A stretch of DNA of 62,928 bases from Verrucomicrobiia bacterium (GCA_035495615.1 DATJFP010000089.1:1-62928); one strand, 5' to 3'. Numbered from the stretch's first letter, positions 1 to 62,928 are shown. Numbers and translations: made by a program. Notes: a model not told the origin generated them from the letters alone.

Positions 1-684
1 TTCCGCCAGGAAATCTGGCGTTATACCGATCCGGAACGCTCGGGCATCCTGTGGGAGCTTCTCGACGAACGGCGCCGTTTCCGCGATTACCTGGAATACG
101 TTTTGAAAATGCCGGTCATGTTCATCGTGCGCGGCGGCGACTGGATTCCGCTGGGCGGGATTTCCTTCCGCGAGTTTCTCAAGAATGGTTATCAGGGCGC
201 GCAGGCCACGCTCAACGATTTCGAGCTGCATTTGAGCACGGCATTTCCCGAGGCGCGGCTCAAACAATACCTCGAAATCCGCGGCATCGACGGACAAAGC
301 GCGGAGCTCATTCCTTCGGTCGCCGCTTTCTGGAAGGGAATCCTTTACGACGAGAAGACCCGCGACAAGGCCTGGCAGCTTGTGGCGTCCGCGACGCGCG
401 AAGAACGGCAAAGGCTCGTGGAAGAAGTCCCCCGCAAGGGGCTGCAGGCCTCTCTCGGAAAGACGCCGATCCTGGAAATCGCAAGGGAGCTTGTCGCGCT
501 TTCCTGCGCCAGTCTCGGGACTCAAACCACCGAGGAAGAAGGCCGCTCCGAATGCGTTTTCCTCAAGCGCATCCAGAAAGCCATCACCGATCCCGGCAAA
601 TCCCCGGCCGAAACCCTGCTGGAAAAATGGAACAACGAATGGCAGGGCGATATCCGGCAAATGCTGGCCTACCTTCGCATTTGA
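1..684 (+). CDS. gshA: glutamate--cysteine ligase, GCS2/plant type, C-terminal part (5' end outside window)
   Basis: Frame 1 is open from nt 1 to TGA 682-684. Translation ...NDFELHLSTAFPEARLKQYLEIRGIDG...AAFWKGILYDE... matches the conserved C-terminal core of GCS2-family gamma-glutamylcysteine synthetases. Confidence 0.8.
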   Translation, partial: FRQEIWRYTDPERSGILWELLDERRRFRDYLEYVLKMPVMFIVRGGDWIPLGGISFREFLKNGYQGAQATLNDFELHLSTAFPEARLKQYLEIRGIDGQSAELIPSVAAFWKGILYDEKTRDKAWQLVASATREERQRLVEEVPRKGLQASLGKTPILEIARELVALSCASLGTQTTEEEGRSECVFLKRIQKAITDPGKSPAETLLEKWNNEWQGDIRQMLAYLRI

Positions 685-685
685 G

Positions 686-783
686 TTTCCTTCGGCGCTC
701 CTTCGCTTCAAATCCTGCCATAAAATAAAAAAGCGCCAAGGCGGATGCCTTGACGCTTTTAAGAGGGTCGGGATGGCAGGATT
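686..783. repeat. direct repeat copy 1 (98 nt, 3 mismatches to 858-955)
   Basis: tttccttcggcGctccttcgcttcaaatcctgccataaaataaaaaagcgccaaggcggaTgccttgacgcttttaagaGggtcgggatggcaggatt recurs at an offset of 172 nt. It contains a terminator hairpin plus the last 19 nt of the tRNA-Pro sequence. Confidence 0.9.
722..760. terminator. bidirectional intrinsic terminator-like hairpin (downstream of gshA)
   Basis: An A-run (722-732) is followed by stem gcgccaaggc (733-742), loop ggat, stem gccttgacgc (747-756, 1 mismatch) and TTTT (757-760). Confidence 0.6.
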
Positions 784-824
784 GGCTCCTGCGCTCGGAC
801 GGAGCCTCGCTGTGTAGCCTCCCC
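765..824 (-). pseudogene. decayed tRNA-Pro remnant
   Basis: It aligns to the functional tRNA at 937-1014. The acceptor 3' half and T-stem (cctgc) are kept, and the 5' end gctgtgtagcctcccc matches gctgtgctacatcccg. The T-loop is mutated, about 18 nt of the anticodon-arm region are missing, and CCA has become CCC. Confidence 0.5.
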
Positions 825-857
825 TCAGTCGCTTCCGGCGGTCTTCGACTTACGCCT

Positions 858-955
858 TTTCCTTCGGCTCTCCTTCGCTTCAAATCCTGCCATAAAATAA
901 AAAAGCGCCAAGGCGGACGCCTTGACGCTTTTAAGATGGTCGGGATGGCAGGATT
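858..955. repeat. direct repeat copy 2
   Basis: See copy 1. This copy overlaps the 3' end of the intact tRNA-Pro and its downstream terminator. Confidence 0.9.
894..932. terminator. bidirectional terminator-like hairpin downstream of tRNA-Pro
   Basis: Same hairpin as 722-760 (gcgccaaggc ggac gccttgacgc), flanked by A-run and T-run. Confidence 0.6.
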
Positions 956-1014
956 TGAACCTGCGACCTCTTGCTCCCGAAGCAAGCGCACTAGCCAAGC
1001 TGTGCTACATCCCG
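937..1014 (-). tRNA. tRNA-Pro (anticodon CGG), CCA encoded
   Basis: The reverse complement cgggatgtagcacagcttggctagtgcgcttgcttcgggagcaagaggtcgcaggttcaaatcctgccatcccgacca folds by hand into a canonical cloverleaf. Elements: 7-bp acceptor, 4-bp D stem, anticodon stem cttgc/gcaag with loop ttCGGga, T arm gcagg-ttcaaat-cctgc. Confidence 0.85.
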
Positions 1015-1225
1015 ATGAAGAGCAGAAGAGCTGGAAAGGACGGCATTATATACAAATCGACCGTAAATTTCAGTAAAAACTCTTATCGAGAAGGTTTTGC
1101 CTGATTTTCGGTGAGCCAAAGCCTCAGCCCCGCCTCCTCCTAACCCGGCTCAAAGATGCACGTCCTGCCGATAGCGGGAAGCCGCCTTTTATTGCAAAGT
1201 ACGACAGTAACCCTCTGGAGGTTTT

Positions 1226-1606
1226 ATGAAAACATTTATTTTAGTTTGGGCGCTCATGGGAGTTGCGGCGGTCCCGGCGTGGGCCGAAGCCATCACGGGG
1301 CGCGTCGTGCAGATCGATCCTCAAAGCAATACGTTCATGGTCAAAGCCGACAATGCGGGGGGAGAACAAATCACCCTTATCCGCTGGAAAGGTTCGGACG
1401 GACCGGTCCTCCGCAAAATCCAGCTTGGCGAACCGGTCACGGCCATTGTCGAGACGGAAAGCGACGGATGGATCCTGCAGAGCATCTCTTCGCCCACGCA
1501 AATCACCGAAGGCTACGCAACGGCGGAGCGCGCGCCTTCTGACCGCGGCGCCGGCGCGGAATCCGTCGGCGAAACGCAATCCGACGAAGGACCCCGGGGA
1601 GGTTGA
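1226..1606 (+). CDS. hypothetical secreted protein
   Basis: SD ggagg lies 5 nt upstream of the ATG. Signal peptide MKTFILVWALMGVAAVPAWA. Its end overlaps the next gene by 4 nt. No recognisable family. Confidence 0.6.
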   Translation: MKTFILVWALMGVAAVPAWAEAITGRVVQIDPQSNTFMVKADNAGGEQITLIRWKGSDGPVLRKIQLGEPVTAIVETESDGWILQSISSPTQITEGYATAERAPSDRGAGAESVGETQSDEGPRGG

Positions 1607-2010
1607 AAGATCGCATGCGCCTTTTTATCGGAGTCCTGCTTGCCGCGATATTTTTAGGACCGCTTCCTGGTTTTGCGGAGGAGGCCGCAGCTCGCGGAGA
1701 ATATCTGACGCGCCGCGCGTCCATGTGCGTAGAATGCCATACACCGCGAGACGCGAAGGGAAATCTCCTCGAGTCAAAGCTTTTTCATGGCGCACCCGTG
1801 CCGGTGCTCCAGCCGGAATTCGCCACTGCGTGGGCGCTCCGCGCCCCGAATCTCACGGGCTGGCCCGGTTACACTCACGAGCAGGCCGTGCATTTTCTCC
1901 AGACCGGCGAGCGGCCCAACGGGACGCACGCGCGGCCGCCCATGCCGCAATACCGATTGAATTCCGAAGACGCGGAAGCCGTGGTGGCTTATCTTCAGGG
2001 GCTTCACTAA
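1603..2010 (+). CDS. mono-haem c-type cytochrome
   Basis: Signal peptide, single CVECH haem-binding motif and a distal Met (PPMPQY). Start may be TTG 1603 or ATG 1615. Confidence 0.75.
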   Translation: MKDRMRLFIGVLLAAIFLGPLPGFAEEAAARGEYLTRRASMCVECHTPRDAKGNLLESKLFHGAPVPVLQPEFATAWALRAPNLTGWPGYTHEQAVHFLQTGERPNGTHARPPMPQYRLNSEDAEAVVAYLQGLH

Positions 2011-2138
2011 ATCGGCCCGTAAGGTTTTTCCCGTATTTTTAAAAGTTTGTAAGTGAATTCCTTACGAGAGCGTTTTTTTTCCGTGAAACCAAAGAAAATC
2101 AATCTCAGTTGTTTCCGTTTCGGATAAAATATCCTCAC

Positions 2139-3671
2139 ATGGCCACTCAGCCGATTAATGCTCAAATTCACGAACCTCTGCGGCCCGCGGACGATGCCTA
2201 CCGCCTCATGGTGGCCAGCGTTCAGGACTATGCTATTTTCCTGCTCGATCCCGCTGGACTTATTCAAACTTGGAACAAAGGCGCGGAACGCATCAACGGC
2301 TACAAGGCGGATGAAATCATCGGGCGTCATTTTTCCCTCCTGTACGAGCCTGACGACATTCAGAAAGGGAAGCCGGATCTTGAACTGAGAGAGGCTCTGA
2401 AACGCGGGAGCGTTAGGGATCAAGGCTGGCGGCTCCGCAAGGACGGCAGCCGGTTTTGGGCGGACGTCACGCTCACGGCGCTGCATGGCGAGGACGGTAC
2501 AACGCGCGGGTTCTGCAAAGTAACCCGGGACATGACCGAGCAGAAGGCCGCTGAAGATAAGATGCGGCTGAGCGATGAGCGCCTGCGCCTGATGATCGAG
2601 AGCGTTCAGGATTATGCCATCTACATGCTGGACCCCGAGGGCAACATCGCCAGCTGGAACGTCGGGGCCGAACGCAACAAGGGGTATAAGGCGGCCGAAA
2701 TTCTGGGGAAGCATTTTTCCGTTTTCTACACGGACCCGGATCTCAAAAACAAGCTCCCGCAAAGGAACCTGGAGATCGCCGTGCGCGAAGGGCATTGCGT
2801 GGATGAAGGCTGGCGCGTGCGCAAAGACGGCACCGTGTACTGGGCGTCGATCGTGATCACGCCCCTCCGGAATAAAGAAGGCGTGCTGACGGGCTTCGTC
2901 AAGGTTACGCGCGACATGAGCGAGCGCAAGCAGGCCGAAGACAAACTGGAAAAAGAAGTGCAGGAGCGGACGCGCGAGCTTCGCCAGAGCAACCGGGAGC
3001 TCGAGCAATTCGCCTACGTCGCGTCTCACGACCTTCAGGAGCCTTTGAGGACGGTCGCGACCTACATCGACCTTTTGAATGCGCGCTGCGGGGAAAAACT
3101 CGATTCGGCCAGCCGCGAATACATGAACTTTGCCATCGACGCCGCGGAGCGGGCGCGGGAGCTGATCCGCGACCTTCTCGAATTCTCCCAGACCGGCGCG
3201 AAGATCAACAGCATCAGGCCCGCCGACTTTGGCTCCATCCTGAAGCAGGTCCTGGCCAACCTGAGGGCCTCGCTGGAATCCAACCAGGCGGAAATCGAAG
3301 CGGGCCCCATGCCCATCGTGCCGGCCGACGGCGCGCGGATCCTTCAGCTGTTTCAAAATTTGATCTCCAACGCCCTTAAGTACAGGAGCGAACGGCCGTT
3401 GAAAATTAAAGTTTCCTCCGAGGAAACACCGGACAGCTGGGTTTTTTCCGTGGAGGACAATGGCATCGGGATTGCTCCCGAACATCACAAGAAAATTTTT
3501 GGACTTTTTCAGAGACTGCACGCCAAGCACAAATATCCGGGAACGGGGATCGGCCTCGCGATATGCCAGAAAATCGTCGAAGGGCATGGAGGAATGATCT
3601 GGGTCGAATCCGAGGCCGGAAAAGGTTCGACATTCAAATTCACGCTGCCCAAAGCGGACGGCGAAAAATAG
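2139..3671 (+). CDS. PAS-PAS sensor histidine kinase
   Basis: Two PAS units with W-N-x-GAE-x-x-GY...RKDGS/T.FWA, an H-box ASHDLQEPLR, and HATPase_c motifs (DNGIGI, GTGIGLAICQKIVE). The ATG at 2139 is preferred over the upstream TTG at 2109. Confidence 0.85.
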   Translation: MATQPINAQIHEPLRPADDAYRLMVASVQDYAIFLLDPAGLIQTWNKGAERINGYKADEIIGRHFSLLYEPDDIQKGKPDLELREALKRGSVRDQGWRLRKDGSRFWADVTLTALHGEDGTTRGFCKVTRDMTEQKAAEDKMRLSDERLRLMIESVQDYAIYMLDPEGNIASWNVGAERNKGYKAAEILGKHFSVFYTDPDLKNKLPQRNLEIAVREGHCVDEGWRVRKDGTVYWASIVITPLRNKEGVLTGFVKVTRDMSERKQAEDKLEKEVQERTRELRQSNRELEQFAYVASHDLQEPLRTVATYIDLLNARCGEKLDSASREYMNFAIDAAERARELIRDLLEFSQTGAKINSIRPADFGSILKQVLANLRASLESNQAEIEAGPMPIVPADGARILQLFQNLISNALKYRSERPLKIKVSSEETPDSWVFSVEDNGIGIAPEHHKKIFGLFQRLHAKHKYPGTGIGLAICQKIVEGHGGMIWVESEAGKGSTFKFTLPKADGEK

Positions 3672-3678
3672 GAGCGCT

Positions 3679-4098
3679 ATGAGAATTCTTTTAGTCGAGG
3701 ATAATGACGCAGACCGCAGGGCCATTCAGGAGGCATTTCTTGCCAATGGCTGTTCCACCGCATTGACGATCGTCGAAGACGGCGACAAGGCCCTGCAGTA
3801 TATTTTTCATCAGGGGGAGTACGCTGCCGCCGAGACACCGGACCTCATCCTTCTCGACCTCAATCTTCCCGGGACCCACGGCATGGAAGTGCTGCGCCGG
3901 GTCAAAGGCGATCCCGCGACCAGGAACATTCCCGTCATCGTCCTGACGAGCTCCGCTTTCCAAAAGGACATCTGCGACGCGTACGGCCTGAGTGCGAACT
4001 GTTACATCAACAAGCCCATGCGTTTTTCCGAACTTGTGAGTCTGGTCAAAACCTTTTGCGATTTTTGGGTCAAAGAAGTAAGGTACTGCTACAAATAA
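3679..4098 (+). CDS. single-domain response regulator (receiver)
   Basis: MRILLVEDNDAD...DLILLDLNLPG...NKP is a CheY-like receiver. It starts 8 nt after the kinase stop. Confidence 0.85.
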   Translation: MRILLVEDNDADRRAIQEAFLANGCSTALTIVEDGDKALQYIFHQGEYAAAETPDLILLDLNLPGTHGMEVLRRVKGDPATRNIPVIVLTSSAFQKDICDAYGLSANCYINKPMRFSELVSLVKTFCDFWVKEVRYCYK

Positions 4099-4137
4099 CC
4101 GGCCGGTCCTGCCCGCCGCCTTTCTCCCGGAGGAAAG

Positions 4138-4857
4138 ATGAATTCCATCCCGATTAAAAATTCCGTGATCTTTGTAACCGGCGCCAACCGCGGCATCGGC
4201 AAAGCGCTGGTTGAAACCGCGCTCGAGCAGGGTGCGGCGAAAATTTATGCCGGCGCACGACGGCCGGAAACTTTGAAGGAGCTCGTGGAGAAGGGCAAGG
4301 GCCGCGTGATCGCGCTGGAGCTGGATATCACGTCCGAAGCGCAGATCCTCAAGGCTGCGGAGCGGGCGCAGGACACCGCGATTCTCGTCAATAATGCCGG
4401 AATCTCCGGTTATTCGGGCCTCGTCTCGCATTACAAAGCCGAAGGCGCTCAAAGCGAAATGAGCGTCAATTACTTCGGCACCCTGAACATGTCGCTTGCC
4501 TTTGCCCCGGTGCTGAAGAAAAACGGCGGCGGCGCGCTCGTCAACATCGTGTCCGTCGCGGCCTTCGAAACCTTCGAAGGTTTCCGCACGTATTGCGCGT
4601 CCAAGGCCGCCGAGCATTCGCTGACCGAGGGACTCCGCGAAGAACTTGCCGGACAGGGAACGTCCGTGGCCGGCGTTTATCCCGGTCCGGTCGACACGGA
4701 CATGGCCGCGGATCTCCAAATGGAAAAAGAAACGCCCCGCCAGGTCGCGCTCAATATCTGGAAAGGCCTCGAAAGCGGCGCCGAAGAAATCTGGCCCGAT
4801 CCCTATGCCGTGGAAATCGGCACCCGTCTGAAAAACGCGAGCACCGGTTTGAAATAA
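4138..4857 (+). CDS. SDR-family oxidoreductase
   Basis: Rossmann motif VTGANRGIGKA, an NNAG motif, and catalytic YxxxK (YCASK). Strong SD ggagga. Confidence 0.85.
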   Translation: MNSIPIKNSVIFVTGANRGIGKALVETALEQGAAKIYAGARRPETLKELVEKGKGRVIALELDITSEAQILKAAERAQDTAILVNNAGISGYSGLVSHYKAEGAQSEMSVNYFGTLNMSLAFAPVLKKNGGGALVNIVSVAAFETFEGFRTYCASKAAEHSLTEGLREELAGQGTSVAGVYPGPVDTDMAADLQMEKETPRQVALNIWKGLESGAEEIWPDPYAVEIGTRLKNASTGLK

Positions 4858-4963
4858 ACCGGCCGGCGCCGAATTGACTTTTTCAGACTTAGCCGCTAAT
4901 CTCTCCTCACAGCGCGTCCGTGTTGACTTGCCTTCCTCACTAAAAACTATTAGGGCTTTGCGA

Positions 4964-5185
4964 ATGAAAAAGATGCTTTGGGGGGCGATTTTTCTTGCCG
5001 TGATTTCAGGGCTTCCGGTTCCGGCGCAGGCGCAGCTCAGCGAATGCGTCATGATGTGCAACGGAAAGAAGAAGCAGGCGCTCGAGAGCTGCCCGAAAAT
5101 TCCGGCGAAAGCCTACGCGGCCTGCCTCGGCCGGGTATCCCGGGACGAAAACGATTGCAAAGAAGCCTGCCTCGCAAAACAGTAA
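4964..5185 (+). CDS. small Cys-rich secreted protein (hypothetical)
   Basis: MKKMLWGAIFLAVISGLPVPAQA signal peptide followed by a ~50-aa mature part with 6 Cys. No family recognised. Confidence 0.45.
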   Translation: MKKMLWGAIFLAVISGLPVPAQAQLSECVMMCNGKKKQALESCPKIPAKAYAACLGRVSRDENDCKEACLAKQ

Positions 5186-5271
5186 CACGACAGAAGGTGG
5201 GAAAGTGAAAGCTTCCACTGAAGCGGCATCCCGCGCCCCCTCAGCCCGCAGGGGCTCGTTCCCTCCGCGCC

Positions 5272-6672
5272 ATGCTTTTTAATTCCTCCGTATTCGCCGT
5301 TTTTTTCCTCCTTGTCTACACGCTCTACCTCCTTCTCCGGAAAAATCTGAAAGCGCAGAATTTTCTGCTGGCCGTCTCCAGCGCCGTATTTTACGGGTGG
5401 TGGGACTGGCGGTTCCTTGCGCTCATGTATTTTACGGTTACCGTGGATTACGTCATGGCGCGGGCCATTGCCGGAAGCCCGGAAGAGGGGAAGCGGAAGC
5501 TGTTTCTTGCGGCGAGCGTCGGACTCAATCTTCTCGTCCTGGGGGTTTTCAAGTATTTTAATTTCTTCCTGGGAAGCCTGAGCAAGGCTGCGCATGCCTT
5601 CGGCGCCTCCTTGAACTTTCCTTTTTTCCAAATCGTGCTGCCCGTCGGCATTTCGTTTTATACCTTTCAGTCGATCAGCTACGTCGTGGACGTTTACCGG
5701 AAGGACATCGAAGCCTCGAAGAGCTTCCTGGATTTCGCGGCTTTTGTGACTTTCTTCCCGCAGCTTGTGGCCGGGCCGATCGAGCGGGCTTCGCACCTTT
5801 TGCCGCAGATGCAGCGGCCGCGCGCGCTGCGGCTGGAATCTTTTTACGAAGGCAGCTACCTGATTTTCATCGGGCTTTTCAAGAAAGTCTACGTGGCGGA
5901 CAATCTCGCGCACCTGGTGGACAGGACTTTTTCGGGGCCGCCCTACGGCAGCGCGACGGTGATCTTGAGCCTGTATGCGTTCGCCTTCCAAATCTATTGC
6001 GATTTTTCCGGCTATTCCGACATCGCGCGCGGGCTGGGAAAGTGCATGGGCTTCGACATCATGCAAAATTTCAATCTGCCTTACTTTTCATGGAACCCGC
6101 GCGAGTTCTGGAGCCGCTGGCACATCAGCCTGTCCACCTGGCTGCGCGACTACCTTTATATTCCGCTGGGCGGGAACCGGAAGGGCACGTTCAGGACCTG
6201 CCGCAATCTCGCGCTGACGATGCTTCTCGGCGGGCTTTGGCACGGCGCGCGCGGCACCTTTGTGATCTGGGGCGCGTATCACGCCTTCCTGCTGATCGCG
6301 CACCGGCTCGCGTCGGGCCGCATGCCCAAACTTCCGGACGCGGTCAAAGCCCTCGTTTTTTTCCACCTGGTCTGTCTGGGCTGGCTTTTCTTCCGCGCAA
6401 ATTCGATCGGCCAGATCGGCCAGATGCTGGCAGCTCTGGTTTCCTCTCCGCCGGATTTTTTCGCTTACGGCCCGCGGCTTGTTCTCGCGGAAACGGCAGC
6501 CTTTACCGCCTTGCTTTTCGCGATGGAGGCTTTTCAAAACGCGAAGAAAGACCCCCTGGCCGTTTTTCATATGCCGCTTGTGCCCAGGGCCCTTTTGTAC
6601 ACGTTCATTTTTTACAGCCTTGCCACGTTCGGAGTAACGGGTGGAAAAGAATTCATCTACTTCCGGTTTTAA
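5272..6672 (+). CDS. MBOAT-family membrane O-acyltransferase (AlgI/DltB-like)
   Basis: Polytopic membrane protein with characteristic motifs ISFYTFQSISYVVDVY, FPQLVAGPIER, FWSRWHISLSTWLRDYLYIPLGGNR and LGGLWHG. Confidence 0.9.
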   Translation: MLFNSSVFAVFFLLVYTLYLLLRKNLKAQNFLLAVSSAVFYGWWDWRFLALMYFTVTVDYVMARAIAGSPEEGKRKLFLAASVGLNLLVLGVFKYFNFFLGSLSKAAHAFGASLNFPFFQIVLPVGISFYTFQSISYVVDVYRKDIEASKSFLDFAAFVTFFPQLVAGPIERASHLLPQMQRPRALRLESFYEGSYLIFIGLFKKVYVADNLAHLVDRTFSGPPYGSATVILSLYAFAFQIYCDFSGYSDIARGLGKCMGFDIMQNFNLPYFSWNPREFWSRWHISLSTWLRDYLYIPLGGNRKGTFRTCRNLALTMLLGGLWHGARGTFVIWGAYHAFLLIAHRLASGRMPKLPDAVKALVFFHLVCLGWLFFRANSIGQIGQMLAALVSSPPDFFAYGPRLVLAETAAFTALLFAMEAFQNAKKDPLAVFHMPLVPRALLYTFIFYSLATFGVTGGKEFIYFRF

Positions 6673-7690
6673 ACCGCCGGCGGCTTTTCTTCTCATGCTG
6701 GCCTTCATCGCGCTGGTAGAAGGCGTCATGGCTCCGCAAATCAGGCGCTGTTTCTGGCCGCAGCTCTTCCTTTATTCCAGGCCCTGGCATGACGCCTTGA
6801 GAATGGAAGCCGGGATTCAGAGAGCGTCCGGCGGCCCGCGCCCTCTTTATCTTTTCGGATCGAGCCAGGCCCGGGAGGGCGTGGACACCCGCCGCGCCAA
6901 CGACGCGCTGCCCGCCGGGGGCCATCCCGGAATCCAAGTGATCAATTTGGGCGTGAGCGCCGGAGGCCCGGTTGACGCCTATTTGCAGCTCGACAGGGTC
7001 CTGGCCCAAAAGCCGGCGATGATCGTCTTCCTCTCTTACCGGTGCAATCAATCCGTAAGATACCTTCCGGAGAAACTGCGGGACTTTTCATTTTCCCTGA
7101 AACAGCTTTGCCGGCTGATCCCGCTTTACGGCTTCCGAAATTTTCTGGAGGACCTCCGCGGCGAAAGCATCCCCGGCGTTGCGGCGGCTCTCCTCCTGCC
7201 GTCGACCAAATACTTCCGCTATGTTTCGAATGCCGCGGTCGTCTATCTCGCCGATGGCTTCCGGCAGGAACCGCAATGGTTTGCCTACGAGGAACGTCTG
7301 AGCGAGGCTGTTTTAGCGGAGAGGCTGAAAGAAAAGCAGGCGATGAGGCCCGAGCTGGACCGCTATGCCGCGATCAACAAAAGGGTTTTTCACGCGATGG
7401 CCGCGGAGATCATGGGGCGGGGAATCCCGTTCGCGGTCGTCGACGCGCCGCTCAATCCCCGGATCCTGGATCTGCCCAATTACGAGGCCGTATGCGCCGA
7501 TCATCTGGATTTCATGGCAAAGGAAGCCGCGGCGCTGCATTTTCCGTTTTGGCGGCAGGAAAATTATCCGCCGGCCTCGGACGCGGACTTTACGGATTTC
7601 ACGCATCTGGCTGAGTCCGGCAGGGAAAAGTTCACAGACTTCCTCATCCAGAGCGTGGTTTTGGAAACCCCGGACGGCCGCGGCGCTTAA
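6641..7690 (+). CDS. DltD/SGNH-like partner protein of the MBOAT (putative)
   Basis: N-terminal TM anchor, candidate block-I LFGSSQ and C-terminal DxxH (DFTH). It overlaps the MBOAT 3' end. Start (GTG 6641) is uncertain. Confidence 0.5.
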   Translation: MEKNSSTSGFKPPAAFLLMLAFIALVEGVMAPQIRRCFWPQLFLYSRPWHDALRMEAGIQRASGGPRPLYLFGSSQAREGVDTRRANDALPAGGHPGIQVINLGVSAGGPVDAYLQLDRVLAQKPAMIVFLSYRCNQSVRYLPEKLRDFSFSLKQLCRLIPLYGFRNFLEDLRGESIPGVAAALLLPSTKYFRYVSNAAVVYLADGFRQEPQWFAYEERLSEAVLAERLKEKQAMRPELDRYAAINKRVFHAMAAEIMGRGIPFAVVDAPLNPRILDLPNYEAVCADHLDFMAKEAAALHFPFWRQENYPPASDADFTDFTHLAESGREKFTDFLIQSVVLETPDGRGA

Positions 7691-7826
7691 GGCCGTTTGC
7701 CCCGGGAATTCAGAAAAATTCCGACAGAAAACCGCCCCTCTCCCCGGTAGCCAGAGACTTGCATCCCGGATTAGAGTAGTCGCGGGTGAGGCCTCGAACG
7801 CCTTCCCCCTAATCAAGGAGGCTGAC

Positions 7827-7946
7827 ATGAACGGGATCATCACGAAGCTGAACGAAAAAGGCGCACTTCGCGGAGGCTTGCTGCTTTGGCTTCTCGGCGT
7901 GCCGCTGCCGCTCATTCTTCTTTTTTATTTCATGCGCGGCTGCTAA
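7827..7946 (+). CDS. 39-aa small membrane protein
   Basis: SD aaggagg lies 7 nt upstream of the ATG. MNGIITKLNEKGALRGGLLLWLLGVPLPLILLFYFMRGC has one TM helix. Confidence 0.5.
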   Translation: MNGIITKLNEKGALRGGLLLWLLGVPLPLILLFYFMRGC

Positions 7947-7980
7947 TCCGGCTGCAAGCGATCTTAATCCGGCATCGCAG

Positions 7981-8010
7981 CTTCCCGGGAAGCGGAACCT
8001 TCCCGGGAAG
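7981..8010. repeat. two copies of the 12-nt palindrome CTTCCCGGGAAG separated by 6 nt
   Basis: cttcccgggaag cggaac cttcccgggaag. Lies between the small membrane-protein gene and the -10 TATAAT at 8054-8059. Confidence 0.8.
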
Positions 8011-8092
8011 AGCGCCCCACTCTTAAAATCTCGCCCCATTTTTTTATTTCCGCTATAATCGCCCTTTCCTTACCCATCATTTTGAGGATTTC

Positions 8093-9037
8093 ATGAATTG
8101 CGGCAAGTGCAAGGCCTATATCCCCGCGGGTTTGAATTTTACGCATTGCCCGGACTGCGGCGCGGATCTGGAAGAAGCTGCCCGGCGGGATCGTGAACGC
8201 CTGGAGCAGGAACGAAAAGAGGCGGACTTGCTCCAAAAGCTGACGGAGCGGGAAGGCCGGCATTTCAATTACATCGAGGCTCTCTTCTTCTCTTTTTTTT
8301 CCGCGCGTTTTTACCGCGACGTCTTCCGCCGGTGGAAGGGGAGCGGCGTTCTTTATCTTGCCTTCGTGATTCCGTTCGGGCTTATCCCGTATTTCCTCGG
8401 ATTACAGCGCCAGGCCGACGGCTACGTGGCCAGGATCGTCGAGCCTTCCGTGCGGCAGATGCCTCGGCTCACGTTTTCCAACGGGCAGATGAGCTACGAT
8501 GGGCCGAGTCCTCTGGCCATCCACAATCCCGAAGACAATTCCGTGCTTGCCGTGTTCGACACCACCAAGACGAATGCGGACCTGAAGGACATCCCGGGCT
8601 ACATCATCATGACGTCCCGCCAGCTCGCCATCCGCGAATCCAACGGCCAGGCGCGCATCGTGAATTTCTCGCCCGATGCCCATGCCGTGCTCACGTCGGA
8701 AATCGTCATGCACTGGGTCAACCAGGGCACAAGATTGTTCACGTATTTTCTGTATCCCTTTTTCTGGCTCGGCTCCTGGGTTTTTTTTCTGGTGATCTTT
8801 CTTTTTTACGCCATGCTCACCAAGCTCGTTTGCCGGCTGTTCAAGGTCCCTGCCACGTTTCAGGACGCTTACCGGCTGACGGCCATCGCGTTCACCCCGG
8901 TCCTCCTGGTCGACGGCCTCCTGTCCATCTGGTGGCCGGACGGATTGGCCGACTCGATTTCGTATTTCGGCCCGATGTTTTTTATTCTCTTCGCGGTCCT
9001 CTGCAACCGCATCCCGAAAAACATGGAGGCGGCATGA
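8093..9037 (+). CDS. zinc-ribbon membrane protein (DUF1189-like, tentative)
   Basis: N-terminal CGKC...CPDC ribbon, a coiled stretch, then multiple TM helices. TATAAT at 8054-8059 upstream. Confidence 0.55.
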   Translation: MNCGKCKAYIPAGLNFTHCPDCGADLEEAARRDRERLEQERKEADLLQKLTEREGRHFNYIEALFFSFFSARFYRDVFRRWKGSGVLYLAFVIPFGLIPYFLGLQRQADGYVARIVEPSVRQMPRLTFSNGQMSYDGPSPLAIHNPEDNSVLAVFDTTKTNADLKDIPGYIIMTSRQLAIRESNGQARIVNFSPDAHAVLTSEIVMHWVNQGTRLFTYFLYPFFWLGSWVFFLVIFLFYAMLTKLVCRLFKVPATFQDAYRLTAIAFTPVLLVDGLLSIWWPDGLADSISYFGPMFFILFAVLCNRIPKNMEAA

Positions 9038-11904
9038 GCTTTCTTTTTTCTCCCGGCGTGAACGCCATTTTGGCCGCGATTTTTTTCGCGGGAGGCGTTC
9101 GCCATCTGCTGCGGGGCCGCCGGTTCACGGTCCGGATTTTTTACGGCGGGCTGTGCCTTTCACTCGCGGGCGTGCTTTTGAATCTTTTCGGCGCCGTGGA
9201 ACCGTTTTACGCGGTCCCGCCCAAAATCCTGTGCCTGGGGAGCGGCCTTTTCTGGACCGGACTTTTTTTTACGATCGTGTGCGCGGCCTCTGATCTGGTG
9301 GCGGACGACGAAGACGCGCCCGAAGCGCCGGCCCAGCCCGCGATTTTCCAGCTCGTGCTGGCCTGTCTGCTTCTGTTCGCGTCGCCGTTCGTGGCGTTCC
9401 GGTCCATGACGAGCCGCATGCCCGTGGTGCCGAAGGTCGCTGCGTCCGCCTCTGCGCCCGCGGCCGCGGGTCCGGTTCAGCCGGCGGACCGGAAGGTCTA
9501 TGAATTTCCGCAGTACAACCTGCGTTACACTTCACCCGCCGGGCCGTGGATGGAATATTCTTTCCAAAAAGTGAGTCCGATCACCGTTGCCGGATTTTTT
9601 CGCGCGGATCCGGCCGTCTACATTCAGATCATCGCGGAGTCCGGCGTCCCGCTCGTGCCCGGCTTCGACAGCACGATGGCCGACCAGGTTTACGGCCACA
9701 ATATCGCCGGCGCGACCCAGCACAAGCAGGTCGGCAAAGAAGCGTTTGAAGTGGGCGGGATCAAAGGCTCTCTGTTCAAGTCCGAGCTCACGTTTCCCGC
9801 GTCCGGGCCGATCCACCGCGTGCATTGGCTGGGCGGCCAGAACGGCTTCTATTATCAGATCATCGTCTGGTCTTCGAGCGAGTATCCCCTGGAAAAGCTG
9901 ATGGACGATTTTCGCGGCGCGGCCGCGGGTTTCCAAATCCTCGACAAAGACAAGACCTCGCTTCCCGCGTCGCTGGCCGAGGATTTTGTGTCGGAGAAAT
10001 ACCATTACAAGGTCCACGCCAAGGACAAGGGCTGGGACACCTGGTGGCTGCCGCAGGACGAAGGGCTCGCGCTGCCGGATTTTAAAATCACCAAGAACAC
10101 CAACAACCTGCTGCTCGTTTATCCGGTCGCATTCTGGGACAGGCCCGCGCCGCCGCTCGCGATCGTGGCGCCCGCGCTCCTTCAATTCAACAAGATCGCG
10201 CTCGAAGGCGTGCCCGCCGACGGGATCAAGCCGATCTCGCAGCCGGGCTTCGAAGGCTACGACATCCGGTACACGCAGCCGATCGACGGGAAGGATTATT
10301 TTTACCGCGTGAAGGTGCTGCGCGGCGATTCCATTGTTTACCTCATCATCAGTTTCAATGCGGCGGAACTGGGCAAAGGCGACCCGGCCATTCTCGAAGA
10401 AGGGCTGAACATGGTGGAAGTGGCGGGCGGGCCGCCGCCCAAGCGCGAGACGTTCACGCCGGCCGAACGCGACCGCCACGCGTATGCGTACCTGCGCATG
10501 GCGGAAGAATATTTCCACAAGGGAAAGAAAGCCGAGAGCCTCGAGCTTCTCAGGATGGCGCACGCCTTCAAGACCGACGATGCCGTGATCCTGGAAAGCC
10601 TGCTCACGGTCCTCCAAGACCAGGGGCTGTACGGCCAGGGCTTCGCGATCGCGGAAAAATACGCGCCCGCATTCCCGAAGCACCTGGGCCTGCGAAAGCT
10701 GCATGCGTCGCTGGCGGCTCTCGCGGGCGAGAACAAAAGGGCTGCCGAGCTTTACGAGGCGCTGATCGCCGAGGGAAACACGGAGCGGGAAATCCTGGAA
10801 GACTATGCGGACGTCATGGAAAAAATGGGCGGCAAGAAAAAAGCGTACGAGAAGCTGGCCGCGCTGGCCGGCGCCGGAGGGACGGGCGCGCTGGGCCCGC
10901 AGTCGGCGGTCGCTTCTTTCCTGAACGACGAAGGCCAGGTCGAGCAGGGCCTGGACATATACAAGAAGCTTTATGAAAAACATCCGCTCGACAGCGAGGT
11001 AAGGACCGATTATTTCTGGCATCTCATGCAGCAGGGCCGCTACCAGGACGTGATCAACGTGACCGAAGACTACCTGAAAAATCATCCGGCCATCGCGGAC
11101 GTGCATTTTTATCAGGGCTATGCGCTGGCCGCGCTGAAAAAATATCCGGAATCTCGCGCGGCTTTCGTGCGCGCCCGCGATTCGGTGCCGGACTCGGAGC
11201 CGATCGAGGAATATGTGGACGGCATGGGCGCGATCGAACGCCAGGCCAAGGGCCTGGAACCCGGCGGCAGCAGCCTGGAAGTTGCGCGCACGCTCGAGAT
11301 GAAAGGGGAGGACCTTCACGTGACTGAGAAGCTCCTTTTCCGGAAAGGCTGGGCCGGCGATCTTCAGAACCATTATGCCGGGCTGGACGACGAAAAGACC
11401 AAGCTCGAGATCAAGGTCATGCTGCATGCCCTCTACGGTAAAGTCGAGCTGCAGGACGTCAACATCAAGGACATGGAAATCGAGGACGATCCGTTCGAGA
11501 TCGAATACTCCTACGACGTCAAAAAAGCGTTCCAGAAAATCGGCAGCCGGCTCTACGCGGCGCTGCCACAGATATGGGAAAACAAATACCTCTGGCCGCA
11601 GATGAACGCTGAGTACCAGATTCCTCTCGCCCTGGTGTTTCCCGCGCAGGTGAAATCCAGCGTCACGTTCCATTTTCCTTCCGAATATCAGATGGAATCC
11701 ACGATGGCGCCGGGCACGGCCAAGGGCCAGGACCCCTGCCTTCGTTCGCAGACCGCGGTGACGCAGAAGTCCGGGGAACTCAAAATGGACAGCACCTACG
11801 AATTCGTGGGCGGCGCCTACACCATCCCCGAATACGAAGCCTGCCAGGAAGCCGTGAGCCAGCGCCTGCAGGAAACCACGCCGAAGATCCTCCTGAGCCG
11901 CTGA
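9034..11904 (+). CDS. large membrane-anchored TPR-repeat protein
   Basis: ATG 9034 overlaps the previous stop (ATGA). It has four N-terminal TM helices, a central region of unknown fold, a TPR-like helical repeat region (about residues 470-720) and a C-terminal domain. The upstream part of track ORF 8332-11904 is a frame artefact. Confidence 0.65.
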   Translation: MSFLFSPGVNAILAAIFFAGGVRHLLRGRRFTVRIFYGGLCLSLAGVLLNLFGAVEPFYAVPPKILCLGSGLFWTGLFFTIVCAASDLVADDEDAPEAPAQPAIFQLVLACLLLFASPFVAFRSMTSRMPVVPKVAASASAPAAAGPVQPADRKVYEFPQYNLRYTSPAGPWMEYSFQKVSPITVAGFFRADPAVYIQIIAESGVPLVPGFDSTMADQVYGHNIAGATQHKQVGKEAFEVGGIKGSLFKSELTFPASGPIHRVHWLGGQNGFYYQIIVWSSSEYPLEKLMDDFRGAAAGFQILDKDKTSLPASLAEDFVSEKYHYKVHAKDKGWDTWWLPQDEGLALPDFKITKNTNNLLLVYPVAFWDRPAPPLAIVAPALLQFNKIALEGVPADGIKPISQPGFEGYDIRYTQPIDGKDYFYRVKVLRGDSIVYLIISFNAAELGKGDPAILEEGLNMVEVAGGPPPKRETFTPAERDRHAYAYLRMAEEYFHKGKKAESLELLRMAHAFKTDDAVILESLLTVLQDQGLYGQGFAIAEKYAPAFPKHLGLRKLHASLAALAGENKRAAELYEALIAEGNTEREILEDYADVMEKMGGKKKAYEKLAALAGAGGTGALGPQSAVASFLNDEGQVEQGLDIYKKLYEKHPLDSEVRTDYFWHLMQQGRYQDVINVTEDYLKNHPAIADVHFYQGYALAALKKYPESRAAFVRARDSVPDSEPIEEYVDGMGAIERQAKGLEPGGSSLEVARTLEMKGEDLHVTEKLLFRKGWAGDLQNHYAGLDDEKTKLEIKVMLHALYGKVELQDVNIKDMEIEDDPFEIEYSYDVKKAFQKIGSRLYAALPQIWENKYLWPQMNAEYQIPLALVFPAQVKSSVTFHFPSEYQMESTMAPGTAKGQDPCLRSQTAVTQKSGELKMDSTYEFVGGAYTIPEYEACQEAVSQRLQETTPKILLSR

Positions 11905-11915
11905 TCCGGGACGTC

Positions 11916-11944
11916 TTGCCCCGCCCGGGTTCCTCTGCTAGAAT
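11916..11944 (+). promoter_or_regulatory. sigma70-type promoter of gspG
   Basis: TTGCCC - 17 nt - TAGAAT. The -10 ends 11 nt before the ATG, so the mRNA is nearly leaderless and has no SD. Confidence 0.5.
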
Positions 11945-11955
11945 CCGGCCACTTT

Positions 11956-12363
11956 ATGAATCAAAAGGGATTTACGCTGATCGAACTGCTGGTGGTGGTC
12001 GTGATCCTCGGGATCCTGACCAGTCTCGCGCTCCCGCGCCTGGCCGGAAGGACCACCGAGGCCCGCATTAAAGCCGCGGACGCGGATGTGAACGGGAACG
12101 TCGCCCTTGCCCTCGACATGTACGAAGTGGACATGGGGAAATACCCGTCGGCCCTGCCGGATCTGGTCCAGAAGCCCTCCGGCGCGGACAATTGGAAAGG
12201 GCCTTACCTCAAGCGGGGATTGCCCAAAGATCCGTGGGGCAATGCGTACGTTTATACTTTTCCGGGCTCGGCCAATCCGGACGGCTACGATCTTTATTCC
12301 CTCGGCCCGGACAAAGCCGACGGCACCGGCGACGAAATTACCAACGCCCCGCGCGAAGCTTAA
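11956..12363 (+). CDS. gspG: type II secretion major pseudopilin GspG
   Basis: Prepilin leader MNQKG/FTLIELLVVVVILGIL and GspG signatures DMYEVDMGKYP...WKGPYL...DPWGNAYVY...GYDLYSLGPDKADG. Confidence 0.9.
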   Translation: MNQKGFTLIELLVVVVILGILTSLALPRLAGRTTEARIKAADADVNGNVALALDMYEVDMGKYPSALPDLVQKPSGADNWKGPYLKRGLPKDPWGNAYVYTFPGSANPDGYDLYSLGPDKADGTGDEITNAPREA

Positions 12364-12446
12364 CCTACATTCCTTTCATTCTCCGCTACTCCCGCCCGCA
12401 TTTGGACATGCGAAATAAAAACCCTGAAGATTTGTCATGAAAAGTC

Positions 12447-12475
12447 TTGTCACGCTGTGCGGGTTTTGGTACTAT
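12447..12475 (+). promoter_or_regulatory. sigma70-type promoter upstream of gspC-D
   Basis: TTGTCA - 17 nt - TACTAT. Confidence 0.45.
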
Positions 12476-12497
12476 GCCGAACGCCTAATTTTTTCGT

Positions 12498-13004
12498 TTG
12501 AAAGGAATCTCTCCTTTGGAAAGTCCTTCAAAGTCCCCGGTCCTGACCGAACCCCTCCCGTACGCAAGCTCTGCGCTGCTGTTCTTATCCGCGGCCGTGC
12601 TTTTACTTGCGGCGATTCAGCTAGGAGGTATTCCGTTCCGGCTGACCGCTCCGGAAAAGGGCGCGGCCGTCTTCGCGGCTCCGGTCGCGTCGCCGGAAAT
12701 CCCCCCGTTCGAGAACCTCTCGCGGGATTTTGAGACGCATTCCTTGTTTTATGTTCCCAAAGAAGTCGTGGCGGTCCAGGGGCCGGGCCTGAGTGAAATG
12801 ATAAAATCATTCCAACTCATTGGCATTGTTCAGGGTGAGAAACCCGAGGCCCTGATTAAAAACGTCACCACGCAGCAGACCTATTTCGCCCGGCAGGGAG
12901 AAAAGTTCGACCGGTTCACCGTGGCCGAGATCACGCAAGGCAGCATCAAGGTCGAATTCCAGGGCGAAAGCGCGGAACTGCTTTTAGAAGGGGGTAACTC
13001 GTGA
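12498..13004 (+). CDS. gspC: GspC/PilP-like inner-membrane secretin-interacting protein
   Basis: One TM helix followed by a C-terminal beta domain (FQLIGIVQGEKPEALIKN...YFARQGEKFDRFTVAEITQGSIKVEF) typical of the GspC HR / PilP fold. Its 3' end overlaps the secretin start (GTGA). The TTG start is uncertain. Confidence 0.6.
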   Translation: MKGISPLESPSKSPVLTEPLPYASSALLFLSAAVLLLAAIQLGGIPFRLTAPEKGAAVFAAPVASPEIPPFENLSRDFETHSLFYVPKEVVAVQGPGLSEMIKSFQLIGIVQGEKPEALIKNVTTQQTYFARQGEKFDRFTVAEITQGSIKVEFQGESAELLLEGGNS

Positions 13005-15136
13005 CCCGGTCCATCCGTTTTTGCGCCGCGCTCGTGTCCGTTCTCTTTCTCATTTCCTCGATTTCTCCCGCCGCGCGCGCCGATGACGATTCCAACGGCC
13101 CCGGAAACGTGCGGCAAAGCGAGACCCGCAATTCCATCAATTCGGCCATCATGGCCGCCGTGGGCCCGGACCGCCAGATGGATGAGCCGCGCATCACGCT
13201 CGAGCTGAAGGGCGTGGACATCCTGGACGTCCTCAAGATCATCAGCCAGCGTTCGGAGCTGAACATCGTGGCCGGCAAGAACGTGCGCGGCCTCGTCACG
13301 CTTTACCTGAAGAACGTGAAAGTGCGCGATGCGCTCGACACGATCGTCAATTCGCTGGAGCTTGCCTACGTCGAAGACAGCGGCATCATCAACGTGATGA
13401 CGTCCAAGGAATTCGAGGACGCCTACGGAAAATCGTTCGGCAAGGAATACACGACCAAGGCGATCCCGGTGCAGCACGCGTCTCCGGCCGCCGTGGGCCT
13501 GGTCGTCGAGAAATTGAAAAGCCCCAAGGGCAAGATGGTTTTTGACGAGAGGACGCACACCTTGATCCTGTCGGACCGTCAGGAAAATATCGCGGCCATG
13601 GAAAATGCCATGGCGCAGCTCGACAAGCCGCTCGCCACCGAAGTCTTCCAATTGAAGTTCGCGCGCGGCGACGAGCTCGAAGCTCAGCTTCGCGACTACC
13701 TGACGCCGCAGACCGGCATCCTCAAGGTCGACAAACGCACGAGCCAGATTACGGTTACGGACCGCGAAGAAAAGCTCGAGCAGGTCCGTGAAGTCATCAA
13801 GGCGCTCGACGTGCAGCCGCGCCAGGTGCTGATCCAGGCCCAGGTGATCGAAGTGGCGCTTTTCGACGCGTTCCGTTACGGCATCGACTGGGAATTCGTC
13901 CGGCAGAACGTCGCCAAGTTCAGCAACGTGGAACTGAAGCCGGCCTTTGACGTGGCCGTCCCCACCGCGGCGCTCGGCGCGGGCACGCTCAGCACGTTCA
14001 CCTTCGGCGGCCTCCAGGGGCTTTCGGTGGTGCTTTCGTTCCTCCAGAACGTGGGCAAGACCAACACCCTTTCTTCGCCGCGTATCACGGTCATTAATAA
14101 TGAAGAGGCAAAGCTCGTCGATGCCACGCGCCAGCCGTACGTTTCCCAGACCGTGGTGCAGGGGCAGACCACCTCGCAGACCGCGGACAACATCCAGTTC
14201 GTAGACGTGGGCGTGACGCTGACGGTCGTGCCTACCATCGCCGACCGCGAAAAAGTCGTGCTGAAACTCAAGCCCGAAGTGAGTTCGCAGACCGGGTCGC
14301 TCAGCGTGCAAAGCGTTTCCGAAGGCAGCGACACGCCGTTCACGCGTTCTCAGATCCCGATCGTGTCTTCACAGACGCTGGAAACCACCGTCGTCGTGAA
14401 AAGCGGCGAGACGCTCATCGTCGGCGGCCTGATCAAGGACAACGAAGCCAAGATCCGCCGCAAGCTCCCGGTCCTGTCCGACATCCCGTTCCTCGGCGCG
14501 GCCTTCCGCAGCGAGCAGGTGAGCTACCAGAAAACCGAGCTCGTCATTTTCCTCACCCCGTACATCGTCGACGGCGACGCGACCTCGAAAGAGCACTCGA
14601 AGTATTTCAACGAAGACGACCAGCTCATCAATTTCGACCTCGTGGGCGGCTACGATTTCGGCAAGGCGCTCAAGCACTCGCAGGGCGCTTTCCGCATCGA
14701 TCACGACCCGTACTGGAAAATGCGCTCGAACAAGATGCCGCAGTATTTCGCGCCGAAGGACTTGTACGAACGCGCGCTGCCTTATGAGAACAGCTTGAAC
14801 GAATTCAATTCCTATCAGGAAGGAAAGCCGCTGGTCGACCCCGACGCGGCGGGAAAGCGCTATGAGATCGAAGTCGCGCGCGAAACACAGGCGCGTCTGG
14901 CCGCCGCCGGCGTCGAAGGCCGCGTGGAAGTGGCCGTGAAAGTCGGCAAGGACGGAACCATTCGAGACATCTCCTGGGTCGACCCCGGCCCGGTGCGTGA
15001 AGCCGACCAGCGTCGGGTCCTGCGCGCCGTCCAGGACGGGGGACCTTTCGCAGCCTTTCCCGAAGGGCTCGCGTCCGAAGAAGAACTCCTGAGTTTGCGG
15101 CTTGCCGTGGATCGCGGCGACGCCCGCAAAAAATAG
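13001..15136 (+). CDS. gspD: secretin (GspD family) with ~186-aa C-terminal extension
   Basis: Signal peptide, an N0 domain (ITLELKGVDILDVLKIIS...), N1-type repeats and a secretin core (TNTLSSPRITVINNEEA...LPVLSDIPFLGAAFR...ELVIFLTPYIV). An extra tail ends in a TonB_C-like pattern. Confidence 0.9.
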   Translation: MTRSIRFCAALVSVLFLISSISPAARADDDSNGPGNVRQSETRNSINSAIMAAVGPDRQMDEPRITLELKGVDILDVLKIISQRSELNIVAGKNVRGLVTLYLKNVKVRDALDTIVNSLELAYVEDSGIINVMTSKEFEDAYGKSFGKEYTTKAIPVQHASPAAVGLVVEKLKSPKGKMVFDERTHTLILSDRQENIAAMENAMAQLDKPLATEVFQLKFARGDELEAQLRDYLTPQTGILKVDKRTSQITVTDREEKLEQVREVIKALDVQPRQVLIQAQVIEVALFDAFRYGIDWEFVRQNVAKFSNVELKPAFDVAVPTAALGAGTLSTFTFGGLQGLSVVLSFLQNVGKTNTLSSPRITVINNEEAKLVDATRQPYVSQTVVQGQTTSQTADNIQFVDVGVTLTVVPTIADREKVVLKLKPEVSSQTGSLSVQSVSEGSDTPFTRSQIPIVSSQTLETTVVVKSGETLIVGGLIKDNEAKIRRKLPVLSDIPFLGAAFRSEQVSYQKTELVIFLTPYIVDGDATSKEHSKYFNEDDQLINFDLVGGYDFGKALKHSQGAFRIDHDPYWKMRSNKMPQYFAPKDLYERALPYENSLNEFNSYQEGKPLVDPDAAGKRYEIEVARETQARLAAAGVEGRVEVAVKVGKDGTIRDISWVDPGPVREADQRRVLRAVQDGGPFAAFPEGLASEEELLSLRLAVDRGDARKK

Positions 15137-15203
15137 CCCAGAAATCATTGCAGAAAATCCGGGCCCGCTTTGCGCGCGGCCTTGAAAACGAAAGCAATTT
15201 TTA

Positions 15204-16355
15204 ATGGCGACATTCATCACCAATAAAAACGAGATCCGCGAAGAAGCGTCCAAGGCTTCCGTCACGCGTGTGGCCATGCCGTGGAAGGCGCCCGCACCGG
15301 CGCGCCGGGAAAAAACCTCGTCCCGCGTTCCGGACCAGGAGCTGGCCGACTTTTTCGAGCATCTGGCCACGCTGCTCGGCTCGGGCGTGACGCTTGTTTC
15401 CGCGCTGGATTTCATCGCAGGCTCCACGCGCCGGCCCGGCCTGAAGGCCGCGCTCACGCGAGTCAATGAAGCCCTGCGCGCGGGCGACGTTTTCTCGGAG
15501 GCCCTGACGCGCGAGACCGCGGTATTCGACCGCGCCGCAGCGGGCATGATCAAGGCGGGCGAGGCGGGCGGGACCCTCGAATCCGTGTGCTCGGAACTGG
15601 CCGCTTCTTACTCCCGGCGCGCCGAGGCCCGCAGCCAGTTTTTTCAGGCGCTGACCTATCCTGCCGTTGTCGCGTGCTTCGGCGTGCTCACCGTGCTTGT
15701 GCTGCTCCTTTTCGTGATCCCGAAGGTCGGCACGGTTTTCGAAGCCTGGGACACGCCGCTTCCTTTGATGACGCGGCTCCTTCTCGCCGCCAGCCGGTTC
15801 ATGCGCCACGGCGGATTTCTCGCGGTGCTGATTCCGTTCGCGGCGCTGCCGCTTCTGGCGCGGTTCAAGAAGCTCAGCCTCATGCCTTTTCTGATTTCGA
15901 TCGCGCAAAAAACGCCTTTCCTGAAAGACCTTTTCTCCCTCGGCGATTTCGTGCGCCTTATGCGCACCTGGGGCATGCTGCTCCGAAGCGGCGTGCCCAT
16001 CCTGGAAGCGATCCGTTCGTCCCGCGACGTGGTCGCGAGCGATTCCCTGCGCGCGTCGCTTGCCGCGGTCTCGGAAAAAATCCTGCGCGGCGAACGGCTG
16101 CAGGAGGCCCTGCAGCACGAAGACTGGCTGCCGGACCTGGCCAAGCATTTCCTGCGCGTGGGCGAGGAGACCGGAACGCTGGACGGCGCTTTCGACAAGA
16201 TCGCGCGTTTCTATGAACGCCAGCTCGCGGCCAAACTCAAAATCGTTTCCACGCTGGTGGAGCCGGCGCTCATCCTGCTCGTGGGCGTGAGTGTGGGTGT
16301 CCTCGTCATCAGCATGCTGCTTCCGATTTTTGAGATGAGCCTGGCGGTGAAATAA
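15204..16355 (+). CDS. gspF: type II secretion platform protein GspF
   Basis: Duplicated T2SSF domains (ELADFFEHLATLLGSGVTLVSAL; FVRLMRTWGMLLRSGVPILEAI), 3 TM helices and the C-terminal motif LLPIFEM. Confidence 0.9.
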   Translation: MATFITNKNEIREEASKASVTRVAMPWKAPAPARREKTSSRVPDQELADFFEHLATLLGSGVTLVSALDFIAGSTRRPGLKAALTRVNEALRAGDVFSEALTRETAVFDRAAAGMIKAGEAGGTLESVCSELAASYSRRAEARSQFFQALTYPAVVACFGVLTVLVLLLFVIPKVGTVFEAWDTPLPLMTRLLLAASRFMRHGGFLAVLIPFAALPLLARFKKLSLMPFLISIAQKTPFLKDLFSLGDFVRLMRTWGMLLRSGVPILEAIRSSRDVVASDSLRASLAAVSEKILRGERLQEALQHEDWLPDLAKHFLRVGEETGTLDGAFDKIARFYERQLAAKLKIVSTLVEPALILLVGVSVGVLVISMLLPIFEMSLAVK

Positions 16356-17141
16356 ATGAAGGCGCTTCCTTTTTTTCTCGCGGCCCTGTTTGCCTGTCCC
16401 GCGGCCTGGGCGCAGGCCCCCTGGCAGGAGATCAAGAGCGACCACTTCATTGTGTATTCGGCGACGGGCGAGCGCACGTTCATGGACCAGGTCGCGGCAA
16501 AGTCCGAGCTTTATTACGACGCCATCGCCAACTGGCTGGGTTACGCGCGCCGCGACGGTTTCTGGACCTGGGACGGCCGCTGCAAGATTTACGTGTACGG
16601 CTCGCGCGAGCATTACCTCGGCGAAACGGGGCAGGCCGCCTGGTCGAACGGCGCCGCGGTGCTGGAACGCCGCATGATTTTGTCGTTCCAGGAAGCTCCG
16701 GGCTTCCTGGATTCGGTGCTGCCGCATGAGCTGGCGCATCTCATCTTCCGAGATTTCGTGGGGGGGAAGGGGCGCATCCCGCTGTGGCTGGACGAAGGCG
16801 TGGCCATGGCGCAGGAAAAAGACAAACGGAAAGAATTCGACGTCTGGATCGCGAAGATGATCGCGGAAAAGAAATGGATTCCGATGGAGACGTTCATGAA
16901 GGTCGGCAATCTGCAGGAGACCCCGGGCGATGAGGCCGTGATGTTTTACGCGCAGGCGCAAAGCGTGGTACGGTTTCTCCTGGAAGGTTACGGCTCGGAG
17001 CGGTTCGCGGGGTTTTGCCGAAGCCTCCGGGACGGGGACACGCCGCAGGACGCGCTCGCGAAAAATTACCCGCAGGATTTTCCCACGCTCCAGGCGTTCG
17101 AGGGCAAGTGGGCGGCTTCGGCCGTGCCGGCAGCCGCATGA
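16356..17141 (+). CDS. secreted MA-clan zinc metallopeptidase-like protein
   Basis: Signal peptide MKALPFFLAALFACPAAWA, an HELAH zinc motif followed by WLDEGVA (third-ligand Glu). It starts directly after the gspF stop and overlaps gspH by 4 nt. Confidence 0.65.
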   Translation: MKALPFFLAALFACPAAWAQAPWQEIKSDHFIVYSATGERTFMDQVAAKSELYYDAIANWLGYARRDGFWTWDGRCKIYVYGSREHYLGETGQAAWSNGAAVLERRMILSFQEAPGFLDSVLPHELAHLIFRDFVGGKGRIPLWLDEGVAMAQEKDKRKEFDVWIAKMIAEKKWIPMETFMKVGNLQETPGDEAVMFYAQAQSVVRFLLEGYGSERFAGFCRSLRDGDTPQDALAKNYPQDFPTLQAFEGKWAASAVPAAA

Positions 17142-17602
17142 AAAATTCGAGCCGGGGCTTCACGCTTGTCGAGATCCTGATCGTGTTCGCGCTCGTGGCG
17201 ACATTCGCGGCGCTCGCGGTCGCGGGCTTTTCCCGTTTTTACAATGAGCGCCTTCCGCGCCTGTATGTCAAAGACCTGGCCGGCTACGTGCGCTACCTGC
17301 AGTTCAAGGCGATCGAAGACGGCAAGATTTACCGCATGACCGTGGACAATGACACCGGCGTGAGCACGGCCTCCAAGCCGAATGCGAAAAAAGATTTCGA
17401 GCCGCTGCGCGACGCGCTGTCCCGGCGGTTCCAGAAAAAAGGGGAATTCGCGGTCGTGCTCGGCGAGGGACATGAAGTTTATTTTTTTCCGGACGGCACC
17501 GTGACGCGTAACGCCGTCACCGTGTCACGGAACGGCGGCGAAATCGCGACGCTCCAGATCAAGAACCGCCTTGGCGCTTTGGAGATTCATTATGCTTCGT
17601 GA
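17138..17602 (+). CDS. gspH: minor pseudopilin, GspH-like
   Basis: Prepilin motif SRG/FTLVEILIV. ATGA overlap with the previous gene. Confidence 0.7.
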   Translation: MKNSSRGFTLVEILIVFALVATFAALAVAGFSRFYNERLPRLYVKDLAGYVRYLQFKAIEDGKIYRMTVDNDTGVSTASKPNAKKDFEPLRDALSRRFQKKGEFAVVLGEGHEVYFFPDGTVTRNAVTVSRNGGEIATLQIKNRLGALEIHYAS

Positions 17603-18011
17603 CGCGCGCGGCAGCATTTTGTTCGAGACCTTCGTGGCGCTCATGGTGCTTTCGGTGGGCGTGACCGGCTCGCTCCGGCTTTTCGGCCAGGCGCTCCAGG
17701 CCAGCGACCGCAACCGGCAGCAGGCCGAATCCAAACAGTTCCTGGACGAGCTGCTGTTCTCGGTGTTCGCGGGTATCGACGAGGGCGTGGTTCCCGAGCA
17801 CGGCGAAGAGAAGGCGACGGACCTCGGCGAAGACGGCCTGAAGGCCCGCGTCCGGCTGGTTCCGCTCGGTGTCGAGAAAACGAAAGCGCAGGAAGTGCCC
17901 AAAGGCGGCCACGGCGAATACGGACGCCTGGTCATGAACGTCGAAAACGGGTCGGGCCAGAAAGTTTTCCAGGCCGAGACGGTCATCCGCCAGCAGAGCG
18001 CGGCGAAATGA
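17592..18011 (+). CDS. gspI: minor pseudopilin, GspI-like
   Basis: ARG/SILFETFVALMVL with Glu at +5. SD ggag. Position matches the H-I-J-K order. Confidence 0.6.
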   Translation: MLRDARGSILFETFVALMVLSVGVTGSLRLFGQALQASDRNRQQAESKQFLDELLFSVFAGIDEGVVPEHGEEKATDLGEDGLKARVRLVPLGVEKTKAQEVPKGGHGEYGRLVMNVENGSGQKVFQAETVIRQQSAAK

Positions 18012-18601
18012 AAAATCAAAAAGGGTTCACACTCATCGAAGTCCTGATCGCCATGGTCATCGTGGCGGTGATCCTGGCAGGCCTTGTCGCGAGTTTTCAG
18101 ACCGGCCTGGCCGCGTTCAAGCGCTCGGAAGATTACCTGGCGGCGGGGCGCGAACGGGAAGTCTTTTACCTTCAGCTCGAGCAGGAACTGCGCAACGCCG
18201 TGCCGGTTTCGCTTTATCCGTTCCTGGGGCGGCCGGACCGGATTTCCTTTCCGGCGCGGCTGCGGCGCTACACGCCGAAAGGCCCGGAAGAAGGCCTTTA
18301 CCTGATCGAATACCAGTTCCGGAATGGGCAGCTCATGCGGCGGGAAACGCCGCTGAAAAAAGAAGGCCTGAGAGAAACGGAAGCCGCGGCCGAGACGCTG
18401 TTCGAAGGGCTGCGTGAAGGGCGCTTTTCTTTTTTGACGCTCGCCGAAAGCGGGCCGGCGCGGTGGAACGGCGCCTGGGGCGGGGATATTTATCCCGGGC
18501 TTCCGCGCGGCGTGCAGGTGGAACTTTCCGGCGGTTCGTTCGGCGGACGGGGCGGGCACAAGACCCTCCTGCCGCAGGGAGTGTTGGGAATCCAGACATG
18601 A
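18008..18601 (+). CDS. gspJ: minor pseudopilin, GspJ-like
   Basis: QKG/FTLIEVLIAMVIV. ATGA overlaps at both ends. Confidence 0.7.
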   Translation: MKNQKGFTLIEVLIAMVIVAVILAGLVASFQTGLAAFKRSEDYLAAGREREVFYLQLEQELRNAVPVSLYPFLGRPDRISFPARLRRYTPKGPEEGLYLIEYQFRNGQLMRRETPLKKEGLRETEAAAETLFEGLREGRFSFLTLAESGPARWNGAWGGDIYPGLPRGVQVELSGGSFGGRGGHKTLLPQGVLGIQT

Positions 18602-19626
18602 AAAATAACAGAGGCAGCGTTTTGATCGTCTTTTTGTGGGTGATGGCTGTCCTCGGCGTTTTCGCTGTGAGCGTGGCGACGCGCGCGCGCCTGGCCGCGA
18701 AAATCGAGGGCACGGAGAACAACCGTTTCCAGCGTTCCTGCGATTATCTCGCCGCCGTGAATCTGGCGCGCCAATTCATCGAAGCCGACGAAGAGCCCGA
18801 AGTGGATTTTGCCCGGGATTCCTGGTACGGCGTGCCCCAGGGATTCGCAAAGATGGATTTCGGCGGGCGTTTCAGGCTGACGATCACGGACGAAGAAAGC
18901 AAGCTGGACATCAACAGCGCGCCCGCGGAAGTCCTGCGGAAGTTTTTCGATCTGCTCCGCGCCAAAGGCGAGAAACTCGTCACGCCTTCCGCGGACCTGG
19001 CCGCGGCCATTGCCGCGTGGCGCGGCACGGGCCTGGGCGGCTTCGGCCGGTCCACCTCAGGCTTCAAGCACAAGGGCGCGGCTTTCGAAAGCCTCGAGGA
19101 GCTTTATCTGATCCAGTACATCACGCCCGGAGACGTTGAAATCCTCCGGCCTTATCTCACGGTTTACGGGCCGGGCACGGCCGGACCCTTCCGCGTCAAC
19201 CTGAACACCGCGCATCCGCTCATCCTGGAAGCAATTATCGCGACCCACAACTCGGGCGATTTCAGCAAGAAGATGCTGCTGCAGAAAATCCTCGAATTCC
19301 GTTCCGCCAAAACCACGGTGCAGGGGAATTCGTTCCCGCAGGTTTTCCGCAGCGAAGACCTGGAAGCCTCCGCGCTGATTACGAGACTGCGCCTCACGCC
19401 GTCGGTCGACATGCTCGCCCTGGCCGGGGCTTTCGTCCAATCCGCGACCGTGGATTCCCATTTTTTTGACGTAAGCGTTTTGTCCACGCTGCCGGGCACG
19501 GAGTCCTATGAAATGGAAGCGGTGCTCGGCCCGCGTTCCCGCAGCGCGCTGTCGGGCCTTGTTCCGCTCGATATCCTTTCCTGGCACGAAGGCCTTCTCG
19601 TCCTGCCGGCGGGGAGGGCGTCGTGA
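18598..19626 (+). CDS. gspK: minor pseudopilin GspK-like
   Basis: NRGSVLIVFLWVMAVLGV lacks Glu+5, as GspK does. LDINSAP...VLRKF and RVNLNTAHPLILEAI helix-hairpin-helix motifs are present. Confidence 0.75.
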   Translation: MKNNRGSVLIVFLWVMAVLGVFAVSVATRARLAAKIEGTENNRFQRSCDYLAAVNLARQFIEADEEPEVDFARDSWYGVPQGFAKMDFGGRFRLTITDEESKLDINSAPAEVLRKFFDLLRAKGEKLVTPSADLAAAIAAWRGTGLGGFGRSTSGFKHKGAAFESLEELYLIQYITPGDVEILRPYLTVYGPGTAGPFRVNLNTAHPLILEAIIATHNSGDFSKKMLLQKILEFRSAKTTVQGNSFPQVFRSEDLEASALITRLRLTPSVDMLALAGAFVQSATVDSHFFDVSVLSTLPGTESYEMEAVLGPRSRSALSGLVPLDILSWHEGLLVLPAGRAS

Positions 19627-21035
19627 ACCGCGCGTTTTTTTCCGGGCTCCAAGATATGCTTCAGGACCTTCCGGTCCTGCGCCGTTTTGCCCACGGCCTT
19701 TCCGAACGGCCGAGGATGCGCGCGGTCAGCTTTTTTTCCGCCGGGCGCCTGGATGTGACGGTTTTCGGCGCGGGAGACGCGCCGTCGCGCGAGTCCATTC
19801 CCGTTCCGGAATCGCCGTCGCAGGAGGACCTTCAAAAGGCGCGCGAAAAAATCGCCGGTTTCCGGCAGGAGCAGGGCACGTGGATCCACGTGATTCCGCG
19901 CCAGGCTGCGTTCGTGAAGACCTTCAGCCTCGAGGCCCGCGAAGGCGAATCGAAGGAAGCCGCGGTCCTGCGCCGCGTGCGCGAGGAAATGCCGCATCTG
20001 GCGGACGAAATCCTTTATCACGTCGCGCTGCAGGAAAACGGAACGCCGGGGCAGGAAGCGCTCCTCTTCGGGATCGCCAAGGCCACGCTCGAAGAGCAGC
20101 TTCGCAGGCTGGAGAGCCTGGGCGTTGTTCCGGATTCGGTCATGCTTTCCACGGAGCTTTTGCTTTGGCTTTATCAAAATGATCCCTCGCGCCGGGAAGA
20201 AGACAAGAACGTGCTGCTCGTGCACGACGCCGCGCGCCAGATCGAAGTGCTTTATGTCGACCGCGGCGCGCTCGTGCAAAGCCGCTGGTTCGGCAAGGAA
20301 GCGGACGAGCCCGCCGCCGCGGCCGCGGTGCTGCAGACCGCGCAGGAAGCATTCCAGCGCGAATGGCGCCGGGTGCCGGAAAAAACGCTGGTGCTCGGGA
20401 ATGAATCCCGAGGCGGTTACGGCGGTATTCCCTGCGAAGGTTTCGGAGGCGAAGGCCCGGACGAGGCCGCGCTCGGAAGCGCCGCGCTGAAAGCGTTCGC
20501 AAGCGGCGCCGTGTTCGATTTCACGCCCGCGTCCTGGGAAGACCGCCGCCGCCGGAGCAGGACCGGCCGGGAAAAAACGCGCTTTGCCGCGCTGCTCGCG
20601 CTTTTCGCCGCCTCCTGGCTTGTCCTTTCGGCAAGCCGCGCGGCCGGACTCGCGCTCGAAACCGCGTGGCTCGGCGTGCGCCAGGCCCCGGTCTCCGCGT
20701 CCGTGCGGGAATTGAAAAACCTGCGCTCGCAGGCCCTGAAAGCCGCGCGCTATTCCCGCAAAAAAACTTCGCCGCTCCTGATTCTCGCGGGGCTGCGCGC
20801 GGCCGCGCCGCAGGGACTGATTCTCCAGAGCCTGGCCTACGACGAGGCGAAAGCCGTGTTTTCGCTGAAAGGCGAAGCCGTGGCCGAAAATCTGATCCAG
20901 GATTTTCTCGCCGGCCTCCAAAAGCAGCCGGGCTTCGAGAAGATGACGTTGGAGCGCCTCGAATCCTCTTCCGACGACCGCGGCAGGATTTTTACGTTCG
21001 AAATCGAGGGCCATTTGAAAAAGGAAAAGCCATGA
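19623..21035 (+). CDS. gspL: GspL-like (PilM/PilN-type fusion) assembly protein
   Basis: GTG start overlaps the gspK stop. Cytoplasmic N-domain, one TM helix (FAALLALFAASWLVL) and a PilN-like periplasmic domain ending IFTFEIEGHL. Confidence 0.6.
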   Translation: MNRAFFSGLQDMLQDLPVLRRFAHGLSERPRMRAVSFFSAGRLDVTVFGAGDAPSRESIPVPESPSQEDLQKAREKIAGFRQEQGTWIHVIPRQAAFVKTFSLEAREGESKEAAVLRRVREEMPHLADEILYHVALQENGTPGQEALLFGIAKATLEEQLRRLESLGVVPDSVMLSTELLLWLYQNDPSRREEDKNVLLVHDAARQIEVLYVDRGALVQSRWFGKEADEPAAAAAVLQTAQEAFQREWRRVPEKTLVLGNESRGGYGGIPCEGFGGEGPDEAALGSAALKAFASGAVFDFTPASWEDRRRRSRTGREKTRFAALLALFAASWLVLSASRAAGLALETAWLGVRQAPVSASVRELKNLRSQALKAARYSRKKTSPLLILAGLRAAAPQGLILQSLAYDEAKAVFSLKGEAVAENLIQDFLAGLQKQPGFEKMTLERLESSSDDRGRIFTFEIEGHLKKEKP

Positions 21036-21535
21036 AGACTTCTCTACCTTCCTTTTCTTTTCTGAGGCAAGCCGGTGACCAGAAATTCCTGCTGCTCGCG
21101 GCCGCTCTTTTTGCCGCCGCGTTTGCCTTTTCCCGCGTCGAGGCCGGGCTGGAAGTAAGGCGCGACCTCGCGCGTCAGGACTACAGCACGGACCTGGAGC
21201 TTTCCAAGAACGGCGACAAGCATCGCGCCGTTTACAGCGAGATCCTGAACAAAACGCCGCTGCCTTCGGGCAAGCGCCTGGAGCGCAACGAATGGATCCG
21301 CACGACCCAGGACATGATCAACCGCCACAATCTTCTCCTGTCCGAACTCGCGCCTTCTGAAGAATCCGGACAGGAAATTCTGGCGCTCGAATTCGAAGGC
21401 ACGATGACCGACGTGGCGGGCTTTCTCTACGAGCTCAAAGACTCGGCCGGCTGGACCTACGTCTCGAATCTGGAAGTGACGCGCCAGGACGGCGAAAACA
21501 CGGTCCGCGCATCCGTGAAACTGTCGCAAAAATAG
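21032..21535 (+). CDS. gspM: GspM/PilO-like assembly protein
   Basis: ATGA overlap. One TM helix (FLLLAAALFAAAFAF) and a ferredoxin-like periplasmic domain (ALEFEGTMTDVAGFLYEL...LEVTR). Confidence 0.55.
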   Translation: MKTSLPSFSFLRQAGDQKFLLLAAALFAAAFAFSRVEAGLEVRRDLARQDYSTDLELSKNGDKHRAVYSEILNKTPLPSGKRLERNEWIRTTQDMINRHNLLLSELAPSEESGQEILALEFEGTMTDVAGFLYELKDSAGWTYVSNLEVTRQDGENTVRASVKLSQK

Positions 21536-21575
21536 CAAGGTAACCGTCAGGATGGACGGGGACATGGCGTGGATA

Positions 21576-21599
21576 GGGACAGGTCTTTAGACCTGTCCC
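21576..21599. repeat. 24-nt perfect palindrome GGGACAGGTCTTTAGACCTGTCCC (copy 1)
   Basis: 10-bp stem with a 4-nt loop. An identical copy lies at 51969-51992. This copy is in the gspM-gspE spacer. Confidence 0.9.
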
Positions 21600-21664
21600 A
21601 AAGGCGTGATGCATGAGGCCGGTTGCATTCATGTAAACCTTTGAACGTTTGAAGGGATGAAATA

Positions 21665-23359
21665 ATGTTAAAGAAAATAAAAGAATTCAGACTGGGTGAG
21701 GCGCTGGTGGAAAAGGGCTGGGTATCCGGCGCTGCTCTGGAAGACGCGCTCGAGAGCCAGAAAAAAACAGGCGAGCTCCTGGGCCAGGTCCTGCTCCGCG
21801 AGGGAGGACTCCCGGAAACGCGGCTGCTCGAGATGCTGGCCGAGCAATGGGGCCTGCAATGCGTGGACCCCGCGCTTTACGACGTGCCGCGCGCGGTGCT
21901 GGAAAAGGTGCCGGCCAAATTCGTCCATCACTACGGTGTTTTCCCGCTGGAATTTTCGGGCGGCGTCCTGCACCTGGCCGCGAGCAGTCTCGCGCATTTC
22001 GAATCCGTGCAGGAGCTCGGCGCGATCCTGGGCGCGGAAATCAAAGTCTCGTTCGCCGAGCAGGCGAAGATCGCGGAAGCCATCGAGAAAAATTATGGCA
22101 TCGGCGCGTCGGTCGTGGAAAAACTCGTGGCCGGCAAGAGAACCGAGACTGCGGCGGGGCGCCTTGAATCCGATAAGGTCGAGGCCGTCGACACGGCGAG
22201 CGGCGAAGGCTCGGTCCGTGAGCTGGTGAACATGCTGCTGCTCGACGCGAAACAAAAACGAGCGAGCGACATCCACCTCGAGCCTTTCCAGGGCGAGCTG
22301 GTGCTGCGCTACCGCATCGACGGCGTGCTGCAGGAAACGAGCGTGCCGGAAGCGATCCGTCAGTTCCACGGCGGCATCATCACGCGCATCAAGATCATGG
22401 CGCAGCTGGACATCGCGGAACGCCGCGTGCCGCAGGACGGCCGCATCAAGATCCGCGCGGGGAACGAAGAACTCGATCTTAGAATTTCGCTTCTGCCCAC
22501 CGCGTTCGGCGAGGCGCTTGTCATCCGCATTCTTTCCCCGGCCCGTCTGCTGAATCTGGGCGGCATCGGCCTCGGCGCCGCGCACCTCGGAGCCATGCGC
22601 GAATTGATCGACCGGCCGCACGGCATCATCCTTTTGAGCGGCCCCACGGGAAGCGGCAAGACGACCACGCTCTACGCGGCGCTCAGCGAAATCAATACCG
22701 AAGTACGCAAGATCATCACCGTGGAAGACCCGGTCGAATACCAGCTCCGCGGCATCATCCAGATGCAGGTGCATCCCAAGATCGGCCTCACGTTCGCGAG
22801 CGGCCTGCGGCACATGCTGCGCCACGACCCGGACGTCATGATGATCGGCGAAATCCGCGACGCGGAAACCGCGGAGATCGCGGTGCGTTCCGCGCTGACC
22901 GGCCATCTTGTTTTCTCCACGCTCCACACCAATGACGCGCCCGGAGCGGTGGCGCGCCTGACCGATCTCGGCGTGGGCCCGTACCTGGTTTCGTCCAGCC
23001 TGAACGCGGTCATTGCGCAGCGCCTCGTGCGTGTCCTGTGCCCGTTCTGCCGGGAAAAAATCCCGGCTTCCGAGATCCGCCTTCCCGAAGGCGCGCGTGA
23101 GGAATTCAAGCAGGGGCCGTTTTACGAAGGCCGCGGCTGCGATTCCTGCCGCGGCACGGGCTACATGGGCCGCAGCGGCATCCATGAGCTGATGCTCGTC
23201 GACGATGAAGTCCGCGACCTGATGGTCCAGAAAATTCCGGCTTCGGAATTGCGGCGGCAGCTCGTCCGCAAGGGCATGAAGACGCTGCTGGAAGACGGCC
23301 TCGAAAAAGCGCGGCAGGGGACCACGTCGCTGCGCGAAGTCCTGCGCGTTGTCCGATAA
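21665..23359 (+). CDS. gspE: type II secretion ATPase GspE with N-terminal MshEN-type domain
   Basis: Walker A GPTGSGKTT, Asp/His boxes, Walker B (DPDVMMIGEIRD) and a tetracysteine CPFC...CDSC. The N-terminus carries a tandem RLGxxLVxxG...L...L..Q motif. Confidence 0.92.
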   Translation: MLKKIKEFRLGEALVEKGWVSGAALEDALESQKKTGELLGQVLLREGGLPETRLLEMLAEQWGLQCVDPALYDVPRAVLEKVPAKFVHHYGVFPLEFSGGVLHLAASSLAHFESVQELGAILGAEIKVSFAEQAKIAEAIEKNYGIGASVVEKLVAGKRTETAAGRLESDKVEAVDTASGEGSVRELVNMLLLDAKQKRASDIHLEPFQGELVLRYRIDGVLQETSVPEAIRQFHGGIITRIKIMAQLDIAERRVPQDGRIKIRAGNEELDLRISLLPTAFGEALVIRILSPARLLNLGGIGLGAAHLGAMRELIDRPHGIILLSGPTGSGKTTTLYAALSEINTEVRKIITVEDPVEYQLRGIIQMQVHPKIGLTFASGLRHMLRHDPDVMMIGEIRDAETAEIAVRSALTGHLVFSTLHTNDAPGAVARLTDLGVGPYLVSSSLNAVIAQRLVRVLCPFCREKIPASEIRLPEGAREEFKQGPFYEGRGCDSCRGTGYMGRSGIHELMLVDDEVRDLMVQKIPASELRRQLVRKGMKTLLEDGLEKARQGTTSLREVLRVVR

Positions 23360-23383
23360 ACCTTACATAAATGACAGCGGAAT

Positions 23384-23416
23384 GCGTGTGTTCAAAAAAA
23401 TCGACACGCCTTTTTG
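23384..23416 (+). terminator. intrinsic terminator-like hairpin after gspE
   Basis: Stem gcgtgt (23384-89) pairs with acacgc (23404-09), followed by cTTTTT. The loop is long and A-rich. Confidence 0.45.
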
Positions 23417-23557
23417 TGCGCCGCACGATGCGTAAATTTTTATGAAAAGCTGATTTTTCCAGTCCCGCGGCGACGGGTCTTATGATAAAATTTTGCGACT
23501 CTCTGCCATCCACTCAGCCTGAGTCGGATTTACAAATTCCTTTTCCCGGAGTTCTTC

Positions 23558-24220
23558 ATGTTCGCTTCAAAACGTCTTACTCATGCCGTTCTGACCGGAA
23601 TGGCGCTCTGGCTTTTTTCGAGCGCGCACGCTTCCGCCGCCGTTCTTGATTTCGAAGGTCTGGCCGATTTCACTCCCGTGACGAATCAGTACGCGGGGCT
23701 CGGCGTCACGTTTCAAAACGCGACGGCCGGTGTCATTCCTCCCGACGGCACGCTGAACGAAATCGATTTTCCGCCGACTTCCGGCACCACGCTCATCACG
23801 AACGAAATCGACTTGGACAACGACGGGTTTCCGGACGTCACCGGCCCCATGACGATTACCTTCACGCCGTATCCGTATCTCAACGTCGGAGGTTACTTCA
23901 CGTACGCGGACTTCGGCCAATCCGGCGATCCGTTGACGCTTTCGGCTTTCGGCCCCGGCGATCCTCTGAATCCGCTGGCCACGCTCACGCTTTTCGAAAA
24001 CCTGGGAAGCCCGCAGCTCCTGTCTTTTTCCGGGATTGGCCCGATTTCGTCGCTTCTCGCGTCGGGCGGCCAGGGCAGCAACTTTACGCTCGATAATTTT
24101 ACGTTCACCGGGCGCTTCGCCCCAGGCGGTTCGCTGGTTCCGGAACCTTCGTCCCTGATTTTTTTGACTCTTGGATTGGCGGCTCTGGGCATGGGCTCAA
24201 GGCTTAAAAGCAATCGTTAA
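23558..24220 (+). CDS. PEP-CTERM-anchored secreted protein
   Basis: Signal peptide, then the C-terminal sorting signal VPEPSSLIFLTLGLAALGMGSRLKSNR (PEP motif, TM helix, basic tail). Confidence 0.85.
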   Translation: MFASKRLTHAVLTGMALWLFSSAHASAAVLDFEGLADFTPVTNQYAGLGVTFQNATAGVIPPDGTLNEIDFPPTSGTTLITNEIDLDNDGFPDVTGPMTITFTPYPYLNVGGYFTYADFGQSGDPLTLSAFGPGDPLNPLATLTLFENLGSPQLLSFSGIGPISSLLASGGQGSNFTLDNFTFTGRFAPGGSLVPEPSSLIFLTLGLAALGMGSRLKSNR

Positions 24221-24242
24221 CCCGTAAACGACCGAGATCCTT

Positions 24243-27200
24243 TTGCGAGTCCGTCTTCATTTCCCCCGCGGTGGTGGTTTCAAACGGGCCATTTCTTTTT
24301 TCACCGTCCTCCTTTTCACCGCGACTTCTCTTCTCGTCGTTTCTCCCGCGGAGCTTCTGGCCGCGCCTTCTGTCGGCTCACCCATCGCTTCGCCGTCCAG
24401 CCTTGTCTCGAACGTCGCGACCCAGCTTACCGTGACGACCCAGATTACGACCGCGGCGGGGGATCCGAACGTCATCAAGACGAGCGTCTACCTTTATAAG
24501 CTCGACGCGCAGAACCGCATCGTGCGCACCTACGGTCCCATGAAAGACGACGGGACGGGCGGCGACGCCGTCGCCAACGACAACAAATTCACGTTCAAGG
24601 GGCCTTTCACGGAAACCGCGCCGCTGCGCCTGCAGACGTCCGCGGCTTTCGAGCGCGTGGTCCGCCGCGTTTATTCGCCGGTCGTGGTCGTGCCGATTTC
24701 GACGAACAACCCGCCGCCGGTTTTCACGTCGACGGCGGTCACGACGGCAACCAAGCAGCTCGGCTACCTTTATGAGATGACGGCTTCCGATCCCAACGAT
24801 GCTCCGGAGACGCTGGTCTTCTCGCTGGTCAGCGGGCCCGCGGGTGCCGAAGTTTCCGGGCACAGCCTGACCTGGGTGCCTGCCGATGATCAAAACGGAT
24901 CGTTCCCGGTCGTGGTGAAAGTGGCGGATCCTGCGGGCGCCTCGGCCACGCAATCCTTTAATATCGCGGTGCAGGACCTGAATCTACCGCCGACGATCGA
25001 GTCCGTTCCCGCGACCTCGGCCAGGGCCGGCCAGGAATTTCTTTACGACGTCGACGCCTTTGATCCCGAAGGCAAACCGCTGCGGTTTTCGCTGCAGTCC
25101 GCGCCGCCTACGGGGATGACGCTGGATCCGGCCACGGGCCTGCTCCGCTGGACGCCCGGCACGGCGCAGACCAAAAAAATCACGGTCGATGCCACGGACC
25201 CGGAAGGCGCTTTCGACGAGCAGAGCTTCAACCTCACGGTTTACGACGGCACGCCGCTGCAGCTCACTTCGCCGAAAGGCACGTATCAGGTCAAGGCCGG
25301 CGAAACTTTGACTATTCCGCTGCAGGCCAATCTTCCCAAGGCGCTTTTCTCGGCGGACCCGCTGCCGGACCATTCGGAGGTCACGCCTCCGTCTTTTATC
25401 TTCAAGCCGGACGGCGGGCAGGCCGGGACGCACACGGTCCTGTTCGAGGCCAGAGCAGGGGAACAGCACGTCGGCAATGTCGTGACGATCAACGTCATCA
25501 AGGACGCGGCCGTGAACGCGGCGCCGCAGCTCGCGGCCATTCCGGCCCAGAGCGTCAACGAAGGCGCGTCGCTTTCGTTTGTCGTCAGCGCGACCGACCC
25601 GGACGGCGACCCGCTCACGTTTTCGGCGCCCGGCCTTTCGCTGCCGAACGCTTTCTTCAGCCAGGTGACGCAGCAGTTCATTTTCAATCCGAGTTACCAG
25701 CAGGCCGGCGTTTATCCGGTCACGTTCCAGGTCTCAGACGGCATCGAAACCTCGCAGACCGTCGTGGCCATCACGGTCAAGGACGTGGCGCCGCCCACGA
25801 CGATCCTCAAACTCGTGGTCGACAAGACTCCGAACCCGACCTTCAACGCGGCGCTGCCCATCACTGGAAATGTGACGGGACAGCCCGGGCTGCCGCCGCC
25901 TCCCGAAACGCTGCGTTTCGTGACGGGACTGAGCCCGGCTTTTACCGCCGCCGGCGAAACCAAGCAGATCGACATCACCGCCACCGGCACGGATTTCAAA
26001 CAGGAAACCACGTCGGCCTCGTTCGGCGAAGGCGTCGCGGTGCAGACGCTCGAAATCCTCTCGCCGGTCACGGCGCGCGCGACAGTCAAGGTCGACGGCA
26101 ACGCCGCGTCCGGCCCGCGCGAAGTGAGCATGACCGACAACGGCCTCGACGTTCCGTCGCTTGTCGCGTTCTCGGTCGGCGACGGCGTGACTTCGGTCAG
26201 CGGAAAAGTCATCGACGTTTTCACCACGCAGCCGCTCGCGGGCGCGAAAGTCACGATCAACGGCACCGCGTTTTCCACGACCACCGGCGCGGACGGAAAG
26301 TTCAATCTCGTCAACGCGCCGACGGGCGACCATACGCTGCTCATCCTGCGGGACAATTACACGGTCGGCAAAGTCGACCTGACGCTCGGCGCGGGCCAGG
26401 CGCTCGACCTCGCGGACCCGATCGGCCTCAAGGCCCTTGCGGTGCCGTTCAGCCTCGGCGGTTCGCTGCCGCGCGCGGCGACTCTCGCCAGCGTGCTCGA
26501 CCGCGGCGTGACCAACAAGAATGGAAATCTGACGCTGGAAGAGGCGCGGGCCGTCGTGCAGGACACGCTCCTCGCGGTCGGCGGCATCGAAGCCGGCGTC
26601 CTCGACGAATCCGGCGCGCAGCTGAATCCCAAGATCAAAGGCTTCGGCGATCTTTCGCTGACCCAGGACGGCGTCACTGCGCAGGCCAACTCCCTCATCC
26701 ACGGCGAAGTTTTCACGCTCGAAGAATTCCATTCGGTTCTTGCCGGGGCCTTTTCTTTCCCGCTGGGATTTACGCTCGAAAATTTCATCCAGGGCCTGCA
26801 AAAAGCCGTCGACGAAGCTTGGGCCGACCCCTCGAATCCGGATTCGGCCATGGCGATTGTCCTTTTCAATGAAGGCACGGGACTGCAGGCCACGGCGCCC
26901 GTCCTGACCGCGGGCACGCGCCTGAACCGCTTCCAGGTGTTCCTGCTTTCCACCAGCTTCCTCGTCTACAATCAGACGGCACTCGCCAATTCCGTGGATG
27001 AAATGCTCAAAGCCAACAACATCGACGCGGATGCGCTCATGCCGCCGCCGCGTTTTCCGCCTCCGGCTGGAGGCGCTTCGTCGGGCGGCAGCGGGGGAGG
27101 CGGCGGGCTCGGCGGCCTCGGACTGGTGATGCTCAATTTCGGAATGCCCGATGCGAATGCCCAGGCCGCGCCCAACAACGATTCCTGCAAGAACACGGCC

Positions 27201-30200
27201 CAGATTCCCTGCAACATCGGCGACCTCAGCGCGCGCCGCACGTTCACGAAGGTTTACCGCCAGATCGGCGCGAACGCGATCGCCGAAGCGAATACGGGCG
27301 GGCTTTTCAGCGCTTTCATCGCCATGGCGATGCAGGCCTTTATTGGCTTCACGATCGGCATGACCGGCGGCGTCGCCGGCGCGGTCGGCGGGGCCCTGGT
27401 CGTCGCGGCCGCTTACGCCGCGGGCAGCGCGGCCATTCTTTTCAACAAGCTGGTGATGGGCTGGTACGTGGCGCTGGTCGCGGCGAGTTTCGAGCCGCCT
27501 CCGCCGGAAGGCCGCAATTCGGCGCTCGACGACAACGGGAATTACGTCATCAATTTCAACCGCAGCCAGGCCGAGTTCAACCAGCCGAAGGAAAATCCGC
27601 CCAATACCCTGCATAAAGACCTGGCGTATCATCTCTACCGCTTCCCGAGCTGCGCGCCGCCGAATTTCGGCCAGGCGGAATTTATCCCCATCGAGGCCAA
27701 GGCCGATCCGTCGAGCCCTCAGAATGAGAAGGATCCGCCCACCGGCCCGCTGCGTTTCGTGGTGCCGAAAGCCATGCTGAAACCCGGCCGCAATCATTTC
27801 CGCATCCGCAGCTTCCAGCACCTCAAAAATGCAAAGCAGCCGCTCGTCGAGGGCATGGAACTCTTCGACAGCAACGAGGACGGCCTGCTGACGCTCGACG
27901 AATTCCAGCGCGGCGGTTTCGGCAGCCATCTGGCGTTCAATCCTCTGGACAAGAATGCCGACGGCAAGCTGGACGCGGCGGAATTCGCCAAGGCCCGGAG
28001 GCCGGACAATCTTCCCCAGTCGGTGGATCTCGGCGGGGGGCTGCCGCAGAAAAATGTCAGCGTCGCGATGGGAAGCATCGACATCACCGCCGACAAGTAC
28101 AAGCAGCGCCTGCCGGAGGTGAGGGACAATATCCGCCAGACGGTCTATGACGACGAAATCAAGGAAGTGAACCAGAACCTCGCCAACTTGCGCAAGGCGC
28201 AGGCGCAGCTCGTCATGCCGGACAAGCCGTTTTTTGACGAAAACGTCAATGCTTTCAAGCTGACCAAGGACATCACCGATGCCGCCGAAAGGCAGGCGCT
28301 CCAGACGCTCTCGGTAAAAGGGGGCGACGCCAACGCGCAGGGCAAGGTGAAGGCCGGGCAGGTGGCGAAGCAGATTTTCCAGAAATATTACGGCGTGGAT
28401 CCCACGGCCGCGCAGGTCAAGCTCGTGGAAGAAACGTTCGAGACCTACCGCCAGGTCAAGGTCGAGCGCGCCAATTTCGAATCGCAGTACGACGCCTTGC
28501 GGGATTTTACGCAGAAGGTCTATGCGGTGCAGCGCGGCGAATCCCCCGAAGAAACGGTGAACTTGCCCACGCGCCGTTTTCCGGACCGCTTCGGTGTCGC
28601 CGAAACCAAGCCCTTTACGATTACGCCCGCGAATGCCGATGCCGCCGAAGAAGCGCTCCGGCAGAACCACACTTTCGAGTTTGCCGTCAACCGCAAGAGC
28701 GATCCGATTACGAGCGCCGGCCTTGTTTTCGAAGGCGGAGCCTCCAGCCTCGCGCCCGGCGGCCAGGCCGAAGACGAGGCTTTTTTCCCGCGCCGCGCGG
28801 GTGCCGACCTGAACATCGGCAACGTGAATTACGAGCTCATGCGCGAAGGCATGAGCCTGAAGACGGGCTTGTCGAACACGGAGCTCGACACGGTCATGGG
28901 AACTTTCAAGTCGGACATCACGGAAACCGGCCTCCGTTCGCAGGCGCTGCCGCAGGAGATCGAGAACGAGGAATTCCGCCTCCGCAACCTTCAGAAGCTG
29001 GGCGAGCTGTCGCGGCCGCTGCCGTCCACGGAATTTCCGCCGGGCGTTTCCAGCACGGCGCCTAAGATCGACCGTCCGGCGGGCCTCAGTCCTGTTTTCG
29101 AAGGCGGCGTGAACGGCATCGTCGGCACGGGCGGCGCCGTGCTCGGGCATTCGACGACGCTCGTCACGTTCATGGACAGCATCAAGGTGCTGGGCAGCGA
29201 ATTTTCCGAGTCGTGCTTCGAAACCGGCTCTTCGGCCGCGGCCCCAACCGAAATTTTTCCTCCGCCCATCGAACCTTATCCGTTTTTCGGGCAGGCGAAC
29301 GCGGTCATCCGCGCGTTCAAGATCAGCAGCAAAGACGGCGTCTTCGCCGTGGAGTATCCCGGCGAACACGAAGTGCGCATGGTGGCCGGCACCGGGTTTC
29401 CTCCGGGCGGCCTGACCACGGATTTCCTGGGGCGCCTGTATTCGGTCAACATGGCCAGCGCCGAGAAGTTCGGAGGACGCATTTTCCGCTTTACGATCAA
29501 CAGTACCACCGGCCGCGGCCAGTTCCCGCTGACGCGCGAACTCATGGGCGCCATCAATTATTATTCGATGATGATCCAGCTTGCGCGGCCGGCCAATCCC
29601 GTCGCGCTCGTCGCGGGCTCTTCCTATCTGACACAGTCGGAAACCGGGACGCTCGTCACGACCAACGACCTCTACGCGGCGGACTTCGACATCATCGACG
29701 GCCGGAAGCGCATCTTGAAAATCTACACCAGCCTGGCCGACACCAAGCCCAGCTATTACGCGGAATCCAAAGGAAACCGCAACCACCTCGTCGGCCAGGA
29801 CATCGTCGTCGACGCGCGGCTCCAGCTTACGGGGCCGACCGACATGGTCATGGGCCCGGACCCGGACAATCCGGTCGCGCAGACGGGCGGCGACAAGATG
29901 ATCCTGATCTCCGACGAAAACACCATTTATGCCGTCTTGCGCACGGGCGCGTCGGAAAACTACACGCTGGTGCCGGTCATCAGCCAGTTCGGCCGGCGCT
30001 GGTCGGGCATGGCCTTTGACAAACAGGGGCGTTTTTATTTTGCCGATTTCGAACGCGGCGACATTTACATGATGACCTGGGACAAGCTGCGCGCGGCGGT
30101 CCTGGCGAGCAAGCAGAGCGGACAGGCGTTCATCGACGACGATATCCGGATGGCTCAAAACGCTTACCGCATTGCCGCGAATCTGGTGCAGCCGGGCGAC

Positions 30201-30527
30201 ATCGAGCTCGAGAGCTTCTCGATGCATCCGCAGTCGGTCCTTTACGTTTCCACTTACGGCGGGGTGCTGCCGCTTCCGCTGCCGATCGTGGGACGCCTGA
30301 ACCTGCTGCAAGACGCGGTGATCAAACGCTACAGCGTGGAAGACAAGATCGAAAAAGACGGGATCGCGGACACCTTCCGCATCGTGCCGAGTAAGGACGA
30401 CCTGGCGTCCATGCGCTCTATCGTGCGCATCAAGGTGACCGACGCCGCGGGCCAGGAAACGTGGCAGGAGCGTTCGATCGTGCTTTCGTCGACCGGCGCC
30501 ACCATTTTGACGGAGGCTGTCACCTGA
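24243..30527 (+). CDS. giant (2094-aa) multidomain surface protein
   Basis: TTG start and signal-like N-terminus. It has 4 cadherin-like/putative Ig repeats (e.g. FSLVSGPAGAEVSGHSLTWVPADDQNG) and a CarboxypepD_reg-like domain. These are followed by a Gly/Pro linker, a hydrophobic TM cluster, two canonical EF-hand loops and a C-terminal NHL/propeller-like region. GC3 bias supports this frame over the antisense ORF. Confidence 0.8.
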   Translation: MRVRLHFPRGGGFKRAISFFTVLLFTATSLLVVSPAELLAAPSVGSPIASPSSLVSNVATQLTVTTQITTAAGDPNVIKTSVYLYKLDAQNRIVRTYGPMKDDGTGGDAVANDNKFTFKGPFTETAPLRLQTSAAFERVVRRVYSPVVVVPISTNNPPPVFTSTAVTTATKQLGYLYEMTASDPNDAPETLVFSLVSGPAGAEVSGHSLTWVPADDQNGSFPVVVKVADPAGASATQSFNIAVQDLNLPPTIESVPATSARAGQEFLYDVDAFDPEGKPLRFSLQSAPPTGMTLDPATGLLRWTPGTAQTKKITVDATDPEGAFDEQSFNLTVYDGTPLQLTSPKGTYQVKAGETLTIPLQANLPKALFSADPLPDHSEVTPPSFIFKPDGGQAGTHTVLFEARAGEQHVGNVVTINVIKDAAVNAAPQLAAIPAQSVNEGASLSFVVSATDPDGDPLTFSAPGLSLPNAFFSQVTQQFIFNPSYQQAGVYPVTFQVSDGIETSQTVVAITVKDVAPPTTILKLVVDKTPNPTFNAALPITGNVTGQPGLPPPPETLRFVTGLSPAFTAAGETKQIDITATGTDFKQETTSASFGEGVAVQTLEILSPVTARATVKVDGNAASGPREVSMTDNGLDVPSLVAFSVGDGVTSVSGKVIDVFTTQPLAGAKVTINGTAFSTTTGADGKFNLVNAPTGDHTLLILRDNYTVGKVDLTLGAGQALDLADPIGLKALAVPFSLGGSLPRAATLASVLDRGVTNKNGNLTLEEARAVVQDTLLAVGGIEAGVLDESGAQLNPKIKGFGDLSLTQDGVTAQANSLIHGEVFTLEEFHSVLAGAFSFPLGFTLENFIQGLQKAVDEAWADPSNPDSAMAIVLFNEGTGLQATAPVLTAGTRLNRFQVFLLSTSFLVYNQTALANSVDEMLKANNIDADALMPPPRFPPPAGGASSGGSGGGGGLGGLGLVMLNFGMPDANAQAAPNNDSCKNTAQIPCNIGDLSARRTFTKVYRQIGANAIAEANTGGLFSAFIAMAMQAFIGFTIGMTGGVAGAVGGALVVAAAYAAGSAAILFNKLVMGWYVALVAASFEPPPPEGRNSALDDNGNYVINFNRSQAEFNQPKENPPNTLHKDLAYHLYRFPSCAPPNFGQAEFIPIEAKADPSSPQNEKDPPTGPLRFVVPKAMLKPGRNHFRIRSFQHLKNAKQPLVEGMELFDSNEDGLLTLDEFQRGGFGSHLAFNPLDKNADGKLDAAEFAKARRPDNLPQSVDLGGGLPQKNVSVAMGSIDITADKYKQRLPEVRDNIRQTVYDDEIKEVNQNLANLRKAQAQLVMPDKPFFDENVNAFKLTKDITDAAERQALQTLSVKGGDANAQGKVKAGQVAKQIFQKYYGVDPTAAQVKLVEETFETYRQVKVERANFESQYDALRDFTQKVYAVQRGESPEETVNLPTRRFPDRFGVAETKPFTITPANADAAEEALRQNHTFEFAVNRKSDPITSAGLVFEGGASSLAPGGQAEDEAFFPRRAGADLNIGNVNYELMREGMSLKTGLSNTELDTVMGTFKSDITETGLRSQALPQEIENEEFRLRNLQKLGELSRPLPSTEFPPGVSSTAPKIDRPAGLSPVFEGGVNGIVGTGGAVLGHSTTLVTFMDSIKVLGSEFSESCFETGSSAAAPTEIFPPPIEPYPFFGQANAVIRAFKISSKDGVFAVEYPGEHEVRMVAGTGFPPGGLTTDFLGRLYSVNMASAEKFGGRIFRFTINSTTGRGQFPLTRELMGAINYYSMMIQLARPANPVALVAGSSYLTQSETGTLVTTNDLYAADFDIIDGRKRILKIYTSLADTKPSYYAESKGNRNHLVGQDIVVDARLQLTGPTDMVMGPDPDNPVAQTGGDKMILISDENTIYAVLRTGASENYTLVPVISQFGRRWSGMAFDKQGRFYFADFERGDIYMMTWDKLRAAVLASKQSGQAFIDDDIRMAQNAYRIAANLVQPGDIELESFSMHPQSVLYVSTYGGVLPLPLPIVGRLNLLQDAVIKRYSVEDKIEKDGIADTFRIVPSKDDLASMRSIVRIKVTDAAGQETWQERSIVLSSTGATILTEAVT

Positions 30528-33500
30528 TGAGGACGCGCCTCTTCCACAAAAAATTTGCCGCTTTGCTGGGCGCGTGGCTTTTCCTGGCTGCTGCGCCGGC
30601 CTTTGCCGCGCAGATCACGCTCACCGGCGATGCCCAGAAGGGGCCTCTGACGACGGGCGATGACGGCAAGTTCACGCTCGTCAACGTGCCGCTGCGCAGC
30701 AACAGCGTGAACCGCTTCAAGGTGACGGCCAAGGACGGCAGCCAGGAGCAGAGCCAGGAAGTCCTGATCACGCAGATCAGCCTTCAGTCGGTCGTGGTTT
30801 CCAAGATCAAGTCCACGCCGCTCACGGTGCAGCAGATCGAGCAGCTGGTCAATGACGGCGTGATCGATATCGACGATCCGTCCAACTTCAACGTTTCCGT
30901 TTTTCAGATCGTGCTCACGATCGGCGGGCGCGAAGTCGGCATCGACGTTCCCATGGTCCGCGGCCTTCAGGAAGACATGGGGGAAGAAGACGTGGCGCCC
31001 AAGAGCGACCCGGGCGACGGAAGGTCGAACCCCAATCCGCCGGAAGTCGTGGTTTTCGAAGTCGAGCCTCCGCCGATTCCGGGCCAGCCGCCCGCGCCGC
31101 CGATTCCCGGCGTCCTCATCATCGAAGGCCGCATCAAGACGCTCAAGGAATTTTACAGCGTGCGCCTGCTCCTCATGAACACCTCCGGCATTTTCACGCT
31201 GCATGACGTGACCGCCAACATCGAATTTCCGGACGGCGGGCTTTCGAGCACGCTCCCGCAGGACGGCATCGTGCAGTTCGGTGACATCCTGCCCGGCGAC
31301 GGGGAAACGCCCGGCCAGAAAGAGCGCGAATTTATCATCCGCGGCGACGAGATCGGCGTGCGCGGCGTGAAAGTCAATTTCGGCGGCACCATCATCGGCG
31401 GCGGCATTCCGGACGACGTCATCATTCCGTTCAACGGCAGCGCGGACACGACGGTCGAAGTCAAAGGCCCGCCGGAATTCCGCGTGCAGGTCATCCATCC
31501 GCCCGCGGTCGTCCAGGACGTGCCGTATGAGCTTATCGTCGACATCCAGAACGTGGGCGATACGCCCGCGCTTTACACCAGTTTCGAGCTCGACGTGGGC
31601 GCGGACGGAAACCTGGTCGACTGCACGTACGACGAAGCGCTGGGCAATCCCGTGTGCCTGCCGATCGTAGGCAGCGCCGTGCGCAACATCGGGCACCTGA
31701 TGCCCGGAGAATCGACGCGGCAAAGCTTCATGATCAACCCGCACGTCACCGGCCCGATCACGTCCTGCATTGCCGTAGCCGACCAGAACATCGACCTGCA
31801 GGTCCATGTCGGCAACCAGGGGTGTATCGTGGGGCAGAGAAGCATCGCCAAATCCCCGGACGGAATCCCGACGATGTCGGTCCTTCCGGCCGCCAACGCG
31901 CTCGGCGTGGGCATCGACGCGCCGGTCGTCGCGATTTTCAACGAAAAGATGAACGAAAGCACGATCAATCTCTCGACGATCCAGGTGCTGGACGACCAGG
32001 GAGCCGCGGTTCCGGGCAACTTGCGCATCGTGCCTCTGGGCGACCACACGGCCGCGATCTTCCAAGTGCTCGACGGCATCACCAACCGTTGGAAAGGCAA
32101 CACGACTTATACGATCCAGATCAGCGACAACATTTTCGATCTCCAGGGCAACAAGCTCGTGAGCCCGTGGACCAGCGAATTCACGACGACCGACCCGACC
32201 AACGACATCACGCCGCCCACGGTGACGCTCTCGATCGAGCCGCCGGTGAATCCGTCGCAGGTCCTGCCCGGCCAGATCATCCGGCTGAACGCCTACGCTT
32301 CCGACCAGGGCACGCACGTCGCGCGCGTGGAGCTGCGCATGCAGGACACGGACGATGCCGTCCCTGCTTACGAGCTGATCGACCAAAAAACCGTTTTCCC
32401 CGAACAGAGCGGCCCGATTATTTTCTCCGTGGACTCCGCGAACCTGACCCCCGGCCACATTTATCAGTTCAAAGCCACGGCCTTCGACAACGTGGGCAAC
32501 AGCCAGAACGCGACGATCGCCGCGGTCATCGCGCAGAACGCGGCCGCGCCGACGGTCCAACTGCCGAACGATCCCGCGGCCCCCGTCCTGTACGGCATTT
32601 CACTCACGCTCGTCCCGGAAAATCTGACCGGCGGCGTCAAGCAGGTCGATTATTATCTCGACGCCGCGTCCACTCCCTTTGCAACGCTCACGGTTGCGCC
32701 TTACTCGGTGACCGTGGACACGCTCGGCAAAACCCTCGGCGCGCACACGATCCGCGCCGTGGCCACCGACGGCCTCGGGCAGACGGGCCAGGATGTTTTC
32801 GGCTTCCAGCTCGCGGCCAATCCCAACGAGCCCATCGTGGATTTCGGCGGCGCCATCGACGGGCAGCAATACGTGGTCGGCAAGCCGCTTTCGGTGAACG
32901 GCTCCGCGGCCGACCCTACGGGCATCCAGGGCGTCGCTTTCTTTTTGGACAATACGGCCGGAACGCCTGTCGCCCTGTCGACCGAACCCTTTGACCTGGA
33001 CACCACGGGCCTTTCGCTCGGCAATCACAAACTGATCTTCAAGGCCACGAACAAGGCCGGTGTTTCCAACGATCTCAACGATCCGGACTCGGTCCTCGAA
33101 TTCAAGGTCGTGGCCGAGCCGCCTCCGGGCCCGCCTCCGGCCGCGCCGCAGGTGACCAACATCACGTTTCCGGTGAACGGCCAGGTGACGCTTACCGGCA
33201 CGAGCGTGGCCAATGCCCGCATCGACATTTCGAACCTGACCCAGGGCACGCAGGAAAGCATTTTTGCCGACGGCGCGGGAGCTTTTCAAATCGCGCTCGC
33301 CGCCCAATCCGGCGACCAGATCCGCCTCATCGCTTTTAATCTGAGCCAGTCGCTGACCGGCAGCAATCCCACGAACGTCGTGGTGCCGGCGGCGCCGGTC
33401 CTCGACCACATCACGGTTTCGCCGTCGTCGCGGACCTTCACGGCCGTCAACGATTCCCAGGAGATCACGGTCACGGGTTTTTACGTGGGCGGCGCGCAGG

Positions 33501-36500
33501 CCAATATCACTTCGCAGGCCACGTTCTCTTCCAATAATACCGCGGTCGCCACCGTGAACGCCGACGGCCGCGTCGCGGACATCGCCAACGGAAATGCCCT
33601 GATCACGGCGACAGTCGGCACGAAGACCGCGCAGGTCAATGTGACCGTCAACATCGTGACGCTCACCGGCGTTTCCATCGATCCCACGAGCTTCACGCTT
33701 TTCGGCCTGAACAAGACGCGGCAGCTCAGCGTGATCGGCTCTTATTCCAACGGCAGCACGGCGCCGATTCCCGCGGGCAGCGTGGCTTTTGGTTCGACCA
33801 ACATTGCCGTGGCCGCGGTGAACGCGAGCGGCCTTGTCACTTCCATCAGCACGGGCAATGCCGTGATCAGCGCGTCCGTCGCGGGTTTTGCGCCGGCGCA
33901 GACTTCGGTCACGGTCGCTCCGATCGCGCCCACGGGCATCAGCGTGTCGCCGAACGCGATTCTCTTCACCTCGAAAGACGAGACGCGCCAGCTGGACATC
34001 ACCGTGAATTTCAACGACGGCACGACCGGTTCGCCGCAGAGCGCGGTTGACTACGATTCCGACCACACGGACGTGGCCACGGTCGATGCGAACGGTCTTG
34101 TGACCGCGGTCGCGAATGGCGATGCCACGATCACGGTGCAGCATCAGGGCTTTACCGCGGACGTGACGATCTCGGTCGACATCCCCGACGCCACCACGCC
34201 GCCGCCGGAGATCACGCAGCTTGACCGCGCGAAAGCCGGCGAAGGGGACATCTTCACGATCTTCGGTAAAAATTTCGCGGCCGTGCCCGGCGACAACCTC
34301 GTGCGCGTCAACGGCATCCAAGCCGTGGTCCAGTCCGCGCGCCAGGACGAGCTCGCCGTTGTCGTGCCCGCGGGCGCGACGAGCGGTCCCGTGAACGTCG
34401 AAGTGAACGGCAAAGTCAGCAATGACGCCGCGCTGGTCATCTATGGCAGGCTCGCCAAGAGCTTCCTCATCACGCCGGCGGTCGACGTGGCCGCTTCCGC
34501 GGGCGCGAAACTGCTTTTGTCCGGCCCGACGATCGACTTCCGCGCGGGGGACAAGGTTTACCTTTCGAGTGCGCCCGACGTGCTCGCGCCGCTCAGTTAC
34601 ACCGGCCAGCTGCGCGCACGCGTGGACGGCGGCGCTTTCTCCAACATTGGAGCTTCGGGCCAGGTCATCGAATTGACCTCGCTGCTCACCGCGGGCAGCC
34701 GGACGGTCGACCTCGATCTCGGCGAATCCGCGGGCAGGCACAAGACCGCGGCCATTTATCTCGTGGCCGGCCCGAACAATACGGGCGTGATCTCGGGCTT
34801 CCGCAGCATCATGGCCAACGGACAGAGCCGCTCGCAGGCCGTCACGATCCTGAATCTGACCGACCTCGCGGGCAATCCTTATCCGAACGGTTCCAAAGTC
34901 GCGGTGACCGTGGAAGCGCACTGCTTCCGCGACCGCAGCACCAGCGGCTGCATCGCTTCGCACGGCGGCTCGATCACGAACGGCGAGGGGAATTCGCCGG
35001 ACGGATTCGGCCTACGGGTCTTTACCGTGCAGAACCGCCGCATCGACGTGGTCTATGATCCGGGCAGCTCGGCGCCGCTGAACGCCTGGAGCCTGGACAT
35101 CTCGAACATTCAGGTTCTTCCGGCCAATTCGAACGGCAGCCGGACCTCCGACACGGCGCTGGCCTACACGCCGGTCACGCTGACTTCCTTTGAATCCGTG
35201 GGCACGACGCGCAGCCAGACCTCCGTCGTCGCCGACGGCCTGGAAAAAATCTTGACTGTCACGTTCACGGGCGCGCGCGACACCGCGGGCCAGCCCGTTC
35301 CCGACGGCACGCCTTTTGTCGTGACCGTGGAGCCGCATTGCTTCCGCGATGCGAGCAACAGCAGCTGCATCGGTTCCGCGGGCGGAAGCCTATTGAGCGG
35401 CGATGCTTCGCCGGACGGTTTCGGACTGCGCAGGCACGTCCTTGCCGGCGGGGAGGCCGAAGTCCAGTACAGCCCGGGAGGCACGACGCTTCCTTATCCC
35501 AACACGGCCATCGCGAACCTGCAGTTCCTGCCGTCGCGTCCCAACGGTTCGCGCATCGGCGACTATGCGTTCCAGTTCACGCCGGTCACGCTTTCGTCCG
35601 CCCAGTCGCCCACGGTCAGCTCCGCATCGTCGGTGTATGCGGACACGGGAGACAACCGCGTGATCGTCACGCTCAGCGATTTCAAGGACTCGCTCGGGAA
35701 TCCGGTGCCGGATGGAACGAAAGTCGTCGTGACGGCAGAAGCGCACTGCTTCCGCAACGCCTCGGACAATTCCTGCATCGGTTCGGCCGGCGGTGTCATC
35801 ATCAGCGGCACGAATTCTCCCGACGGCTTCGGCCTCAAGGTCCATGACATCCAGAACGGACAGACCCAGGTGACGTACAGCGCGCTGGGCGTGGGCATGC
35901 AGACGCTCAACTCCGGCACGGTGAACGTGCAGGTGCTGCCGTCGAGACCCAACGGCAGCCGCATCGGCGATTACGCGATCGTTGCCGTTCCTTTCGCGGC
36001 CGCGGGAGTGCAGGCGGCGATCTCTTCCGCGAATCCCACGGCGGTCGTGGCCGACGGCAGTTCCAAGAGCGTGACCATCACCCTGACCAACATTCGCGAC
36101 ACTTCCGGTAACGTTCTGCCCGATGGCGCCCAGGTGGTCCTCACCGCCGAAGGCCATTGCTTCCGCAATCCTTCCGACAACAGCTGCATTGACTCGCGCG
36201 GCGGTTTGATCACGACCGGGACGGCGTCACCCGACGGGTTCGGACTCAAGGTCCACGTCGTGTCCGGCGGTCAGATCACGGCCACGTACGATCCGTCTTC
36301 TGTCGCGCTGGAATTTCCGGACGTCCAGACCGCGCGGATTCAGGTGCTGCCGGCCAAGCCCAATGGCGGCCGCCTCGGCGATTATGCGTTTGCCGTCGTG
36401 CCTGTGGCCTTGTCTTCGATTCAGCAGGCGCAGGTTTCCGTGGTTCCGCCCTCGGTCTTCGCGGACAATAGCGCGAATCTTTCGGTGATCACGCTCAGCA

Positions 36501-37222
36501 ATATCAAGGATGCCGCGGGCAACAATGTCCCGAACGGCTCGAAGGTCGTGGCGACTGCGGGAGCATTTTGTTTCCGCAATCCCACGGACAATACATGCGT
36601 CGATTCCCGCGGCGGCGCCATTACGACTGGTACCGCTTCGCCGGATGGTTTCGACTTGAAAGCGCATACGGTCCAAAGCGGCAGCACGCAGATTACCTAT
36701 TCGGCCGCGCCCATCGCGCTCGAAGCGCGCGAGGCCGCGCTGGCCAACGTCCAGATTTTGCCCTCGCAGCCCAATGGCAGCCGCATCGGCAACAGGGCTT
36801 TCACGCTGGCGCCTGTGACGCTGGCGGGGTATCAATCCGCGGACGTTACGGGACCCGGCCAGGTCACGCCGGGCGGCACCGCGAGTTATGTTGTCTCCAA
36901 CATCCGCGACACTTCCGGCAATCTCGTACCCGACGGCGCGAAGGTTCTGGTGACGGCCTCCGCCGTCTGCTTCCGCGACCCGGAGACCAATAATTGCATC
37001 GGTTCCGCGGGCGGCGGGGTGACCAACGGCACGGCTTCTCCGGACGGGTTCGACCTCAAGGCCTTCGCCATCCAGGGAGGCCAATTCACGGTGCAGTTCC
37101 AGGCTCCGGCGGGCACGGGAGTTTCCGTATTGCAGCTCTTGCCCGGCAAGCCCGGCAACCAGCGCACCGGCAATAAGGCCTTCACCCTCAAATCGATTTC
37201 CGTGCAAAATGCGGGCGGGTAA
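30527..37222 (+). CDS. giant (2231-aa) Ig-repeat surface protein
   Basis: ATG overlaps the previous stop (TGATG). Signal peptide (AAAPAFA/AQ). Domains recognised: CARDB-like, SbsA_Ig-like, several bacterial Ig domains, four Big_2 domains (about 33.40-34.18 kb), an IPT/TIG domain and six C-terminal ~137-aa Cys-pair repeats. Confidence 0.85.
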   Translation: MRTRLFHKKFAALLGAWLFLAAAPAFAAQITLTGDAQKGPLTTGDDGKFTLVNVPLRSNSVNRFKVTAKDGSQEQSQEVLITQISLQSVVVSKIKSTPLTVQQIEQLVNDGVIDIDDPSNFNVSVFQIVLTIGGREVGIDVPMVRGLQEDMGEEDVAPKSDPGDGRSNPNPPEVVVFEVEPPPIPGQPPAPPIPGVLIIEGRIKTLKEFYSVRLLLMNTSGIFTLHDVTANIEFPDGGLSSTLPQDGIVQFGDILPGDGETPGQKEREFIIRGDEIGVRGVKVNFGGTIIGGGIPDDVIIPFNGSADTTVEVKGPPEFRVQVIHPPAVVQDVPYELIVDIQNVGDTPALYTSFELDVGADGNLVDCTYDEALGNPVCLPIVGSAVRNIGHLMPGESTRQSFMINPHVTGPITSCIAVADQNIDLQVHVGNQGCIVGQRSIAKSPDGIPTMSVLPAANALGVGIDAPVVAIFNEKMNESTINLSTIQVLDDQGAAVPGNLRIVPLGDHTAAIFQVLDGITNRWKGNTTYTIQISDNIFDLQGNKLVSPWTSEFTTTDPTNDITPPTVTLSIEPPVNPSQVLPGQIIRLNAYASDQGTHVARVELRMQDTDDAVPAYELIDQKTVFPEQSGPIIFSVDSANLTPGHIYQFKATAFDNVGNSQNATIAAVIAQNAAAPTVQLPNDPAAPVLYGISLTLVPENLTGGVKQVDYYLDAASTPFATLTVAPYSVTVDTLGKTLGAHTIRAVATDGLGQTGQDVFGFQLAANPNEPIVDFGGAIDGQQYVVGKPLSVNGSAADPTGIQGVAFFLDNTAGTPVALSTEPFDLDTTGLSLGNHKLIFKATNKAGVSNDLNDPDSVLEFKVVAEPPPGPPPAAPQVTNITFPVNGQVTLTGTSVANARIDISNLTQGTQESIFADGAGAFQIALAAQSGDQIRLIAFNLSQSLTGSNPTNVVVPAAPVLDHITVSPSSRTFTAVNDSQEITVTGFYVGGAQANITSQATFSSNNTAVATVNADGRVADIANGNALITATVGTKTAQVNVTVNIVTLTGVSIDPTSFTLFGLNKTRQLSVIGSYSNGSTAPIPAGSVAFGSTNIAVAAVNASGLVTSISTGNAVISASVAGFAPAQTSVTVAPIAPTGISVSPNAILFTSKDETRQLDITVNFNDGTTGSPQSAVDYDSDHTDVATVDANGLVTAVANGDATITVQHQGFTADVTISVDIPDATTPPPEITQLDRAKAGEGDIFTIFGKNFAAVPGDNLVRVNGIQAVVQSARQDELAVVVPAGATSGPVNVEVNGKVSNDAALVIYGRLAKSFLITPAVDVAASAGAKLLLSGPTIDFRAGDKVYLSSAPDVLAPLSYTGQLRARVDGGAFSNIGASGQVIELTSLLTAGSRTVDLDLGESAGRHKTAAIYLVAGPNNTGVISGFRSIMANGQSRSQAVTILNLTDLAGNPYPNGSKVAVTVEAHCFRDRSTSGCIASHGGSITNGEGNSPDGFGLRVFTVQNRRIDVVYDPGSSAPLNAWSLDISNIQVLPANSNGSRTSDTALAYTPVTLTSFESVGTTRSQTSVVADGLEKILTVTFTGARDTAGQPVPDGTPFVVTVEPHCFRDASNSSCIGSAGGSLLSGDASPDGFGLRRHVLAGGEAEVQYSPGGTTLPYPNTAIANLQFLPSRPNGSRIGDYAFQFTPVTLSSAQSPTVSSASSVYADTGDNRVIVTLSDFKDSLGNPVPDGTKVVVTAEAHCFRNASDNSCIGSAGGVIISGTNSPDGFGLKVHDIQNGQTQVTYSALGVGMQTLNSGTVNVQVLPSRPNGSRIGDYAIVAVPFAAAGVQAAISSANPTAVVADGSSKSVTITLTNIRDTSGNVLPDGAQVVLTAEGHCFRNPSDNSCIDSRGGLITTGTASPDGFGLKVHVVSGGQITATYDPSSVALEFPDVQTARIQVLPAKPNGGRLGDYAFAVVPVALSSIQQAQVSVVPPSVFADNSANLSVITLSNIKDAAGNNVPNGSKVVATAGAFCFRNPTDNTCVDSRGGAITTGTASPDGFDLKAHTVQSGSTQITYSAAPIALEAREAALANVQILPSQPNGSRIGNRAFTLAPVTLAGYQSADVTGPGQVTPGGTASYVVSNIRDTSGNLVPDGAKVLVTASAVCFRDPETNNCIGSAGGGVTNGTASPDGFDLKAFAIQGGQFTVQFQAPAGTGVSVLQLLPGKPGNQRTGNKAFTLKSISVQNAGG
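34820..37222 (+). repeat. six tandem in-frame ~400-417-nt repeats inside the giant gene
   Basis: The first Cys codon of motif (H)CFR(D/N)xxxxxC recurs at 34922, 35339, 35747, 36158, 36569 and 36968. Each unit also contains SPDGFGL(K/R) and (I/L)Q(V/I/F)LP(S/A)xPNGSR(I/L)G(D/N)(Y/R)AF. Confidence 0.9.
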
Positions 37223-37229
37223 AACTAAC

Positions 37230-38414
37230 ATGAACAGAAAAACTTTTCTCTTCAGCTTGGGACTGGTGCTCGCAGCGGCCGCGCCGCTTGCCTATGCTGA
37301 TACAGCGGTGGTCTCGGACGCGCAGGTAATCGATCTTGGCCAGAATAATTTCCTGCTCAAGCTGCGTTCCAGCGGGCCGCAGGCCTTTGACGCCACGCTG
37401 AAAAATCCGACGACCCTCGAAGTCCGGCTTTATCAGGCCACGCTGGGAACCTTCGCGGTTCCTTCGACGCCTTTCGGCGGCGTGACCTTTACGCAGGACA
37501 AAGCCGAGCAAGTGCTGATGCGCCTCACGCTGAATGACCCGACCCACAAGCCCCGCGTCCAGCAGGGCGACAGCGCGGACTCGGTGGACATTTACGTTCG
37601 CTGGATGACGGACAACAAAGCGCCAGTGCTCAGCGCCGTCAACGTCACGAACATCACCCAGACGGGCGCGGACATCACGTGGACGACCGACGAAGCCGCG
37701 GATTCCAGCGCGGCCTACGGGCTTTCCCAGCCTCCGGCGCAAACGACCACCGTCAACACGACGCCGTTTACCGCGCATAAAGTCACGCTGACGGGGCTCG
37801 CGCCCGGCAAGCTTTATTATTACAGCGCGCGCTCGGCCGACATCGCGGGAAATCTCGCGGCTTCGAACGTTCTTTCTTTCACGACCAAGGCGCCGGCCTT
37901 CGCGGAATCCGGCGGCCAGGTGGTCATCGAAGCCGAGCATTACGACGTGAAGACACCGCGCGCCGGAAAAGACTGGGTGCTGGAAAGCGCGCAGTCCGGA
38001 GCTTCCGGAAGCAGGTACGCGACCGCGCTGCCCAACAGCGGCGCGAATCTTTCTTCCTACGTGAATCAGAGCCCGGAGCTGGTCTACAACGTGCTTTTCA
38101 CGGCGACCGGCACTTATTACGTCTGGATCCGCGGCGCGGGCCCGACGACAGCCGACGATTCCGTTCATGCAGGCATCGACGGCACCGGACCGGCATCCGC
38201 GTCCAACATGGACGGTTTTCCCGCGGCCTGGACGTGGAAGAATAAAACCACGAGCGGCGCCGCGGCCACGCTCGTCGTGCATTCGCCGGGCCTTCACACG
38301 ATCCACCTCTGGATGCGCGAAGACGGTTTCCGCGCCGACAAAATCCTGCTCCGCCAGAACAGTTCCGCCACCGCGCCGTCAGGCACGGGTCCCGCCGAAA
38401 GCCCCCGCCAGTAA
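37230..38414 (+). CDS. secreted FN3 plus CBM/lectin-like domain protein
   Basis: Signal peptide, an FN3-like unit (VTNITQTGADITWTTDEAADSSAAYG...YYYSARSADIAGN), then a beta-sandwich-like C-terminal domain (VVIEAEHYD...WMREDGFRADKILL). It starts 8 nt after the giant gene's stop. Confidence 0.65.
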   Translation: MNRKTFLFSLGLVLAAAAPLAYADTAVVSDAQVIDLGQNNFLLKLRSSGPQAFDATLKNPTTLEVRLYQATLGTFAVPSTPFGGVTFTQDKAEQVLMRLTLNDPTHKPRVQQGDSADSVDIYVRWMTDNKAPVLSAVNVTNITQTGADITWTTDEAADSSAAYGLSQPPAQTTTVNTTPFTAHKVTLTGLAPGKLYYYSARSADIAGNLAASNVLSFTTKAPAFAESGGQVVIEAEHYDVKTPRAGKDWVLESAQSGASGSRYATALPNSGANLSSYVNQSPELVYNVLFTATGTYYVWIRGAGPTTADDSVHAGIDGTGPASASNMDGFPAAWTWKNKTTSGAAATLVVHSPGLHTIHLWMREDGFRADKILLRQNSSATAPSGTGPAESPRQ

Positions 38415-38525
38415 TCCGGCGTTCCGGCTTTTCCGCGATTCCTCCATTCTCTCAAGAGGAAACGATATTTTCCCCTATCCCGCATCTCGCCGTCCCGCGT
38501 TTTAATGAGGGCCACGGGGGATTTC

Positions 38526-39809
38526 ATGAGTGTGACACTGACCCAGACAAGCCCGTCGGAAACGCTGCGCAAGGAAGAAGACTATGTCCGCGTGCGCAGC
38601 GAGTCGGAACGCCTGTGCGAGTCTCTCGAGATCGAGGATTTCGCGGTGCAGGGCATGCCCGACGTGAGCCCGCCGAAATGGCACCTGGCGCATACAACCT
38701 GGTTCTTCGAGACGTTTTTTCTCGCGCCGCTCGAACCGCATCACAAGCCTTTTGACCCGGTTTTTTCCTACCTCTTCAATTCTTATTACGAAGCCGTGGG
38801 CGCGCGCCAGCCGCGCGGCAGGCGGGGCCAGATTTCCCGTCCTTCGGTTTCCCGGGTGCTGGAGTACCGCGCGAACGTGGACCAGCGCGTGGCCGAAGTC
38901 CTTGAAAAAAAAGCCGGGCGCCTGGGCGGCGAAGAGCTCCGCGTTTTCGATACGGGCCTGCATCACGAGCAGCAGCACCAGGAGCTCCTTCTCACCGACA
39001 TCAAATACAATTTTTTCCTGAGCCCGTACCGTCCTGCCTACCTTTCCGAAGAAGCGCCCCCGGAAGGCGAGAGGGCGGGCGCGGCGCGCTGGATCGATTA
39101 CGGCGGGTCGCTGCGCGTGGTCGGCCATGACGGCCGCGGTTTCGGCTTCGACAACGAAATGCCGGAACATCAGGCTTACGTCGAGCCTTTTTCGCTGGCA
39201 TCGCATCTGGTGACGAACGCCGAGTACCTCGGCTTCATCGAAGACGGAGGATACGATCATGCGGAGCTGTGGCTTTCGGATGGGTGGGAAACGGCCCGCC
39301 GCGAAGGCTGGCGCGCGCCGCTTTATTGGGAAGCGGAAGGCAAATCCGAGTGGCGTGTCTTTACGCTTGCCGGCATGAAGAAGCTGAACATGGACGAGCC
39401 TGTCTGCCATTTGAGCTGTTACGAAGCGGACGCGTACGCGCGCTGGGCCGGATGCCGCCTTCCCACGGAAGCGGAATGGGAAACCGCGGCGCGCACGGCG
39501 GCCGTGGGCGGCAATTTCCGCGAATCCGGGCGCCTGCATCCCGCGCCTTCATCCGGCGGCCCGCTGGCCCGTCCCGCGCAGCTGTACGGCGATGTGTGGG
39601 AATGGACGCAGAGCCCGTACGCGCCGTATCCGGGTTTCAAGCCCGGTCCGGGCGCGCTCGGCGAATACAACGGAAAATTCATGTGCAATCAGATCGTGCT
39701 GCGCGGCGGCTCGTGCGTGACGCCGGCGTCGCACATCCGGCCCACATACCGCAACTTTTTTTATCCCCATCAGCGCTGGCAGTTTTCCGGCCTACGGCTG
39801 GCGCGTTAA
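38526..39809 (+). CDS. egtB: ergothioneine biosynthesis sulfoxide synthase EgtB
   Basis: DinB_2-type N-domain (PPKWHLAHTTWFFETFFL, HHEQQHQELL) plus an FGE-sulfatase C-domain (HPVCHLSCYEADAYARWAGCRLPTEAEWE...GDVWEWTQSPYAPYPGF...RGGSC). Confidence 0.88.
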   Translation: MSVTLTQTSPSETLRKEEDYVRVRSESERLCESLEIEDFAVQGMPDVSPPKWHLAHTTWFFETFFLAPLEPHHKPFDPVFSYLFNSYYEAVGARQPRGRRGQISRPSVSRVLEYRANVDQRVAEVLEKKAGRLGGEELRVFDTGLHHEQQHQELLLTDIKYNFFLSPYRPAYLSEEAPPEGERAGAARWIDYGGSLRVVGHDGRGFGFDNEMPEHQAYVEPFSLASHLVTNAEYLGFIEDGGYDHAELWLSDGWETARREGWRAPLYWEAEGKSEWRVFTLAGMKKLNMDEPVCHLSCYEADAYARWAGCRLPTEAEWETAARTAAVGGNFRESGRLHPAPSSGGPLARPAQLYGDVWEWTQSPYAPYPGFKPGPGALGEYNGKFMCNQIVLRGGSCVTPASHIRPTYRNFFYPHQRWQFSGLRLAR

Positions 39810-39824
39810 CCCGAAGAGGATCCC

Positions 39825-40760
39825 ATGGTTTATTTTGCCCCGGGAAAAGAAACGTTCCTGCACGACGTGCTGGACGGGCTGCAGCGGCGGGAGAAGAAAA
39901 TCCCGTGTAAATATTTTTACGACGAGCGCGGCTCGCGGCTCTTTGACGCGATTTGCCGCACTGAGGAATATTATCCGACGCGTACCGAAGTGCAGATCCT
40001 GCACAATTATGCCGCGGACATGGCGCGGCTCGCCGGGCCCGGCGCCGTGCTGGTGGAGCTGGGCAGCGGCAGCGGACTCAAGACGCGGCTTTTGCTGGAG
40101 TATTTGAGCCGTCCCGCGGCATTCGTGCCCGTCGACATCTCGCGCTTCCGCCTGATGGAAAGCTCGCGCGAGCTTCGGTCCCGGTTTCCGCGCCTTAAAA
40201 TCCTTCCTGTCTGCGCGGACTTCACGGCGCCTTTCCGTCTTCCCGAGGCCGCCGGACGGCGCGTTTTTTATTTTCCCGGGTCCACCATTGGCAATTTCTC
40301 TCCCGAAGAAGCGGGGGAGCTGCTCGGCCGCCTCCTGGAAGACGCGGGCCCCGGAGGCGCGCTGCTCATCGGCGTCGACCTCAAAAAAGACAAACGCGTG
40401 CTGGAAGCCGCTTACAACGACCGGAGCGGCATGACCGCGGCCTTCAACCGCAACGTCCTTCGCCGCCTGAACGATGAGCTCGGCACCGGCATCTGCACGG
40501 AAAAGTTTACGCACCGCGCTTTTTACAACGAGGCTGAAGGGCGGATCGAAATGCACCTGGTCAGCGGCGCCGAGCAGACGATTGAGCTGGCCGGCGAAAC
40601 CATCCGGCTTCGCGAAAACGAGAGCATCTGCACCGAGCATTCTTATAAGTACAGCCTCGAAGATTTCCAGAATCTCGCCGGGACTTTCGGGGCGTCGGTG
40701 GAAAGAACCTGGACCGATCCCGCTCGCCTTTTCAGCGTCCATTACCTCGCCCGTGCCTGA
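39825..40760 (+). CDS. egtD: L-histidine N-alpha-methyltransferase EgtD
   Basis: KKIPCKYFYDERGSRLFDAICRTEEYYPTRTE, ELGSGSG SAM motif, YFPGSTIGNF and ESICTEHSYKYS are characteristic EgtD blocks. Confidence 0.88.
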   Translation: MVYFAPGKETFLHDVLDGLQRREKKIPCKYFYDERGSRLFDAICRTEEYYPTRTEVQILHNYAADMARLAGPGAVLVELGSGSGLKTRLLLEYLSRPAAFVPVDISRFRLMESSRELRSRFPRLKILPVCADFTAPFRLPEAAGRRVFYFPGSTIGNFSPEEAGELLGRLLEDAGPGGALLIGVDLKKDKRVLEAAYNDRSGMTAAFNRNVLRRLNDELGTGICTEKFTHRAFYNEAEGRIEMHLVSGAEQTIELAGETIRLRENESICTEHSYKYSLEDFQNLAGTFGASVERTWTDPARLFSVHYLARA

Positions 40761-40804
40761 CCGGGAAGGGTCCGGCAAGAAATCCTCCGGCGCGGGGCGG
40801 ACGG

Positions 40805-40833
40805 TTGCGTTCCGGCCTCGATCCGGCTAGAAT
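40805..40833 (+). promoter_or_regulatory. sigma70-type promoter
   Basis: TTGCGT - 17 nt - TAGAAT, 43 nt upstream of the ATG at 40877, which has SD ggagga. Confidence 0.5.
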
Positions 40834-40876
40834 GCCTTTCCGATTCATTAAAAGTCGTATCCAAGCCGGAGGAACC

Positions 40877-41401
40877 ATGAAAACCGCCCTTTCTTTCTTG
40901 TTGATCCTTGTTTGCGCCTCGCCGCTGTATGCCGCGCCCGCCGCGGAGCACGTGCATCCTCTCCATCCCGCGTCGCCGGAATTTGAAAGGATGAAGTCCC
41001 TTGTCGGAACATGGAAAGGAACGGGCCAGACCGGCGCCGAGAAGCCGACGGATGCGGCCGTCGAATACAAGCTGACGTCCGGCGGCACCGCGCTCGTGGA
41101 AACGCTTTTTCCCGGAACGCCGAATGAAATGGTTTCCGTGTATCACGACGGCCCGGACGGCAAGCTGACCATGACGCACTATTGCATGATGGGCAACCAG
41201 CCGAAGCTGGATCTTGTTTCGACGGGGGAGAACAAGCTCAGCTTCAAGAGCTCGCCCGCGAGCGGGATTCCCGAATCCGAAGACCAGATGGACGCGCTGG
41301 ATCTTTCTTTCAGCGGCGACGCGCTGACGCAAACCTGGCAGGGGCGCAAAGGCGGGAAGCTGAGCGATCCCACGGTCATTTCCGTCAAAAAAGCGTCTTA
41401 A
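40877..41401 (+). CDS. secreted DUF1579-like beta-barrel protein (tentative)
   Basis: Signal peptide MKTALSFLLILVCASPLYA and an ERMKSLVGTWKGTG motif typical of that family. Confidence 0.5.
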   Translation: MKTALSFLLILVCASPLYAAPAAEHVHPLHPASPEFERMKSLVGTWKGTGQTGAEKPTDAAVEYKLTSGGTALVETLFPGTPNEMVSVYHDGPDGKLTMTHYCMMGNQPKLDLVSTGENKLSFKSSPASGIPESEDQMDALDLSFSGDALTQTWQGRKGGKLSDPTVISVKKAS

Positions 41402-41427
41402 CCTCATCCTCCCCGGAAGGAGCCGTT

Positions 41428-41904
41428 ATGCCGGTCAAACCTGTTCCCGAGGAGTATCACACGCTCACGCCCTACCTGATCGTCCGGCGGGCGGACAAAG
41501 CCATTGAGTTTTACAAAAAAGTTTTCGGCGCGGCGGAAAAGATGCGCATGGAAGGGCCCGGCGGCAAAGTGGGCCATGCCGAACTCAAGATCGGCGACTC
41601 CACGTTCATGCTGGCCGACGAAGTTCCCGACATGGGCTTTCTGGGGCCGCAATCGCTGGGCGGTTCACCCGTCAACCTGCTCGTCTACGTCGAAAATTCC
41701 GACGCGATTTTCAATCGGGCCGTGGCCGAAGGCGCCGCCGTGCGGAAAGCCATGGCCAACCAGTTTTACGGCGACCGCAGCGGCACGTTCGAAGATCCGT
41801 TCGGCCACCTGTGGACGGTCTCCACGCATATCGAAGACGTGCCGGAAGACGAACTGCGCCGCCGCGCCGCGGAATGCATGAGCCAGCACGAAGCCAAAAC
41901 CTGA
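41428..41904 (+). CDS. VOC/glyoxalase-family protein (PhnB-like)
   Basis: TPYLIVRRADKAIEFYKKVFGA...HAELKIGDSTFMLADE...FYGDRSGTFEDPFGHLWTV. Confidence 0.8.
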   Translation: MPVKPVPEEYHTLTPYLIVRRADKAIEFYKKVFGAAEKMRMEGPGGKVGHAELKIGDSTFMLADEVPDMGFLGPQSLGGSPVNLLVYVENSDAIFNRAVAEGAAVRKAMANQFYGDRSGTFEDPFGHLWTVSTHIEDVPEDELRRRAAECMSQHEAKT

Positions 41905-41908
41905 TCGA

Positions 41909-41937
41909 TTGCCGGAAGGTCCGTTTCGGGTTAGAAT
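41909..41937 (+). promoter_or_regulatory. sigma70-type promoter giving a leaderless tag mRNA
   Basis: TTGCCG - 17 nt - TAGAAT. The -10 ends 7 nt before ATG 41945. The track's TTG start at 41909 is actually the -35 box. Confidence 0.5.
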
Positions 41938-41944
41938 CCCTCTC

Positions 41945-42562
41945 ATGAAAAATGAGCCTGCGCAAGACGGCAAAAAAAGATGCGCCTGGATCCGGGATAC
42001 GCTCATGCAGCGCTACCACGACGAAGAGTGGGGCGTCCCCGTGTCGGACGACCGCAAGCAATTCGAATTCCTGGTCCTGGAAAGTGCGCAGGCGGGCCTG
42101 AGCTGGGCCATTGTCCTGCGCAAGCGCGAGAATTACCGCAAAGCCTTTGCCGGTTTCGATCCCGTGAAAGTCTCCCGTTTCAAGGCCCCGCAGGTCCGCA
42201 AGCTTCTCAAAGATCCGGGCATCATCCGCAACCGCCTCAAGATCCAGGCCGCCATCAACAATGCCCGGCGGTTTCTCGAAATCCTTTCCGAACACGGTTC
42301 TTTCGCGAACTACCTGCGGACCTTTGTGGGAGAAAAGCCCCGCATCAACCGCTGGAAATCGCTCGCCGAGCTCCCGGCCCGCACGCCCGAATCCGACGCG
42401 CTCAGCAAAGATATGAAAAAACGCGGTTTCAAATTTCTCGGGTCCATCGTGCTGTATTCCCATCTCCAGGCCGTGGGCATGGTGAACGACCATGTCGTGA
42501 GCTGCTACCGGCACCGCGAATTAAAAGGCGCGCCGCGCCGGAAGCGGGCGGGACATGCTTGA
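41945..42562 (+). CDS. tag: DNA-3-methyladenine glycosylase I
   Basis: RCAWI...YHDEEWGVP..DDRKQFEFLVLESAQAGLSWAIVLRKRENYRKAF...GMVNDH. Confidence 0.88.
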   Translation: MKNEPAQDGKKRCAWIRDTLMQRYHDEEWGVPVSDDRKQFEFLVLESAQAGLSWAIVLRKRENYRKAFAGFDPVKVSRFKAPQVRKLLKDPGIIRNRLKIQAAINNARRFLEILSEHGSFANYLRTFVGEKPRINRWKSLAELPARTPESDALSKDMKKRGFKFLGSIVLYSHLQAVGMVNDHVVSCYRHRELKGAPRRKRAGHA

Positions 42563-43703
42563 CGTCCTGATCGCGGGCGCAGGACCGGTGGGGCTTTCGC
42601 TCGCCCTGGGGCTTGCCCGCGCGGGAAAGTCCGTGCTCGTCCTGGAAAAAAAAGACCGCTTTGACCCGCACTCGCGTGCGCCTGCCATCTGGCCGCGCAC
42701 GCAGGAAATCCTGGCCGGCCTCGGCGTCATCGACCGCTTTGTCCGGGAAGGGATCGTGCGTCCCGATTTTAATTTTACCGATGCGGACAAGGACCGCGTG
42801 CTTCTCTCGCTTTCTTTCCGCGAGCTGGCGGAAGAAACAAAATTCCCGCAGGCTTTGATCCTTCCTCAGAATAAGACCGAACAGTTCCTGTACGAAGCGC
42901 TGTCCCGGGAACCCAAGGCCGAAGTCAAATTTTCCAGCGAAGTCGTGAAACTTCTCCATGCGGACACGCATGTGACCGTGGAATACAAACAGAACGGGCA
43001 GCCTGCCGCGGCCGACGCCTTGTACGTCGCCGGATGTGACGGCGCGCACAGCGCGGTGCGCGAAGCGCTGGGATTTACCCTCGAGGGCCGCACGTACGGC
43101 ATCCGGGCCGCGCTGGCCGACGTGCATCTGGGTGACGACAAGCCTTATGATTTTCCCCGGTTCTCCACGCAGGGCCCGTTCGCGGCGGGCATCCTCATCG
43201 AAAAAAGCCTGTGGCGCCTGATCCTGCTTTATCCGTCGTCGAGCCTGCTTTCGCTCGACGAGCGCGTGAAAGAAGGCGTCCGCGGACTCTTCGGCCAGGA
43301 CCGGTACGAGCTTGTCTGGCAAAGCGAATTTCATCTTCATCAGCGCCTGAGCAGCGGCTTTGTCAGCGGCCGCGCGGCGCTTGCCGGGGATGCCGCGCAT
43401 CTCAACAGCCCCGTGGGCGGGCAGGGGATGAACGCCGGTATCCAGGACACGGAAGTCCTGTGCAAAACGCTTCTCAAGGCCCTGGACTGCCGGGACCCCG
43501 AGGAGCTGCGGGCTTACGAACGCGAAAGGCGCCTGGCCGTGCGGAAAGGCGTCAACCGCTTTACGAACCAACTCACGAAAGTCCTGCTTTTCCGGGACGG
43601 CCGCTATATCAAAACCATCCTCGGCTTGGCGGGCCATGTCCTGAAAATTCCCTCTCTGCGGCATGCGTTCCTGCGGCGCATGGCCATGCTTCCGCGCCGT
43701 TAG
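42555..43703 (+). CDS. FAD-dependent monooxygenase (UbiH/PHBH fold)
   Basis: DVLIAGAGPVGLSLALGLARAG dinucleotide motif, CDGAHSAVR, and GDAAH...P.GGQGMN. Confidence 0.85.
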   Translation: MLDVLIAGAGPVGLSLALGLARAGKSVLVLEKKDRFDPHSRAPAIWPRTQEILAGLGVIDRFVREGIVRPDFNFTDADKDRVLLSLSFRELAEETKFPQALILPQNKTEQFLYEALSREPKAEVKFSSEVVKLLHADTHVTVEYKQNGQPAAADALYVAGCDGAHSAVREALGFTLEGRTYGIRAALADVHLGDDKPYDFPRFSTQGPFAAGILIEKSLWRLILLYPSSSLLSLDERVKEGVRGLFGQDRYELVWQSEFHLHQRLSSGFVSGRAALAGDAAHLNSPVGGQGMNAGIQDTEVLCKTLLKALDCRDPEELRAYERERRLAVRKGVNRFTNQLTKVLLFRDGRYIKTILGLAGHVLKIPSLRHAFLRRMAMLPRR

Positions 43704-43842
43704 GCGCGTCCCCCTGCGCAATCGGGATTTTGCCCGACACCAGTCCTCACTTTTTCCCGATTCGAACAAAGTTGATTTTCCATAAGCTAAAGGAGCCTGC
43801 ACGCGACACTTCTATCAATCGTGAATCAGGCGGAGTTTTACT

Positions 43843-45054
43843 GTGAACATTCTCGTGGGAATTTTGAAGTATCCACCGGATTATGCGGGAGACGGGCTCC
43901 GGCTTCATCGTACGTTCCAGCGTCTCAGGAAGAAATCCCAGCTGGAAGACGTCTATGTCCTGACGTCCTGGGACAGGGCCGCCCCGCAAAAAAACGAAGT
44001 CGTCGACGGCATCTGTATCCTGCGCGACGTCGAGTGCACGCTGAAGCGCGATTTCCGCAGCTTCTCGAAAAAAATTGCGCTGCTCCGGCAGATTGCCGGA
44101 ATGATCCGCAGTTTTTTTGAAATCGCGCCGCGGGTCGACCTTGTGCTGACCTCGGGCTCAGGATGGTTTCCCTCGCTTGTCGCGTGGCTTGCCTTTTTCG
44201 CCCGCAAGCCCGTCGTCAAAGAAATCGTGCTTCTCGGCAGCGACGATCCCCGGACCCTCCAAGCCGCAAAACCTTTCCCGCTGCGCTGGTTTTTCACTCA
44301 GCCTTTCCGTTTTGCCAAGCTCATCATCGCCATTTCTCCGCCGCTGGAAAAGGCCTGCCTGAACTGGGGCCTTCCGCAGGACAAAATCTGGTGCCGGCTG
44401 AATCCCATCGACATCGAATTTCCCGTCCAGCCCGAGATCGCCGACAGCCCCGAGCCCCCGCTTATTCTGTGGGTGGGCACGGTCAGCGCGCGCAAGAACG
44501 TCCACTTCCTGCTCAAAGCCGCGGCGCATTTCAAGGAGCCGGTGCGTATCTGGTTTGTCGGGCCCTGCGCGGACGGCGATTATTTTCTGGGGCTCCAGCA
44601 GCTTCAGGTCCGGCTGCCGCGCCACATCGAGGTCCGGTTCACAGGCGAGATCAAGGACATGCCCCGGCTCTGCCGGCTTTATTCCCGCGCCCGGCTGTTC
44701 TGGTTTGCCTCCCGGAGCGAAGGCATGGGCAACGTGGTGGCGGAATCGCTGATCTGCGGCACGCCGGTGGTGACGCTTCCCGTGATGGACATCATGAAAC
44801 ACTTGCTGCCGCACGCGGAAGACGGGGAAGTCGTGGACACCGAGGACCCGGAAGTCTTTGCCTCGGCCGCCGCGTCCTGGCTGAAAAAGAAAATCGACCG
44901 TGCGGGCATTGCCGCGCGCGCGCGGGAACGCTTCAGCGCGGAGCGGGTGGATGCCGGTTACGCCGCGTGGTTCCGTAAACTTTCTCATTCTCCGCTGCCG
45001 GAAAAAGCCTACGGGCGCGGCGCGATCTTAATCCCGGAAAGGATCTCATCATGA
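43843..45054 (+). CDS. family-4-like (GT-B) glycosyltransferase
   Basis: GTG start. The C-terminal half has the EX7E-type region (ASRSEGMGNVVAESLICGTPVV). Confidence 0.75.
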   Translation: MNILVGILKYPPDYAGDGLRLHRTFQRLRKKSQLEDVYVLTSWDRAAPQKNEVVDGICILRDVECTLKRDFRSFSKKIALLRQIAGMIRSFFEIAPRVDLVLTSGSGWFPSLVAWLAFFARKPVVKEIVLLGSDDPRTLQAAKPFPLRWFFTQPFRFAKLIIAISPPLEKACLNWGLPQDKIWCRLNPIDIEFPVQPEIADSPEPPLILWVGTVSARKNVHFLLKAAAHFKEPVRIWFVGPCADGDYFLGLQQLQVRLPRHIEVRFTGEIKDMPRLCRLYSRARLFWFASRSEGMGNVVAESLICGTPVVTLPVMDIMKHLLPHAEDGEVVDTEDPEVFASAAASWLKKKIDRAGIAARARERFSAERVDAGYAAWFRKLSHSPLPEKAYGRGAILIPERISS

Positions 45055-46328
45055 TCGCCGACATTCTGCGTTCCGTGCACTGCCTTAATCGGATCCGGGC
45101 CAAAGAGCGCGCCTCTCTCGAAACGCTTTCGGCTTATCAATTCGAGCGCATGAAGAGCCTTGTCGGCCACGCCTATGAGCGCGTCCCTTATTACCGCCAC
45201 GCGTACGGAAAAGCGGGCCTCCATCCGTCCATGATCCGCTCGTGGGATGATTTCAGGCGCCTTCCCATGCTGACCAAGCAGGACAGGCGCTCGAATCCCG
45301 CGGACGATTTTCTGGTTTCAGGCACGGACAAGGCGCGCGTGTGGACGTCCCAGACCACGGGATCCTCCGGCATCCCCATCACGGTCTGGCGTGACGCGGA
45401 AAGCGCGGCCTGGGACCGCGCGCTCATGAATTATGGCTTCGGCAAGCTCGGCATCCGGCCGTATCACCGTTTCTGCCAGATCTCCGCGATCCTTTCGGAA
45501 AAGCCCGCACGTCCGGGCCCGTTCGCAAAGCTCGGCTTCAAGCGCACGCACATCGTTTCGCTCCGGCAGCCCGACGAAATCATCCTTCGCGAAATGGAAG
45601 CCTTGAAGCCGGACGTGGTTTACACGTTTCCGTCGGTTCTTCTGCGCCTGTCCGAGGCGCTCAAGCGGGGAAAGGCGTCCGTGTCGCCGCGCTGGCTCAT
45701 CGCGCAGGGGGAAGTCCTTCCGGATTCCTGGCGCTCGACGATCGAAGAAGCATTCGGCGCGCCGCTCTATCACACTTACGGGGCCACGGAAATCGCGCGC
45801 ATCGGCTTCGAATGCCGCTGGCATCAGGGCTATCATTTGATTCCCGACGCGGCCGTCGTCGAGGTCTTGAAAGACGGCCGTCCCGCGGCGCCCGATGAAG
45901 AAGGCGATCTGGTCATCACCGGCCTGAACAGCCGCCTTTCGCCGTTCATCCGCTATCAAATCGGGGACCGGGGGATTTTGAGCCGCGCGGTTTGCCCGTG
46001 CGGGCTCACGCTTCCGCTGCTCAAAAACGTGGTGGGCCGTTCGGACGATTTTCTCGTGCTGCCCAGCGGCCGCAAGGTTTCGGCCCGGGCCGTGACGCAT
46101 ATGCGCTTCGACGGCATCCTCCAGTACAAGATCGTCCAGAAATCGCCCGCTCATCTGCAGGTGCTTGTCATCCCTTCCGAAACTTTCGGTGAAAACACGG
46201 CCGCGGAAATCCGCAAAGTTCTGGACGGCGCCTTTTTCGGAGAACCCCTCGAAATCGAGATCCTCAAAACCGAATCGCTTCCGGTTTCGCGCACGGGCAA
46301 GCTCCAGCTCGTCATGCGCGAATTCTGA
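45051..46328 (+). CDS. phenylacetate-CoA ligase-like adenylating enzyme (CapK / F390-synthetase family)
   Basis: ATGA overlap with the GT gene. TSQTTGSSGIPI AMP-binding P-loop, YGATE motif and C-terminal TGKLQLV. Confidence 0.8.
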   Translation: MIADILRSVHCLNRIRAKERASLETLSAYQFERMKSLVGHAYERVPYYRHAYGKAGLHPSMIRSWDDFRRLPMLTKQDRRSNPADDFLVSGTDKARVWTSQTTGSSGIPITVWRDAESAAWDRALMNYGFGKLGIRPYHRFCQISAILSEKPARPGPFAKLGFKRTHIVSLRQPDEIILREMEALKPDVVYTFPSVLLRLSEALKRGKASVSPRWLIAQGEVLPDSWRSTIEEAFGAPLYHTYGATEIARIGFECRWHQGYHLIPDAAVVEVLKDGRPAAPDEEGDLVITGLNSRLSPFIRYQIGDRGILSRAVCPCGLTLPLLKNVVGRSDDFLVLPSGRKVSARAVTHMRFDGILQYKIVQKSPAHLQVLVIPSETFGENTAAEIRKVLDGAFFGEPLEIEILKTESLPVSRTGKLQLVMREF

Positions 46329-46402
46329 ACCGGGCTTCTTCCTAGGAGAAATCCCTCGTTTGCCCGACTTACAAATAATTCCCGGGTCTTAGCATAGGAC
46401 AG

Positions 46403-46933
46403 GTGATCATGGAAGAAATTCTCATCGAGGAAATCAACGAATGGGGAATCGTGGGCAAGGACGGCGCCCTGACGCCTTGGGAATCCATCCGCGCGGTGGG
46501 CAAAAAAGAGACCCATAGCGCAAACGATTACACCGCCGGCGTGATGTTTGACGTGCTGGGCCACGAGACCGTCCGCTTCTACGCCGAGGACGGGCAGCCG
46601 GATCACCTGAGCGTCGCCAGCATCCGCGCGCGCAAAATCAAGGGCGTCGTCGACGAGATCCCGGTGCAGTTTTGCATGATCGCGGAAAAGCTGCTCCGTG
46701 AAGCGCGGCGTCATCCGCACATCCGTTTCGAGCACGTGAACGCGCAGGGCGGCGTGGAGCCGCTCAACATCGGCAAAGAGCTCCAAACGCTGGCCTTCCT
46801 GCGCAGCCCCGCCGTCAAGGCGGGCATCCGGCATGAACTGAAAAGAGAAGGAATCAAGGCCGCCGTCACCGCCGTGCTGTGCGGGATCGTGCTGGGAATT
46901 TTTTTCTGGCTGGCGCGCACTTATTTACGATGA
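46403..46933 (+). CDS. hypothetical tail-anchored protein
   Basis: No recognisable motif. There is a single C-terminal TM helix (AAVTAVLCGIVLGIFFWLA). Start is GTG 46403 or ATG 46409. Confidence 0.45.
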   Translation: MIMEEILIEEINEWGIVGKDGALTPWESIRAVGKKETHSANDYTAGVMFDVLGHETVRFYAEDGQPDHLSVASIRARKIKGVVDEIPVQFCMIAEKLLREARRHPHIRFEHVNAQGGVEPLNIGKELQTLAFLRSPAVKAGIRHELKREGIKAAVTAVLCGIVLGIFFWLARTYLR

Positions 46934-47131
46934 GGCTCCGAGTTTGCCTGAGAGCACATTCCATGTTTCCCCGATACGAAACGAAAAAGCGCCGGCCTAC
47001 AATGAAACCGTAACCGAGAAAGCGCGAAAAATTATTCTTACGATAACATCGGCCCGTGTTGGGAAGCGGTGAGTTTCTCTCGAACTGGCCCGCGGATCCG
47101 GGGGGGACTGCGGACTGGATTGGGAGCGGAA

Positions 47132-47159
47132 TCCCAGGGCATTGCAAAATGCCCTGGGA
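47132..47159 (+). other. 12-bp perfect hairpin with GCAA tetraloop in the 5' leader of the ferritin-like gene
   Basis: tcccagggcatt GCAA aatgccctggga, 38 nt upstream of ATG 47198. There is no following T-run. Confidence 0.8.
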
Positions 47160-47197
47160 CTCATTCCGCATCGGCCGCTAACGAGAAAGGATGACGC

Positions 47198-47782
47198 ATG
47201 GAAACGCCTCAGTCCAAAGCCGAAAAAGACGTGGTTTTCTCGCAGCCTTTTCTCGCGGACGTGGATGCGATCCGCCGCCGCGCGCGCCAGCACATCCAGG
47301 ACGGCGCGGTCACGCAGGCCTATCACGCCGACCGTGAGACGATCCTCAAACTTTTGAACGAAGCGCTCGCGACGGAGATTGTCTGCGTGCTGCGCTACAA
47401 AAGGCATTACTTCATGGCGCAGGGGATCCATTCGCAATCCGTAGCCGCGGAGTTTCAGGAACACGCGGCCGAAGAGCAGGAGCACGCGGACCAGATCGCC
47501 GAGCGCATCGCGCAGCTGGGCGGGGAGCCGGACCTGAATCCGGAAGGCCTTCTTTCACGGAGCCATTCCGAATATTTAGAGGGCCGGTCCCTTCTGGACA
47601 TGGTAAAAGAAGACTTGATCGCGGAACGGATCGCGATAGAATCCTACACGGCCATCGTCCAATTCATCGCGGACAAAGACCCTACCACGCGGCGTATCAT
47701 GGAGGGCATTCTGCAGAAGGAAGAAGAGCATGCCGACGATCTTGCGAAAATTCTTTCGGCTCTTGATGATACGAATAAATAG
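47198..47782 (+). CDS. ferritin-like / bacterioferritin-family protein
   Basis: Four-helix-bundle di-iron ligand pattern (EIVCVLRY...EEQEHADQIAERI...ERIAIESY...EEEHADDL). Confidence 0.75.
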   Translation: METPQSKAEKDVVFSQPFLADVDAIRRRARQHIQDGAVTQAYHADRETILKLLNEALATEIVCVLRYKRHYFMAQGIHSQSVAAEFQEHAAEEQEHADQIAERIAQLGGEPDLNPEGLLSRSHSEYLEGRSLLDMVKEDLIAERIAIESYTAIVQFIADKDPTTRRIMEGILQKEEEHADDLAKILSALDDTNK

Positions 47783-47970
47783 CCGCCCCCGGCCCGAGGC
47801 GCGAAAACGCAAAAAGCGCCGCATCCGCACGCCGGTCTACTGCGCCCGTTAGCCCGCTTCGAGTCTCTCACCTCAATCCTGACGAAGTCCAGTTGTGTCC
47901 AGGCTTGTCCGGGATAGGGCTGGAGCCTTATTTTTATATGTAAATTTCCGGCAAATTCCTGCAAATCTGA

Positions 47971-47999
47971 TTGTGGGTAAAAAAGGCTTCGCCTATAAT
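47971..47999 (+). promoter_or_regulatory. sigma70-type promoter of the second PEP-CTERM gene
   Basis: TTGTGG - 17 nt - TATAAT. The track ORF's start at 47971 is the -35 box. The real start is ATG 48049, with SD aaggtg. Confidence 0.55.
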
Positions 48000-48048
48000 G
48001 CGATCACCCCGCGGTGCCCCCCGGGAAATACCAATCGAAGGTGAGCTC

Positions 48049-48777
48049 ATGATCGTTCGTTTTTTTTCGAAACTGCCGAAGATTTTTTCTGCCTTTTTGA
48101 TTTCCTTTATCGCAGTGCTGTCCGCCGCCCAAACCGCGCATGCCGCGAGCGTGACGCTCGATGCCGTGTACTCGGGATGGTACCTGGACAACGGTTCCCA
48201 TACCAACAGCAACCTGAACTATTTGACCGGCAGCTGCCCTACGGTTCCTTGCACCACCAATGGAGGTGAGCATCGGGGCTTTTTTATTTTCGATCTCACT
48301 TCGGTAACCGATCCCATCGTCAGCGCGACGCTCAGCCTGTTCAATCCGGATTACACCAGCGGCGATACCACGGAGACGCTGGACATCTACGACGTTTCCA
48401 CCGATCCCGTCACTTTGGCGCAGACGGCCGTTGGCCAAACGGGTTATTTCGATGACCTGGGCACCGGCGTGAAATACGGTTCCACCAGCGTCAGCAATGC
48501 GGATGACGGTCAAGCCGTTCTGATTCCCCTCAATGCCGGAGCGCTTCTGGATTTGAACAATGCTTCGGGCTATTTTGCGTTCGGCGCGCGGCTCTCGACC
48601 CTTCAGGACAGCACCCTGCAGTACTTGTTCGGAAACAGCTCGGGAACAAGTCCGCGTAAGCTGCTTCTCGAAACGCAGGATGCCGTGGTGCCTTCGCCTT
48701 CCGTGCCGGAACCTTCCTCGATTCTCCTTGCCGGCATGGGACTTCTGCTCGGACTGGCGTTCAAGACGCGCCGCTAG
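48049..48777 (+). CDS. PEP-CTERM-anchored secreted protein
   Basis: Signal peptide ...AAQTAHA/AS and C-terminal VPEPSSILLAGMGLLLGLAFKTRR. Confidence 0.85.
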   Translation: MIVRFFSKLPKIFSAFLISFIAVLSAAQTAHAASVTLDAVYSGWYLDNGSHTNSNLNYLTGSCPTVPCTTNGGEHRGFFIFDLTSVTDPIVSATLSLFNPDYTSGDTTETLDIYDVSTDPVTLAQTAVGQTGYFDDLGTGVKYGSTSVSNADDGQAVLIPLNAGALLDLNNASGYFAFGARLSTLQDSTLQYLFGNSSGTSPRKLLLETQDAVVPSPSVPEPSSILLAGMGLLLGLAFKTRR

Positions 48778-49861
48778 GCCGGACCTTCGGAAGCGTAAAG
48801 AAAAAGGCGCTGCCTTTCGGCGAATGGGCCTCCACCCAAATTCTTCCGCCGTGGCGTTCCACGATTTTCTTGCAGATCGCAAGCCCCAGCCCCGACCCTT
48901 GGACGGCCATCCCCAGCTGCGTGAACGCCTCAAAAATCTTTCCCCGGTCTTCTTTTCGGATGCCCATGCCGTTGTCCTTTACCGCGATTTGCCATTCCAG
49001 CTCTTTTTCTTCCATCTCGATCCGGATCTCAGGCGAGGGCGAGTCATTGTATTTGAGCGCGTTCGAGATGAGGTTTTGGAAGAGCTGCCCTATTTGAAGG
49101 CTGTCGGCTGTGACCATGGGAAGCGGTTCGGTCAGAACGACCGCCTTCTTCTCCCGCAGGCGCGCCTGCATGTTATGAAGAGTGGCTTCAACGATTGTCG
49201 CGAGATTGACGGCTTGTAAGCGCGGCGGGGTGGCGCCGAACTTCGCAAGATTGAGAAGGGATTGAGTGAGGTTCTGGGCCCGGGCGGCCGCTTCGTAGAT
49301 AAAGTCGAGAAACTGCTTCATTTCCGCCCCGGCATCGGCGCCGGCCCGGCGTTTGAGCAGATCCGCATACAGCGCCACGACGCGCAGCGGTTCCTGAAGA
49401 TCGTGCGAAACCGTGTGCGCGAATTGTTCCAGGTCGCGGTTTGATTTTTTCAGGCTTTCCGCCAGGGTTCTGTAATCGGTGAAATCGCGGAAAATTTTGA
49501 TGAAGCCGGCGACCGCGCCGTCCTCGGAATGGATGGCGGTCATGCTTCCACTTCCCCAGAATACCGTCCCGTCCTTGCGCAGATGCCAGCGCTCATCTTT
49601 GGCGCTGCCCCTTTCGGCCGCGGTTCCGATTTCTTTTTGCGGCTCCCCGCGCGCCCGGTCCGAAGGCGTAAAGATAATGGACGCTTCCTGGCCCAGGGCT
49701 TCCGCTTCCGCCCACCCGAGCAGGCGTTCGGCTCCGAGATTCCACTCCACAATACGACCCGCCGGATCAAGGCCGATCACGGCGAAGTCCGGGATTTCCT
49801 CGGCCAGCATTTGCAGGCATTCGGCTTTCTCCGAAAATTGGGCAAGTTTCTTCGAGGGCAT
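48761..49861 (-). CDS. PAS sensor histidine kinase
   Basis: PAS (EWNLGAERLLGW...RKDGTVFWG), H-box VSHDLQEPLR and HATPase_c (DNGMGI, GSGLGLAICKKIVE). Its 3' end overlaps the convergent PEP-CTERM gene by 17 nt. Confidence 0.85.
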   Translation of the reverse strand: MPSKKLAQFSEKAECLQMLAEEIPDFAVIGLDPAGRIVEWNLGAERLLGWAEAEALGQEASIIFTPSDRARGEPQKEIGTAAERGSAKDERWHLRKDGTVFWGSGSMTAIHSEDGAVAGFIKIFRDFTDYRTLAESLKKSNRDLEQFAHTVSHDLQEPLRVVALYADLLKRRAGADAGAEMKQFLDFIYEAAARAQNLTQSLLNLAKFGATPPRLQAVNLATIVEATLHNMQARLREKKAVVLTEPLPMVTADSLQIGQLFQNLISNALKYNDSPSPEIRIEMEEKELEWQIAVKDNGMGIRKEDRGKIFEAFTQLGMAVQGSGLGLAICKKIVERHGGRIWVEAHSPKGSAFFFTLPKVRPSGAS

Positions 49862-50034
49862 AAGTTATTTTATCTTGTGTGATAAGAATGGCGATCAGTA
49901 AGAAGCATCATCGTTCGTCAGGCAAAAGAGCGGGAGTAAGCGCAAACTACCTGAAGCCGATTTGCCCAATGCCTGATTGCCGGAAACGGCGTCTTGTTAT
50001 GAAATAGGCCGCGGTAAAAATAAGGAGGCACACC

Positions 50035-50241
50035 ATGAACAAACTTCGTCAACTCGCGTTCATCTTGCTTTTAACGGCTTTTCTCGCGCCGGCCGCGCAT
50101 GCGGACGTTGTCGTGACTGACACGACGCACTCGAGGGCCCATTGGGGGACGGGAGTCGCGGACACGCCGATCGGGACTCTGTTTTATTTCCTGGGCGACG
50201 TCGTCTCTTTTCCGTTCGACCTGCTGGGAGGACTTTTTTAA
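50035..50241 (+). CDS. small secreted hypothetical protein
   Basis: Strong SD aaggagg. Signal peptide MNKLRQLAFILLLTAFLAPAAHA. Confidence 0.55.
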   Translation: MNKLRQLAFILLLTAFLAPAAHADVVVTDTTHSRAHWGTGVADTPIGTLFYFLGDVVSFPFDLLGGLF

Positions 50242-50244
50242 ACG

Positions 50245-51495
50245 ATGAAAAAGAAACAAACGGACCGGAAAAAAATGATCCCGGCTCTGCCGGGAATCTC
50301 ATGGAAAACTCTTCACAAGGATCAGGCCATGATCTCGCGATCCGACATCGAAAATTTGTCCCGCCAGAAAACTCCGGGAAGCCCCGTTTTGAGCGTGTAT
50401 CTGAATGTCAATTCCGCCTGGGACATGGGCAAGGAATCTCTCGGCAGCGAATTCCGTTCACGGCTCCAGACGCTCGAAGCGGGCTTGGACTCCGAACGGC
50501 GGGCCGCTCTGCTCGAGGACGTGAAGCCCGTCCAGCGTTACCTTGCCGATTTCAACCCGAATTCCCGGACCCGAAGCTTTGCCTTTTTTTCCGATATCTC
50601 GGAGCAGTATTTCCACGTTTACGAATTTCAGGTGCCGATGGCGAATCGGGTGATATGGAACGAAAGCCCGCATCTCAAGCCTTTGGTCGAGATCCTGGAG
50701 GAATACGAACCTTATGCCGTGGCCCTGGTGGACCGCGAAAAGGGCCGCTTCCTGCTCGTGAATGCGGGAGGGATCGTGGACTCCAAGACCCATCACGCCG
50801 AATTGAGCGTCCGGCACATCCAGGAATCCGGGGCGGACCACCGTCTGTCGCAGATGAACATCCAGCGGAAAGCCGAGGAGCACGCGGCCTGGCATTTCAC
50901 GGATTCCATTGACGAGATTCTCGTGCCCTGGGAAACCACCCATCAATTCCGGCGCCTTTTCATCGCCGGTCCGGTCGAAGCGACGCGCCATTTCCGCGAA
51001 GCGCTTCCCAAGTCCCTCAGGCAGGCTGTGGCCGCGCTCAAAGAGGTTTCGATCCATATCACGGATCATGACCTTTTGAAACAGAGCCTCCACTGGCTGT
51101 CCGAAGCCGGACGCGAAAAAGAGAAGAAAGACGTGAGGCGGCTTATCGCGGCCGCGAAAAAAAACGGCCAGGCCTTGACGCACATGGAGCCGGTTCTGGA
51201 CGCACTCCAGCAGGGGATTGTCTGGAAAATTTATTACGCCGACGATTTGGCCGCCGAAGGCTTTGAATGCGGGGGATGCGGTTTGCTGGCGATGGAAAAT
51301 TCTCCGATCTGCCCTTATTGCGGCGCAAATGCTTTCAAGGTTCCCGACCTCATGGAGCTCATCGTTCATAAGGTTCTGTCGACAGGCGGGGAAATCGACA
51401 AGGTGCAGGGACCAGCCAAGGAAATGCTGAAACGCACGGGCGGCATCGGCGCCTTCCTGCGATTCGATACCGAACTGCGGAAGAAGGCCGTATGA
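50245..51495 (+). CDS. bacterial archaeo-eukaryotic release-factor-like protein (baeRF; eRF1/Pelota fold)
   Basis: PVLSVYLNV N-terminal signature, YAVALVDREKGRFLLV and LFIAGPVEATRHF central-domain blocks, a C-terminal CGGC...CPYC zinc ribbon and a terminal GGIGAFLRF (compare eRF1/Pelota GGIGxILRY). No GGQ is present. The start could instead be ATG 50329. Confidence 0.7.
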   Translation: MKKKQTDRKKMIPALPGISWKTLHKDQAMISRSDIENLSRQKTPGSPVLSVYLNVNSAWDMGKESLGSEFRSRLQTLEAGLDSERRAALLEDVKPVQRYLADFNPNSRTRSFAFFSDISEQYFHVYEFQVPMANRVIWNESPHLKPLVEILEEYEPYAVALVDREKGRFLLVNAGGIVDSKTHHAELSVRHIQESGADHRLSQMNIQRKAEEHAAWHFTDSIDEILVPWETTHQFRRLFIAGPVEATRHFREALPKSLRQAVAALKEVSIHITDHDLLKQSLHWLSEAGREKEKKDVRRLIAAAKKNGQALTHMEPVLDALQQGIVWKIYYADDLAAEGFECGGCGLLAMENSPICPYCGANAFKVPDLMELIVHKVLSTGGEIDKVQGPAKEMLKRTGGIGAFLRFDTELRKKAV

Positions 51496-51983
51496 GCGCG
51501 CGCGGGGCAGGGAAAATAGGCGCTCTCATTCTCGCGCTTGCGGCGCTGGGCGTGCCGCGCGCTTCAGCTCAGAGAAGCGAGGCGGCATGGCAGGAATTCC
51601 AGCCCTCGCCGGACAGTTTTTTTCGCAAGGCGGGATTCCTGCTCAAGCAGAAAGAGCAGCTGGGCCTGACGGAGGAGCAGGTGCGCTCCATCCGTGACCT
51701 GAACACGGAGACAAAAAAAAACCTGATCCGAGGCGGGGCCGAAATCGAGATTTTCGAGCTCGACATCTTTACCAAGCTCCACGACGAGGGGGCAGATCCA
51801 GCGGAAGTGCAGAAACTGATCGAGCAAAAATTCGATACCCAGAAAAAACTTTCCCAAAATGTGGCCGACGCCTATTTCCGGCTGAAAGGCACGCTGGACG
51901 ACCGGCAGCAGCAGACGCTCAACGACCTCGGCAAAAAGTGGCTCGACGAAACGGAAAAACGCGACAAAGGGACAGGTCTTTAG
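51492..51983 (+). CDS. periplasmic LTXXQ-motif protein (Spy/CpxP-like)
   Basis: ATGA overlap with the baeRF gene. Signal peptide. LTEEQ motif in an all-helical, charged sequence. Confidence 0.6.
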   Translation: MSARGAGKIGALILALAALGVPRASAQRSEAAWQEFQPSPDSFFRKAGFLLKQKEQLGLTEEQVRSIRDLNTETKKNLIRGGAEIEIFELDIFTKLHDEGADPAEVQKLIEQKFDTQKKLSQNVADAYFRLKGTLDDRQQQTLNDLGKKWLDETEKRDKGTGL

Positions 51984-51992
51984 ACCTGTCCC
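51969..51992. repeat. 24-nt perfect palindrome GGGACAGGTCTTTAGACCTGTCCC (copy 2)
   Basis: Identical to 21576-21599. The TAG stop of the LTXXQ gene lies in its loop and 3' arm. It sits between convergent genes. Confidence 0.9.
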
Positions 51993-52074
51993 TCAGGTAG
52001 CGGGGACACACCCCGCCGGAATTCATTGATTCCGGCCGGGTATGTCCCCGATTTCCCGCCATCATTTTCACTCC

Positions 52075-53898
52075 TTAATTCTTCACGGTGAAGGTCACGG
52101 CATCGAAGGCCTTGTCGCCGGTGGCCGTCGTGTAATAACCGCTGATCGTATAGGTCCCATTGGCCAGCGTGCGCGTGTCGAATCCGCCGGAGCCGCCCCA
52201 GGTAAAAGGCGACGTGTAGGTTTTTCCCGACTGTGTCCCGTTCAGATAATAGGCGACTTTCCGCACCTGCCCCAGGATCTGGCTCGAAGGCCCGAAATGC
52301 ACCGCGCCGGAAACCGTCTGGCCGTTGGAAATGCCGGCCATGTCGCCGCTCGTCGTGGGGGGCGGCGGAGTCGTAGTTCCGGATTGGATCTGGAGGATGC
52401 GGTATTCGGTGGCGCTGACGACGTGGAGTTTTCCGTTCTCGAGCTTTAGGCTCACCGCCCCCGATTGCGTCAGGCTGTCCACGTGTACGGGACTTTGCAG
52501 ATTGTTCAGGTCGTACACTTCGATCTGTCCGCCGTTTTCCAGGACCGCGAGGACGCCGTTTTCATACGCGCTGAAGACGGGCGTGGACTGGGGGTGAAGG
52601 GTCTGCACGCGGGGGACGCTCGACCCATCGGTGATTTGCGCGGTATCGTAAATGGCGACCGTGCCGTCCTGCAGCGAAGCGAACAGCAGATTTCCCGAAC
52701 CGGCCAGATGATTGGCCGGCGCCGGAAGCGGCTGCGCAAGTACTTCGGGCGTGAAATCGCCCGTCGCGTAAAGGTAAGTCCCGTTTTTCAGCGCCGTGAA
52801 TGTGCCGCGGCTGTTTTTATGGATGAAATCGCCGGCATTGTAATAGGCCGCGGCACCCGTCGGGATTTCGCAGGCCAACGTATTTTTATCGCAGGTCCGG
52901 ACATTGTATTCGTCCCGGTGGAGGATGTAGATGTTTTGGGTGTCGACGGCGAGCGCCTTTGCGTTCAGGGGGCCTTGGAACGAAACCCGCGTGGGCGCGG
53001 CCGGGTTCGAGACATTGATTTTCCACACCTGCGAACGGAAACCATCAGGAGTGGAAGCGCCGCGTTCCACGGCCCAGAGCGTGGAGCCGTCCGCGAGGAT
53101 GTCGACAAGCGGCGTCTGGAAAGAAAGGCGCGCGATTTCTTTGGGCGAGGCCGCGTTCAAACGGTCCACGATATAGAGTTTTCCGTTGCCGTCGGCGAGA
53201 AACGAAAGCGTTCCTTGCTTTTCCACGTCTACGAATCCGGCGTTTTGGGCCGAGTAATCCAATCCGCCCAGCGTCCTTCCGCCTGGAGAAATGGGCTGCG
53301 GCTGTCCCGCGTCGGGCGGCGTGGTATCCGGCGGAGTCGTGGTTCCGGAATTTTTGATCGTGAACGTATAGGAAAATCCTTTGTCGCCGGAATAAGTCGT
53401 GATGGCGCCGCTCAGCGTGTACTGGCCGTCCGCAAGCCGGGTGGTGTCATAACCCGAGGGCCCGCCGAAAGTATAAGGGGACGCGTATTCTTTGCCTGCC
53501 TGCGTCCCGTTCAGGTAGTAAGCCACTTTTTTGACCTGCAGCCCCGAATCCGGGTTGATGCTGATTTTTACGGTACCGGACAGCTCCGCGCCGTTTCTGA
53601 CTCCGGTGAAATAGCCGTCTTCCGAAACCGCGGGATCGCCTGTCGACGCGGCCTGCACCGTCTGAGGCTGCGCCGCCGCTGTTTTTTGCGCCGGGGCCGT
53701 TTTTGTAAGCGGGGAAGGTGACAGCGAAGGCAGCAGACTGCCGTCCGGAACTTTGGAACCGGCCGTCGTGACGGGCGCGGCGCGATCGGGAGTCGTAACG
53801 GGGCCGACGGTCTGCGGGGTCAGAAGGGGATCGGCCGCGAAAACCGGAGGCGTGAGGCTGAGAAAGGCTGCGAGCGTTAAGGCGATTGGACTTTTCAT
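52075..53898 (-). CDS. secreted protein: Ig-like domain, beta-propeller-like core (LVIVD-like repeats), Ig-like domain
   Basis: SD gaggg lies before ATG 53898. Signal peptide MKSPIALTLAAFLSLTPPVFA. A duplicated module VAYYLNGTQ(A/S)GK.Y.SP(Y/F)T.GG...D...LA(D/N)G.YT(L/I)SG flanks repeats such as LYIVD, VAIYD and IEVYD. Confidence 0.7.
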   Translation of the reverse strand: MKSPIALTLAAFLSLTPPVFAADPLLTPQTVGPVTTPDRAAPVTTAGSKVPDGSLLPSLSPSPLTKTAPAQKTAAAQPQTVQAASTGDPAVSEDGYFTGVRNGAELSGTVKISINPDSGLQVKKVAYYLNGTQAGKEYASPYTFGGPSGYDTTRLADGQYTLSGAITTYSGDKGFSYTFTIKNSGTTTPPDTTPPDAGQPQPISPGGRTLGGLDYSAQNAGFVDVEKQGTLSFLADGNGKLYIVDRLNAASPKEIARLSFQTPLVDILADGSTLWAVERGASTPDGFRSQVWKINVSNPAAPTRVSFQGPLNAKALAVDTQNIYILHRDEYNVRTCDKNTLACEIPTGAAAYYNAGDFIHKNSRGTFTALKNGTYLYATGDFTPEVLAQPLPAPANHLAGSGNLLFASLQDGTVAIYDTAQITDGSSVPRVQTLHPQSTPVFSAYENGVLAVLENGGQIEVYDLNNLQSPVHVDSLTQSGAVSLKLENGKLHVVSATEYRILQIQSGTTTPPPPTTSGDMAGISNGQTVSGAVHFGPSSQILGQVRKVAYYLNGTQSGKTYTSPFTWGGSGGFDTRTLANGTYTISGYYTTATGDKAFDAVTFTVKN

Positions 53899-54060
53899 GA
53901 TGGATGCCCTCATGGATAACTTTTGATGACCGGGAATTTGTTGCTCAAAACTGGGCGTATTATGAAATGGAATGGAAGGGTCTATAACCGGGGTGAGGCT
54001 TTTTCGCTTGTAGGAGGGCTTGCCGCCGGGACGTAGGAAGCGCCCCGAGGGACGAATGTT

Positions 54061-54089
54061 TTGTCTTTTCCGCTTTTTGCCTTTAGAAT
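54061..54089 (+). promoter_or_regulatory. sigma70-type promoter
   Basis: TTGTCT - 17 nt - TAGAAT, 33 nt upstream of ATG 54123. Confidence 0.5.
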
Positions 54090-54122
54090 ACGGCCTGATT
54101 CAGCCAAGAAAGGAACTTCCTC

Positions 54123-54929
54123 ATGAAGGTATCACACGATCTCATCTGCCTGGACATCGAATCGACCGGCGTATGGGTTGAAAAAGACAAGATCATCGAA
54201 ATCGCTCTCATTCGTTACACGCCCGCCGGCACGCGGGAAACGTACTATAAGCGCGTCAATCCCGGCATCTCCATCCCGGCAGTCGTCACCAAGCTCACGG
54301 GCATTTCCGACGCGGACGTCAAGAACGCGCCTTTCTTCCGGCAGATTGCCCAGGAAGCATTCGCCTTCATCGCCGGTGCGGATTTCGCGGGCTTCAACAT
54401 CGAGCGTTTTGACCTGCCTCTCCTCGAAAGGGAATTTGCCGAGGCCGGACTGACCTTCGAATGGAAGGAACGGAAAATCTACGACGCCCAGAAAGTGTTT
54501 CACCTGAACGAAAAGCGGGACCTCACGGCCGCGTATAAATTTTATTGCGACAAGGACCTGGCCGGCGCGCATTCGGCCATGGCCGACAGCGAGGCGGTCC
54601 TCGAAATCCTGGCCAAGCAGGTCGAGCGCTACGGTGAAGGACAGCAGGACCTTTCGGTTCTGGACAAATTCGAATACAACGTGCTGTCGGATTATTACGG
54701 GTCCGAACGCAAATTTTGCTGGTGGAACGGCAAGCTCTATCCCATGTTCGGGAAATATGCCCGTAAGCGGCCGCTGGAAGAGCTCGTGAAAGCCGATCCC
54801 GGCTATCTCAAGTGGATCCTCAGCAAGGATTTTTCGGATGAGATCAAAGAAGTCGTGGCGAACGCGCTCAAAGGCCAATTCCCCGTGAAAGCCGACGCCG
54901 CGACCGAGTGCCCGCCCGTCGAGTCTTAA
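54123..54929 (+). CDS. DEDDh 3'-5' exonuclease with DUF3820-like C-terminal tail
   Basis: Exo I DIESTG, Exo II GFNIERFDLPLL, Exo III HSAMADSEA. The tail is GKYARKRPLEELVKADPGYLKWIL. Confidence 0.8.
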   Translation: MKVSHDLICLDIESTGVWVEKDKIIEIALIRYTPAGTRETYYKRVNPGISIPAVVTKLTGISDADVKNAPFFRQIAQEAFAFIAGADFAGFNIERFDLPLLEREFAEAGLTFEWKERKIYDAQKVFHLNEKRDLTAAYKFYCDKDLAGAHSAMADSEAVLEILAKQVERYGEGQQDLSVLDKFEYNVLSDYYGSERKFCWWNGKLYPMFGKYARKRPLEELVKADPGYLKWILSKDFSDEIKEVVANALKGQFPVKADAATECPPVES

Positions 54930-55018
54930 GCCCGTCGTCTCAAAAGACCTCCAAATCCCGACAGAGCTCGGCCGCGCGCGGGAGTAGAATGGTTTGTCTC
55001 TCACCAAGGAGGGAAACC

Positions 55019-55246
55019 ATGAGCGAATCCATCCTGAAACACGAGCTTGAAAGCATGGGCGGGCGCATCAAAAATCTGAGGCTCGACACTCGTGCCGAGA
55101 TCGACCGCCTGAACCTTGAGATCGAAGCCCTGCGCCTTTTCGTGGAATGGGCGAATCCCAACACCGCGGAAGTTTACCGCGATATCCGCTACCGGGTCTT
55201 TCACGGGATTAATCCGGAAAAAGAACACGTGCTGCAATACCGGTAA
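55019..55246 (+). CDS. small hypothetical coiled-coil protein
   Basis: SD aaggaggg. 75 aa with no recognisable family. TAGAAT at 54985-54990 upstream. Confidence 0.45.
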   Translation: MSESILKHELESMGGRIKNLRLDTRAEIDRLNLEIEALRLFVEWANPNTAEVYRDIRYRVFHGINPEKEHVLQYR

Positions 55247-55325
55247 CCGTTTGCTCCGGCTCAAGAATTCAAGGGGGGCGACGTAATTAAAAAGAGTCCA
55301 TAACATCAACCCTTGTTCTCGAGCC

Positions 55326-56054
55326 ATGACGCCACCTGCCGTACGTATCGGAAAATTGACTTTAAAAGGACGTCCTTGTCTTGCGCTCAGCGTGACGGAT
55401 TCGGCTCCGGCCGGAAAAATCCTTCGCGGCAAAAGACGTCCGGACCTCGTCGAATTCAGGATCGACCTGTTTTCGCGCGGGGATGCCCCTTACGTCCTGC
55501 GTAAGATCCTCCCTTATTATAGGAAAGCGCCTACCCTGGCAACCATCCGCTCCGCGCGCGAAGGGGGAGGCTGGAAAAAACCGGAGAAAAAAAGGCTGGA
55601 ACTTTTTGAGGCGCTGATCCCGCATGTGGATGCCGTGGATGTCGAGCTTTCTTCGGGCGCGCTGGCCAAAAAAGTGGCGGCCGCGGCGCACCGAAAAAAC
55701 AAGGCCGTGATCGTTTCCTACCATGATTTCAAACGCACGCCTCCGGACCGCGAATTGCGGCGCCTGTTCCGCCGGGCTTCGGCGCTGGGTGCGGACATCG
55801 TGAAAATCGCGGCCATGGCCCGGACTTCCGAAGACGTGCGGCGCCTGGCGCGGTTTACCGTCGAGCATTCCGAAAAAAATATCGTCACGATCGCCATGGG
55901 CCGGCAAGGTACGGTTTCCCGGATCCTTTTCCCGGCCCTGGGTTCCCTCATTACCTATGCCCCCTGGGGCAAAGCCACGGCACCGGGACAGCTGGATTTC
56001 GACGCGACCCGGGCGTTTTTACAAAAATGGTACCCGGGTTCCTCCGGGAACTGA
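55326..56054 (+). CDS. aroD: type I 3-dehydroquinate dehydratase
   Basis: LVEFRIDLF, VIVSYHDF, ADIVKIAAMA (Schiff-base Lys context), TIAMG..G..SRIL. Confidence 0.8.
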   Translation: MTPPAVRIGKLTLKGRPCLALSVTDSAPAGKILRGKRRPDLVEFRIDLFSRGDAPYVLRKILPYYRKAPTLATIRSAREGGGWKKPEKKRLELFEALIPHVDAVDVELSSGALAKKVAAAAHRKNKAVIVSYHDFKRTPPDRELRRLFRRASALGADIVKIAAMARTSEDVRRLARFTVEHSEKNIVTIAMGRQGTVSRILFPALGSLITYAPWGKATAPGQLDFDATRAFLQKWYPGSSGN

Positions 56055-56126
56055 GTTTCCGGACCCTGCCTGCCGTTTTCCTTAACTTCCACGGACATGA
56101 AGATTTAACCCCACAGGAGGGACGAT

Positions 56127-57365
56127 TTGACGTATAATGACCCCCACATGCAAACGGAAAGCCATCACACGTTCGACGGTTTGGGGCTCGCCCCCAAGTT
56201 GATCGAGATTCTCGACAAGCTGAAATTCAAGCATCCTACCCCGATCCAGCACAAGGCCATTACTCCGGCCCTGGAAGGCAAAGACCTCATCGGCATTGCG
56301 CAAACCGGCACCGGAAAGACGCTTTCCTTCGCCCTTCCCATTATCCAGCGGCTGTCGATCATGGATAAAGGCAGGGCGCTTGTGCTCGTGCCCACGCGCG
56401 AGCTGGCCATCCAGGTCAACGAAACGTTCCTGAAAATTGCGCCTCTTTACGGCACTCTGCGGGCCACGGTACTGATCGGCGGCGCTTCCATGGGCCTGCA
56501 GATCCAGGCGCTGCGTAAACACCCGCGCATTTTGATCGCGACTCCGGGCCGTTTGATCGACCATTTGGAACAGCACACGCTTACTCTCGGCGACGTTGCG
56601 ATTCTCGTCCTGGACGAGGCCGACCGCATGCTGGACATGGGATTCGAGCCGCAGGTGCGGCGCATCCTGCGCAGCGTGCCCAAAGAACGGCAGACGCTTT
56701 TTTATTCCGCCACCATGCCTAAGCCCATCCTGGACATGGCCGCCCAGCACATGAAACTTCCGGTTTGCGTGGAGATCGCAAAGTCCGGGGCCACTCCCGA
56801 ACGGGTTGCCCAGGAGCTTTATATCGTTTCCCGCGAGAGAAAAAAGGAACTTCTCAAGAAACTTCTGGCGCAATACCACGGCAGCGTTCTGATTTTTTGC
56901 CGGACCAAGCTCGACGCCAAAAGGATTGCCTGGCAATTGAAGGAAGCGGGCGTGAACGCGGCTCAGATTCATTCGGACCGCACGCTGGCCCAGCGCCGCG
57001 AGGCTCTGGAAGGATTCAAGAAAGCCAAGTACCGCGTGCTCGTCGCGACCGACATCGCGGCACGAGGCATCGACGTGACGGGCATTGAAGTCGTGGTCAA
57101 TTACGACCTGCCTGAAGAAGCGGAAAATTACGTCCACCGCATCGGCAGGACCGGCCGCGCCGGCCATGAAGGCCGCGCCATTTCGTTCGCGACTCCGGAC
57201 CAGGGCGAGGACGTACGCAGAATCGAGCGTCTCATGCGCAAGCCGCTGCCGATTTTGAGCCACCCCGAAGTCCCAGCCGAACTTTTTTACGAGAACCGGG
57301 TCCAGCCGAAGCCCGGCTTCAAAAGCTCCCGCGTCAGGTCTTTCGGCTCCTTGCGCCGCAGATAG
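56127..57365 (+). CDS. rhlE: DEAD-box ATP-dependent RNA helicase (RhlE-like)
   Basis: SD aggaggg lies 5 nt before the TTG start. Q-motif, AQTGTGKT, PTRELA, DEAD, SAT and HRIGRTGRAG are all present. Confidence 0.9.
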   Translation: MTYNDPHMQTESHHTFDGLGLAPKLIEILDKLKFKHPTPIQHKAITPALEGKDLIGIAQTGTGKTLSFALPIIQRLSIMDKGRALVLVPTRELAIQVNETFLKIAPLYGTLRATVLIGGASMGLQIQALRKHPRILIATPGRLIDHLEQHTLTLGDVAILVLDEADRMLDMGFEPQVRRILRSVPKERQTLFYSATMPKPILDMAAQHMKLPVCVEIAKSGATPERVAQELYIVSRERKKELLKKLLAQYHGSVLIFCRTKLDAKRIAWQLKEAGVNAAQIHSDRTLAQRREALEGFKKAKYRVLVATDIAARGIDVTGIEVVVNYDLPEEAENYVHRIGRTGRAGHEGRAISFATPDQGEDVRRIERLMRKPLPILSHPEVPAELFYENRVQPKPGFKSSRVRSFGSLRRR

Positions 57366-57403
57366 CTTTCGCTTTTATACCGATAGGAAGGAAGGATTCG
57401 ATT

Positions 57404-57586
57404 ATGAACGAAACCTTGGTTGAAAGAATGAAGCGGGTCCGGAAAGAAAAGAAACTGACGATGTTCGAGCTGGCGCTGCGCCTGCGCGTGCCCGAGGGAA
57501 TGATCTCGCGGCTGGAAAAAGGCAAAGTGCCGCCCACGTCCCAGCAGGCCGACATTATCCGCGCCTTTCTGGCCGGCAAGATCTAA
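57404..57586 (+). CDS. small XRE-family helix-turn-helix protein
   Basis: RMKRVRKEKKLTMFELALRLRVPEGMISRLEKGK is a classic HTH_3 pattern in a 60-aa protein. Confidence 0.65.
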   Translation: MNETLVERMKRVRKEKKLTMFELALRLRVPEGMISRLEKGKVPPTSQQADIIRAFLAGKI

Positions 57587-57926
57587 CCCGCTCCTATCTT
57601 ATAAGCCCCGTTCCCACGCCCGCGGCAATTTCTTTGCTTTAAATCCACACCCCTTTTGTATTAAAATATTATCTGCAAAGCGCTGGTAAGCCCCGGCGCT
57701 GGCGAAGTTCGAATTTTTTAAGTGTTTAAAAATGTCATCCTGTTTTTGCAATCCCGTGGAAATCGGCGTATCGTTATTATTGTAAGGTTTGAAGGGGCCG
57801 CAGCCCTTGGTTTGGCGTAGTTGAAGCCTTTTTCACGGAGCCGAACCGGTTTTTGGGTTCCGGGGGTGAGGCTCCGGAAGCGGTCTTTCCAGGCATTTCG
57901 TCTGCCGTTGAAGAAAGGACAAAGTG

Positions 57927-58322
57927 ATGCCTAAGAAAAAACCTCACATTCTGATGATCGAGGATGATCCCGACATCTCCAGGGCCGTGGCCTTCAGCAT
58001 CCGCAAGGAAGGCCATACAGTCGAGGTCATCAACGACGGCCAGGCGGGCTTGAACGCCGTCCTCGCGAAGGCCCCCGACCTCCTCATTCTGGACCTCATG
58101 CTTCCCAATGTCCCAGGCGAGGAAATCTGCAAGAGCATCCGGGAAAATGACGACGAAAGAATCCAACGCATTCCCATCATCATGCTCACGGCGAAAGGCT
58201 CCGAAGTCGACGGCATTGTGGGCCGCGTCATCGGTGCGAACAGTTACATCGCGAAGCCTTTTGTGATGCAGGACCTGCTCAGGGAAATCGACCGGCTGAC
58301 GCCGGCGGAGAATGCCGCCTAA
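57927..58322 (+). CDS. single-domain response regulator
   Basis: HILMIEDDPD...DLLILDLMLP...AKP receiver motifs. The start could be GTG 57924. Confidence 0.85.
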   Translation: MPKKKPHILMIEDDPDISRAVAFSIRKEGHTVEVINDGQAGLNAVLAKAPDLLILDLMLPNVPGEEICKSIRENDDERIQRIPIIMLTAKGSEVDGIVGRVIGANSYIAKPFVMQDLLREIDRLTPAENAA

Positions 58323-58354
58323 GTCGACCGGCCGCCGCAAAGGAGGGGAGAAGC

Positions 58355-61300
58355 GTGGAAGAATTCGTCTCGGGTCCGGCGTCCCATTCCCTTAATTTTT
58401 TCGCGTTTCCGCCTCTGGTCGTCGGCATCCTCGTCGCGCTTCTGGGCATTCTCACCGTCTTGTGGGAGCGGTTCTCCCGCATCAGCCTGCTGTTTTGCCT
58501 TCTCACTTTTTCCGCGTCGCTTTGGCTCACGAGTTACGGCATCGTCTTTCTCATTCCCGATCCCGAGATGGCCCTTGCCGTCTCACGGTGGACGCATGTC
58601 GGCGTCAGCGTGATTCCGAGCCTTCTTTATATGTTTGTTCTTGCCATGGGCCGGCCGCCCGTGCGTTACCAGCTCCTGCTGCCGCCCATGGTGGCGCTGT
58701 CTTTTTATTTTTGCTATCTCGCCCTGCGTTCGGACGTGTGGCTGAGCGGCATCCACCATTATTTCTGGGGGTATTACCCGCTTTACGGCAGCCATGCGCC
58801 TTATTTTTTTACGTTTTTTTTCACGTCGCTTTTCGGGGGCCTTGCCGTGCTCGGCCTTTGCTACCGCAGCGCCGGCTCCAAAAGGGCCAAGTACCGCCTG
58901 CGCACGATGCTTTGGGCCATTGCGCTCGGCTCGCTGGCCTGCGTGGACTTTTTGGCCAACATGGGGCTGAACATTTATCCCGTGGGTTACCTTCCCATTC
59001 TTTTCTTTATCCTGCTTTCCTCAAACACCATGCTCCGTTATCACCTGGTTGATTTGACGCCCGCCTTCGCGGCGGGACAGATCCTCGAGACCATGGAAAG
59101 CGCGGTCATCGTGCTCGACCATGACGGCATCATCCGGGTGGCCAACCGCGCCGTATGCGAGATGCTCAAATACAAACGTAACGAAATCATCGGCCTTCCC
59201 AGTTCCGCGATTTTTAAATACACGACGACGTCCGGGCTGGGCAAAGTGGCCGGGCTCATGGATCCGAGCCTCTCCAAGGGAGGAGAGGCCTTCGACATCG
59301 TGAAGATCCGCAGCTATCCCATGCAATGGGCCGCCAAAGACGGGCAGCTGGTCCAGGTCAGCATCTCCGCGTCGGTTTTGAAAAACAGCAAGGGGCTTCG
59401 AGAAGGCACGATCTACGTCGCCGAAGACCTGACCGAGCGCCAGCGGACGGAAAAAGCGCTGGAGCAAACCGAGGATCAGTTCCGGCTTGTCATGAATAGC
59501 GTGGACGAATATGCGATCACCATGCTCGATCCCGAAGGATCCGTCACCTCCTGGAGCGCGGGCGGCGAAAAGCTCAAGGGGTACAAGGCGGACGAAGTGC
59601 TCGGCAAGCCGTTCTTCATGTTTTATCTTCCGGAAGACGTGAGCGATCAGAGGCCCCAGCGGCTGCTCAAATCCGCGGCGGCGCAGGGCTTCGTGGAAGA
59701 CGAGGGCTGGATCCGCCGCAAGAATGGATCGAAATTCTGGGCGCGCGTCACTATGACCGCGCTCCGGAACAAGGCCGGAAAGCTCGAGGGCTTTTTGCGC
59801 GTGACGCGCGACAGGACGCAAAGCAAGGAGGTGGACGACAAGCTCCGCGAAAGCGAGGAACGCTTCCGGTCCGTCGCGGAAAGCGCCAACGAGGCGATCG
59901 TTTGCGCGGACGAAAAAGGCTACATCATGTACTGGAACAACGGCGCCAGCAGCATTTTCGGCTACGCGGATTACGAGGTCATCGGCCGTCCGCTTTCCAT
60001 CATCATGCCGCAGCGTTACCGCGAAGCGCACGAACGCGGCCTTTACCGCCTGCGCCATACGGGCGAGCTCAAGGTCATGGGCAAGACGCTGGAACTGCAC
60101 GGACTCCGCAAAGACGGAACGGAATTTCCGATCGAGCTTTCGCTTTCCCATTGGAAAACTTCCCGCGGCCTTTTTTTCGCGGGTATCATCCGCGACATTT
60201 CGCTGCGGCGCCAGATGCAGGAAGAGCGTGAGCGGTTTTTCACCGTATCGCTGGAGATGCTGTGCGTCGTCAATTACGACGGCTATTTCAAGCAGCTCAA
60301 TCCCACCTGGCAGAAAGTGACCGGCTGGTCGAACGAAGAGTTGATGGCGAGGCCCGCCCTCGAATTCGTGCACCCGGAAGACAGGACCGAGTCCGAAATC
60401 GAGCTTCGGAAAGTCGTGTCCGGCCTGAACGTCGAGAGCTACGAACACCGTTTTTTATGCAAGGACGGCACTTACCGCTGGCTGCTGTGGAACGCGATCC
60501 CGCTGCCGGACCAGAAGCTGATCTATGGCGCGGCGCGCGACATCACGGAAAGCCGCAAGAACAAGGAAATGCGCCTGCGCCTGGCGTCCATCGTCGAATC
60601 GACCAACGACGCGATTCTTGGCATGAACCGGACCGGCACCATCACGAGCTGGAATCCCGCCGCGGAAAAAATTTTTGGCTACAAGGCCGTCGAAATCATC
60701 GGAAGCCCGGTCGCGATCCTGGCCTTGCCGGAGGATGCCGGGGAAGTGGCCGGGATCATCAGCCGCATTCAGGAAGGCGGTACGTTCGAGAATTACGAGG
60801 CCATCCGGCTGCGGAAAGACGGGACGCCGATCAAGGTCGCGCTCACCATTTCGCCGATACGGGACGCCACCGGCAGGATCACGGGCATCTCGACCGTCTG
60901 CCGCGACATCACGGCGCTGAAAGAGGCCGAAGATCTCCTGCGGCACAAAAAGGACCTCGAGATGAAATCCCAGTTCATCTCGGTTGTTTCCCACGAACTG
61001 AGGACGCCGCTGACCGCCATCAAGATGGGGGGCGACGTGCTGATGAGCGGGCGCTCGGGCGACGTGACCGAAGAACAGAAGGAATGGCTCGACATGATTT
61101 GCCGCAACGTTGACAGGCTGGCGCGCCTCATCAATAATGTGCTGGATTTCCAGAAGCTGGACGCCGGGCGCGTGGTCTACGAGAAGAAAAAACACAATCT
61201 CAACGAACTCGTCCTCGAGATCGAAAAAACCGTGCACCCTCTTTTCAAAGATAAGCCCGTGGCGCTCAAGCTGGAACTGGCCGGCGACCTTCCCGAGGCG

Positions 61301-61663
61301 GATTTCGACCGGGACAAAGTCGCGCAGGTCCTGATCAACCTGGTCGACAATGCCGCGAAATTTACGGACCAGGGCGCCGTGACGATCAAGACGGCAAAAA
61401 AGGGCAATACGATCGAACTCGCGGTGCACGACACCGGCATCGGCATCAAAAAGGAAAATCTGGGCAAATTATTCACGTCGTTTTCACAAGTTCACGATCC
61501 CTCCACCAACCGGAAGGTGCACGGCACCGGCCTGGGCCTTGCCATCTCGAAAAGGATCGTCGAACAGCATGGCGGGCGCATCTGGGTGCAGTCGGAATTC
61601 GGCAAGGGCAGCACGTTCGGCCTCATCCTGCCGGTCGAAGCCGGCGAAGCGGCGGCGGTATGA
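58355..61663 (+). CDS. hybrid-architecture sensor histidine kinase (multi-TM N-domain, about 5 PAS, HisKA, HATPase_c)
   Basis: Seven or so N-terminal TM helices, repeated PAS units, H-box VSHELRTPLT, N-box LINLVDNAAKF and G-boxes DTGIGI / GTGLGLAISKRIVE. Confidence 0.9.
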   Translation: MEEFVSGPASHSLNFFAFPPLVVGILVALLGILTVLWERFSRISLLFCLLTFSASLWLTSYGIVFLIPDPEMALAVSRWTHVGVSVIPSLLYMFVLAMGRPPVRYQLLLPPMVALSFYFCYLALRSDVWLSGIHHYFWGYYPLYGSHAPYFFTFFFTSLFGGLAVLGLCYRSAGSKRAKYRLRTMLWAIALGSLACVDFLANMGLNIYPVGYLPILFFILLSSNTMLRYHLVDLTPAFAAGQILETMESAVIVLDHDGIIRVANRAVCEMLKYKRNEIIGLPSSAIFKYTTTSGLGKVAGLMDPSLSKGGEAFDIVKIRSYPMQWAAKDGQLVQVSISASVLKNSKGLREGTIYVAEDLTERQRTEKALEQTEDQFRLVMNSVDEYAITMLDPEGSVTSWSAGGEKLKGYKADEVLGKPFFMFYLPEDVSDQRPQRLLKSAAAQGFVEDEGWIRRKNGSKFWARVTMTALRNKAGKLEGFLRVTRDRTQSKEVDDKLRESEERFRSVAESANEAIVCADEKGYIMYWNNGASSIFGYADYEVIGRPLSIIMPQRYREAHERGLYRLRHTGELKVMGKTLELHGLRKDGTEFPIELSLSHWKTSRGLFFAGIIRDISLRRQMQEERERFFTVSLEMLCVVNYDGYFKQLNPTWQKVTGWSNEELMARPALEFVHPEDRTESEIELRKVVSGLNVESYEHRFLCKDGTYRWLLWNAIPLPDQKLIYGAARDITESRKNKEMRLRLASIVESTNDAILGMNRTGTITSWNPAAEKIFGYKAVEIIGSPVAILALPEDAGEVAGIISRIQEGGTFENYEAIRLRKDGTPIKVALTISPIRDATGRITGISTVCRDITALKEAEDLLRHKKDLEMKSQFISVVSHELRTPLTAIKMGGDVLMSGRSGDVTEEQKEWLDMICRNVDRLARLINNVLDFQKLDAGRVVYEKKKHNLNELVLEIEKTVHPLFKDKPVALKLELAGDLPEADFDRDKVAQVLINLVDNAAKFTDQGAVTIKTAKKGNTIELAVHDTGIGIKKENLGKLFTSFSQVHDPSTNRKVHGTGLGLAISKRIVEQHGGRIWVQSEFGKGSTFGLILPVEAGEAAAV

Positions 61664-62586
61664 CGCATTATTTGGATGGCGCTTCCATGGCGGTCAAACA
61701 AGGCATGCAGACCATTCTCGTGGTGGACGACGAGGAAGACCTGGTCCGCGGCCTCGTCCGGATCCTCGAAGGCGCCGGGTACCGCGTGCACAGCGCGTTT
61801 AACGGCCGCGAGGCGCTGGAAAAAGCGAGAACCGTCGCGCCCGACCTTATCCTGCTGGACGTGATGATGCCCGGCTACGACGGGCGGCAGGTGAAAGCCC
61901 GCCTGAACGACGACGAGCTTCTCGCGCGCATTCCCGTGATTTTTCTGAGCGCGAAAGGAACGACCGAGGACAAGCTGGAAGGCCTGCACCTCGAAGCTGA
62001 CGATTACGTCACCAAGCCTTTTGAAATGGAAGAACTTCTCGCGCGCATCAACACCGCGATCCGCCGGCGGCGGCATTACGAAAAAGTGTCCATGACCGAC
62101 GGGCTCACGGGCCTCGCGAATTTCCAGTTCTTCAAGAAAGAGATCGACCTCATCTTCAACATCGCCAAGCGGTACGCCCGTACCTTTTCCGTCGCCGTCA
62201 TCGACATCGACAATTTGAAGCCCGTCAACGACCGCTTCGGGCACAAATGCGGCGATGCCGTGATCAAGGCCATTGCCGAAGCCATCAGGCAATCGATCCG
62301 CAAGGCCGATCTGGCCGTGCGGTACGGCGGAGACGAATTTGTCGTCATCTTTCCCGAGTGCGGCGAAAGCGAAGCGCGTCAGGCCATGGAAAAAATCCGC
62401 AAGGGCGTGGAAGAGCTGCGGTATGTCGTGCCGGAAACCGGCGAATCGCTTTCGCTGTCGGTCAGTACGGGCATCGCCTCCTACGAGCCGCGCGTGGAAA
62501 ATCCCTGGGAAATCTTTGAAGCCGCGGACCGCCAGATGTACCGCGAGAAGAATTCCAAACGCGGCGCAGGCCCGCAGAAAAAATAG
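61660..62586 (+). CDS. response regulator-diguanylate cyclase (REC-GGDEF)
   Basis: ATGA overlap with the kinase gene. Receiver (ILVVDDEED...DLILLDVMMPG...TKP), GGDEF at 62326-62340 and an I-site RKAD at 62299-62310, 5 residues upstream. Confidence 0.9.
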   Translation: MTHYLDGASMAVKQGMQTILVVDDEEDLVRGLVRILEGAGYRVHSAFNGREALEKARTVAPDLILLDVMMPGYDGRQVKARLNDDELLARIPVIFLSAKGTTEDKLEGLHLEADDYVTKPFEMEELLARINTAIRRRRHYEKVSMTDGLTGLANFQFFKKEIDLIFNIAKRYARTFSVAVIDIDNLKPVNDRFGHKCGDAVIKAIAEAIRQSIRKADLAVRYGGDEFVVIFPECGESEARQAMEKIRKGVEELRYVVPETGESLSLSVSTGIASYEPRVENPWEIFEAADRQMYREKNSKRGAGPQKK

Positions 62587-62618
62587 CCGCTCCGTCCCGG
62601 TTCAGGCCGTTTTTTGGA

Positions 62619-62646
62619 TTGCTTTTTAGCGTTTCAAACCTATAAT
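62619..62646 (+). promoter_or_regulatory. sigma70-type promoter upstream of gcvT
   Basis: TTGCTT - 16 nt - TATAAT in an AT-rich spacer. Confidence 0.4.
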
Positions 62647-62730
62647 GCTTCCTATCATTTGGCGCTCCGTTCCGGGGCGGACTCCTTGCAAATTCATCAT
62701 CATTTAATAGATTAAATTACAGGACTCCAT

Positions 62731-62928
62731 TTGAGCTTGGCCTCATCTGAGACTCTACGCGAGCTTCCCCTCCACCAACAATCCCTCGCCCTCGGGGCCA
62801 AAATGGGCGCTTTCGGGCAATGGGAAGTCCCTTTGTATTTCACCAGCATTCTCGAAGAGCACGAAGCGGTGCGTACCCGCGCCGGAGTTTTCGACATCTC
62901 GCACATGGGCGAGTTCCGGGCCAAGGGG
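62731..62928 (+). CDS. gcvT: glycine cleavage system aminomethyltransferase GcvT, N-terminal part (runs off window)
   Basis: The frame is open to the window end and so is absent from the ORF track. ...LHQQSLALGAKMGAFGQWEVPLYFTSILEEHEAVRTRAGVFDISHMGEFRAKG is the canonical GcvT N-terminus. Putative TTG start. Confidence 0.8.
   Translation, partial: MSLASSETLRELPLHQQSLALGAKMGAFGQWEVPLYFTSILEEHEAVRTRAGVFDISHMGEFRAKG

Follow-up and report, generated by a model that had tools for sequence, protein, structure and literature searches.

Several classical type II secretion systems (T2SS) are encoded beside the gene of a substrate, as in Klebsiella (Pul/PulA), E. coli (T2SS-beta/SslE) and Pseudomonas (Hxc/LapA). 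T2SS export of proteins with a C-terminal sorting tag is also established, for GlyGly-CTERM/rhombosortase (e.g., Vibrio VesB) and for MYXO-CTERM/myxosortase (e.g., Myxococcus TraA) (PMC3237569, PMC11980579). PEP-CTERM genes mostly form single-gene operons (Haft et al. 2006, PMC1569441), and sigma-54 promoters are typical before them (PMC1569441; Aquincola pepA, PMC9850573). In Omnitrophota, T2SS/T4P-like loci lie upstream of giant genes (West-Roberts et al. 2023, bioRxiv 10.1101/2023.11.21.568195; 2026 preprint 10.64898/2026.06.07.730766). The latter encode products of more than 30,000 aa with many transmembrane (TM) segments and often a SecA-DEAD domain, and their loci contain rcpC/Tad-type parts; neither paper mentions PEP-CTERM.

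Two Gene Units at One Locus

A 62,928-nt stretch of DNA from a Verrucomicrobiia bacterium (GCA_035495615.1, DATJFP010000089.1; here called the window) carries two co-oriented units placed end to end, T2SS genes at 11956–23359 and a surface-protein module at 23558–38414 (Table 1). An ORF check returned every predicted gene, overlap and spacer in its place: GTGA or ATGA overlaps of 4 nt at 13001, 17138, 18008, 18598, 19623 and 21032, the 198-nt spacer between gspE and the PEP-CTERM gene, and, within the module, a 22-nt gap, a TGATG overlap at 30525–30529 and a 7-nt gap. The original prediction had called the units physically fused, which is an overstatement in view of the AT-rich spacer between them.

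Table 1. Annotated features of the T2SS/module locus in the window.
Feature	Coordinates	Strand	Evidence and remarks
Large TPR-repeat protein	9040..11904	+	TPR_14/15/19 matches; start uncertain; ends 51 nt before gspG
gspG, major pseudopilin	11956..12363	+	TIGR01710 123 bits, cut-off 88.85; T2SSG + N_methyl
Minimal gspC-like, 168 aa	12498..13004	+	TM helix + HR-like domain, no PDZ
gspD, secretin	13001..15136	+	Secretin 149 bits, Secretin_N x2, weak N0
gspF, inner-membrane platform	15204..16355	+	T2SSF x2, 185 bits
Exported HExxH metallopeptidase	16356..17141	+	Peptidase_MA_2 55 bits; HELAH motif; signal peptide
gspH, minor pseudopilin	17138..17602	+	N_methyl; weak XpsH/GspH matches
gspI-like minor pseudopilin	17592..18011	+	G|SILFE motif; weak PilV/ComGE matches
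gspJ, minor pseudopilin	18008..18601	+	N_methyl + T2SSJ 28.4 bits
gspK, minor pseudopilin	18598..19626	+	NF037980 T2SS_GspK E = 6e-22, under cut-off; no Glu5
gspL-like assembly protein, 470 aa	19623..21035	+	Cytoplasmic domain, TM helix, PilN-like domain
gspM-like bitopic protein, 167 aa	21032..21535	+	Position + topology only
gspE, ATPase	21665..23359	+	T2SSE 434 bits; N-terminal tandem c-di-GMP-binding MshEN motifs
Spacer, 198 nt, AT-rich (45% GC)	23360..23557	+	Fold z-score -0.69
Small exported PEP-CTERM protein, first module gene	23558..24220	+	PF07589 23.9 bits, cut-off 20.7
giant1, 2094 aa	24243..30527	+	Signal peptide, He_PIG, Big_9, cadherin-like Ig, CarboxypepD_reg, EF-hand-type Ca sites
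giant2, 2231 aa	30527..37222	+	Signal peptide; Big_5, Big_7, Big_6, Big_2 x3, TIG
394-aa exported protein	37230..38414	+	Module-specific N-terminal domain, FN3, GH115_C-like beta-sandwich

Predicted Type II Secretion Operon

Genes were identified by Pfam and NCBIfam profile searches. On these matches, the first unit is predicted to be a T2SS complete apart from the prepilin peptidase, with the labels C, L and M assigned from position and weak similarity. GspD scored 242 bits against TIGR02517, under the equivalog cut-off of 351, and carries a weak TonB_C-like stretch at its C-terminus. The best match of GspE was TIGR02533 (571 bits, cut-off 630), and its score against NF053729 (54.9 bits) was above the cut-off of 38. 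The gspC-like protein gave no Pfam match; a profile built from the protein together with three orthologues matched solely the GspC HR domain 3OSS_C, weakly (E = 0.0012), and the gene is kept before gspD in L011, L013 and L014. In the gspL-like protein, the Pfam PilN domain covers residues 387–462, and a word search of 5.8e9 proteins returned only three homologues. The L091 orthologue of the gspM-like protein weakly matched T2SSM_b. The Peptidase_MA_2 gene is kept 3' of gspF in L001, L002, L011–L014 and L017.

Prepilin motifs mark all five pseudopilins, GspG and the set GspH, I, J and K. The latter four have G|F/SxxxE N-termini, with GspK lacking Glu5, as is usual for GspK proteins. For gspI, the ATG at 17592, which gives the prepilin N-terminus, is the more likely start than the ORF-opening TTG at 17571. 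As predicted, no prepilin peptidase (Peptidase_A24) was found among the scanned ORFs of the window, and neither gspN nor a pilotin gene is in the cluster; a GspO/PilD prepilin peptidase may be encoded elsewhere in the genome.

Like classical T2SS, the operon encodes a secretin, an ATPase, a platform, putative GspC/L/M proteins and five pseudopilins, and genes for Sec-dependent exported proteins adjoin it. Unlike in classical T2SS, gspG comes first and gspE last, as had been noted (G-C-D-F-x-H-I-J-K-L-M-E, where x is the exported MA-clan peptidase after gspF), the putative GspC is HR-only, the N-terminus of GspE is of a c-di-GMP-binding type, the cluster is without gspO, gspN and pilotin, and four genes, two of them for proteins of more than 2,000 aa, make up the putative cargo module.

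A gsp-like cluster might also build a fibre, i.e., an extended pseudopilus or type IV-pilus-like structure that displays or scaffolds the giant proteins instead of secreting them. GspE indeed scored nearly equally on the PilB (531 bits) and GspE models, GspD scored alike against PilQ and GspD, and MSHA pilus ATPases typically carry a c-di-GMP domain of the MshEN type. Such a fibre is nevertheless very improbable: GspG lies above its equivalog cut-off, the GspH-I-J-K tip set is full and its GspK is without Glu5, a putative GspC HR domain is present, and the cluster lacks both a PilT-type retraction ATPase and a PilMNOP set.

Module of Exported Proteins

All four module proteins carry Sec-type signal peptides, which bears out their predicted export. 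The PEP-CTERM protein ends in ...VPEPSSLIFLTLGLAALGMGSRLKSNR; its tag (VPEPSS...RLKSNR) comprises the PEP motif, a TM helix and a basic tail, in addition to the N-terminal signal peptide. An orthologue or positional equivalent precedes giant1 in at least 13 loci, and by this recurrence the gene is judged an integral and widely conserved part of the giant-protein module, in which it comes first. A second PEP-CTERM gene lies at 47971–48777, and no exosortase (EpsH/Xrt) was found among the scanned ORFs of the 63-kb window.

The C-terminus of giant1 was predicted to fold as a six-bladed beta-propeller followed by a beta-sandwich (AF2 pLDDT 75, pTM 0.78), with Foldseek matches to NHL/SGL propellers. 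In giant2, the N-terminal 450 aa are highly conserved without a Pfam match, and the C-terminal ~900 aa are unannotated. A match of giant2 to bacterial teneurin-like proteins (PDB 9ifo, 9pt5; a YD/Rhs shell enclosing a toxin domain) was rejected in spite of E = 1.6e-52, since residues 950–1228, aligned to chain residues 5–365, match only through tandem Big_2 Ig repeats, and Pfam gave no RHS or YD domains. RTX/T1SS, autotransporter beta-barrel and Por_Secre_tail (T9SS) domains were likewise not found in the module proteins (Pfam, NCBIfam, E <= 0.01). The giant proteins were thus rejected as T1SS RTX, T5SS or T9SS cargo, both having Sec signal peptides and no such C-terminal domains.

The tag resembles those of GlyGly-CTERM and MYXO-CTERM proteins in its three parts (motif, TM helix, basic tail) and in Sec export, and the route proposed for them, processing in the inner membrane and then passage through the T2SS to the surface, is also proposed here (PMC3237569, PMC11980579). 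Unlike in these systems, the tag is PEP-CTERM, the link to the T2SS is genomic adjacency only, the window is without a sortase gene, and the tag is on the small first protein and not on the giants. As in PEP-CTERM/exosortase systems, a protein with signal peptide and PEP-CTERM is encoded 3' of a long intergenic region. Unlike the genes of Haft et al., the gene in the window stands first in a tightly packed operon that includes two giants; unlike in typical PEP-CTERM systems, its surroundings yielded no exosortase, PrsK/R or EPS locus.

Omnitrophota giant loci share with the window big predicted adhesion proteins directly 3' of a multi-gene locus containing gspD/E/F. In contrast to them, the Gsp set of the window is canonical, a PEP-CTERM gene leads the module, and the two giants, at 2.1–2.2 thousand aa, have just a signal peptide. 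It was therefore rejected as an Omnitrophota giant-gene locus (ORF of >20–30 kb, many TM segments), the T2SS being upstream but the proteins measuring 2,094 and 2,231 aa; the arrangement is similar, the family is not the same. Given the GlyGly-CTERM, MYXO-CTERM and Omnitrophota precedents, to call a T2SS/PEP-CTERM link unusual was too strong, and the T2SS with its PEP-CTERM/giant module is a variant of already known patterns.

Module and T2SS in Related Lineages

The four-gene module, or its core of PEP-CTERM gene and two giants (~2,100 and ~2,230 aa), occurs in about 20 other lineages. Only three lineages, all of one clade, have a T2SS directly upstream: the window and the two module relatives nearest to it, L091/L098 and L094/L100. 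In these three lineages, the full module (PEP-CTERM, giant1, giant2, 394-aa protein) is found directly 3' of gspE, co-oriented, after a spacer of 198–315 nt. The module proteins are equidistant across the three (PEP-CTERM 53–58%, giant2 63–68%, 394-aa protein 48–50% identity). T2SS distances are unequal: GspE and GspM are 73% and 46% identical between L091 and L094 and 50–53% and 21–25% identical to the window, respectively, GspF of the window and L094 share 29%, and T2SS gene order also differs. Therefore, the module follows two non-orthologous T2SS operons, and this recurrence argues for a functional link.

Each unit also occurs without the other. Of the more distant module loci, at least 12 (L092, L097, L107, L110/111, L112, L117, L118, L123, L125, L128, L130 and L134) have no adjacent T2SS gene within the 1–10 kb of upstream sequence available. 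Four MAGs (L011–L014) carry the T2SS type of the window, with the same architecture and embedded peptidase, but lack the module; two of the four bear the name Omnitrophica. Among named genomes, Candidatus Omnitrophota MAGs are the closest that have this operon. In L011–L014, the gene 3' of gspE encodes an exported S8/FG-GAP protease (L013), an exported EF-hand protein (L011) or PEPCK (L012 and L014). The exported products in L013 and L011 agree with a site for cargo genes at this position; the PEPCK genes, the module loci without an adjacent T2SS and the restriction of adjacency to three lineages of one clade count against it.

The reading preferred here, at a probability of about 0.5, is that the T2SS is a general one and that the position after gspE serves as a cargo slot. 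The evidence from relatives that the neighbouring T2SS may export the module proteins is moderate, not conclusive. One dedicated secretion/adhesion island, with a T2SS that serves to build or export the giants and is inherited and regulated with them as one unit, had been predicted and is improbable. Tight packing and co-orientation agree with it, but the T2SS architecture occurs without the module in the four MAGs, and the module neighbours another T2SS in the closest relatives and none in distant ones. Since each occurs without the other or with a different partner, T2SS and module are not co-inherited, and comparative synteny largely refutes the dedicated island.

A somewhat less probable alternative is that the units are neighbours only. 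The module would be autonomous, with its own promoter, using the exosortase pathway and another outer-membrane route or any T2SS in the genome, and common descent and local rearrangement, rather than a function, would account for its site 3' of gspE in one clade. The module loci without T2SS and the T2SS without module in L011–L014 agree with this. Against it, the module follows gspE of two non-orthologous operons while the downstream flanks differ (egtB/egtD in the window, a miaB-like gene in relatives), landing by chance directly 3' of a ~12-kb operon twice is improbable, and no other signal for export across the outer membrane was recognised in the cargo.

The Spacer and Promoter Motifs

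The spacer contains a weak hairpin with a T-run (23384–23418) and an extended -10-like TGATAAAAT (23483–23491). An Rfam search of it gave no match, and sequence conservation was not significant, which fits the neighbours-only explanation. In six related lineages, a sigma-54-type (-24/-12) promoter, a motif with a background of 0.045 per kb, is positioned 47–160 nt upstream of the PEP-CTERM start codon, as in typical PEP-CTERM systems. The module is therefore its own transcription unit in those lineages, which favours mere neighbourhood and counts against the cargo-slot reading. Unlike them, the spacer of the window contains no sigma-54 motif with up to 2 mismatches allowed, so read-through from gspE is possible there. 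This, the lack of a strong terminator in the spacer and gaps of 129–134 nt inside the T2SS operon, not much below the spacer length, would suit a dedicated island.

Proposed Export Route

With a general T2SS and a cargo slot, the first unit would be a complete, general-purpose secretion operon and the second a portable four-gene surface-protein module, the site right after gspE acting as a slot and not as part of a dedicated machine. The original view of the giants as cargo of the machine, or as an apparatus built with it, would hold insofar as the T2SS is real and the adjacency recurs beside non-orthologous T2SS; the machine would not be dedicated to them. First, the four proteins would enter the periplasm via Sec. 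Second, the adjacent T2SS would carry them across the outer membrane, because export signals of T1SS, T5SS or T9SS are absent. A mass of 220–230 kDa is very large for T2SS substrates and counts against this step. Third, by analogy with GlyGly-CTERM/MYXO-CTERM T2SS cargo, the C-terminal helix would hold the PEP-CTERM protein in the inner membrane until cleavage by an exosortase encoded elsewhere, leaving the protein surface- or EPS-linked. Fourth, and speculatively, the PEP-CTERM protein might tether the two Ca-binding Ig-like rods, together with the FN3/CBM-like protein, to form an adhesive layer or fibre at the surface.

The TPR-repeat protein upstream of gspG weakly matched a PrsT-like model (37.9 bits, cut-off 312) and is a context gene, possibly associated with the locus.

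Gene content of the T2SS operon

ORF mapping, translation and the sequences at the junctions confirmed the gene positions and junctions of the original prediction in detail, and its six 4-nt overlaps, 198-nt spacer, 22-nt gap, TGATG overlap and 7-nt gap were all exact. The 12 T2SS genes lie in one orientation across 11956-23359, with gspG first and gspE last, and the T2SS is complete. gspG passed the NCBIfam equivalog cut-off, gspD, gspF and gspE were identified unambiguously (Pfam, NCBIfam), and prepilin N-termini were present on five proteins, the K protein lacking Glu5, as in GspK proteins. The L label is based on a PilN domain, the M label on position. The 168-aa protein preceding gspD had no Pfam match; a profile of this protein and three orthologues matched solely the GspC HR domain (PDB 3OSS, E = 0.0012), and it is probably a minimal GspC. 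GspD (13001-15136) has a C-terminal extension (residues 632-689) that weakly resembles a TonB C-terminus (24.9 bits vs. a cut-off of 27.1). For the N-terminus of GspE, tandem 24-residue c-di-GMP-binding MshEN motifs were predicted (NF053729); in this type of T2SS, the ATPase may be gated by c-di-GMP.

A signal peptide-bearing Peptidase_MA_2 protein (HExxH) is encoded between gspF and gspH. Its gene is kept in the T2SS of the homologous loci L001, L002, L011-L014, L017 and L019 as well as in the window, always directly 3' of gspF, even where the gene order changes (L017: E-F-peptidase-G). The peptidase has no PDB relative and no description in the literature searched; its substrates might be cargo or pseudopilins.

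The same T2SS type occurs without the giant genes

A word search with the GspL-like protein matched only three proteins; its two homologues were both encoded on contigs that kept F-peptidase-H-I-J-K-L-M-E and ended inside gspE. Relatives were then sought using three proteins encoded downstream as anchors: the 394-aa protein, the first giant protein (giant1) and the N-terminus of the second (giant2). In addition, GspE was used to scan species-representative genomes. The four best loci (L011-L014; 56-60% identity), two of them from named Omnitrophica MAGs, all showed the order C-D-F-peptidase-H-I-J-K-L-(M)-E, and the giant module was missing from all four genomes. By this similarity, the window probably derives from Candidatus Omnitrophota or a close relative. 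In L013 the gene 3' of gspE encoded an exported S8/FG-GAP protease, in L011 an exported EF-hand protein, and in L012 and L014 PEPCK; the slot after gspE is often filled by an exported-protein gene. The T2SS, PEP-CTERM, giant and lectin-like genes had been proposed to form a dedicated secretion/adhesion island. Since four genomes have the same T2SS type but no giant module, this T2SS is not dedicated to the giants, and a dedicated island has become improbable. The T2SS subtype that has an MA peptidase within its operon and an MshEN-type GspE was not described in the literature searched and appears to be new.

Proteins of the downstream module

The four downstream genes, here termed the module, encode a 220-aa PEP-CTERM protein, giant1 (2094 aa), giant2 (2231 aa) and an FN3/GH115_C-like protein of 394 aa; each has a Sec-type signal peptide. 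Giant1 contains Ig-like He_PIG, Big_9, cadherin-like and CarboxypepD_reg domains and EF-hand-type Ca sites. The AF2 model of its conserved C-terminal region (pLDDT 75, pTM 0.78) is a six-bladed NHL/SGL-like beta-propeller plus a beta-sandwich; being generic, the propeller fold was not diagnostic of function. In giant2, a conserved 450-aa N-terminus is followed by Big_5, Big_7, Big_6, Big_2 and TIG domains. A teneurin-like nature of giant2 was rejected, as the strong PDB match spans the Big_2 repeats only. Neither giant had a C-terminal anchor, RTX repeats, a beta-barrel or a T9SS domain according to Pfam and NCBIfam.

The giant2 N-terminus retained 56-78% identity among otherwise very divergent loci, far above the Ig repeats. 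It is rare: at E <= 1e-30 it has 83 cluster representatives among 1.84e9 proteins. Where the match was full-length, the protein almost always had 2,000-3,900 aa. The functional core of the module probably resides in this region; its AF2 single-sequence model (pLDDT 36.6) was unusable. As a second PEP-CTERM gene is present in the window, the genome is implied to have an exosortase system, though neither an exosortase nor a prepilin peptidase was found among the window ORFs scanned.

Coordinates of features in the window and in homologous loci
Feature	Locus	Position	Strand	Remark
Exported HExxH metallopeptidase (Peptidase_MA_2)	window	16356-17141	+	
GspE MshEN motifs	window	21665-22100		GspE residues 1-145; NF053729 54.9 bits vs. 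cut-off 38
Giant2 N-terminal region	window	30527-31876		residues 1-450; no Pfam match
egtB-like (DinB_2 + FGE-sulfatase) and egtD-like (Methyltransf_33) pair	window	38505-40760	+	ergothioneine synthesis
Second PEP-CTERM protein	window	47971-48777	+	268 aa; PF07589 28 bits
Sigma-54-type motif 5' of PEP-CTERM gene	L091	2544		
Sigma-54-type motif 5' of PEP-CTERM gene	L094	9216		
Sigma-54-type motif 5' of PEP-CTERM gene	L095	350		
Sigma-54-type motif 5' of PEP-CTERM gene	L097	3597		
Sigma-54-type motif 5' of PEP-CTERM gene	L134	2427		
Sigma-54-type motif 5' of PEP-CTERM gene	L107	1193		
Exported Calx-beta-repeat + propeller-like protein	L108	8352-9704		
Exported Calx-beta-repeat + propeller-like protein	L114	2574-3986		
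Exported Calx-beta-repeat + propeller-like protein	L115	8442-9854		
Exported Calx-beta-repeat + propeller-like protein	L124	164-1510		
Exported Calx-beta-repeat + propeller-like protein	L127	521-2209		

The module in other lineages

A metagenome scan anchored on the giant2 N-terminus added 36 loci, giant1 orthologues were used to view the upstream genes, and module loci were compared by tblastn and ORF calling. The giant1-giant2 pair was nearly universal among the loci examined, and full-length orthologues of the 394-aa protein were always encoded 3' of the giant1 and giant2 orthologues. Directly 5' of giant1, at least 13 distinct loci encoded a small signal-peptide protein with the C-terminus ...VPEP(S/G/A)T-hydrophobic-basic, the body of which diverges to 18-25% identity. 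Of the 394-aa protein, only the N-terminal domain is left in the fourth gene of L095. In distant loci, a gene for a Calx-beta/propeller protein (about 450-560 aa) is inserted between the giant genes or lies just 5' of giant2. The conserved PEP-CTERM plus two-giant module, for which no description was found in the literature searched, appears to be new. Comprising three or four genes for very large surface proteins, it is rare and is present in diverse uncultivated bacteria.

Synteny of the T2SS with the module, implied by the original prediction, held only in part: a T2SS lies directly 5' of the module only in the window, L091/L098 and L094/L100 (a slash joins loci of one lineage), whereas at least 12 other module lineages have unrelated upstream genes, e.g., Fur/KatG, a two-component system or genes on the opposite strand. 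That the T2SS and the module are adjacent yet functionally independent is quite possible, if at clearly less than even odds; the comparison of the three syntenic lineages speaks against it.

One module behind two T2SS operons

The T2SS operons of L091 and L094 have the order C-D-F-G-x-J-K-L-M-E, with no peptidase gene, and their GspE (470 aa) is without N-terminal c-di-GMP motifs. Pairwise identities showed that the module proteins of the three lineages are equidistant, whereas the T2SS proteins are not.

Pairwise protein identities among the three lineages with adjacent T2SS and module
Protein	Window-L091	Window-L094	L091-L094
PEP-CTERM	58%	55%	53%
Giant2	64%	68%	63%
394-aa protein	50%	48%	50%
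GspE	50%	53%	73%
GspM	21%	25%	46%

GspF of the window and of L094 shared only 29% identity, and the L094-type GspE stood at about the same distance (51-54%) from every member of the T2SS type seen in the window. The 3' flanks also differ: a miaB-like radical-SAM gene is present in L004, L006/L094, L010 and L100, and egtB/egtD in the window, where this pair, immediately 3' of the module and unrelated to it, marks its 3' boundary. Since the module is equidistant, the T2SS is not and the flanks differ, the same module is, judged from these comparisons, located 3' of gspE in two non-orthologous T2SS operons. Such adjacency needs either independent juxtaposition or a linkage kept through T2SS replacement. 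A recombination breakpoint in gspE as cause of a T2SS swap left no sign in the identity profile. The recurrence, observed in three lineages only, argues more strongly than any other observation for a functional link; it was not described in the literature searched and appears to be new.

Spacer and transcription

A -24/-12 sigma-54-type motif (GGCAC-N5-TTGC or near variants) was found in L091/L098, L094/L100, L095, L097, L134 and L107, at 47-160 nt from the PEP-CTERM start codon in these six lineages; the background rate of the relaxed pattern was 0.045 per kb. PEP-CTERM genes with the same organisation and an upstream sigma-54 motif are known (PMC1569441, PMC9850573). The motif before the PEP-CTERM gene therefore means that, as predicted from sequence, the module forms its own transcription unit in those relatives.

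The window spacer, which is shorter than those of the relatives, has no sigma-54 motif; it was lost or never present. A strong terminator or sigma-70 promoter separating the two blocks was not found either: the spacer shows weak consensus matches only; it carries a weak hairpin with a T-run, has an extended -10-like TGATAAAAT and contains fewer terminator-like sites than shuffles. Read-through from gspE and transcription from an own promoter would both be compatible with this sequence. That the 198-nt spacer holds a riboswitch or structured RNA was rejected (fold z-score of -0.69; tRNA-Pro as the only Rfam match in the window), as was spacer homology between window and relatives, which did not exceed that of shuffles; only the spacers of L094 and L100 were alike.

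A possible export route for PEP-CTERM cargo

T2SS operons with adjoining substrate genes are classical. In Omnitrophota, T2SS-like loci preceding giant genes have been described (10.1101/2023.11.21.568195); the window extends this pairing to proteins that are smaller and Sec-dependent. That T2SSs export GlyGly-CTERM and MYXO-CTERM proteins is established (PMC3237569, PMC11980579), and the PEP-CTERM cargo would be analogous to them. How PEP-CTERM/exosortase cargo crosses the outer membrane has been an open question since the definition of the system in 2006. The module behind two T2SS operons is a testable genomic hint that the T2SS may also export PEP-CTERM cargo.

The preferred reading, with a probability of about 0.5, is that the T2SS would carry the module proteins over the outer membrane and that the PEP-CTERM protein would be processed by an exosortase encoded elsewhere. 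Once processed, this protein may serve to hold the Ca-binding Ig-like rods, together with the lectin-like protein, at the surface or in EPS. That all four proteins build one multi-subunit adhesion structure, anchored by the PEP-CTERM subunit and exported as a whole by the T2SS, is a more speculative proposal and rather unlikely. If this proposal is true, it would be the first genomic lead on the way in which PEP-CTERM/exosortase cargo exits the periplasm. It would also widen the rule linking C-terminal sorting tags to the T2SS, which covers GlyGly-CTERM and MYXO-CTERM, to include PEP-CTERM, and would add a new and rare family of giant surface proteins.

Other genes of the window

Co-oriented genes at 5272-11904 (+), ending 51 nt 5' of gspG, encode an MBOAT O-acyltransferase, a 349-aa unknown protein, a DUF1189 protein and a roughly 950-aa TPR protein; they may have a polysaccharide-modification or accessory role. 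Assignment of the TPR protein as PrsT was rejected (37.9 bits vs. a cut-off of 312). An archaeo-eukaryotic release-factor-like bacterial protein of the little-studied baeRF family 10 is encoded at 50245-51495 (+), and a 612-aa exported-looking protein with a Big_7 Ig-like domain at 52075-53913 (-). At 58355-62586, a 7TM-PAS histidine kinase gene is followed by a response-regulator GGDEF cyclase gene; L004 and L006 also have a GGDEF gene just 3' of the module.
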